In this document: one piece after another, positions 1-32,000 of the stretch | How the letters are laid out: each line of letters opens with the position of its first letter | How positions within the stretch are numbered: position 1 is the first letter of the stretch | Assembly (NCBI RefSeq): GCF_036323395.1 | Contig: NZ_AP028907.1 | Span: 630,001 to 662,000, forward strand | DNA: 32,000 nt | Direction: 5' to 3' | Origin: Pyrodictium abyssi | Lineage (GTDB): Archaea; Thermoproteota; Thermoprotei_A; Sulfolobales; Pyrodictiaceae | The notes under the pieces: generated by a model | Database searches by the model: none | What the model saw: only the letters and a program-made list of their open reading frames with translations | What the model was told of the DNA's origin: nothing | Translations under genes and position numbers: made by a program

Positions 1-128
1 TGCTCTCTAGACGCCACGCCCTCGCGGGCTGCGTCTCGCCGCCTCTACCCCTCCCTCTGCACTGACGCACCTAGGAACATCGTCCCTAGAAGGTCTGGGC
101 TCGGGTCAGGAGACGGTCTCGGAGAGGT

Positions 129-1016
129 GTGGGAGACGTGGCTGGCGTGGGTCTAGGCGACATAGTAGCCTCCGTGGTTGATGGTGTGCTTATAGGCGGT
201 CTCTACGGGCTCGTAGGCGTAGGGCTAGCGCTAATCTGGGGCGTCATGGAGGTAATCAACTTCGCTCACGGAGACTACATGATGCTGGGGGCACTAGCCA
301 CATACTTTCTCGCCACGAGGCTCGGCCTAGACCCTCTACTAGCCGCGCCAGTAGCCTTCGGCCTAGTGTTTCTCCTCGGCGTCGCAACCCAGCGGACTGT
401 GATCAACCGTATCCTCGACGCGCCCCTACTGACGCAGATAGCTGCGACCTTCGCCGTGCTCCTCATAATAAGGTACGGCGTCCAGGCAGCATTCGGCCCC
501 TACACGCGGAGGCTGAGCAGCTGGTACGCCAACGAGATATACTACCTAGGCCCCGTCGTCATACCCCTGCCTAAGCTGATAGCCTTCATGGCCTCGGTCG
601 CCGTGGCGGCTGTGCTCTACTTCTTCCTCTTCCACACGCGCACCGGGATAGCCCTCCGGGCGACCGCCCAGGACCGCGAAGTAGCCCAGCTCATGGGCAT
701 CAACGTGCACCGGATGTACGAGCTAGCCTTCGGAATAGGCGTCGGAGTAGCCGGGCTCGCCGGCGCAATCGCGTCCCTCTTCTACCCGGTTTTCCCCGAG
801 ATGGGCGCCTTCTTCGCCCTGATAGCCTTCATAGCGGTGGTGCTGGGTGGCTTCGGCAGCGTCTTCGGCGCCTTCCTGGGCGGTATAATAGTTGGCGTGA
901 CCGAGGCCGTTAGCGCGTTGTTTATAGACCCTGCGCTGAAGGACGTGGTGGCCTTCCTCCTCTTCATAGTGATAGTGCTTGTCAAGCCTACGGGCATTTT
1001 CGGCAAGAAGGTGTAG
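129..1016 (+). CDS. livH: Branched-chain amino acid ABC transporter permease, LivH type
   Basis: 295-aa polytopic hydrophobic ORF. It contains GLYGLVGVGLALIWGVMEVINFAHGDYMMLGA, typical of LivH/inner-membrane translocator permeases. It is first in a LivH-LivM-LivG-LivF gene order. GTG start; exact start uncertain. Confidence 0.85.
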   Translation: MGDVAGVGLGDIVASVVDGVLIGGLYGLVGVGLALIWGVMEVINFAHGDYMMLGALATYFLATRLGLDPLLAAPVAFGLVFLLGVATQRTVINRILDAPLLTQIAATFAVLLIIRYGVQAAFGPYTRRLSSWYANEIYYLGPVVIPLPKLIAFMASVAVAAVLYFFLFHTRTGIALRATAQDREVAQLMGINVHRMYELAFGIGVGVAGLAGAIASLFYPVFPEMGAFFALIAFIAVVLGGFGSVFGAFLGGIIVGVTEAVSALFIDPALKDVVAFLLFIVIVLVKPTGIFGKKV

Positions 1017-1043
1017 AGCCAGGGAAGGAGGGGAGGTGGAGCC

Positions 1044-2075
1044 GTGATGGAGGCTAGGGCTGTCCTCCACGCGCTTCGCGGGCTACGCGGCTACACCCGG
1101 AGCCCCTACGTGTGGGCGGCCTCGCTGCTACTGGTAGCCTCGCCGATAGTGTTCATGAAGCTAGGGCTACCGTTCTACGCCAACATGGTGTTCCTCGCAC
1201 TGATGTACGGTATCGCGGCGATGGCGTGGAACCTCATGCAGGGGTACACGGGGCTCTTCAGCTTGGGCCACGCGGTGTTCTTCGGCGTAGGCGCCTACAC
1301 GACCATGATACTCGCGAAGTACTACGGCGTCACGCCGTGGCTGGGCATCTGGGCTGCCGGGGTACTCGCTGCTGCTGTCGGGTTCCTGCTAGGGTTTCCA
1401 CTGTTCCGTCTACGGAGCCACTGGTTCACGCTAGCCACCATAGCCGTGGCGGAGATATTCAAGCTGCTGTTCGCTCACTGGGGCTACGTAGGCGGCTCTG
1501 CCGGGCTCCAGATGCCCATAGTCGGGCCGGATGAGCAGCTCTACTACCTCCAGTACCCGGGGCCCTACATCTACGTCTACGTGGCCCTCCTAGTGCTACT
1601 AGTGGAGCTAGTAGTGCTCTACGCCGTAGTGAACAGCAAGATCGGCCTCTACCTCCAGACGATCCGCGAGGACGAGCTGGTAGCCCAGACGCTCGGTGTG
1701 GACACGTTCCGGTACAAGATGATAGCCATGGTTGTTAGCGGGTTCTTTACAGGGCTCGCTGGGGCACTCTACGCTGTGAGGTTCCGCTTCGTGGACCCCT
1801 TCGCCGTGTTCGACCTCATAACGATATCTACCTACATAGCTGTCGCGGGCATAGTGGGCGGGATATACACGTTCATAGGCCCGCTCGTGGGCGCGTTCAT
1901 CTTCGTCCCCGCAGCAGAGTACGTGAGAGCCACTATAGTGCAGGCATTCCCACGGGTCTTCGGCCTCCACGTAGTGATAGTGGGCGTCATACTGCTGGTA
2001 ATCTCCCTCTTCGTGCCCGAGGGCGTGGTGGGCTACCTACAGCGTAGAGCCGGGACGGTGAGGAGCCGTGGCTGA
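1044..2075 (+). CDS. livM: Branched-chain amino acid ABC transporter permease, LivM type
   Basis: 343-aa polytopic membrane ORF with WNLMQGYTGLFSLGHAVFFGVGAYT, the LivM hallmark region. It overlaps the next ORF by 8 nt, consistent with translational coupling. An ATG at 1047 is an alternative start. Confidence 0.85.
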   Translation: MMEARAVLHALRGLRGYTRSPYVWAASLLLVASPIVFMKLGLPFYANMVFLALMYGIAAMAWNLMQGYTGLFSLGHAVFFGVGAYTTMILAKYYGVTPWLGIWAAGVLAAAVGFLLGFPLFRLRSHWFTLATIAVAEIFKLLFAHWGYVGGSAGLQMPIVGPDEQLYYLQYPGPYIYVYVALLVLLVELVVLYAVVNSKIGLYLQTIREDELVAQTLGVDTFRYKMIAMVVSGFFTGLAGALYAVRFRFVDPFAVFDLITISTYIAVAGIVGGIYTFIGPLVGAFIFVPAAEYVRATIVQAFPRVFGLHVVIVGVILLVISLFVPEGVVGYLQRRAGTVRSRG

Positions 2076-2790
2076 GAGGCTTCTCGTCGTGGAGGGCGTG
2101 TCTAAGAGGTTTGGCGGCCTCACAGCGCTAGAAGGCGTCAGCTTCACTATGCGGGAGGGCGAGAGGCTGGGACTCATAGGGCCTAACGGCGCCGGGAAGA
2201 CCACGCTGTTCAACTGCATCACCGGCGTCTACAGGCCGGACCGGGGGAGGATAGTCTTCAGGGGCACCGACATCACCGGCTGGCCCCCACACAGGATAAC
2301 AAGGATCGGGATAGCCAGAACATTCCAGATAGTGAGGCCGCTAGCCAAGATGACCGTGCTCGACAACGTGGCTGTGGGGGCACTGCTCCACACCAGCGAC
2401 GTCGACGAGGCCAGGAGAAAGGCGCTAGAGGTACTAGAGCTGGTAGGCCTCTACGAGAAGCGTCACGTCCCCGCGCAGTCGCTCACGCTGATCGAGAAGA
2501 AGAGGCTCGAGGTGGCCCGCGCGCTCGCTACCGAGCCTAGGCTGCTACTCCTCGACGAGATCGCAGCGGGGCTCAGGCCGGCCGAGGTGGACCGGCTCCT
2601 GGACATGCTGTTCGAGGTTAACAGGAGAGGCGTCTCCATGATAATGGTGGAGCACGTCATGAGGGCTGTGATGAACTTCGCTGAGAGGATCATAGTGCTC
2701 CAGTACGGGAGGAAGATAGCCGAGGGCAAGCCCGAGGAGGTCGCCAGGGACCCACGCGTAATAGACGCGTACCTGGGCACGGAGGAGTAA
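2068..2790 (+). CDS. livG: Branched-chain amino acid ABC transporter ATP-binding protein, LivG type
   Basis: Walker A GPNGAGKTT, an LSLIEKKRLEVARAL signature region, Walker B LLLLDE, and the C-terminal PRVIDAYLG motif typical of LivG. Confidence 0.9.
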   Translation: MAERLLVVEGVSKRFGGLTALEGVSFTMREGERLGLIGPNGAGKTTLFNCITGVYRPDRGRIVFRGTDITGWPPHRITRIGIARTFQIVRPLAKMTVLDNVAVGALLHTSDVDEARRKALEVLELVGLYEKRHVPAQSLTLIEKKRLEVARALATEPRLLLLDEIAAGLRPAEVDRLLDMLFEVNRRGVSMIMVEHVMRAVMNFAERIIVLQYGRKIAEGKPEEVARDPRVIDAYLGTEE

Positions 2791-2796
2791 GGGGCC

Positions 2797-3516
2797 ATGG
2801 CCGGGCGGCTCCTGTCGGTCGAGAACATAGACGTCTACTACGGCGAGTTCCAGGCATTGTTCGGCGTCAGCCTAGAGGTTTACGAGGGCGAGGTCGTAGC
2901 CCTAGTCGGCGCCAACGGCGCCGGGAAGACCACGACTCTGAAGACCATATCGGGGCTGCTTAGGCCGCGGCGCGGCAGAATAGTGTGGGAGGGCCAGGAC
3001 ATCACCAGTGTGCCCGCGTACCAGAGGGCCGAGCTCGGCATAGTCCATGTGCCCGAGGGCCGGGGGATCTTCCCCTACCTCACCGTGTACGAGAACCTGG
3101 TCGTGGCGGCGTACACCAGGAGGGCGCGGGAGAGGTTTGAGGAGAGCCTGGAGATGGTCTACGAGCTGTTCCCCAGGCTCCGGGAGAGGAAGCGGCAGCT
3201 AGCAGGAACCATGAGCGGCGGAGAGCAGCAAATGCTAGCCATAGCACGGGCGCTGATTCAGAGGCCCAGGCTCCTCATGCTCGACGAGCCCAGCCTCGGC
3301 CTCGCCCCTAAGCTGGCCCGGGAGGTAGTCTACCTGGCCCGGAGGCTCCGCGACGAGTACGGGATAACCGTGCTCCTCGTGGAGCAGAACGTGAGGCTCT
3401 CCCTCAAGGTCGCCGACCGGGCCTACGTCCTCGAGACCGGGCGGGTCGTCCGAGAGGGCCCGGCAGGGGAGCTCGAGAAGGACCCCGAGATACGCCGTGC
3501 GTACCTCGGGATCTAG
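2797..3516 (+). CDS. livF: Branched-chain amino acid ABC transporter ATP-binding protein, LivF type
   Basis: Walker A GANGAGKTT, signature MSGGEQQMLAIARAL, Walker B LLMLDEPS, and a C-terminal PEIRRAYLG. It is fourth in the liv-like operon. Confidence 0.9.
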   Translation: MAGRLLSVENIDVYYGEFQALFGVSLEVYEGEVVALVGANGAGKTTTLKTISGLLRPRRGRIVWEGQDITSVPAYQRAELGIVHVPEGRGIFPYLTVYENLVVAAYTRRARERFEESLEMVYELFPRLRERKRQLAGTMSGGEQQMLAIARALIQRPRLLMLDEPSLGLAPKLAREVVYLARRLRDEYGITVLLVEQNVRLSLKVADRAYVLETGRVVREGPAGELEKDPEIRRAYLGI

Positions 3517-3538
3517 TCTGCATGGAGCCAGGGCAAGG

Positions 3539-5599
3539 GTGATCTCCGGGTTGAGGAGGATAGGGATAGACATAGGCGGTACCTTCACGGACCTCGTGGC
3601 CTTCGACGACGAGACCGGCGAGCTGAGGAGCCTCAAGGTCCTGACGACGCCCCGGGAGCCCTGGCGGGGCTTCATGGAGGCTCTGCGGCAGCTAGGCTGG
3701 GACCTGGAGGGCGTCGAGGTAGTTATCCACGCGTCGACGCTTGGCACCAACCTGTTCCTAGGCCAGGTGGGGCTCGAGCCGCCGCCAGCAGTGCTAGTGG
3801 CCAACAAGGGGTTCCGCGACCTGCTGGAGATAGGGAGGCAGAACCGCCCGGAGCTATACAACCTGTTCTTCCAGCGCCCCCGGCCGCTCATCCCCCGGTC
3901 GCGGCGGCTCACCGTGGCCGGGAGGATCGGGCCCAGGGGAGAGGAGCTCGAGCCCCTCGACGAGGGGGCTGTCCGGCGGATAGCCCGGGAGTGGTGCAGC
4001 CGGGCCAAGGTATTCGTGGTAGTGTTCCTCCATAGCTACGCTAACCCGAGCCACGAGAAGCGCGCCAAGGAGATCATCGAGGAGGAGTGCCCCGGGGCCC
4101 TAGTGGTGGCGAGCCACGAGGTGGACCCGCAGCCGAAGGAGTACGAGCGCACCAGCACAGCAGTGGTCAACGCCCTGCTGAAGCCCGTGCTCTCCACCTA
4201 CCTCTCCAGGGTCGCCGGGGAGCTCCGCTCAGCAGGATTCCGGGGCAAGCTCCTAGTCATGCAGAGTAGCGGCGGCGTAGCCGGAGTAGAGCAGGCCGTA
4301 GAGAGGCCAGCAGCCTTCATCGAGAGCGGCCCGGCGGCCGGCGCCGTGGCCGTAGCGTACTTCTCCAAGCTGATGGGTGTAGAGTACGCCCTCGGCTTCG
4401 ACATGGGCGGCACCACTGCTAAGGCCTCCGCTGTGGTGAACGGCGAGCCCCTAGTGGTCCCAGAGTACGAGGTGGGCGGCCGGGTCCACATGGGGAGGCT
4501 GCTACGGGGCTCCGGGTACCCTGTCCGCTACCCCTACATAGACATAGCCGAGGTCAGCGCCGGTGGCGGCACGATAGCCTGGGTGGACGCTGGGGGCGCG
4601 CTGCGGGTCGGCCCGGTGAGCGCTGGCGCCGACCCGGGCCCAGCCTGCTACGGCCGCGGAGGCCGCGAGCCCACGGTGACGGATGCGCAGCTCGTGCTGG
4701 GCAGGCTGCCCGAGGCCCTGGCCGGCGGGAGGATAAGGCTCCGCCGGGACCTCGCCCTGGAGGCCCTGGCGGGGCTAGCCGAGAAGCTGGGCATGGGGGT
4801 CGAGGAGGCCGCTGCCTCGATAATAAGGATAGCTAACACAGTCATGTCCAGGGCGCTGCGGCTCGTGACCATAGAGAGGGGGTACGACCCCCGGCTCTTC
4901 GCGCTCTACGCCTACGGCGGCGCGGGGCCCCTCCACGCGGTGGAGCTCGCGGACGAGCTGGGAGCCAGGGAGGTCGTTGTCCCACCGCTGCCCGGCGTGT
5001 TCTCGGCGTTAGGCCTGCTCGTCACGGACTACCGCCACGACTTCCACGCCGCTGTTGTGCGGAGGGCCGACGAGCTAAGCGACGAGGAGCTCGAGAAGGT
5101 CTTCGCAGGGATGGCCGAGAAGGCCCTGGCGATGCTCCGCGACGAGGGCGTAGCCCCGGACCAGGCCCGGCTGGTACGCCGCCTAGACATGAGGTATCAA
5201 GGGCAGGCGTACGAGCTGAGCGTGCCCTACCGCGGGAGCCTAGAGGAGGCCGTGAAGGAGTTCCACCGCCTACACGAGGCGAGGTACGGGTTCAGCCTCC
5301 CCGACACCCCCGTGCAGGTGGTCAACGCGAGGCTCACAGCCTACGGAGTCGTGGCTAAGCCGAGGCTCCCCCAAGGGGAGCCGAGCCCCTACCGCCCGGA
5401 GCCCAGCGGCAGGAGGCGCGTCTACTTCGACGAGGCCGGGTGGACCATGACGCCGGTGTATAGGCGGGCCGAGCTACGCCCCGGCGCCGAGATCGAGGGC
5501 CCCGCAGTCATAGAGTCCGACGACAGCACCGTGCTCGTCCCCCCTGGCCATGTGGCCCGGGTAGACGGGCTCCACGCGGTCCACATAGAGAGGCTCTAG
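3539..5599 (+). CDS. hyuA: Hydantoinase/oxoprolinase A subunit (N-methylhydantoinase A / HyuA family)
   Basis: N-terminal IGIDIGGTFTDLV actin-fold ATPase motif and about 690 aa, typical of HyuA. It is followed by a HyuB-family gene. The ORF track opens at 3497 and overlaps livF. I prefer the in-frame GTG at 3539, just before the conserved N-terminus. Confidence 0.85.
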   Translation: MISGLRRIGIDIGGTFTDLVAFDDETGELRSLKVLTTPREPWRGFMEALRQLGWDLEGVEVVIHASTLGTNLFLGQVGLEPPPAVLVANKGFRDLLEIGRQNRPELYNLFFQRPRPLIPRSRRLTVAGRIGPRGEELEPLDEGAVRRIAREWCSRAKVFVVVFLHSYANPSHEKRAKEIIEEECPGALVVASHEVDPQPKEYERTSTAVVNALLKPVLSTYLSRVAGELRSAGFRGKLLVMQSSGGVAGVEQAVERPAAFIESGPAAGAVAVAYFSKLMGVEYALGFDMGGTTAKASAVVNGEPLVVPEYEVGGRVHMGRLLRGSGYPVRYPYIDIAEVSAGGGTIAWVDAGGALRVGPVSAGADPGPACYGRGGREPTVTDAQLVLGRLPEALAGGRIRLRRDLALEALAGLAEKLGMGVEEAAASIIRIANTVMSRALRLVTIERGYDPRLFALYAYGGAGPLHAVELADELGAREVVVPPLPGVFSALGLLVTDYRHDFHAAVVRRADELSDEELEKVFAGMAEKALAMLRDEGVAPDQARLVRRLDMRYQGQAYELSVPYRGSLEEAVKEFHRLHEARYGFSLPDTPVQVVNARLTAYGVVAKPRLPQGEPSPYRPEPSGRRRVYFDEAGWTMTPVYRRAELRPGAEIEGPAVIESDDSTVLVPPGHVARVDGLHAVHIERL

Positions 5600-5615
5600 G
5601 AGGGCTGGGCACGCC

Positions 5616-7274
5616 ATGGTGGACAGGGTAACCATCGAGGTGATAAGGCACGCCGCTATCTTCACAGCCGAGGAGATGGGAGTAGTCCTGCGGAACACCG
5701 CGTTCAGCCCCAACATAAGGGACCGGCTCGACTACTCCTGCGCCATACTGGCCCCGAGCGGCGAGCTGGTGGCACAGGCCGAGCACATACCGGTGCACCT
5801 AGGCAGCATGCCCATAGGAGTAAAGAACATGGTCAAGGCCCTGGAGGAGAACGGGGTCAGCCTAGGCCCCGGAGACGTCGCGGTCTCCAACGACCCCTAC
5901 ATAACCGGGACACACCTCAACGACGTCATGGTACTCAAGCCCGTCTACGTCGACGGAGAGCTAGTAGCCTACGTGGCCAACAAGGCCCACCACGTGGACG
6001 TCGGCGGCCTCGTGCCGGGCGGCATCGGAGCCGGTGTTAGGAGCCTACGCGAGGAAGGCCTAGTAATACCCCCGGTGAAGCTCGTCGAGGCAGGCAGGCT
6101 TAGAACCGACATAGTCAGGCTCCTAGAGGCCAACGTGAGGACGCCCCGGAGCCTCCGAGGCGACCTAATGGCCCAGCTGGCCGCCCTCAACACCGGGGAG
6201 AAGAGGATACGCGAGCTAGCCGAGCGCTACGGCGTAGACGCGCTGCTCGAGGCCTGGGAGGAGATACTCGGCTACACTGAGAAGTACACCCGTACACTCC
6301 TCCAGGGGCTCGTCGGGGACGGGGGCGGCGCATACGAGGCAGAGGACTACGTGGAGCTAGAGAGCGGCGAGCTGGCCAAGATACGGGTCCGGCTAGAGAT
6401 AAGCCCCGAGCGCATAGTAGCCGACTTCACCGGGACGGACAGGCAGGTAGACGAGCCGCTCAACGCCGTCTACGGCGTCACCGTGGCCGCCACGACCTAC
6501 GCGATAAAGGCAGTGATAGACCCCGACATGCCGATGAACAGCGGGTTCTACAGGGTCGTCGAGATACAGGCGCCCCGAGGGACGCTGGTCAACCCCGTAC
6601 CCCCCGCGCCCGTCGGCGGCGGCAACGTGGAGACGTCGCAGAGAATAGCAGACGTCGTGCTACGCGCCCTAGCCGAGGCGTTCCCCGGCCGCGTGCCCGC
6701 CGCGAGCTGCGGCACCATGAGCAACCTGCTCCTAGGCGGCAAGGGATGGGCCTTCTACGAGACCATAGGCTGCGGCTCCGGCGCCCGGCCCTGCTGCGAC
6801 GGCGTAGACGGGGTACACACCAACATGACCAACACGCTGAACACCCCGATAGAGGTGGCCGAGGCCGAGTACCCACTGCTCTTCCGCGCCTACGAGCTAC
6901 GGCCAGACAGCGGCGGCCCCGGGCGCTGGCGGGGAGGCCTAGGCGTAGTCCGGGCGGTCACAGTGCTAGAGGACGGCGTCACCGTCACAGTCTACGCTGA
7001 GCGCAGCCGGCTACGCCCCTGGGGGCTCGAGGGCGGAGAGCCGGGAGCCCCCTTCCGCAGCTACGTGGTGAAAGCCAGCGGCGAGCGGGTAGAGCTACCA
7101 GCCAAGGCCACGGTGAGGCTGAGCCGCGGCGACACAGTCTACATCGAGACACCGGGCGGAGGAGGCTACGGCAGTCCCTGCGAGAGGCCCCGGGACCAGC
7201 TAGAGCACGACGTAGAGGACGGCAAGGTCTCCCCCGAGGCTGCCAGGCGCTACTGCCAGCCGGGCAGCCGCTAG
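5616..7274 (+). CDS. hyuB: Hydantoinase B / oxoprolinase subunit (HyuB family)
   Basis: 552 aa. The N-terminus DRVTIEVIRHAAIFTAEEMGVVLRNTAFSPNIRDRLDYSCA matches the conserved HyuB start. Its ATG lies 16 nt after the hyuA stop. Confidence 0.85.
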   Translation: MVDRVTIEVIRHAAIFTAEEMGVVLRNTAFSPNIRDRLDYSCAILAPSGELVAQAEHIPVHLGSMPIGVKNMVKALEENGVSLGPGDVAVSNDPYITGTHLNDVMVLKPVYVDGELVAYVANKAHHVDVGGLVPGGIGAGVRSLREEGLVIPPVKLVEAGRLRTDIVRLLEANVRTPRSLRGDLMAQLAALNTGEKRIRELAERYGVDALLEAWEEILGYTEKYTRTLLQGLVGDGGGAYEAEDYVELESGELAKIRVRLEISPERIVADFTGTDRQVDEPLNAVYGVTVAATTYAIKAVIDPDMPMNSGFYRVVEIQAPRGTLVNPVPPAPVGGGNVETSQRIADVVLRALAEAFPGRVPAASCGTMSNLLLGGKGWAFYETIGCGSGARPCCDGVDGVHTNMTNTLNTPIEVAEAEYPLLFRAYELRPDSGGPGRWRGGLGVVRAVTVLEDGVTVTVYAERSRLRPWGLEGGEPGAPFRSYVVKASGERVELPAKATVRLSRGDTVYIETPGGGGYGSPCERPRDQLEHDVEDGKVSPEAARRYCQPGSR

Positions 7275-7579
7275 GCAGCCCCCTAGCCGCTTTCGCCCCG
7301 GCGCTCCACGGGGCTTACCCGGTCCCTCCCCGTCCTCGTCAACATCTGCTCCTCCTCGACGCGTCTCCGCGCAGAAGCGCACATGCAGCACCATGTCGCC
7401 GGTTGTGGCAGGTTGCGTGGCAGGCCCTGGGGGCTGCTATGGCCAGGGCCGAGCACCGCTACGAGGAACAGTCAGCGGAGTATGCATGACTACCCCTCAT
7501 TGCTTCATCGGATGAGAAGCTTGGCCGGTGGCCCAGAGGGCTCTGCTCGGGGACCAGCGTCCTACCGCTAGCGCGTGGT

Positions 7580-7584
7580 AAAAA
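7580..7584 (-). terminator. Oligo-T tract (T5 on minus strand) downstream of ORF 7629..7880
   Basis: The plus strand reads ggtaaaaacc, i.e. GGTTTTTACC on the coding strand, about 45 nt after the stop. Archaeal termination commonly uses oligo-T tracts. Confidence 0.35.
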
Positions 7585-7628
7585 CCAGTTCTCCCGGGCT
7601 GCCTGCTTATGGTGCAATTAGTGGGGTG

Positions 7629-7880
7629 TTAGAGCTGAACCTCTATTGTGCGGGTTATAGTAGCTGCTAGGTGCTCCGGCTTGGTGTACCACTTGTCGTA
7701 GGTGTACTTCTTGCCCTTGAAGCTTAGCTCTACTATCTCGCCCTTGTCGGAGATGTTCATAAGGGTCTCTCCTTCCTTGATGAGCTTCATCGTCGAGCCG
7801 ACGACCATTACCTTTATGCCCTTCTCCTGCAGCTTGGGCTTTATCAGGTCCTTTAGCTTGGATAGGTACTCGCTGGCCAT
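7629..7880 (-). CDS. Small Lys-rich hypothetical protein (83 aa)
   Basis: ATG start preceded by a strong SD-like GGAGGGAG (reverse complement of 7888..7895) and an AT-rich TATA-like box. GC content is clearly lower than the flanking DNA. I recognise no family. Confidence 0.6.
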   Translation of the reverse strand: MASEYLSKLKDLIKPKLQEKGIKVMVVGSTMKLIKEGETLMNISDKGEIVELSFKGKKYTYDKWYTKPEHLAATITRTIEVQL

Positions 7881-7924
7881 AGGCCTGCTCCCTCCATGCA
7901 GGGGGCTGGGACCCCCGCTACTGT

Positions 7925-7934
7925 ATTAAATATT
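7925..7934 (-). promoter_or_regulatory. TATA-like box upstream of ORF 7629..7880
   Basis: attaaatatt sits in an otherwise GC-rich spacer, about 45-55 nt upstream of the ATG. An SD-like motif lies between the box and the ATG. Confidence 0.4.
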
Positions 7935-7978
7935 GCCTTACAATACCGGGGGCCACCCATGGGGCTGACCCGAGCCAG

Positions 7979-9022
7979 CTAGTCCAGTGCATCCCAGCCA
8001 GTCGTCTCCTCCACCACCCGGCGGAACGCCTTTATCGTCTTGACGGGCTCCGGGTCCAGCCCCGCGTCCAGCGCGTAGCGGACAGAGGCCAGGCCCGCCA
8101 GCCAGGTGCCCCACACCATCCGGGAGAGCATACTGCCGCCACGTAGCCTGGCGACGTGCAGGCTCGCCGGCCGGGCCAGCCCCGCAGCCTGGTGCAGCAG
8201 CGTACTCCAGGGCTCCTCCCCGGGGTCGAGCAGGAGGATCCTCGTGTCGCCGCTCCGGGCCCACGCCTCCAGCATGTTGTGGCCCGCCTCCGGCACCTGG
8301 GCCGCGTCCGCCGTAAGCTTAGCGTTCTCAGCGAGCTCGCTCCTCGTGCGGACCGCCACCGGGTAGTAGGGCTCCGGCGCGAGCACTACCAGGCTGCCCC
8401 TGCTCCCCTGGAGCCACTCGGCCAGCTCCCTCGCCTCCGCCTCGGCCCTCTCACGCTCGCCGAGGAGCTGGATAGACTCCTCCACGTGGCCGCCAGGGAC
8501 CTGGATAAGCCCCGCGGCCTTCAGGCTGCCGAGGAGCGTGTAGAAGAGCTGGGGCCACCCCGCCCGCGGGGCAGGAGCCTCCTCGACAACAGCCACGGGC
8601 ACGCCTACGCGCCGCGCCCACGCGGCGAGACGCCCGCCAGTAGTCACCGCCACGACGTAGCCGCCTAGCCGGTAGGCCCGGGAGGCACAGTTCAGCGTCT
8701 CCCGCGTATTCCCCGAGAAGCTCACAGCGTAGACCAGGCAGCCCCGCACCCACCTCGGGGGCTCAGCCGACTTGACCACGTAGACCGGGAGCCCGCCATA
8801 AGCCGCCGACAACGCCGCCAGATAGTCGCCCGCAGCACCGCTACCACCCATGCCACACACCACGACACAATCGGCCCGCGAGTAGCCGCTCGGCAGCTCC
8901 AGCGCCAGGCCCGCCGCGTAGGCCCGCCGGGCAGGCCCAGCCCAGCCCAGGTAATACCCGTAGAACTCCCCGCGCGCCACAGCACATGCACCCCAGGGCA
9001 CCGTGCTAGAGACGCGCCACAC
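7979..9022 (-). CDS. Bifunctional phosphoglucose/phosphomannose isomerase (SIS-domain PGI/PMI family)
   Basis: SIS motif CVVVCGMGGSGAAGDYL, a second SIS-like half, and an ELAENAK motif resembling the conserved NENxK of archaeal PGI/PMI. Size is about 340 aa. The GTG start lies 1 nt after the upstream gene's stop. Confidence 0.7.
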   Translation of the reverse strand: MWRVSSTVPWGACAVARGEFYGYYLGWAGPARRAYAAGLALELPSGYSRADCVVVCGMGGSGAAGDYLAALSAAYGGLPVYVVKSAEPPRWVRGCLVYAVSFSGNTRETLNCASRAYRLGGYVVAVTTGGRLAAWARRVGVPVAVVEEAPAPRAGWPQLFYTLLGSLKAAGLIQVPGGHVEESIQLLGERERAEAEARELAEWLQGSRGSLVVLAPEPYYPVAVRTRSELAENAKLTADAAQVPEAGHNMLEAWARSGDTRILLLDPGEEPWSTLLHQAAGLARPASLHVARLRGGSMLSRMVWGTWLAGLASVRYALDAGLDPEPVKTIKAFRRVVEETTGWDALD

Positions 9023-9023
9023 C

Positions 9024-9332
9024 CTATAGCCGGAGCCTCCGCTTCAGAGCCTCCAGCGCCTCCCCGTGCTCCCGGCTCCACCCACCCTTCCTCTCCTTCT
9101 CGCCCAGCTTCTCGGCTATCCTGTCCCGCTCGAGGGCCGGCAGCGCCCCGGTTAGCGCCCGCCACGCCTGGAGCGCCTTACCCGCAGCACTCCTCGTAAA
9201 GCCCCGGCCGAGGAACCTCAGCGCCAGCAAAGCCTCCAACAGCGCCTCCAGGACACGGGCAGAAGCATAGCCCACTAGGCTCCTCTCCGGCTTGGGAAGA
9301 GGACGCTCCAAGAACTCCACGCCTACAGCCAT
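9024..9332 (-). CDS. PaREP1-family (HEPN-like) small protein, 102 aa
   Basis: This is the internal ATG (9330..9332) of the composite 355-aa ORF. The sequence ...EALLALRFLGRGFTRSAAGKALQAWRALTGAL... matches the PaREP1 hallmark (L..G..RNAAGKAFQAWKA) as I remember it. The ORF upstream of this ATG runs through a tRNA gene and cannot be coding. Confidence 0.6.
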   Translation of the reverse strand: MAVGVEFLERPLPKPERSLVGYASARVLEALLEALLALRFLGRGFTRSAAGKALQAWRALTGALPALERDRIAEKLGEKERKGGWSREHGEALEALKRRLRL

Positions 9333-9364
9333 CCCGCACCCCTGGTATAGGCGGCGCCACAACG

Positions 9365-9371
9365 CTATATA
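9365..9371 (-). promoter_or_regulatory. TATA-like box for the PaREP1-PGI/PMI transcription unit
   Basis: ctatata (reverse complement TATATAG) is centred about 36 nt upstream of the ATG at 9332. Confidence 0.35.
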
Positions 9372-9497
9372 CCGTAGCCCCGGCCCCGCTGCACGCGCCA
9401 AGGCACCGGGAGTGAGACGGCACCGGACTGTGGAGGTACAGCAGAAGGGGGCACACCGTGGACCGTCAGAGGCCAGAGATAGGGGAGGGCTCTGCGG

Positions 9498-9574
9498 TGG
9501 TGGGCCCGGGGGGATTCGAACCCCCGACCTCCCGGTTATCAGCCGGGCGCTCCGCCGGGCTGAGCTACGGGCCC
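9498..9574 (-). tRNA. tRNA-Ile (anticodon GAU), CCA encoded
   Basis: I folded the reverse complement by hand into a cloverleaf: GGGCCCG-TA-GCTC-AGCCCGGCGGA-GAGC-G-CCCGG-CTGATAA-CCGGG-AGGTC-GGGGG-TTCGAAT-CCCCC-CGGGCCC-A-CCA. All four stems pair perfectly. The anticodon loop is CT-GAT-AA and the T-loop is TTCGAAT. Confidence 0.95.
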
Positions 9575-9605
9575 GCCCCGAGAGGCAAGGGACAATGCCC
9601 CGGGG

Positions 9606-9611
9606 ATATTT
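9606..9611 (-). promoter_or_regulatory. TATA box of tRNA-Ile
   Basis: atattt (reverse complement AAATAT) lies 32-37 nt upstream of tRNA position 1 (9574). This is the canonical archaeal spacing. Confidence 0.5.
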
Positions 9612-9767
9612 CAGCACTACGCCCAGGACCCAGAGGTCAGCCACAGCTCCAACACCGCCCAAAGGGGGACCCGCAGGAGCCGCAGGCATGGTGGGCCGCG
9701 GGTGGAGGAGGAGAGGCCAAAAGAGCCAGAGTAGAGGGGCGGGGGCGCGCCCTCGCCCTCCCGAGCT

Positions 9768-10862
9768 CGTCCACTCTACGCTGAAGCCCACCACTACCAG
9801 CACAGTGTCGAGGAGCACGCCCTCCCCGGCCTCGTAGTACGCGGTCACACCGTAGTAGGCCGCTGTAGCGTTCTCGAAGCGCCACGCCTCCTCATCCACG
9901 GTTATAGTGTCCTCTGGCTGCAGCCAGCCACTAGGCTTGTCAAAGCCCACCCGGGCAACCTCCTGCCCAAGCACCAGGACATCGTAGCCGGCCACTATGG
10001 CCTCGTTGACGTACAATGTAGCCGAAGGTGGATGGAATATGTAGGCCAGCGTTATGTTAAAGAGCCAGTTGCCGTCCTCGTCCATGAACACTAGTGTTAC
10101 AGTGACGTTAGTCGCGCGGGTTATCCCGTCGCTTATCGTATTCCGCTATAATCCAGGACTGGGTATGGTTCAGAAAGCTATCATACACATAGATGTCAGC
10201 AGGCCTATCGTCGTAGCCTACTACTAGAGATAGTTATTGTCACCGGTGTGAGCGTTGGACAGCTTTACCGTAATGCCGAATCATACCACCACTCGACAAG
10301 CCTGTCAGAGACGTTCTTGTACACGTACTCTTGTCCGTTACTCTCGTTGCGTATAACAAGGTATATCTTTGCAACCTTGTTTACGAGTTCTTGCACTATA
10401 CTGTAAGCTGTATAACCTAGCTCTGGCAGGCCCTGCGACTCCACACTACTTCTTATCGCATTCTCAATCCCTTCAATCTTAGTTTCATTGCGGATTTGGT
10501 ATACAGGCTGATTATTAGGGAACTCCCCAGACTTTTTCACTCGTGTATGTGCCTTTGCCCTCGAATTCTGCTGCTTCTCTTATTATTAGTATCAGGTAGC
10601 GGAAGTACTGTTTTAGCTCTTCGGCGTTCTCTAGCTTCACCTTAAACCACGGGTTCACAGAGACCATACCCTGGGCGTCGGAGGCAGCGCCTATGGCTAG
10701 CGGTTTCACGACCTCAAAGTGCACCGGCTCTTCCCGGGCACCCGCTAGGCCAAGGGCATAGAAGACACCAGGTGTGCCCGTGAGCACTGCTGCAAAGCCT
10801 GCTAGCAGGGCGAGGGCGGCAGCCGAGGCCATAACGCCAGCAACGGGCGGGAGCATGACCAA
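9768..10862 (-). pseudogene. Decayed paralog of the 389-aa fibre-subunit-like gene (Can/TasA-like family), split over at least 4 frames
   Basis: Pieces in different frames align in order to ORF 24500..25669. (1) 10515..10862 gives the signal peptide plus ...KQYFRYLILIIREA, versus QYYRYLIIQIREA. (2) 10265..10540 gives a middle part. (3) About 10130..10240 encodes ADIYVYDSFLNHTQSWIIAEYD, versus VFFWDSYENESLYIAEVSD. (4) About 9768..10125 encodes ITRATNVTVTLVFMDEDGNWLFNITL...GFDKPSGWLQPEDTITVDEEAW...YYEAGEGVLLDTV, versus IAATNYTLILEFIDKEGNVLFTMM...GFDRASGWWQPEDTLVVDEDSW...FYEGLEGVLFDSL. The normal stop is also lost, so the frame reads on into the tRNA. Confidence 0.8.
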
Positions 10863-10957
10863 TACGCGCCACAGCCCCGAGGCTCGGTGGAGCGGGCAGA
10901 AACCGAGCGCAGATGTTCTGCACCAAGTGACGCATTAAATGGGCGAGGAGATGTGGG

Positions 10958-10962
10958 AAAAA
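10958..10962 (-). terminator. Oligo-T tract (T5) downstream of ORF 11011..11535
   Basis: gggaaaaacc on the plus strand is GGTTTTTCCC on the coding strand, about 50 nt after the stop. Confidence 0.4.
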
Positions 10963-11010
10963 CCGTGTTAGCGGGGTTATGGGGCTCTCATATGGGCCTG
11001 GCTATGGGTG

Positions 11011-11535
11011 TTAGCTGACGCTTAGCACCTGGAAGTTGAGGATCACTGGTAGGCTGTCGAACAGCATACCCTCCTTGGCCTCGTAGTAGGCTTCAACCTT
11101 TAGCTGTATCTTGTTAGTGCTACTGTAGTCGTCGTTGTCTAGTATTATGACTGCGCTGGGCTTCTTGAGGCTTAGCACAGCCTTGGTCTCCTCAACAGTA
11201 CTAGAGGCATTGCTTGTGAGTACTAGCTGTAGGTACTTGAAGTATGGCCTTAGCTGGGCAGCATTGGCTAGAGTCACCTTTAGCTTTACTACGTTCACGT
11301 CAGTATAGTTTATTATTTTTACGTAGCCCATATCCTTGTAGCCCTGTGCGCCAGCAGCAGGAGCTATGGTGTTGTCTAGGTGGCTCTCTACGTCTATTGG
11401 CTCTTGCACTGCTTGTGCTGTGCCGGTGGCGTAGAAGCTGTTGAGCGGGCTCTGGGTGGTGGCGAAGCCAGCTAGCAGGGCGAGGGCGGCAGCCGAGGCG
11501 ATGATACCCGCTATAGCTAGGGTTGTGTACCTCAT
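11011..11535 (-). CDS. Secreted fibre-subunit-like protein, short paralog (174 aa); cannula (Can)/ABP/TasA-like candidate
   Basis: ATG at 11533..11535, preceded by GAAGGTG. The N-terminus MRYTTLAIAGIIASAAALALLAGFATTQSPLNSFYATGTA is identical over 40 aa to ORF 21066..21758. The C-terminus is AYYEAKEGMLFDSLPVILNFQVLSVS. The body is predicted beta-rich. Confidence 0.8.
   Translation of the reverse strand: MRYTTLAIAGIIASAAALALLAGFATTQSPLNSFYATGTAQAVQEPIDVESHLDNTIAPAAGAQGYKDMGYVKIINYTDVNVVKLKVTLANAAQLRPYFKYLQLVLTSNASSTVEETKAVLSLKKPSAVIILDNDDYSSTNKIQLKVEAYYEAKEGMLFDSLPVILNFQVLSVS
11388..11535 (-). repeat. Conserved 5' coding block shared with 21611..21758
   Basis: By manual alignment, 11423..11535 versus 21646..21758 (113 nt) differ at 2 positions, one of them converting ATG to GTG. 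The 16 nt at 11388..11403 are also identical to 21611..21626. A 23-mer, agggcgagggcggcagccgaggc, recurs at 10807, 11477, 21700 and 25608. Confidence 0.9.
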
Positions 11536-11599
11536 GGCTCGAGGCACCTTCCCGTCTATGTTTTTGTTCTGTCAAGTGTTATGTAGAAGTTGTTTCTGG

Positions 11600-11610
11600 C
11601 TTATAATATC
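11600..11610 (-). promoter_or_regulatory. TATA-like box (reverse complement GATATTATAAG) upstream of ORF 11011..11535
   Basis: AT-rich box 65-75 nt upstream of the ATG. The same CTTATA[AT]A core on the plus strand recurs upstream of two other family members (12991, 21813). Confidence 0.4.
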
Positions 11611-11691
11611 TGTGGTCTTCGGGTATAGCCCTATAGTTCACAGTTGTTGAAGAACAGGGTGCACGGGTTGTTGCCGCGGTTTTGAGCGGCG

Positions 11692-12888
11692 TTAGGGCCT
11701 GCAGTAGCCTGGGTCTGTGGAGTAGTCTAGTATCACCTTGAAGCGATAGGGTAGGCTCGTTGTACACGTGTCTATCCTTATCTCCGCTGTGAGCGGGACT
11801 GCGGGGTAGCTGTGGCCGCCGAGCTGTATTGCGACGCAGTCTCCCTCGTCTATTGTTATCTCGGCCTCGGGGTCGGAGGGCGTCAGCTCGCCCACCATGT
11901 TGTGGTTCGCGTCGTATAGTCTTACCTGGATGCCGCATACAGCGTGGTGGGGCTGTACGCCCTCTAGCTCTATCTCGAGGTCTATGGGCGTGTCTCTGCC
12001 GTCTAGGCAGCCGCAGTCCCGGTCGAGGATCACGTACAGCGTGTAGTTGGCTGCTACTATGCACCCGGATGGGCCGCAGCTTGTCTCCGAGCAGTCTGGG
12101 TAGATGCGCACATGCACATGTGTCCTGCCGTAGAGTATCCAGGCCTCGGGGCACTGCTGGGTGCTCGTGGTCGTCGTGCTTGTTGTGGTGCTCGTCTTTG
12201 TGGCCGTGCTGGTCGTAGTGGTGTTTACCGGCGGTGCTGTGACGGTTACCGTCGTGGTTACTGTCACCGTGGCTGTGCCGTTGGGCTGTGTCGTGGTTGT
12301 CGTGTAGGTGTACGTGTAGGTCTGGTTGTAGCTGGCTGGGCCTAGGTAGATTGTTCCCGTCTCCTGGTCGGCGACCGTCACTAGGAGTGGCACTGCTACT
12401 GTGGCGCTAGTGTTGCAGTCCCGTGGCTCGTAGTAGATCCTCGCCGCGAGGACCGCGTAGCGTGTTGTGCCGTTCTCTGCCCAGCTGCCTGCGTCGAGGA
12501 CTATTGCTGCCGAGGGGTCCTGGAGCGACATGGTTGCGAGCAGCTCGTTGTTCACCGTGTTGAATACCTCGATGTGGAGCGCCCGGAGCCTGCCTGCCAG
12601 CATGTCCAGGTTGGCTATGGATAGTACTAGTCTCGCAACGTCGACTCCCGCTGCAGGCTCTATCCGGAGCCACTCGCCTACTTCTAGGCTCTGGGGGCCA
12701 CATGCCCCGGGGGCTATCTGGAGGATAGGGGTCTCCAGTACCGATACCTTTACCGGCTTGTAGGGGGCGCTCACCTCGCCGGTGGCGTAGAACCCTGTGA
12801 GAGGGCTAACCGTGGTAGCGAAGACTGCCGCTAGGGCCAGGGCTAGCGTAGAGGCCAGTAGAGCTGCGAGGCCGAGACGGCGGTCCAT
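11692..12888 (-). CDS. Fibre-subunit-like N-domain fused to a Thr-rich linker and a Cys-rich C-terminal domain (398 aa)
   Basis: Preferred start is the ATG at 12886..12888 (MDRRLGLAALLASTLALALAAVFATTVSPLTGFYATGEV). The family core ends ...RIYYEPRD..VAVPLLVTV. A Thr-rich linker at 12154..12321 reads TYTYTYTTTTTQPNGTATVTVTTTVTVTAPPVNTTTTSTATKTSTTTSTTTTSTQQ. The C-terminal domain (11695..12153) carries 10 Cys. Confidence 0.75.
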   Translation of the reverse strand: MDRRLGLAALLASTLALALAAVFATTVSPLTGFYATGEVSAPYKPVKVSVLETPILQIAPGACGPQSLEVGEWLRIEPAAGVDVARLVLSIANLDMLAGRLRALHIEVFNTVNNELLATMSLQDPSAAIVLDAGSWAENGTTRYAVLAARIYYEPRDCNTSATVAVPLLVTVADQETGTIYLGPASYNQTYTYTYTTTTTQPNGTATVTVTTTVTVTAPPVNTTTTSTATKTSTTTSTTTTSTQQCPEAWILYGRTHVHVRIYPDCSETSCGPSGCIVAANYTLYVILDRDCGCLDGRDTPIDLEIELEGVQPHHAVCGIQVRLYDANHNMVGELTPSDPEAEITIDEGDCVAIQLGGHSYPAVPLTAEIRIDTCTTSLPYRFKVILDYSTDPGYCRP

Positions 12889-13198
12889 GGACGTGAGCAC
12901 CCTCGCGGAGCGCCTAGGGGCCACGGCCCCCTCTGGGGCAGGGTTTGCTCTACCCCGGGGGCCCCGTGCTGGGCTCCACACAGCCAGATACTTATATAGT
13001 CCTGGCCAGGGCCAATGTACCCTAGGACCGGTACTCTAGACACCGCCATGGAGCCAAGCATAGCCGTGGCTGTCCTAGCCCCGGCCTCCGGGGCTTCCTC
13101 GAGGCCCCTGCTGAGAGGTGCCTGGCATGCGGCTACCGCTACCGCTGCCCCGGCGTATCAAGATACGGCGCGAGCCCCGGCTAGCAGACATCTGGATC

Positions 13199-14275
13199 AT
13201 GCAGCGCTGGCCTATTGAGTCGCTCGACGCCTGCAAGATGGCGGACCCCCCGTTCGCCGACATAAACGGCGTGGGCGCTGTGCTGGAGAGGCTCGTGGAC
13301 CAGGTCGTGGCGGGGCGGGGCGGCATATACATAATAGTCGGGGCCCCGGGCTCCGGCAAGTCCACGCTCCTCAAGACCCTGCATAACCGGCTCCGCCGGG
13401 GCGGTATATACTCCCTCTACATGGATACCGCTGGGCGGAGCCTCGACGACTTCGTGGCTAGCCTCTGCTCTATCCTCGGCTGCCGCGAGGTCTCGCTCGA
13501 CTCGCTCATGGAGAGGATACGCGAGAAAGCCGCGGAAGAGGGCACCATGGCCCTGCTCCTGGACGACATCGACCGCATATCCGGGGGCAACATGGACGAT
13601 GTGGGCAAGCTGCTTACGGGCCTCACTGCTGTCCAGCGGGAGATCGGCCGCGGGCTCTTCATAGCCTTCAGCATGGCCCGTGAGAGCCTGGCAAGGCTCA
13701 CCCTAGACCCCCTGATGAGGGGCCTCGTCAAGTCCTACATGGAGGTTATAGACCTTGACGAGCACCTCGTGAACTCCCCCACCGATCTCTCCAGGCTCCT
13801 CTACGCCCACTTCGAGCGGGCCCGGCCGCCCAACCCAGACCCCAAGGCCGCTGCTATACTCAACCGGTACCCGCTCCACCCTATCCGCGACCAGAACGTC
13901 ATAAACATGCTCTACGAGATACTCGGCACAGATACGCCGCGCATGTACCTCGAGAAGGTGGACGAGCTGCTAAGGATAGCCATACGCGCCCGCTCACGCG
14001 TCGTGAGCATAGCACACCTAAACATACTAGCGAGGAGGCTCATCCAGGCCCGGCGCGAGGCTGTGCCCATTACCCAGATACAGGTCATGCTGGTCCGCCG
14101 CTACGTGAACGGCCTGATAGCCGGCGGCCTCGTAGTGCTAGGCACAGTTGCCATAACCCTGGCGGCGATAAACCTAGTCCCGCCGGGCCTCAAGCTGCCC
14201 TACGTAGTGGTCGGCCTAGTGCTGATGCTCGCCGGTATACTGGTGCACATGAGGTCCATAGCTAGGCCGGGCTGA
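13199..14275 (+). CDS. Membrane-anchored P-loop NTPase (AAA/ORC-like core, two C-terminal TM helices)
   Basis: Walker A IIVGAPGSGKSTLLKTL and Walker B MALLLDDID. C-terminal hydrophobic helices are LIAGGLVVLGTVAITLAAINLV and LPYVVVGLVLMLAGILVHM. The start is uncertain: the ORF opens at 13118, with ATG at 13199 and 13238. The gene lies 62 nt upstream of the signal peptidase on the same strand. Confidence 0.7.
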   Translation: MQRWPIESLDACKMADPPFADINGVGAVLERLVDQVVAGRGGIYIIVGAPGSGKSTLLKTLHNRLRRGGIYSLYMDTAGRSLDDFVASLCSILGCREVSLDSLMERIREKAAEEGTMALLLDDIDRISGGNMDDVGKLLTGLTAVQREIGRGLFIAFSMARESLARLTLDPLMRGLVKSYMEVIDLDEHLVNSPTDLSRLLYAHFERARPPNPDPKAAAILNRYPLHPIRDQNVINMLYEILGTDTPRMYLEKVDELLRIAIRARSRVVSIAHLNILARRLIQARREAVPITQIQVMLVRRYVNGLIAGGLVVLGTVAITLAAINLVPPGLKLPYVVVGLVLMLAGILVHMRSIARPG

Positions 14276-14337
14276 GCAGCCGGGGCCCTATTTACGGGCC
14301 AGCCCATGCTAGATAGAACCGTGTCCGGGGGTCTGCT

Positions 14338-14919
14338 GTGAGCGAGTACCTCAACGTAGTGGTACCGGAGGAGAGGGGCGGTATACCCCCCGCCCTGGTG
14401 GCGCTGGTAGCGCTAGCAGCCATAGTGGCCGCTGGGCTCAGCGTCTCTGGGCAGCTGCCGCGCTTCGCCGTCATCCAGACGACGAGTATGGTCCCTACAC
14501 TGGTTCCGGGAGACGTGGTGATGATAACGAAGGTTGACCCGATGTCGATCGATGTCGGCGACGTGATAGCCTTCAACCTTGTAGCCTACGAGGTGGACGA
14601 GCAGGGGCGGCCCATCGACATGAAGGGCATCAAGATAACAGTGCACCGCGTGATAGAGAGGAAGATGATCAACGGCCGGCTCTACTTCCGCACCCAGGGC
14701 GATAACAACCCCGTGCCAGACCCCTGGCTCGTACCCGCCTCGGGCGTGCTGGGCAAGGCGGAGAAGGTTGCTAGCCTAGGCACCTTTGGCCTGGTACTGA
14801 CCAACCCCATAGGCAGGGTGTTCGTGATAATGATAATGCTGTCGTCACTAGTCCTGCTGGGCAGCACTATGTGGAGCTATAGTAAGGGTATACGCGAGGA
14901 TCTTGAGAACTACCTCTAG
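14338..14919 (+). CDS. Signal peptidase I, archaeal/ER (S26B, SipW-like) type
   Basis: N-terminal TM, a catalytic Ser box TTSMVPTLVPGDVV, a His box ITVHRVIE, a conserved box TQGDNNPVPDPW, and a C-terminal TM (VFVIMIMLSSLVLLGSTMW) as in SipW-type enzymes. Confidence 0.85.
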   Translation: MSEYLNVVVPEERGGIPPALVALVALAAIVAAGLSVSGQLPRFAVIQTTSMVPTLVPGDVVMITKVDPMSIDVGDVIAFNLVAYEVDEQGRPIDMKGIKITVHRVIERKMINGRLYFRTQGDNNPVPDPWLVPASGVLGKAEKVASLGTFGLVLTNPIGRVFVIMIMLSSLVLLGSTMWSYSKGIREDLENYL

Positions 14920-15041
14920 GTCTAGGCGCATCTAGGGCCCATAGGGGCGGTAGAGGGGCAGAGGAGGACGGTGGGGAAAAGAGGGGAGGGGCGGCAGCCG
15001 GGGCCAGGGGGTTCCCTGGAGGGGCCGGCAGGGGGCGGGGC

Positions 15042-15482
15042 CTAGCCTGTGCTGCTGTCTTGCGTGTCCTCTAGGAAGGGCTTGCAGAGTGTCAGGTTCT
15101 CGGCTATGGTCTGGTTTAGGCTGTAGAGGGTCTTGCAGAGGTTCTCTAGCTCTTCGCCGCTCATGGTTACCTTGACGCCGTTTATCTCTAGGACTACGTT
15201 GCCGTCGCCGCCGCGGTAGAGGTTTATGGCGATGTTGTTGGAGCGGTTTACCAGCTCCACTATATCCTGGTGTATTTCGCGGACTAGCGTCTCGTTGAGA
15301 GTGCCCCTGGAGAGGGCAGTGGCGACCTTGGTGAGGTCCTGGCCCACCTGGTTAACGACAGTTGTGGCGTACTCGGCTATAGCCGTTACCATGGCCATCG
15401 CCACGACGAAGGTCAGCAGGCCCGACAGCATAGCCTCCTTTAGCACCCGGTTCACCGTCTCTAGATACCCACCGTAAGGCAT
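15042..15482 (-). CDS. Small N-terminally anchored protein with a C-terminal C-x2-LY-x8-NLT-x-C motif (146 aa)
   Basis: TM segment LSGLLTFVVAMAMVTAIA. The C-terminus LENLCKTLYSLNQTIAENLTLCKPF aligns without gaps to LRLFCWSLYAVDPGLALNLTPCRDV of ORF 16404..16784. Confidence 0.65.
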   Translation of the reverse strand: MPYGGYLETVNRVLKEAMLSGLLTFVVAMAMVTAIAEYATTVVNQVGQDLTKVATALSRGTLNETLVREIHQDIVELVNRSNNIAINLYRGGDGNVVLEINGVKVTMSGEELENLCKTLYSLNQTIAENLTLCKPFLEDTQDSSTG

Positions 15483-15818
15483 CTATAATACTGTTGTTTC
15501 AAATGCACTATGTAATGGAGGCGATATATCCATGGCTGATACGGGCCGTGGAGCACGCTACCCATGTGCTGCGTGGAAGCGTTTTTCTACACGATAAGCC
15601 CCGGCGTACGGGATCCAGGGCGGCGGGGTGCCGGGGCGTACACCTCTACATAGGAGTGGGCAGCGTCGAGTAGACCAGCGGGTTGCACTAACACTTATCG
15701 TTGTAGGAGGCTTGCTCACCCCGTTCACGCCGTTTATAGGGGTAATCGTGATAGCTGCAGGAGCTGTTCTCCTAGCGATGCACGGGGACTACTAGCCCCG
15801 GGGGGCGTAAACAGCCGT

Positions 15819-16388
15819 TTAGACGCGGAAGCCTAGCTCCCGTAGCTTGTTTACTACAAAGCCCCTGTCCTCCTCGGGTAGCAGCTCTATCCCCTGCTTG
15901 ATTATCCTCTCGTCCACCTTCAGCTTGCCCTCCTCTATGTACTCGCGTATTATCCTTAGGTCCTCTGTGTCCGCCTCGCGGGCCGCCTTAGCCTTGAGGA
16001 CTATGTAGTCCTCTAGCCTTAGGAACCGGGCCTCGACACCGCCTATCTTCTTCTTGGGCGCATTCTCGAGCATCTCGGGGGGTATGTAGTAGTCGTGAAT
16101 GTTCTCGTAGAACTCTACGACGACCTCCTCACCGCTCGGGACACGGGCTATGAACTTGGGGGTGCCGAGCGCGGTGTAGGCTACCTGCCAGCCCTCCTCC
16201 TCGGCTACCGCGTGGTACTTCTCCTCCTCTATCAGGGGGCTGGGCTCGAGGACGAACACGTCCACGTCGTCCTCCAGCCTGCGGCGGCGCAGCTCCAGCT
16301 CAACCACAGTGCTGCCCACGACGACGCCGCGGATGCCGTGCCTCTGTAGCCTGGATAGCAGCCACGCCAGGTCCTCCAGCGTGTACAC
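15819..16388 (-). CDS. Nucleotidyltransferase-fold protein (minimal NTase-like)
   Basis: VVVGSTVVEL ... DDVDVFVLE fits the G[SG]-x(n)-DxD pattern of pol-beta-type nucleotidyltransferases. 189 aa, acidic. No adjacent HEPN partner. Confidence 0.5.
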   Translation of the reverse strand: MYTLEDLAWLLSRLQRHGIRGVVVGSTVVELELRRRRLEDDVDVFVLEPSPLIEEEKYHAVAEEEGWQVAYTALGTPKFIARVPSGEEVVVEFYENIHDYYIPPEMLENAPKKKIGGVEARFLRLEDYIVLKAKAAREADTEDLRIIREYIEEGKLKVDERIIKQGIELLPEEDRGFVVNKLRELGFRV

Positions 16389-16403
16389 CGGGGGCCACCA
16401 GGG

Positions 16404-16784
16404 CTAGCCGGCCAGCCCCTCGGACGTTATAACGTCTCTGCAGGGGGTCAGGTTGAGCGCGAGCCCGGGGTCGACGGCGTAGAGGGACCAGCAGAAGAGC
16501 CTCAGCTGGGTCTCGTTGAGCACGAGCCTCTCGCCGCCGACGTAGACCGGGGTGCCGTTCAGCGCCTCCACGGCGCCCCGCAGGGCCGCCTCCTCCAAGT
16601 CGGCGAGGTCGCGCTGCAGCCTATCGAGGAGGCTCCAATCGGGCTCCCCCTCGGCCACGGCCTCGACCACGGCCATGAGGTCGGGCAGGACGCGGTCCAC
16701 CAGGATACCCGCCACAAGCAGCGACGCGGCCAGGAGGGCTAGCGCGGGGGCGGCAGCCAGGGCTCCGCTGGCCACAGGGAGCAC
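16404..16784 (-). CDS. Small N-terminally anchored protein, paralog of ORF 15042..15482 (126 aa)
   Basis: N-terminal hydrophobic segment ALAAAPALALLAASLLVAGILV and the same C-terminal Cys/NLT motif with identical spacing. The preceding TATA-like box fits a leaderless or near-leaderless mRNA. Confidence 0.65.
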   Translation of the reverse strand: MLPVASGALAAAPALALLAASLLVAGILVDRVLPDLMAVVEAVAEGEPDWSLLDRLQRDLADLEEAALRGAVEALNGTPVYVGGERLVLNETQLRLFCWSLYAVDPGLALNLTPCRDVITSEGLAG

Positions 16785-16811
16785 CGGGTTATCTGGAGAC
16801 GCTCCGGGGTG

Positions 16812-16818
16812 TATATTA
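16812..16818 (-). promoter_or_regulatory. TATA-like box for ORF 16404..16784
   Basis: tatatta (reverse complement TAATATA) lies 28-34 nt upstream of the start codon at 16784, in otherwise very GC-rich DNA. Confidence 0.45.
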
Positions 16819-17016
16819 GTGACGCCCGGGGACCGGCTAGCCGCGCGCTACGCCCATATAACCGCGGGGCCCGGGGGAGGCCTGGGGCCGGGCCTCCCCG
16901 GCCTCCTGCGCCCGCCGCGCCTGGTTCCGCGGAGCCGCTGGATCGCCGCCACTATGGCTGCGAGCGCTACGAGGCTCAGGAGGAGGGCTAGCAGCACCCG
17001 GTTGCCGGCGAGCCTC

Positions 17017-20000
17017 TCAGCCAGCCCCGGCGCGGGGGCCCGCGTAGTCGTCGCCGGCGGCCGGGGGGGCGGCTGTGGTGGCTGTGGCGTTCGCGGGGGT
17101 CACGTTGCCCGGTGCCGTGACGTTGGCTGGGGCTAGCTGGGCGCCCGGCCCCGCGGCTAGTACGCCGCTAGCACGGGCCAGTGTGAAGGACTCTCGGGCG
17201 CCGTCGGGCACGGCGCGCAGTACTGCCTCGTAGCTGGCCGTCGCGTTGCCCCTCAGCTGTATCTTCACCCTCATGGAGGCTATGTCGCCGGGCCGTAGCG
17301 CGTCAACCCTCATGACCGCCATGCTGGTGGTGTAGCTGCCCGGCTCGGCGTCGAGCACCTCTACCCCGCTGGGGAACTTTACGCTGACAACCACGTTCCT
17401 GAGGTCTATCGAGTCCAGGTTCGCGGCGCTGACCTCTACTATGGCGCGGTCCCGGTACCTCTCCACCTCCTTGACCTCGAGGGCCACGTGGGGCACCTTC
17501 ACCCTCACCGGGACCGTGGCCAGCGTGTTGCCGTCGAGCCTGAGCACTATGTAGACCGTTGTCTCGCTCCCCAGCGGCGCGCCGGGGGAGACGTGTAGCG
17601 TAGCCCACCTGGTGGTGAACTCTCCGGGCTCAAGGTCCGCCCGCGTCGCCGGCAGGAAGAGCCTGGCTATCGAGTCGTTGCCGTTGACCGGGACTATCTC
17701 CGCGCCCTCTATCCTCATACCAGAGGCCACGTCTATCCTCACGTCCACCTCGCTCCCGGGCGGCGCCGCGACGTAGCCCGGCGTCACAGTGACCTCCACT
17801 GTGCGGCGGAGGAGCTCTAGCACTGGTATCCTGGCTACACGGTACTCCTTGATCAGGTACTGGCCGGTCTCGTCGTAGACCAGGAGCCTTGCGTCAAGCG
17901 TGTCCAGGGGCTCCAGCTTGACGGTGTCGAGGTTTACGCTTATGTCGAGCGTGCGGTGGCTCCGAGCCGGGAGCGCCACCGTCTCGGCGTAGTCGTATAT
18001 CGTGCACGCCTTCACGTCGACGCAGTCGCCCTGCCCCTTGACGAGCACAAGCCGCGCTAGGAACACGGCGTCGCGGTCCTCTGGGTTGTAGAAGGACAAG
18101 CTTATGGTAAGCCCTCTCCTCGCTATGTCTACCTCCACGTCCTCTAGCCGGGGCTCCACCATGACGGAGCGTAGCTCCACGCCACTGGTGCTTGTTGCTA
18201 TAACTTTGCCGTTCGGGTCGAGCACGTGTATGCTCATAGTGTAGACGCCGGGGTAGGCGGTCGGCGGCACCGGTATGTTGACCACGAAGCTAGCGCTGCC
18301 GCCCAGGGGCACCAGCTCCTCCCCGGACTCGGCCTCGCCCAGACCCTCTATCGAGACCCTGACCCTGAGCCGGGCGTCAGTGTTACCCGTGTTAGCCACC
18401 TTAACCTCTACGCGGAAGCTCTTACCCACCACCGGGAGGTCTAGCACACGCACCTCCTCCACGGTGGCAGAGACCACTGGCTCCACTGTCAGCAGGTTGT
18501 GGAGGCTCCAGGAGGCGTAGGGCATCCCCGCTATGTAGAGGACTGCGCGGGCGTCGTAGCTCCCTGCCGCGGCGTCGCCCGGGACCTGTATGGGGACCTG
18601 GACCAGGTTAATGCCGGGGAAGAGTGGCTCCTCAACGCTGTAGCTCCGGCCGAGCAGCTGTACCTCCAGCCGGCTCTGGACTGAGCCCTCGCCGTCCAGC
18701 CGGAGCTTCACCGAGACCAGGGCCTGGCCGCCGGGCTTCACGCTCCCCGGCGACGCGCTGTAGTCCTCCAGGGATATGCTGTACGAGACTACCTCTAGCG
18801 CGGCCTCGGCGCGGGAGGCCTCGTAGAGGTCGTCGCCCCTGAACTCCACGGCGAGGCTGTGCCTGCCCACGCCGAGCCACGAGGTGTCGAACTCAACCAC
18901 TGCCACGCCGTCTCGGCCGGTGCGGGCGCTGCCCACGAGCTTCCCGTCTACGTAGAAGCTCAGGGTGCGGCCCACGAGCGGGCCCCCGGAGACCCCGTCA
19001 ACCAGCCTGGCCTCGACGTGGGCGAGGCTGCCGCGCGACACCACGAAGCTCTGAGCCTCTATCTTGCTCGGCCTCTTCAGCACCTCGACTGTCTTGCTCT
19101 TGACGCCGGTTAGCCCCGTGTCGTCCACGACTGTGAGCGTGACGTTGTAGACACCGGGCTTCTCGAACACGTGGGTAACTATCGCGCCCTCGGCCACCGT
19201 GCCGTCGCCGAACTCCCAGCGGTACCCAGTGATGTTGCCGTCGGGGTCGTAGGAGAGGAGCCCGTAGAACGTGACGTTGACGCCCCAGTAGGGCTGCCGC
19301 GGCGAGAACCAGAACCCAGCGACCGGGGGCCTGCCCTCGACGCACCAGACCGGGCGCGAATCCAGCCAAGGCTCGTAGTACTGCCTGGGGTTAGGCCGCC
19401 CCTCAAGCCACGGCATCACTATAGGGCTGCCCTTGCCCTCCGGGTTGCCCGTAGCCCGGGGGCCCGAGGGGTCACCCCACCAGTTGTGCCCCGCGTAGAC
19501 GTAGCCCTCCTCAACCTTCAGCCCGTACTCGGCGCCCTCCAGGCAGCTGTAGCTCACCACCGCGGTAGAGTCCACAACACTCTTCACGTAGACCGCCTGG
19601 GGGCCCGAGACCCGGGAGTAGAGCACCTCTAGCCTCGCCCTGCCACCCACGCCGCCCTTCTCGCCGTCAATAATCAGGCTCTCCAGCTGGCACCTATAGA
19701 TCCTCATCACGGTGGACTGGCCGTAGAGGCCCCAGTCCTCGCGCACCCAGTTATCCGCAATGCTCTCGCCCCGGACCAGAACCCTCCCCATAACGGTGTT
19801 GCTCGCAACAAGACTCGACTGGTCCAGGCCGCGGCCCGAGGAGGTGCCGTTGTAGAGCCCATAGCCGTGGATAGTGAGGCCCTCCAGCGTGGAGTCTGTG
19901 ATGCTCATCCACGAGGATAGCAGCCCCTCAGGCCCCTCTACCACTACGCTGCCCAGCCTCACACGCTCCAGCACCAGGCTACTACGGAACAGCGCTGCGC

Positions 20001-20799
20001 CCTCCCCCGCGTAGCTCCGGTCTACCACCACGGAGAGCCCGGAGAACACGGAGTCGCTGATGCTTATCCGGGACTCGTAGACACCATACATGACCGCCGG
20101 CACTAGCTTGTAGCTCGTGACGGTGACAGTCGTGTTGCCGGTAGTGATGTTGTAGCGGATGGGCACCTTCACCTGCAGCCCGGTGGCGTAGGAGTGCACC
20201 ACGAACTCCCCCGTGGCGTTGACGCGGCTCAAAGTTATCTCGGACTGGTACACCGCGCTAGTCTCGTTGCCCAGGCCCAGCGACTCCACCCTAAAGTCGC
20301 CCACAATGGTCACGTTGTCCAGCGCCACCGTGGAGTTGTAGACGCTCCGGTAGGCCGCCTTGAAGGACAGCCCGCCACGTATAACAGAGTCCGTAAACGT
20401 CACGTTGGACTCCGTGAGCCCTGTAAACTCCAGGCCATCCTCGACAACAACGTTCTTGAACACCAGGACCGAGCCCGTCACAACAAGCGTGCCGCGCCCC
20501 ACCAGTGTTACCGGGCTCCCCGGCTTACCCTCGGCAAGGATCACGCCACGGTCAACCGTGACCGTGACGCCGGGCGCGAATATCAGGACAACACCGTCCT
20601 CTATCCGGACCTCGGCCTTAATCCGGATATCCCTCGTGATTATGTACGGGCTCCCCTCACGAGTCAACACAGTATTGACTATGATATCGCGGTCGATAGG
20701 CGTAGGGCTCGCCTCAGCCCCCGCCGCGCCCCACACCCAGCCCGCCAGAGACACAAGGTACAGTACAAGGAGTATGGACACCAGTAGCCGCCTATACAA
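17017..20799 (-). CDS. Giant secreted surface protein (1260 aa): signal peptide, parallel beta-helix repeats, PKD domain, Ig/CARDB-like repeats
   Basis: Signal peptide MYRRLLVSILLVLYLVSLAGWVWGAAGA (TTG start). Residues about 40-440 are repetitive V/T/S-rich beta-helix-like turns ending in HNWWGDPSGP. The PKD signature is GYRWEFGDGTVAEGAIVTHVFEKPGVYNVTLTVVDDTGLTG (about 19081..19329). VKVANTGNTDA is CARDB-like. The C-terminal PANVT/ATATTAAPP linker is glycosylation-prone. Confidence 0.8.
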   Translation of the reverse strand: MYRRLLVSILLVLYLVSLAGWVWGAAGAEASPTPIDRDIIVNTVLTREGSPYIITRDIRIKAEVRIEDGVVLIFAPGVTVTVDRGVILAEGKPGSPVTLVGRGTLVVTGSVLVFKNVVVEDGLEFTGLTESNVTFTDSVIRGGLSFKAAYRSVYNSTVALDNVTIVGDFRVESLGLGNETSAVYQSEITLSRVNATGEFVVHSYATGLQVKVPIRYNITTGNTTVTVTSYKLVPAVMYGVYESRISISDSVFSGLSVVVDRSYAGEGAALFRSSLVLERVRLGSVVVEGPEGLLSSWMSITDSTLEGLTIHGYGLYNGTSSGRGLDQSSLVASNTVMGRVLVRGESIADNWVREDWGLYGQSTVMRIYRCQLESLIIDGEKGGVGGRARLEVLYSRVSGPQAVYVKSVVDSTAVVSYSCLEGAEYGLKVEEGYVYAGHNWWGDPSGPRATGNPEGKGSPIVMPWLEGRPNPRQYYEPWLDSRPVWCVEGRPPVAGFWFSPRQPYWGVNVTFYGLLSYDPDGNITGYRWEFGDGTVAEGAIVTHVFEKPGVYNVTLTVVDDTGLTGVKSKTVEVLKRPSKIEAQSFVVSRGSLAHVEARLVDGVSGGPLVGRTLSFYVDGKLVGSARTGRDGVAVVEFDTSWLGVGRHSLAVEFRGDDLYEASRAEAALEVVSYSISLEDYSASPGSVKPGGQALVSVKLRLDGEGSVQSRLEVQLLGRSYSVEEPLFPGINLVQVPIQVPGDAAAGSYDARAVLYIAGMPYASWSLHNLLTVEPVVSATVEEVRVLDLPVVGKSFRVEVKVANTGNTDARLRVRVSIEGLGEAESGEELVPLGGSASFVVNIPVPPTAYPGVYTMSIHVLDPNGKVIATSTSGVELRSVMVEPRLEDVEVDIARRGLTISLSFYNPEDRDAVFLARLVLVKGQGDCVDVKACTIYDYAETVALPARSHRTLDISVNLDTVKLEPLDTLDARLLVYDETGQYLIKEYRVARIPVLELLRRTVEVTVTPGYVAAPPGSEVDVRIDVASGMRIEGAEIVPVNGNDSIARLFLPATRADLEPGEFTTRWATLHVSPGAPLGSETTVYIVLRLDGNTLATVPVRVKVPHVALEVKEVERYRDRAIVEVSAANLDSIDLRNVVVSVKFPSGVEVLDAEPGSYTTSMAVMRVDALRPGDIASMRVKIQLRGNATASYEAVLRAVPDGARESFTLARASGVLAAGPGAQLAPANVTAPGNVTPANATATTAAPPAAGDDYAGPRAGAG

Positions 20800-21017
20800 G
20801 CCCTAAGCCCCAGAGGACACGCCAAGCCAGTATCCCTACTTAAACCCATTAGACCAACCACACAAATACGGGTAAACAGCTCCACAGAATACCCTAATAG
20901 ACTAGAACAGCGCGGAGCCAGACAAGCCACAGAACAACATAGCCCGTAGACCAGCTCAAGAGAAACCAGCACACCCGGGAAGACAACAAGGTGGAAGATA
21001 TGCGGGCCGTAGCTGTC

Positions 21018-21023
21018 AAAAAA
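21018..21023 (-). terminator. Oligo-T tract (T6) within a short inverted repeat, downstream of ORF 21066..21758
   Basis: gtcaaaaaagcttgac on the plus strand is GTCAAGCTTTTTTGAC on the coding strand, about 43 nt after the stop. Confidence 0.5.
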
Positions 21024-21065
21024 GCTTGACCTGCGCCTTGGAGAGCCCGGCGCTCTTAGCGTGCG

Positions 21066-21758
21066 TTAGCCTACCTGCAGTACCTGGAAGTTGAGTATTA
21101 CTGGTAGGCTGTCGAATAGCATGCCCTCCCTAGCCTCATAGAAGGCCTTGACCGTTAGTACAGCGAATGTAGCGTCATTGCCCATGCCATTGAATACGCC
21201 ACTCTTAGTTATCTGCCAGCTGCCAGTTGCGTTGCCTATTTCTATCTTATCGCTGGGTGAACCTGGTACCCAGAATGTTACGTTTGCTGGTATGCTTGCA
21301 GCTGTCTCGTTCAGCTTAGCAATATTGAACAAGTCTTCAGCGTCAAGTATTATTACGGCTTTAGGCTTCTGTAGGGAGAGGACAGCTTTGATCTCTGAGT
21401 AGTTGCCTATAGCGGACTCGTTTGTGTTGAAGGCGCTTGTTATCTGTAGCTGTAGGTACTTGAAGTATGGCCTTAGCTGTGCGGCATTGGCTATTTTTAC
21501 TAGGAGCTTTACGTCGTTTACGTCGGCGCGTACTGGCACTAGCACAAAGCCCATGTCCTCGCTGCCCTGGGCGCCGGCGGCGGGGGCTATGTTGGTGTTG
21601 AGCTTGCTCACTACGTCTATTGGCTCGCTTACCGCCTCTGCTGTACCGGTGGCGTAGAAGCTGTTGAGCGGGCTCTGGGTGGTGGCGAAGCCTGCTAGCA
21701 GGGCGAGGGCGGCAGCCGAGGCGATGATACCCGCTATAGCTAGGGTTGTGTACCTCAC
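21066..21758 (-). CDS. Secreted fibre-subunit-like protein, 230-aa paralog; cannula (Can)/ABP/TasA-like candidate
   Basis: GTG start. The first 40 aa are identical to ORF 11011..11535. The C-terminus is AFYEAREGMLFDSLPVILNFQVLQVG. The middle differs from the short paralog through an insertion-rich region with several N-x-S/T sequons. Confidence 0.8.
   Translation of the reverse strand: MRYTTLAIAGIIASAAALALLAGFATTQSPLNSFYATGTAEAVSEPIDVVSKLNTNIAPAAGAQGSEDMGFVLVPVRADVNDVKLLVKIANAAQLRPYFKYLQLQITSAFNTNESAIGNYSEIKAVLSLQKPKAVIILDAEDLFNIAKLNETAASIPANVTFWVPGSPSDKIEIGNATGSWQITKSGVFNGMGNDATFAVLTVKAFYEAREGMLFDSLPVILNFQVLQVG
21611..21758 (-). repeat. Conserved 5' coding block shared with 11388..11535
   Basis: See the partner feature at 11388..11535. 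The near identity also produces the mirror-image antisense ORFs 11441..11650 and 21664.., both beginning MSGLWVVAKPASRARAAAEAMIPAIARVVYL. Confidence 0.9.
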
Positions 21759-21812
21759 TTTTTACGCACCCCTACTCTGGCTCTGGTTCGTGTCTACTCC
21801 CGTTTCATGCAA

Positions 21813-21822
21813 CTTATATATT
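21813..21822. promoter_or_regulatory. TATA-like element in a divergent spacer (cttatatatt)
   Basis: Only strongly AT-rich element between the divergent genes 21066..21758 (-) and about 21877..22749 (+). It lies 55-64 nt from each start. Confidence 0.4.
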
Positions 21823-21876
21823 GTTTCTCTGCGCTGTCAAGCTGGTATATGTGTAACGTGTGTTATTATTGGCTTG

Positions 21877-22749
21877 GTGCGGTGGGTGTTTAGGCTCCGG
21901 GCGGGGGGAGCGCTACGAGGGGCGCTGGCTGTGGCCTGGCGTGCCTGGGTAGCTGTATCCAATGCTGTCCACTTCGAGGATGATGCTGGGCTCTGGGTTG
22001 ATGGGGACCGCGGCGCTGTGGCGGTGGCGGATGGGGTCTCGATGTCCCGGGGCGGGGGCGCCTCGTTCCTGGCCGCGTGGGGGTTCGCTGCGCTCTGCCG
22101 GGCCCTGCTGCCGGACTGGAGGGGGAGCCTGGCGGGGGCCGCGCAGCGGTGCCTAGAGCTGCTGGACCGCGCCGCCCGGGAGGCGCTGGCGCTCGACGCC
22201 GCGGCTGTGGCGGAGGCGAAGCAGCGGTACTACCGCGGCTGCGGCTCTCCCTGCACCCGGCCCCCGGGCCTCGCCGAGCTAGAGGCCCTGAGGCCCCTGG
22301 AGCCCGGGGGGAGGGGCGCCGAGGCGAAGCCGAGCTCGACGCTCCTCGCAGCGCTCCTGGGCCCCGGGGGCCGGGCCGCGCTGGTGCTAGCCGGCGACGG
22401 CGCGGTGGTAGCGACCACGGGGGGCCGGGAGGACACCTGGCTCCTCTGGGGCGCGCTGCCCCAGTTCTACGAGGGGAGCCGGGTCGCCCGCTTCCTGGAG
22501 GTCGGCGGCGGGCTCCGGGGCGAGCCGGTGGTGCTGGAGACCATCCTGCCCCGGGGCACCCTGCTAGCCCTGGCGACGGACGGTGTGGACCCCGCGGCGC
22601 TCGCCGAGGAGCTGGTAGAGCTGGCCAGGCGGGGCATCCCCGAGCCCGCCGCCGAGAACCCGGCCGGCTACCTGCTACGCCGCATAGAGGAGCGCACCGG
22701 GGGCCTAGAGGACGACGCCACCCTCGCGCTGGTGGAGTGGACGGGCTAG
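21877..22749 (+). CDS. PP2C/SpoIIE-like protein phosphatase (divergent)
   Basis: Motifs in PPM order: WVDGDRGAVAVADGVSMSRGGGAS, LLALATDGVDP and LEDDATLALVEW. The ORF track starts at 21664, but that part is antisense to the neighbouring gene. TTG 21874 or GTG 21877 are the first plausible starts. Confidence 0.55.
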   Translation: MRWVFRLRAGGALRGALAVAWRAWVAVSNAVHFEDDAGLWVDGDRGAVAVADGVSMSRGGGASFLAAWGFAALCRALLPDWRGSLAGAAQRCLELLDRAAREALALDAAAVAEAKQRYYRGCGSPCTRPPGLAELEALRPLEPGGRGAEAKPSSTLLAALLGPGGRAALVLAGDGAVVATTGGREDTWLLWGALPQFYEGSRVARFLEVGGGLRGEPVVLETILPRGTLLALATDGVDPAALAEELVELARRGIPEPAAENPAGYLLRRIEERTGGLEDDATLALVEWTG

Positions 22750-22810
22750 CCCCCCGGGGCCCAGCCCTAATTAGGCGCATACGGCCCGGTATAGCCTGGG
22801 GGCGGAGCTC

Positions 22811-23605
22811 GTGGCTGGCGCGGTGGACCGGAGGGCTCTCGGGGAGGCGCTGCTGGAGCTGCTTGAGGAGGACCGGGAGTTCCGCCACGCTGTGATGGGG
22901 CTGCTGGGCTACCGCGAGGTACTGGAGAGGATAACCAGGCTTGAGGAGCGGTTCGCGAGACTAGAGGAGAGGTTCGCCAAGCTGGAGGAGGAGTTCCTGG
23001 AGCTGCGGAGGGCCCAGCAACGCCTCGAAGAGAGGCAGCAGCGCCTAGAGGAGAGGTTCCAGAAGCTAGAAGAAAGATTCGCAGAGCTAGAGGAGCACTT
23101 TGCCCGGCTGGAGGAGCGCTTCGCCAAGCTGGAGGAGGAGTTCCAGAAGCTAGAGGAGAGGCAGCAGCGCCTAGAGGAGAGGATGGCTAGGCTAGAGGAG
23201 GAGATGAGGGAGACGCGGAGGGTGCTGAACACGATCGCGCACAGGTTCGGGCTGCTCACGGAGACGGGGTTCCGCGAGGCCATGCGGTACGTGGTCGAGG
23301 AGGCTCTCGGCGCCGCCCGGGTCGAGAGGCTCTCCCTCCGGGACGAGGAGGGCCTAGTCTACGGCTACCCCGCCACCGTGGACATAGACCTGGTGGTGAG
23401 GGACGGGGAGCACATAATCGTCGAGGTCAAGTCCAGGGTGGACCCGGGGGACGTGGCGGTCCTCGCCCGCAAGGCCAGGCTCTACGAGAGGGAGACCGGC
23501 ACCAGGCCCCGGGCAGTGATACTGGGCGGCTACGTGGCCCCCTCGGCCTACGAGGCCGCAGCCCGGCTGGGCGTCACGGTCAGGCCCTACCTCAGGGAGG
23601 ACTAA
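22811..23605 (+). CDS. Heptad coiled-coil protein with a C-terminal PD-(D/E)XK nuclease-fold domain
   Basis: It has 13 consecutive xLEExxx heptads followed by a C-terminal domain. That domain carries YPATVDIDLVVRDGEHIIVEVKSRV, the D...(D/E)xK pattern of restriction-endonuclease-like folds. I remember this architecture from crenarchaeal DUF3782 + PDDEXK-type proteins, but have not verified it. Confidence 0.6.
   Translation: MAGAVDRRALGEALLELLEEDREFRHAVMGLLGYREVLERITRLEERFARLEERFAKLEEEFLELRRAQQRLEERQQRLEERFQKLEERFAELEEHFARLEERFAKLEEEFQKLEERQQRLEERMARLEEEMRETRRVLNTIAHRFGLLTETGFREAMRYVVEEALGAARVERLSLRDEEGLVYGYPATVDIDLVVRDGEHIIVEVKSRVDPGDVAVLARKARLYERETGTRPRAVILGGYVAPSAYEAAARLGVTVRPYLRED
22937..23209 (+). 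repeat. In-frame 21-nt (heptad) tandem repeats, with an internal duplication
   Basis: The repeats read RLEERFA RLEERFA KLEEEFL ELRRAQQ RLEERQQ RLEERFQ KLEERFA ELEEHFA RLEERFA KLEEEFQ KLEERQQ RLEERMA RLEEEMR. The block LEERFAKLEEEF..ERQQRLEER occurs twice. Confidence 0.85.
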
Positions 23606-23662
23606 GCCCCCAGCGCCAGGATGCTATAGCTACGCTTATCCCTCTCCCCATCTCCTCTAGCG

Positions 23663-24334
23663 TTGTGGTGGAGAGGGGCCCCTACTGTGTCCCTGATAAG
23701 CCGGCTGCTGGAGGAGATGGACCGGGAGCCCGGGGAGGCCCGGAGGCTCGCAAGGAGGCTAGCCTCCGACATAGCCTCGGAGGAGACGCTGCGCTCACTA
23801 CTCCTAGAGGCCGTGGTCCGGGAGACGGCTACCAGGGAGGACCTGGAGCGGCTCGGAGACAGGCTAGAGGGGAGGATAGAAGCCCTACACGGGGAGATGA
23901 AGACACTAGCCGCCAGGGACGAGCTGAGGGCGGAGGTACAGAGGCTGGAGGAGAGGATAGCAGGGGTAGAACAGAAGATAGAAGCCCTACGCGGAGAACT
24001 GGCGGAGACCAGGGAGAGGATGGCGACCAAGGAGGAGCTGGAGAAGCTGCGCGGGGAGATGAAGACGCTGGCATCGGAGGAGAGAGTGGCAAGGATAGAG
24101 GAGAGGATAGCAGGGGTAGAGCAGAGGATGGCGACACGGGAGGAGCTGTACGCCGTGAGGGAGGAGCTACGCGGGGAGATCCACCGTACACGGGAGGAGC
24201 TACGGGCAGAGATAAGCCGGCTCCACAGCCGCCTCGACACCCTAGTCAAGTGGACCATAGGCCTACTCGTAACAGTCTGGGCAGCAACACTAGCCGCAAT
24301 GCTCACAGCACTAAGGCTACTAGCAGGAGGCTAG
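23663..24334 (+). CDS. Tail-anchored coiled-coil protein with ATREEL/ATKEEL repeats (223 aa)
   Basis: Long helical repeat region (MATKEELEKLRGEMKTLA, MATREELYAVREELRGEI) and a single C-terminal TM (WTIGLLVTVWAATLAAMLTALRLL). Clear paralog of ORF 26015..26764. The start is TTG 23663 or GTG 23687. Confidence 0.65.
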   Translation: MWWRGAPTVSLISRLLEEMDREPGEARRLARRLASDIASEETLRSLLLEAVVRETATREDLERLGDRLEGRIEALHGEMKTLAARDELRAEVQRLEERIAGVEQKIEALRGELAETRERMATKEELEKLRGEMKTLASEERVARIEERIAGVEQRMATREELYAVREELRGEIHRTREELRAEISRLHSRLDTLVKWTIGLLVTVWAATLAAMLTALRLLAGG

Positions 24335-24453
24335 CCCCAGGAACACCCCCGTGCTTCTCTAAGGCGCTGACTCCGACGCCCCCAGCCCGAGCAGAACAAG
24401 GCCGTAGAAGAACCAAGAGGGGCCCAGAACCCCCCAGGAGGGGGAGGGGAAGG

Positions 24454-24458
24454 AAAAA
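24454..24458 (-). terminator. Oligo-T tract (T5) downstream of ORF 24500..25669
   Basis: ggaaggaaaaagg on the plus strand is CCTTTTTCCTTCC on the coding strand, about 45 nt after the stop. Confidence 0.4.
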
Positions 24459-24499
24459 GGCGGTGTCTCTCGGGGGCCTCGGGCTGCCGCCCCCGCCGG

Positions 24500-25669
24500 C
24501 TAGCTGGTCTCCAGCACCTCTGCGTTGATGACTAGTGGTAGGCTGTCGAAGAGCACGCCCTCCAAGCCCTCGTAGAACACGGTGACACCGTAGACAGCGG
24601 CGCGGCCGCCGTCAACCTTCCAGCTGTCCTCGTCAACCACCAGAGTATCCTCGGGCTGCCACCAGCCACTAGCCCGGTCAAAGCCTAAGGTGGCGCGAAT
24701 ATTGCCAAGCACAAGCACCGGATAGAGGCTACTCATGTACTCCTGAGCCTCAACTCTATCATAGACACCGTTTGTGTCGGTATCATACCATGTCACATTC
24801 CACATCATGGTGAAGAGCACATTGCCTTCTTTATCAATGAACTCCAGTATCAATGTATAGTTGGTAGCTGCTATATCAGGCCATGTCCCTCCATCACTAA
24901 CCTCGGCTATATATAAGCTTTCGTTCTCATAACTATCCCAGAAGAAGACACTAGGGTTATTATCGTAGAATATCCTTATGCTATAGTTTCCGTTGGGGTG
25001 TACAGGCTTCACTGAGAACCATAAACCCCGCTCAACAATATCATCAAGGCTTAAGTCTTCTACTAGTACTCGCCGACCGGGATTAGTTTCTGTGTTATTT
25101 ATTAACGTCAGGTTAACATGGGCAACTTCTCCTAACAGCCTCCATGCAAATGCCGTAACGTTGACTCCTTCAGAAGCGTAGTTTGCTGAAACGTCGTAGA
25201 TTTTCCCCGCCAATGTTGCGCTGTCTAGCGCATATCTGCCAAGGTTGTCAGGAGCACTTTCACTATCATTATCACTAGTCTCGATTCTCGGCGGGAGTTC
25301 CTCAAAGGGCGTTGGCCCTTTCCACTCCTCGTGTGCTTCCCGTATCTGTATGATGAGGTATCTGTAGTACTGTGCTAGCTGCTTGATGTTCTCTAGCTCT
25401 AGGCGTATCTTTGTGGTGTTTACGTCGTTGTACCGTATGAGCTTGAGCCAGCTTGTCTCCTCTAGCTTGCCCTGTGCCCCCGCAGCAGGGCTTATGACGA
25501 GGTCCTTGAGCACCTGTAGGTCCACCGGCTCGCTAGTCGCCGCGCCGCCGCCGAGCCCGAGGAAGCCTGCTAGAGGGCTCCCCGTGGTGGCGAAGCCGGT
25601 TAGGAGGGCGAGGGCGGCAGCCGAGGCCACAACAGCCAGGAGAGCGAGAGTCTCGCGGCGGAGGCTCAC
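24500..25669 (-). CDS. Secreted fibre-subunit-like protein, large 389-aa paralog
   Basis: The N-terminus MSLRRETLALLAVVASAAALALLTGFATTGSPLAGF shares the family 23-mer at the nucleotide level. The C-terminus is VFYEGLEGVLFDSLPLVINAEVLETS. The middle is a large, lower-GC, Asn/Tyr/Trp-rich insertion. Confidence 0.8.
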   Translation of the reverse strand: MSLRRETLALLAVVASAAALALLTGFATTGSPLAGFLGLGGGAATSEPVDLQVLKDLVISPAAGAQGKLEETSWLKLIRYNDVNTTKIRLELENIKQLAQYYRYLIIQIREAHEEWKGPTPFEELPPRIETSDNDSESAPDNLGRYALDSATLAGKIYDVSANYASEGVNVTAFAWRLLGEVAHVNLTLINNTETNPGRRVLVEDLSLDDIVERGLWFSVKPVHPNGNYSIRIFYDNNPSVFFWDSYENESLYIAEVSDGGTWPDIAATNYTLILEFIDKEGNVLFTMMWNVTWYDTDTNGVYDRVEAQEYMSSLYPVLVLGNIRATLGFDRASGWWQPEDTLVVDEDSWKVDGGRAAVYGVTVFYEGLEGVLFDSLPLVINAEVLETS

Positions 25670-26014
25670 CTCTGGTGCACCCCGTCTTCTGGGGCTGTGT
25701 TGCCGAGTTCCTTGAGGCTACTGCTGTGTGGGATTATGTGGCGGGGCTGTATTAATAGTGTATTGTTCGTGGGCGGGGGTGTATGGCCCTGGCCCGGGTT
25801 GTACCCGGTTTGGGCCGCTGGGGTTGATACCCTCGCTCGTGTCCTAGTGTCTCTCCGGGGGCCCGGGGGCTTGGCTGGTGAGCTAGAGGTTGCTGGGGCA
25901 GAGGAGGCCAGGGAGCTGCGCCGGAGGATGGCCGACTGGAGGTTCATAGAGGAGCAGCCCCGCGGATATGGGAGGCGCTCAAATACTACGTGGAGCCCGG
26001 GTCCCCGTCGTGGT

Positions 26015-26764
26015 CTAGGGGGGCGCTGGATGCGCCGGCTGCTGGAGCACCATCTTGAGCAGCAGGCCTATGATGCCCAGGAGTATGGGCAGGTTGAACA
26101 CCACGAAGAGCTTCGCGAGGAGGTCTAGCTTCGCCTCAACCCTCGCCAGCCTCTCCTCTAGCCGGGAGACCTCCCGGCGTAGCTCCTCCTTCGTGGCCAG
26201 CCTGGCTATCTCCGCCCGTAGCTCCTCCCGTGTCGCCATCCTCTCCAGCTTCTCTTCTAGCCTCGCTATCTCTCTCTGTAGCTCCTCCCGGGCGGCCATC
26301 CTCTGCTCTATCCCCTCTAGCCTCTCCTCTAGCCGGCGTATCTCCCCGCGTAGCTCATCCCTCACAGCGTAGAGCTCCTCCCTGGTTGCTAGGGCCCGTG
26401 TCTTTTCCTCGAGCTGGCTCCGGGTGGCGAGCCTCTTCATCCCCTCCTCAAGCCGGGCCACCTCCGCCCGTAGCTCTTCGCGGGTAGCGAGCTTCCCTAT
26501 TTCCCCGCGTAGCTTTTCTAGCTCCTCCTTGGTGGCTAGGGCCTTCACCTCGCCCCGGAGCGTCTCCACGCGCTCCTCTACAGCGTGTATCCTCTCCCCG
26601 AGCCTCACCAGCTCCTCTCTGACCCCGGCCACGTCGCGGCGCAGAAGCTCCACGTCGCCCCGGGTCGCCGACTCCCGGGCAACCGCGAGCAGTAGCGCCC
26701 GCCGGAGCCGCCGGTCCCCGAGAAGCTTCTCAACCACAGCGTCCACGTCTACAGGCTGGGACAA
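26015..26764 (-). CDS. Tail-anchored coiled-coil protein with ATREEL/ATKEEL repeats (249 aa)
   Basis: Seven or more (L/M)AT(R/K)EEL-initiated helical repeats and a C-terminal TM (LFVVFNLPILLGIIGLLLKMVL). TTG start with a TATA-like box about 40 nt upstream. Paralog of ORF 23663..24334. Confidence 0.65.
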   Translation of the reverse strand: MSQPVDVDAVVEKLLGDRRLRRALLLAVARESATRGDVELLRRDVAGVREELVRLGERIHAVEERVETLRGEVKALATKEELEKLRGEIGKLATREELRAEVARLEEGMKRLATRSQLEEKTRALATREELYAVRDELRGEIRRLEERLEGIEQRMAAREELQREIARLEEKLERMATREELRAEIARLATKEELRREVSRLEERLARVEAKLDLLAKLFVVFNLPILLGIIGLLLKMVLQQPAHPAPP

Positions 26765-26800
26765 GAGAAGGCCCTAGAAGAGGGTACGCGGCGGACGGCG

Positions 26801-26808
26801 CTATAAAG
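26801..26808 (-). promoter_or_regulatory. TATA-like box (reverse complement CTTTATAG) for ORF 26015..26764
   Basis: Centred about 40 nt upstream of the TTG start at 26764, in the 46-nt spacer after the acyl-CoA synthetase stop. Confidence 0.4.
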
Positions 26809-26810
26809 GG

Positions 26811-28547
26811 TTACGAGCCTATGGGCTGAAGGGTGGACCCCGTGCTGCCCTGCAGCTCCTCTACGAGTATGCTGCGTAGCTGTGCTCGTAGCTTCTTCTT
26901 GTCTATCTTGCCGACGCTTGTCCTCGGGAGCTCCCTGACTAGTACCACCTTGTCGGGTAGCCACCACTTGGGTATGGCTCCTTTCTCCACGTAGTTCTCC
27001 ATGAGGTAGCGCCTTATCTCCTCGGTTGTGGGCTCATCCTTGCAGCCGGGCTTGGGGACTATTGCTGCTACTGGGCGTTCCTGCCACTTGGGGTGATAGG
27101 CTGCCACGACTGCTACCTCTGCTACGCAGGGGTGCCTGCTTATCGCGTCCTCTAGCCTGGTGGAGCTTATCCACTCGCCGCCGCTCTTGATTATGTCCTT
27201 CTCGCGGTCTACTATCTCTATGCTGCCGTCGGGGTGCCAGACGGCTATGTCGCCGGTGTGGAACCAGCCGCCGCGCCACGCTTTCTCGGTCTTCTCGGGG
27301 TCCATGTAGTACTCGGGCGTCACCCAGGGCGCCCGGACGACCACCTCGCCCATTGTCTTGCCGTCGCGGGGCACGGGGTTCATGTCCTCGTCCACCACCC
27401 GTACCTCCACGAGGGGAACTGGCCAGCCGGTGCGGAGCGCGTAGTCGAGCCACCGCTCCCCGGCGTCGCTTAGCCCCGCGTGCGGCAGGGCTAGGGTGAG
27501 CACCGGGGCTGTCTCGGTCATGCCGTAGCCCACGATCACCCGTATCCCGCGGCGTGTCGCCTGCTCTGCGAGGCCGCGGGGGAGCGCTGAGCCGCCGTTG
27601 ATGAAGGTGAGCCGGCTGAGGTCGTAGCGCTCGGAGTCGGGGTGGCTGAGCAGCATGTAGAGAATGGTAGGCACACCGGCTGTTAGCGTGACCTGCTCCT
27701 CGTCTATGAGGCGTAGGAGCACGCCGGGGTCGAGCTTGTTGGGGAAGACCTGGCGCATGCCTACGAGGGTCGCTAGGTAGGGGAGCCCCCAGCTGTACAC
27801 GTGGAACATGGGGACTATGTGGAGTATCGTGTCCCCGCTGCTTATCCGGAACCAAGGCGACGCCGTGGCGAGGTGGAGCGCGGCACTCATCACGTGGAGC
27901 ACTATCATCCGGTGGCTGTGGTAGGCCCCCTTCGGGAGCCCCGTGGTCCCGCTAGTGTAGCCCATCGCGGCGGGCTGGTTCTCGTCCAGCTCGGGCCACT
28001 CGTAGCCGCCCCGGTGCTCCCTCACGAGGTCCTCGTAGTTGTAGACGGGGCGGCCTGCTAGCCGGTCTGGGTGCGACTCCGCGTCCACGACCACTACGGC
28101 CCGGAGCTGGTCCAGATGCGGGGCCACGGCCTCGATGAGGGGCAGGAAGTCCCGGTGGACTATGGCTACACGGTCCCCCGCCTGCCCCATTATGTAGGCT
28201 ATCTCGCTGGGCGCGAGCCGTATGTTGACCGGGTGCAGCACAGCCCCCATCATGGGGACCGCTAGGTAGGCCTCGTAGTGCCAGTGCGTGTTCCAGTCGA
28301 GCGTGGCCACGGGGTCGAGGCGGCCCACTCCAAGCGCCTCTAGGGCGGCTGCGAGGGCCTTCATCCTCTCCGCGGCCCGGGAGAACGTGTACCTCTCCAC
28401 GCCGCGGCTGGTGCGGTAGACTATCTCCACCCCGGGGAAGAGGCTCAGCGCGCGCTCGTAGAATGCTCGGAGGGTGAGGCTGTGGCCGGGCCTCCAGGGT
28501 ACGCGTTCGGGGAGCCCCGGGAAGGCGGACCACCAGAATCCCACCAC
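26811..28547 (-). CDS. AMP-dependent acyl-CoA synthetase (fatty-acid--CoA ligase family)
   Basis: AMP-binding motif MGYTSGTTGLPKGAYHSH, followed by GYGMTET, WFHTGDIA and REKDIIKSGGEWIS, with a C-terminal PRTSVGKIDKKKLR. 578 aa. Confidence 0.9.
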   Translation of the reverse strand: MVGFWWSAFPGLPERVPWRPGHSLTLRAFYERALSLFPGVEIVYRTSRGVERYTFSRAAERMKALAAALEALGVGRLDPVATLDWNTHWHYEAYLAVPMMGAVLHPVNIRLAPSEIAYIMGQAGDRVAIVHRDFLPLIEAVAPHLDQLRAVVVVDAESHPDRLAGRPVYNYEDLVREHRGGYEWPELDENQPAAMGYTSGTTGLPKGAYHSHRMIVLHVMSAALHLATASPWFRISSGDTILHIVPMFHVYSWGLPYLATLVGMRQVFPNKLDPGVLLRLIDEEQVTLTAGVPTILYMLLSHPDSERYDLSRLTFINGGSALPRGLAEQATRRGIRVIVGYGMTETAPVLTLALPHAGLSDAGERWLDYALRTGWPVPLVEVRVVDEDMNPVPRDGKTMGEVVVRAPWVTPEYYMDPEKTEKAWRGGWFHTGDIAVWHPDGSIEIVDREKDIIKSGGEWISSTRLEDAISRHPCVAEVAVVAAYHPKWQERPVAAIVPKPGCKDEPTTEEIRRYLMENYVEKGAIPKWWLPDKVVLVRELPRTSVGKIDKKKLRAQLRSILVEELQGSTGSTLQPIGS

Positions 28548-28647
28548 GCTACGGCGATACTATTTAACGCTTCCATACCACTGTATCGAGCACGACAGAA
28601 AGCTCTAGAGGACGGTGGAACAGTGTAGCCGGGGCATAGCCCCGGGG

Positions 28648-29691
28648 CTAGAGTATGGAGGAGAGGGTGTAGCTGGGCATGTGCCGCTTCTCGCCCGGGT
28701 CTACGACGAATATGTGGTAGAAGGCCTCCACTATGTCGTCGCCTAGGCCGCGCCAGAGCTTGCTGAGCTCGAGGTACTCCTGCTGGTCCAGGTAGCCCTG
28801 GTCAGCCATGCTCAGCGGGGGCCAGCCGCCGGGGTAGCCGCGCTCCGCCTCGGCCTCGACGATCTCGCGCCAGTGGCCACCGGTGAGCATGGGGAGGCCG
28901 TGGAACGGGCTAAGCCCCGTGTAGACGATCGCTACGAGCTGTAGCCCGTACCAGGTCGGGGCCCAGGCTATCCAGGAGAGGACGGGCCGGGGCAGCTGGG
29001 AGACTATGAGGGGTATGGGGAGCTCGCCGGGGTCCGGGGGCTCGAGCTCTACGCCTATCTCGCTGAGGGCCTCGACGGGGAGGAGGTGTGCGTCGCGGGC
29101 GGGTAGGACTGTGAGCGGGTAGTCCTCCGAGCCTATTATCCCCGCGGTCTCGTAGTCGTAGAGGAAGACCCCGGTGACCCCGTCCACGGTCCCGTAGGCC
29201 GCGTTAGCCGTGGTCGTGTCTACGTGGGCTATGTCGGCGGCGTCTAGGCATGCGAGGCCTCTTAGCACCTCGCGGGCGAACTCCCTCCTCTCCTCGTCGC
29301 TGTGCTTCTCCAGGTACTCGCCGAGCAGCTCCGGGTCGTTGATCAGCTCCGAGACAGTGGTGAAGCCCTCTAGCTCGCGGAAGACTAGCACCGCGCGGTC
29401 CTCTAGCGCGCCCACCGCTACGGGTAGGCCGCGGAGCCGGAGGCTGTCCGGGAGCACGCGGCCGCACTTGCGGCGGAGCCTGGTGAGCCGGCGGAGCATT
29501 TCGGCTATACGCTCTATGGGCTTGGCCAGACCCGTGTACTTGGGCGTGTAGACCTTGAGGATGTAGCTCTTGCCGCCGCGGAGCCGGGCCCGGTATATGT
29601 CGGCCTCGCCGCCGCTGTCGAGGAGCTCCCACTCGCCGCTACTAGTGTCCACGACCCAGCCGTCGTAGAAGACCAGGGTGACCTTGCTCAT
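28648..29691 (-). CDS. Atypical eukaryotic-like protein kinase-fold protein
   Basis: Glycine-loop-like LDSGGEADIYRA, a VAIK-like YILKVY and a hinge-like LVFRELEG. The catalytic loop HVDTTTAN matches the HxDxxxxN spacing of HRDLKPEN, and LYDYE sits in the DFG position. I prefer the ATG at 29689..29691 (MSKVTLVFYDGW), preceded by GGAGGGAGGAG, over the ORF-track start at 29775. Confidence 0.6.
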   Translation of the reverse strand: MSKVTLVFYDGWVVDTSSGEWELLDSGGEADIYRARLRGGKSYILKVYTPKYTGLAKPIERIAEMLRRLTRLRRKCGRVLPDSLRLRGLPVAVGALEDRAVLVFRELEGFTTVSELINDPELLGEYLEKHSDEERREFAREVLRGLACLDAADIAHVDTTTANAAYGTVDGVTGVFLYDYETAGIIGSEDYPLTVLPARDAHLLPVEALSEIGVELEPPDPGELPIPLIVSQLPRPVLSWIAWAPTWYGLQLVAIVYTGLSPFHGLPMLTGGHWREIVEAEAERGYPGGWPPLSMADQGYLDQQEYLELSKLWRGLGDDIVEAFYHIFVVDPGEKRHMPSYTLSSIL

Positions 29692-29717
29692 GGGGCGCCG
29701 CTCCTCCCTCCGCGGGC

Positions 29718-30509
29718 CTAGACCGTGGCTGTCTCGCTCAGCCTCTCGACGAACCTGCGCACAGCCTCCTCCCACTCGCGGGATATCCTGTCGTCCGCCG
29801 GCGCGTCGATGAACATCTTCTCGTGGTACGGCGGGTCCACGAGGTCTATGAGGCCGCGCTCCTCTAGGACCCGGCGCTGGGCCTCCCGGAGGAAGCTCGC
29901 TATGTCGCGCAGCGTCTCCCGGTCCGCGTCCTGGCCCAGGGCTATGGTTGCTAGGCCTATACGGTTCCTCTCGTGAAGCCTCCTCATCCTCTCCGCCAGG
30001 TCCATGGTTATCTTCTCCGCAGCCGCCACCACGTCGTCGACGCTCCTCTTGGTCTCCTTGCCGTCGGTGAAGAGGAATATGGTGCCGTACTTCTCCGGCG
30101 GCAGCGTCAGCTGGTTCACGTAGCGCTCCACCACGGAGGCGGCCGCCTCAAGCGCGTCGGCCATAGCGGTCATGCCGTAGGGCCGGTTCCTCTCGAGGCT
30201 CTGGCGGAACACCTCCAGGGCAACGTTCCGGGGGGACACGGGGAAGTAGACGCGGCCATCCTGCTCGACTATCTCCACGTCGTCGCTGTACCAGACGAAG
30301 CCAACCTGGAACGCGGGAGCCATCCTGCTGCGGCCGAGCCTCCGGAGAAGCATCTCCACGAGGTCTGCGAGGTGGAACCACTTCCCCCGGTAGTCGTAGG
30401 TCTTGGGCTCCATCATGCTAAGGGAGCGGTCTAGGATGAAGACGACCAGGACTGTGTAGCTGAGCGGGCGCCTACGCAGCAGCTGCAGCGCGAAAGACCG
30501 TGACACCAT
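29718..30509 (-). CDS. von Willebrand factor A (vWA) domain protein with complete MIDAS motif
   Basis: VLVVFILDRSLSM (DxSxS), GMTAMADAL (Thr) and IFLFTDGKET (Asp). 263 aa. Its stop lies 26 nt before the kinase start. Confidence 0.75.
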   Translation of the reverse strand: MVSRSFALQLLRRRPLSYTVLVVFILDRSLSMMEPKTYDYRGKWFHLADLVEMLLRRLGRSRMAPAFQVGFVWYSDDVEIVEQDGRVYFPVSPRNVALEVFRQSLERNRPYGMTAMADALEAAASVVERYVNQLTLPPEKYGTIFLFTDGKETKRSVDDVVAAAEKITMDLAERMRRLHERNRIGLATIALGQDADRETLRDIASFLREAQRRVLEERGLIDLVDPPYHEKMFIDAPADDRISREWEEAVRRFVERLSETATV

Positions 30510-30569
30510 GACCAGCCTCCACGAGTTCTACGGGTGGGTGCTCCCGGGGCCGCGCGGGCAGCGCGAGGG

Positions 30570-31376
30570 CTAGGAGGCTTCCTCCCCGAGGCCTGTAGCC
30601 TCGCCCTCTCCCCCCGCACGCTGTAGCAGTGTTACCACAGATATACTACCCGCTATATTAGCTACTACAAGACCCTTATCACTCGATACTACCAGCCGCG
30701 CAACGTCGCCGCCGCCCACCGCGTCTAGGGCCTCGACTAGCCGGGCAAAGGCGTCGGAGAGGGCCCGGGCGAACACGACAGCCTCCTCCTCCTTGAGGCC
30801 CTCAGAGTCCAGCACACTGCCCTTGGAGAGGTCTATCGCTACGCTGCGTAGCCTACCGGTTAGCCGCGCCCCGCCGCCCTGAGCCAGGTTCACGAGCTCG
30901 AGGAGCTCGACGAAGTAGTCCCCTAGCTTGCCCCCGGGGACACGGGGCTGGAGGGTGGCGGGGAACACGCTCACCAGGGAGACTATGATACGGTTTATGA
31001 TGCGTGAGAGGGCTTCGCCCCCGTACTCCTCTATGAGCTTGCCCTCCGCCTCCGCCTCCAGGTAGAGGCGGCAGCCGCTCCCACGCGTGACCCCAGTAGC
31101 CCGGACCACGCCGTGCATGTCGCCGCGGAGGATGAACTCCACCCTGTCTATCCCGGCGCTCGTCTCCACCTCTACGCGCAGGCTGTCGTACTGAGAGGAC
31201 GCGAAGGTGAGCACTATTATCCCGCGGCGCTCGCCTTTGCCGGTGAGCCGCGCAGCCCCGGCCACGAAGGACGCTGGGTCGCGGGCGGCGAGCAGCCGTA
31301 TCACCCTATCGCAGGGAGCCGCTACGTCGAGGACAGCACTCCTCTTTACAGTGGCCAAGGCCTTGGAGCCCAACAA
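30570..31376 (-). CDS. Hypothetical cytoplasmic protein, first gene of the vWA-kinase cluster
   Basis: 268 aa, TTG start, TATA-like box about 25 nt upstream. The C-terminal segment GDVARLVVSSDKGLVVANIAGSISVV loosely resembles Roadblock/LC7-type domains, and the N-terminal half may be SRPBCC-like. Both are weak impressions only. Confidence 0.5.
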   Translation of the reverse strand: MLGSKALATVKRSAVLDVAAPCDRVIRLLAARDPASFVAGAARLTGKGERRGIIVLTFASSQYDSLRVEVETSAGIDRVEFILRGDMHGVVRATGVTRGSGCRLYLEAEAEGKLIEEYGGEALSRIINRIIVSLVSVFPATLQPRVPGGKLGDYFVELLELVNLAQGGGARLTGRLRSVAIDLSKGSVLDSEGLKEEEAVVFARALSDAFARLVEALDAVGGGDVARLVVSSDKGLVVANIAGSISVVTLLQRAGGEGEATGLGEEAS

Positions 31377-31390
31377 ACCAATTCCCCATG

Positions 31391-31405
31391 TATAGGATTA
31401 ATATG
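31391..31405 (-). promoter_or_regulatory. TATA-like box (reverse complement CATATTAATCCTATA) for ORF 30570..31376
   Basis: AT-rich element centred about 24 nt upstream of the TTG start, suggesting a leaderless transcript. Confidence 0.4.
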
Positions 31406-31537
31406 TCTTGCCACAGGCCCCTGGCGCAGCCGCCCTCCCGGGAGAGCAGAGGAGGACGCGCCAAAGCCTGGATGGAGAGGCGCCACGCAGGGGAGAAAAC
31501 GGGGATACGCCACCATCTAGGCCGGGGTGCTAGCGCG

Positions 31538-32000
31538 CTACTTCTTCTTGCGCCTTACGCCTCCCTGGCGTGACAGCAGCATCAGCCCGCCCACCGCTAT
31601 CAACGCTATCACGAGCGCGGCCATAGCCGGGCGGCTGCCGAGCCGAGGCCCCTCCGCCGTGCCGGCCGCTGGCTGTGTAGCCGTAGCCGGTGCCCCCGCC
31701 GAAGCCGCAGTACGAGTGCCCGCCGCGCTAGCCGGTGCCGTCGCGTTACACTCGCCGGCGACTGTAACGGTTCTAGTTTTCTCAAGGGTCTCCGTCACAG
31801 TCACCTCCCTGGTGACAGTCACGGTCTTGACTAGCACCGGCGTCACTACCTTCTGCTCGGGCTTGAAGAACTTGGCTATTACGACGCCGGCGGCGACAAG
31901 GTTGTCTACGCGTATCTCCGATGTCGTCCTTCCCTCCTGGCCGCCGTAGTATATCGAGATGTAGGGGACTGCTCGTAGCCGGACTAGCGTACGGTCCTGG
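31538..32000 (-). CDS. C-terminal part of a secreted, C-terminally membrane-anchored protein (partial, continues beyond the window)
   Basis: By hand translation the frame stays open from 31846 up to the window edge (...YISIYYGGQEGRTTSEIRVDNLVAAGVVIAKFFKPEQKVVTPVLVKT...). It ends with a T/A-rich linker, a TM (AMAALVIALIAVGGLMLL) and a basic tail (RQGGVRRKKK). This anchor is typical of archaeal solute-binding and surface proteins. Confidence 0.6.
   Translation of the reverse strand, partial: QDRTLVRLRAVPYISIYYGGQEGRTTSEIRVDNLVAAGVVIAKFFKPEQKVVTPVLVKTVTVTREVTVTETLEKTRTVTVAGECNATAPASAAGTRTAASAGAPATATQPAAGTAEGPRLGSRPAMAALVIALIAVGGLMLLSRQGGVRRKKK

Follow-up and report, generated by a model that had tools for sequence, protein, structure and literature searches.

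The Can proteins of the cannula fibres are a well-described family, for which polymerisation by donor-strand complementation, Ca2+ dependence, in vitro self-assembly and the structure of CanX have been reported on experimental grounds (PMC12518558). Recombinant mature CanA and Hyper2 self-assembled with Ca2+ alone, thus accessory factors are dispensable for polymerisation itself, and approximately ten further Can-like genes of Pyrodictium abyssi were assigned to a second cluster or to orphan positions (PMC12518558). The same structure paper of 2025 reported that dedicated signal peptidases and chaperones are absent from the can loci (PMC12518558).

The window analysed here (the whole stretch of DNA, 32 kb) originates from P. 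abyssi AV2, and the region studied is its cannula gene cluster 1. A family-built HMM (can.hmm) found exactly five Can members in the window, the same five that had been delimited in an earlier, sequence-only reading. Besides CanX, the main subunit of the tubes, the cluster encodes three further intact paralogs and has one Can pseudogene. The features of the region were as follows:
9498..9574, minus strand, tRNA-Ile (GAU) (ARAGORN; Rfam 70 bits)
9768..10862, minus strand, decayed Can paralog (pseudogene) with stops and frame breaks between two pieces
11011..11535, minus strand, canX, major cannula subunit, 174 aa (WP_338251948.1, PABY_06890)
11692..12888, minus strand, Can paralog, 398 aa (WP_338251950.1; match to CanX in PDB, 2.6e-15)
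12889..13126, divergent intergenic region of 238 bp separating the operons Can398-CanX and ATPase-peptidase
13127..14275, plus strand, membrane-anchored AAA+ ATPase (WP_338251952.1, PABY_06920)
14338..14919, plus strand, archaeal-type (S26B/Sec11-like) signal peptidase I (WP_338251954.1, PABY_06930)
15042..15482, minus strand, single-pass membrane/secreted protein, 146 aa (probably 134 aa)
15819..16388, minus strand, DUF2204 nucleotidyltransferase (WP_338251960.1; Pfam 1.9e-68)
16404..16784, minus strand, Cys-motif membrane protein paralog, 126 aa (mem.hmm 2.7e-50)
17017..20799, minus strand, secreted PKD/Ig-like repeat protein, 1260 aa (WP_338251964.1, PABY_06980)
21066..21758, minus strand, CanA-like subunit with loop insertions, 230 aa (WP_338251966.1, PABY_06990)
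21931..22749, plus strand, PP2C-type protein phosphatase (PP2C_2 29 bits, cutoff 24); start approximate, mechanical ORF from 21664
24500..25669, minus strand, Can paralog, 389 aa (WP_338251974.1, PABY_07030)

The 174-aa protein was identical to CanX in PDB entry 9h8b (174/174 residues, E = 9e-107); a signal peptide of 25 aa precedes its N-terminal donor strand and jelly-roll core. The 230-aa protein matched CanX (9e-64) and CanA (1.2e-62) and has been noted as the CanA-like protein of AV2 (PMC12518558). The cannula membership and the donor-strand mechanism given in the sequence-only reading were correct. Since the ORF at 11011..11535 is CanX and the other paralogs match CanX or CanA, the fibre family was already known and structurally solved, and the novelty lies in the linkage of a peptidase and an ATPase to the can genes. 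The first 40 residues of CanX and the 230-aa paralog are identical, as had been noticed, and the DNA of the two genes agrees at 111/112 nt over codons 1-37; the 5' end of the 230-aa paralog gene is homogenised with canX. The predicted glycosylation sequons (N-x-S/T) were also confirmed and occurred in secreted proteins only (1.1-2.7 per 100 aa), with zero in the cytoplasmic ones.

The three parts previously proposed as shared by the family (a hydrophobic N-terminus, the motif (S/G)FYATG and, near the C-terminus, the strand YYEAxEGxLFDSLP) were visible in the alignments of the Can paralogs and as repeat families at the DNA level. The 398-aa paralog had been expected to end in that strand, but its strand is divergent and internal; beyond the Can jelly-roll module come a Thr-rich linker and, at the C-terminus, a domain with 12 Cys, for which a Pfam search returned no match. 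Its orthologs lie in the matching position in P. occultum (43%) and in the metagenomic strain L005 (86%), and the paralog divergent to the ATPase in Pyrodictium is always of this type; it may be a minor subunit, or one of the tip or the anchor. The 389-aa paralog carries an insertion of ~220 aa within the jelly roll, matched CanX in an N-terminal and a C-terminal segment (8.2e-30) and bounds the conserved block on the right; its P. occultum ortholog (422 aa) likewise stands at the right edge, and a similar protein of 382 aa follows the ATPase in lineage L010. The pseudogene resembles this 389-aa paralog and was recognised by can.hmm in its N-terminal (10515..10862, 7.7e-20) and C-terminal (9768..10091, 1.5e-16) pieces. 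The F-A-T-T cleavage region was invariant in the alignment of the Can paralogs. Mature CanA begins at T26, after residue 25 (AGFA↓TTQSPL), and FYATG, contrary to the earlier suggestion, is not part of the signal peptide.

The TM-anchored P-loop ATPase of the sequence-only reading proved real. Its product (385 aa from an alternative start at 13118) matched Pfam AAA_22 (49.9 bits) and AAA_16 (41.6 bits) and contains a conserved N-terminal motif (W..P.E.LDA..DPPFADI), Walker A (GAPGSGKS), Walker B (LLLDD), a lid domain and two long C-terminal TM helices. The AF2 model (pLDDT 83.3) had an AAA+ fold and was best matched in Foldseek by Orc1/Cdc6, TnsC, FtsH and PAN. The protein belongs with the Orc1/Cdc6/TnsC-like AAA+ ATPases and is anchored in the membrane by a helical hairpin at its C-terminus. 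The Orc1/Cdc6-like fold as such is generic. An exhaustive search of 1.84e9 representative proteins returned just 5 relatives below 1e-10, all of one architecture. The ATPases of the AT-rich lineages have D-N in Walker B, which, judged from the motif, may result in poor hydrolysis. The divergent intergenic region contains a TATA-like box (ACTTATATAG), and the same divergent Can398/ATPase arrangement was found in P. occultum (~175 bp) and L005 (240 bp).

The adjacent peptidase scored 77.7 bits against TIGR02228 (cutoff 51.85) and 23.8 against Pfam S26 (cutoff 22.9) and could be aligned to human SEC11A (PDB 7p2p), with the catalytic residues Ser50/His103/Asp122/Asp128 invariant. It has one TM helix at the N-terminus and another at the C-terminus, as well as a clade-specific motif (KVASLGTFGL). 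Its earlier designation as an S26B enzyme of the SipW type held as far as the broad S26B/Sec11/SipW-type class is concerned, but the SipW equivalog was rejected (34.5 bits versus a cutoff of 190). In the NJ tree, the ATPase-linked peptidases formed an exclusive clade of 13 members, and the motif SLGx[FL]GL was present in 14/14 linked peptidases and in 0/110 other S26B enzymes. The GC3 of the gene was host-like (0.77), versus 0.58-0.63 for the can genes.

In all the lineages with available context (7/7, GC 38–67%), the ATPase gene was located within 75 bp of the peptidase gene, in three gene orders. The identity of the genes compared was confirmed by HMM; several of the lineages are represented by taxonomically unassigned metagenomic contigs. 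The spacing between the two genes was:
P. abyssi, 62 bp, same strand
P. occultum, 39 bp, same strand
L008, 30 bp, same strand
L010, 73 bp, same strand, reversed order
L012, -9 bp, convergent
L013, +6 bp, convergent
L016, -4 bp, convergent

A Can-like gene lay no more than 250 bp from the pair in 5/5 lineages with enough flank (P. abyssi, P. occultum, L010, L013 and L016); the contexts of L008 and L012 are too short to reveal a Can gene and were left out of this count. L010 has three Can genes, one of them encoding a 170-aa CanX-like protein (9h8b, 1.1e-27), the 205-aa protein beside the pair in L016 matched 9h8b at 1.6e-16, and the protein beside the pair in L013 is homologous to the latter (4e-23). 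The neighbourhood comparison proposed in the sequence-only reading was therefore positive for the trio, and ATPase, peptidase and Can strictly co-occur across distant lineages.

The remaining genes of the region are conserved over a narrower range. On its left, the strain-variable cannula block is bounded by the tRNA-Ile gene; in a close relative of P. abyssi (L020/L022), DUF2204 comes next after an identical tRNA-Ile, and can genes are absent there. The L022 sequence retains DUF2204 beside tRNA-Ile and PGI, but neither can genes nor the genes of the peptidase and the ATPase occur at this locus; DUF2204 is probably a passenger or backbone gene outside the system. The two Cys-motif membrane proteins are real and are paralogs (BLASTP 3e-9, two invariant Cys). 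Two Cys are conserved in the 146-aa protein, which also carries four sequons; it occurred in Pyrodictium only, with orthologs in the matching position in P. occultum (40%) and L005 (84%) and no match in the L010, L013 or L016 loci, and the 126-aa protein is an additional copy specific to P. abyssi. The 1260-aa protein had been described as a giant beta-helix/PKD protein; PKD_4 (7.2e-22), Big_3_5 and DUF11 were found, together with 16 sequons, but the beta-helix had no Pfam or PDB support, and Pfam and PDB searches with the N-terminal 450 aa gave no match. Its orthologs (P. occultum 68%, L005 91%) and its conservation in the block are confined to Pyrodictium, and it is a candidate anchor or surface partner. 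The PP2C phosphatase, a possible regulator, has a 74% ortholog in the matching position in L001 and is conserved in the block of P. occultum.

The cannula cluster holds an embedded two-gene operon, encoding the ATPase and an S26B peptidase of a small private clade, and we consider it probable that this pair serves the cleavage and release of Can proteins. The published part of such a scheme comprises Sec-exported jelly rolls that polymerise when the N-terminal strand of one subunit is inserted into its neighbour, with reinforcement by Ca2+. Pre-Can proteins would enter via SecYE and remain tethered through the signal peptide, and the clade-specific peptidase, the putative Can-cleaving enzyme, would cut the invariant (A/P)-(G/A/V)-F-A↓T-T site. 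Because the donor strand begins at residue +1, this cleavage would be the step licensing polymerisation. The ATPase, proposed to lie on the cytoplasmic face next to the two TM helices of the peptidase and possibly in contact with it, might serve as a nucleotide-dependent switch or organiser, governing the timing, place or substrate of cleavage and release. It would be more switch-like than motor-like, since its Walker B is D-D or D-N. The larger Can paralogs would provide minor, tip or anchor subunits.

Several alternatives were weighed against this proposal. The peptidase and its ATPase partner could be the general signal peptidase I without cannula specialisation, adjoining can genes by ancestry or because Can is the dominant secreted substrate. 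SPase I genes are usually few in crenarchaea, and for P. abyssi the literature names just one other SPase I, the atypical 10-TM enzyme adjoining abpX; the host-like GC3 of the peptidase, unlike that of the can genes, would also fit. Word-filtered searches found no second typical Pyrodictium peptidase, but this absence is weak evidence, because the same searches missed the known L010 and L016 members of the clade. We regard this reading as rather unlikely, as the clade is very rare (~14 sequences with the private motif versus 110 other S26B enzymes retrieved) and accompanies, in GC-rich and AT-rich lineages, an equally rare ATPase and Can-like genes in every case. Moreover, a universal enzyme would be expected in every relative, and in the close relative of P. 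abyssi the whole segment is missing from this locus.

It is unlikely that the entire ~16 kb block (Can paralogs, ATPase, peptidase, two Cys-motif proteins, DUF2204, PKD giant and PP2C) is one biogenesis system with all its parts acting on cannulae. The genes Can398/ATPase/peptidase/Cys-motif/DUF2204/PKD giant/PP2C/Can389 do follow one another in the same order in P. abyssi and P. occultum as well as in the metagenomic strains L005 and L006, sequons are found on the secreted members and the Can proteins alike, and P. abyssi and P. occultum share synteny within the Can-to-Can block only, the flanking genes being entirely different. However, these two species are congeners, so the shared gene order may be simple inheritance, and the Cys-motif, PKD-giant, DUF2204 and PP2C families were not found in the L010, L013 and L016 loci, which keep the trio; DUF2204, in turn, stays beside tRNA-Ile/PGI in the can-less relative. 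Of the linked set put forward in the sequence-only reading, the trio stood, but the Cys-motif and PKD-giant genes, like PP2C, are conserved within Pyrodictium only (P. abyssi and P. occultum). That the pair is a self-contained system which merely shares a variable island with the can genes, for instance a defence or mobile module, a processing system for some other substrate or a quality-control system for membrane proteins, appears very unlikely. The block is strain-variable and adjoins a tRNA gene, the pair in L008 lies beside an EamA-type transporter, and ATPases of the AAA_22 and AAA_16 families often occur in mobile and defence systems; yet PADLOC gave marginal P-loop matches only and none for the peptidase, neither an integrase nor att repeats were found, and Can-like proteins are the sole other family recurring beside the pair, in lineages down to 26-36% ATPase identity.

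Phyletic and synteny evidence thus suggests that the peptidase may be dedicated to cannulae. In contrast to the published study of the can loci, which placed no dedicated peptidase nearby, the peptidase-ATPase pair recurs beside can-type genes, and this recurring linkage is the new part of the present analysis, contradicting the 2025 structure paper (PMC12518558).

Exact look-ups assigned the genes studied here to P. abyssi AV2 (locus tags PABY_06890 to PABY_07030) in a window of ~65% GC encoding proteins of hyperthermophile type. A family HMM for the cannula subunits (Can) recovered the same five loci that the sequence-only reading had grouped as one fibre family, and no others in the window:

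9768..10862, broken Can copy with in-frame stops (pseudogene)
11011..11535, CanX, 174 aa
11692..12888, Can398, paralog of 398 aa
21066..21758, CanA-like paralog of 230 aa
24500..25669, Can389, paralog of 389 aa

The assignment to the cannula family was borne out for all five by similarity to the structurally solved CanX and CanA, through direct matches for the four intact genes and through the HMM for the pseudogene. CanX was identical to PDB 9h8b at 174/174 residues, the 230-aa paralog matched CanX (9e-64) and CanA (1.2e-62), Can398 matched CanX at 2.6e-15, and Can389 matched it (8.2e-30) as N- and C-terminal segments around an insertion of ~220 aa. The pseudogene pieces scored 7.7e-20 and 1.5e-16 against the family HMM. 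The alignments showed a conserved hydrophobic N-terminal segment, FYATG and the C-terminal YYEAxEGMLFDSLP strand, which were also seen as DNA repeat families. The longer form of that strand, YYEAxEGMLFDSLPVxxNxxVL, was present in the 174-, 230- and 389-aa proteins and in the 3' piece of the pseudogene. Can398 carried only a divergent internal version (ARIYYEPRD...) followed by extra domains, its layout being a jelly roll, a Thr-rich linker and a 12-Cys domain; the Cys-rich C-domain had no match in Pfam or PDB searches. The glycosylation sequons, which the sequence-only reading had cited as fitting cannula subunits, were confined to exported proteins.

The locus belongs to the same system as the known cannulae (CanA/CanB/CanC and CanX; PDB 9h8b, 7uii, 9dlo and 9hdi): CanX, the paralogs flanking it and the CanA-like WP_338251966.1 are all encoded there, and the signal peptide of Sec type, the donor strand and the strand at the C-terminus are shared. 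The ex vivo cannulae of P. abyssi AV2 have been solved, with WP_338251948.1 named CanX (Sleutel et al. 2025, PMC12518558). The same authors described the two paralogs flanking CanX as a likely operon, found 15 Can-like genes, with 11 falling into two clusters, demonstrated donor-strand complementation plus Ca2+ coordination, with Ca2+-dependent donor-strand tubes formed by CanX ex vivo and by CanA in vitro, and placed the family in the TasA superfamily (PMC12518558). As regards the fibre family, the finding is thus correct and already known. Can398 and Can389, of which no sign was reported in the tube wall (PMC12518558), are plausible candidates for minor, tip or anchor subunits.

Two features of the can genes concern their history. 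Over the first 37 codons, beginning with the start codon itself (ATG versus GTG), canX (11424-11535) and the 230-aa paralog (21647-21758) were identical at 111/112 nucleotides. This stretch encodes the signal peptide and donor strand; the identity was gone directly upstream and was ~80-88% downstream, which looks like gene conversion homogenising the export and donor-strand module. Such 5' homogenisation fits CanA, CanB and CanC, which reportedly have identical N-termini. Third-position GC was 0.58-0.63 in the can genes (0.73 in Can398) and 0.74-0.91 in every other gene of the window, including the ATPase (0.81) and the peptidase (0.77) described below. The low values could reflect the codon bias of very high expression or an origin different from that of the linked machinery.

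The element that goes beyond the published cannula work (PMC12518558) is a pair of adjacent genes:

13127..14275, plus strand, membrane-anchored AAA+ ATPase (WP_338251952.1)
14338..14919, plus strand, S26B signal peptidase (WP_338251954.1)

A gap of 62 bp separates the two genes, which share a strand; an intergenic region of 238 bp lies between them and the divergently oriented Can398-CanX operon. The peptidase lies two genes from WP_338251950.1, which PMC12518558 assigns to the CanX operon. No mention of the pair was found in the published literature. A sigma-70 promoter and terminator scan of the region was disregarded, as it is not meaningful for an archaeon.

A 25-residue signal peptide precedes mature CanA, and the CanA PDB chain begins at T26. 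Since mature CanA starts at T26, the hydrophobic helix plus FYATG represents a signal peptide with ...AGFA at its end and, after it, the donor strand TTQSPLNSFYATG. The proposal that helix plus FYATG forms a SipW-type recognition signal was consequently rejected: FYATG sits in the mature donor strand and is a polymerisation element rather than a peptidase recognition motif. In the Can family alignments, a Sec-type signal peptide (predicted for the paralogs) stood directly before the N-terminal donor strand (TTxSPLxxFYATG). The cleavage region F-A↓T-T was invariant across the Pyrodictium Can paralogs, and distant lineages kept an aromatic residue at -2 (PGFS, PGYA, PAFA). An aromatic -2 is unusual among generic SPase I substrates and, as a sequence feature, fits a specialised enzyme.

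The peptidase (193 aa) was identical to the RefSeq entry "signal peptidase I [Pyrodictium abyssi]". It scored 77.7 bits against the archaeal SPase I equivalog TIGR02228 (curated cutoff 51.85) and 23.8 against Pfam S26 PF10502 (cutoff 22.9). Residues S50, H103, D122 and D128 were invariant across 10 homologs, and the protein aligned to human SEC11A (PDB 7p2p) through the Ser (SM.P), His (HRV) and Asp (GDNN..D) boxes. The sequence-only reading of a SipW-type peptidase held with respect to the S26B enzyme type and failed with respect to orthology, the score against the SipW equivalog NF046067 being 34.5 bits (cutoff 190). In a neighbour-joining tree of 124 S26B peptidases, the ATPase-linked enzymes formed an exclusive clade, and the motif SLGx[FL]GL was present in all 14 linked peptidases and in none of the 110 other S26B enzymes. 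A related peptidase at a further comparison locus (L004) lacked the motif and had neither ATPase nor Can genes nearby. A profile search for further peptidases gave matches dominated by Bathyarchaeia. The distinct clade and its private motif argue, at the level of sequence, for specialisation of the peptidase.

The ATPase was recognised by AAA_22 (49.9, cutoff 27) and AAA_16 (41.6, cutoff 32.6). Its AlphaFold2 model, built from a six-sequence alignment (pLDDT 83.3, pTM 0.73), replaced an earlier two-sequence model (pLDDT 56.7) that had given generic fold matches, and consisted of an AAA+ base plus lid (alpha/beta base, helical lid). The best fold matches were Orc1/Cdc6 (7jgr_A 1.7e-8, 2qby_A 1.6e-7), TnsC, FtsH and PAN. 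After the core, two long helices (316-347 and 353-379) are predicted to form a membrane hairpin at the C-terminus. Walker A (GxxGxGK[ST]) and Walker B (hhhhD[DN]) were invariant in the alignment of the window ATPase with homologs P0122-P0126, with hhhhDD in the GC-rich lineages versus hhhhDN in the three AT-rich lineages, and a strongly conserved N-terminal motif (W..P.E.LDA..V.DPPFADI.G) preceded the AAA+ core. Both the Walker B variation and the N-terminal motif suggest that the protein binds or switches and is not a processive motor. The ATPase is rare: among 1.84 billion representative proteins searched exhaustively with HMMER, only five relatives fell below 1e-10, all of which shared the N-terminal motif and the C-terminal hairpin. 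The exhaustive search was needed for this set, as a word-indexed search returned two proteins only. A metagenome scan with the ATPase alignment, using the P-loop as pattern, gave only two irrelevant P-loop proteins, and neither the ATPase nor the peptidase received a credible defence assignment from PADLOC.

In P. occultum, the eight genes of the block (Can398, ATPase, peptidase, Cys-motif protein, DUF2204, PKD giant, PP2C and Can389) were collinear with those of P. abyssi, and the P. abyssi flanking genes had no match in the P. occultum locus.

Proteins of the P. occultum block and their identity to the P. abyssi counterparts
Can414, 43%
ATPase, 71%
peptidase, 71%
Cys-motif protein, 40%
DUF2204, 81%
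PKD giant, 68%
PP2C, 74%
Can422, collinear with the P. abyssi block

The metagenomic P. abyssi-like strains (L005 and L006) shared the same core as P. abyssi and P. occultum. Beyond Pyrodictium, the relatives of the ATPase lay in these contexts:

L010 (MAG GCA_054016755.1, GC 61%): peptidase -> ATPase -> Can389-like (382 aa) -> 397 aa <- Can-like (198 aa) -> CanX-like
L016 (GCA_054043325.1, GC 38%): ATPase convergent with the peptidase; a 205-aa Can-like gene precedes the peptidase
L013 (GCA_964414695.1, GC 40%): 238-aa Can-like gene -> ATPase, convergent peptidase fragment
L012 (metagenomic contig): ATPase-peptidase pair, then contig end
L008 (metagenomic contig): ATPase-peptidase pair, then contig end

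The CanX-like protein of L010 (170 aa) matched 9h8b at 1.1e-27 and the 205-aa protein of L016 matched it at 1.6e-16; the 238-aa protein of L013 was similar to the L016 Can-like protein (4e-23). The pair was adjacent in 7/7 lineages, with ATPase identities of 26-71% among them, and this adjacency was kept through three different gene orders. A Can-like gene lay next to the pair in all five lineages with sufficient flank. The expected co-occurrence of peptidase and fibre-subunit genes was confirmed in P. abyssi, P. occultum, L005/L006, L010, L013 and L016, and in L016 and L010 the peptidase and a Can-like gene share a strand. The L010 locus (10501-11694, 13692-14300, 14522-16897 and 17408-19138) additionally encodes several secreted or membrane proteins without Pfam match (397, 202, 389 and 396 aa) and a CarboxypepD_reg/Ig-repeat surface protein of >1400 aa, which differs from the Pyrodictium PKD giant but occupies an analogous neighbourhood.

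The trio of Can protein, S26B peptidase and membrane AAA+ ATPase is real and undescribed, and it runs contrary to a published statement. The can loci have been said to encode no dedicated peptidases or chaperones, which was used to support accessory-free assembly, and it was concluded in 2025 that cannulae polymerise without chaperone, protease or membrane platform (PMC12518558). In vitro self-assembly of the mature subunits stays valid; it is the in vivo picture that changes. The linked peptidase may also serve general secretion, if Pyrodictium has no other typical SPase I; the only other P. abyssi SPase I in the literature is the atypical 10-TM enzyme beside abpX. A dual role of this kind is still compatible with the data, whereas the rarity of the system, the private peptidase clade and the linkage to Can genes speak against a purely housekeeping enzyme.

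The trio is a TasA/SipW-type arrangement with an added ATPase. Like Bacillus subtilis tapA-sipW-tasA, it places a TasA-superfamily donor-strand subunit beside an S26B (ER/archaeal-type) signal peptidase and has a larger accessory or minor subunit (TapA in Bacillus, Can398/Can389 in Pyrodictium); in both, the peptidase removes the signal peptide directly before the donor strand, as we infer for the window enzyme. Unlike in Bacillus, the Pyrodictium peptidase is not a SipW equivalog (34.5 versus 190) and is divergently transcribed instead of sharing the operon, its AAA+ ATPase partner has no Bacillus counterpart, and the fibre is a 26-nm tube stapled by Ca2+, where Bacillus forms a thin filament. 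The AbpX/Tafi loci (bioRxiv 10.64898/2026.01.04.697558) and Pyrobaculum AbpA (PMC9245690) also encode archaeal TasA-superfamily fibres with minor or tip subunits. For AbpX and Tafi, an SPase I is likewise encoded at the locus, along with an accessory membrane protein that carries a cytoplasmic domain. The SPase linked to AbpX, however, has 10 TM helices and is accompanied by a DUF5305 protein instead of an ATPase, and the AbpA locus has no dedicated peptidase. In contrast to all three, the Pyrodictium partner is a P-loop AAA+ protein, implying cytoplasmic control by nucleotide. ExeA/GspA of type II secretion similarly has a membrane-tethered cytoplasmic AAA_22 P-loop domain genetically coupled to extracytoplasmic assembly. 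ExeA differs in its single TM helix and periplasmic peptidoglycan-binding domain and works with ExeB on secretin assembly, whereas the window ATPase has a TM hairpin with a ~5-residue loop, no ectodomain and a peptidase partner; no significant sequence relationship was found between the two beyond the P-loop domain. Among the block proteins, Pfam and NCBIfam revealed no periplasmic chaperone or outer-membrane usher.

The wider gene set of the sequence-only reading was kept only in part: the Cys-motif proteins, the PKD giant and PP2C were retained in the Pyrodictium block but were absent from L010, L013 and L016. The two Cys-motif proteins are paralogs. The giant is a PKD surface protein as proposed, while its putative beta-helix found no support, the N-terminal 450 aa having no match in Pfam or PDB searches. 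In the 146-aa Cys-motif protein (15042-15482, minus strand), a hydrophobic helix at the N-terminus leads into AEYA↓TTVV, which resembles GFA↓TT of the Can proteins. Judging from this site, the peptidase might also cleave this protein and release it in a secreted form of ~100 aa; however, the P. occultum ortholog has AQYVKT, so that the likeness may be coincidence. The following genes in or near the block were also recorded:

21931-22749, PP2C, within the block and kept in P. occultum
22811-23605, plus strand, coiled-coil DUF3782 + PD-(D/E)XK (PDDEXK_10) protein, between PP2C and Can389, in P. abyssi only
23663-24334, plus strand, coiled-coil protein with C-terminal TM helix
26015-26764, minus strand, paralogous coiled-coil protein with C-terminal TM helix
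29718-30509, vWA-domain protein, 4 kb beyond the block

The coiled-coil paralogs, with repeated "ATREEL..." heptads, flank Can389 in inverted orientation (DNA arms 79-89% complementary) and were absent from the P. occultum block. The DUF3782/PDDEXK_10 protein matched the PADLOC model C3a181 at 1.8e-26 and is probably unrelated to cannulae. The Sulfolobus archaellum is regulated by a network of vWA, FHA, kinase and PP2C proteins; by analogy, PP2C and the nearby vWA protein may point to phospho-regulation of the cannula genes.

The left flank of the block comprises a branched-chain amino-acid ABC transporter, hydantoinase A and B, a PGI-type isomerase and tRNA-Ile, and the right flank a coiled-coil membrane protein, an acyl-CoA synthetase and the vWA protein. 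Window positions 9578-15828 and 16389-25669 were compared with contigs of close relatives (L020/L021 and L022, ENA ERZ27236690 k127_18765). L022 represents a very close relative, with 93% nucleotide identity over 5.8 kb of the left flank (window 3156-8966) and an identical tRNA-Ile. There, about 600 bp of AT-rich DNA separate tRNA-Ile from DUF2204, beyond which lie unrelated genes, and the can, peptidase, ATPase and PKD genes are all absent from the site. Because L022 lacks can genes beside tRNA-Ile, the cannula block behaves as a strain-variable island next to that tRNA gene, and DUF2204 appears from this gene order to be a passenger. No tRNA-derived att repeats and no integrase were found around the block, and Rfam detected only tRNA in the window.

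Since the donor strand begins at residue +1, removal of the signal peptide is the step that frees it. The clade-specific peptidase would process the Can precursors, and the AAA+ ATPase anchored beside it would act as a nucleotide-dependent switch or organiser, governing timing, placement, the oligomeric platform or substrate selection. We tentatively propose, as something possible rather than probable, that the ATPase and the S26B peptidase form one complex coupling a nucleotide switch to Can cleavage and release, making biogenesis controlled and platform-dependent. If true, this would be the first ATP-linked device for the biogenesis of donor-strand fibres, because chaperone-usher, TasA, AbpA, AbpX and Tafi systems lack one.

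Few archaeal cell structures are as unusual as cannulae, hollow tubes of 26 nm that link daughter cells at about 100 °C. In the window locus and six further lineages, a private peptidase clade and an almost unique membrane AAA+ ATPase are locked to Can-type genes. The trio extends the TasA/SipW rule of a fibre with its own peptidase to the most divergent branch of the TasA superfamily, and the ATPase adds a cytoplasmic nucleotide-dependent component, of which there is none in known donor-strand fibre systems. The pair is directly testable with recombinant proteins and bears on making cannula-based biomaterials in cells. PABY_06920 and PABY_06930 are concrete candidates for timing, placing and nucleating cannula growth in the pseudo-periplasm without premature polymerisation.
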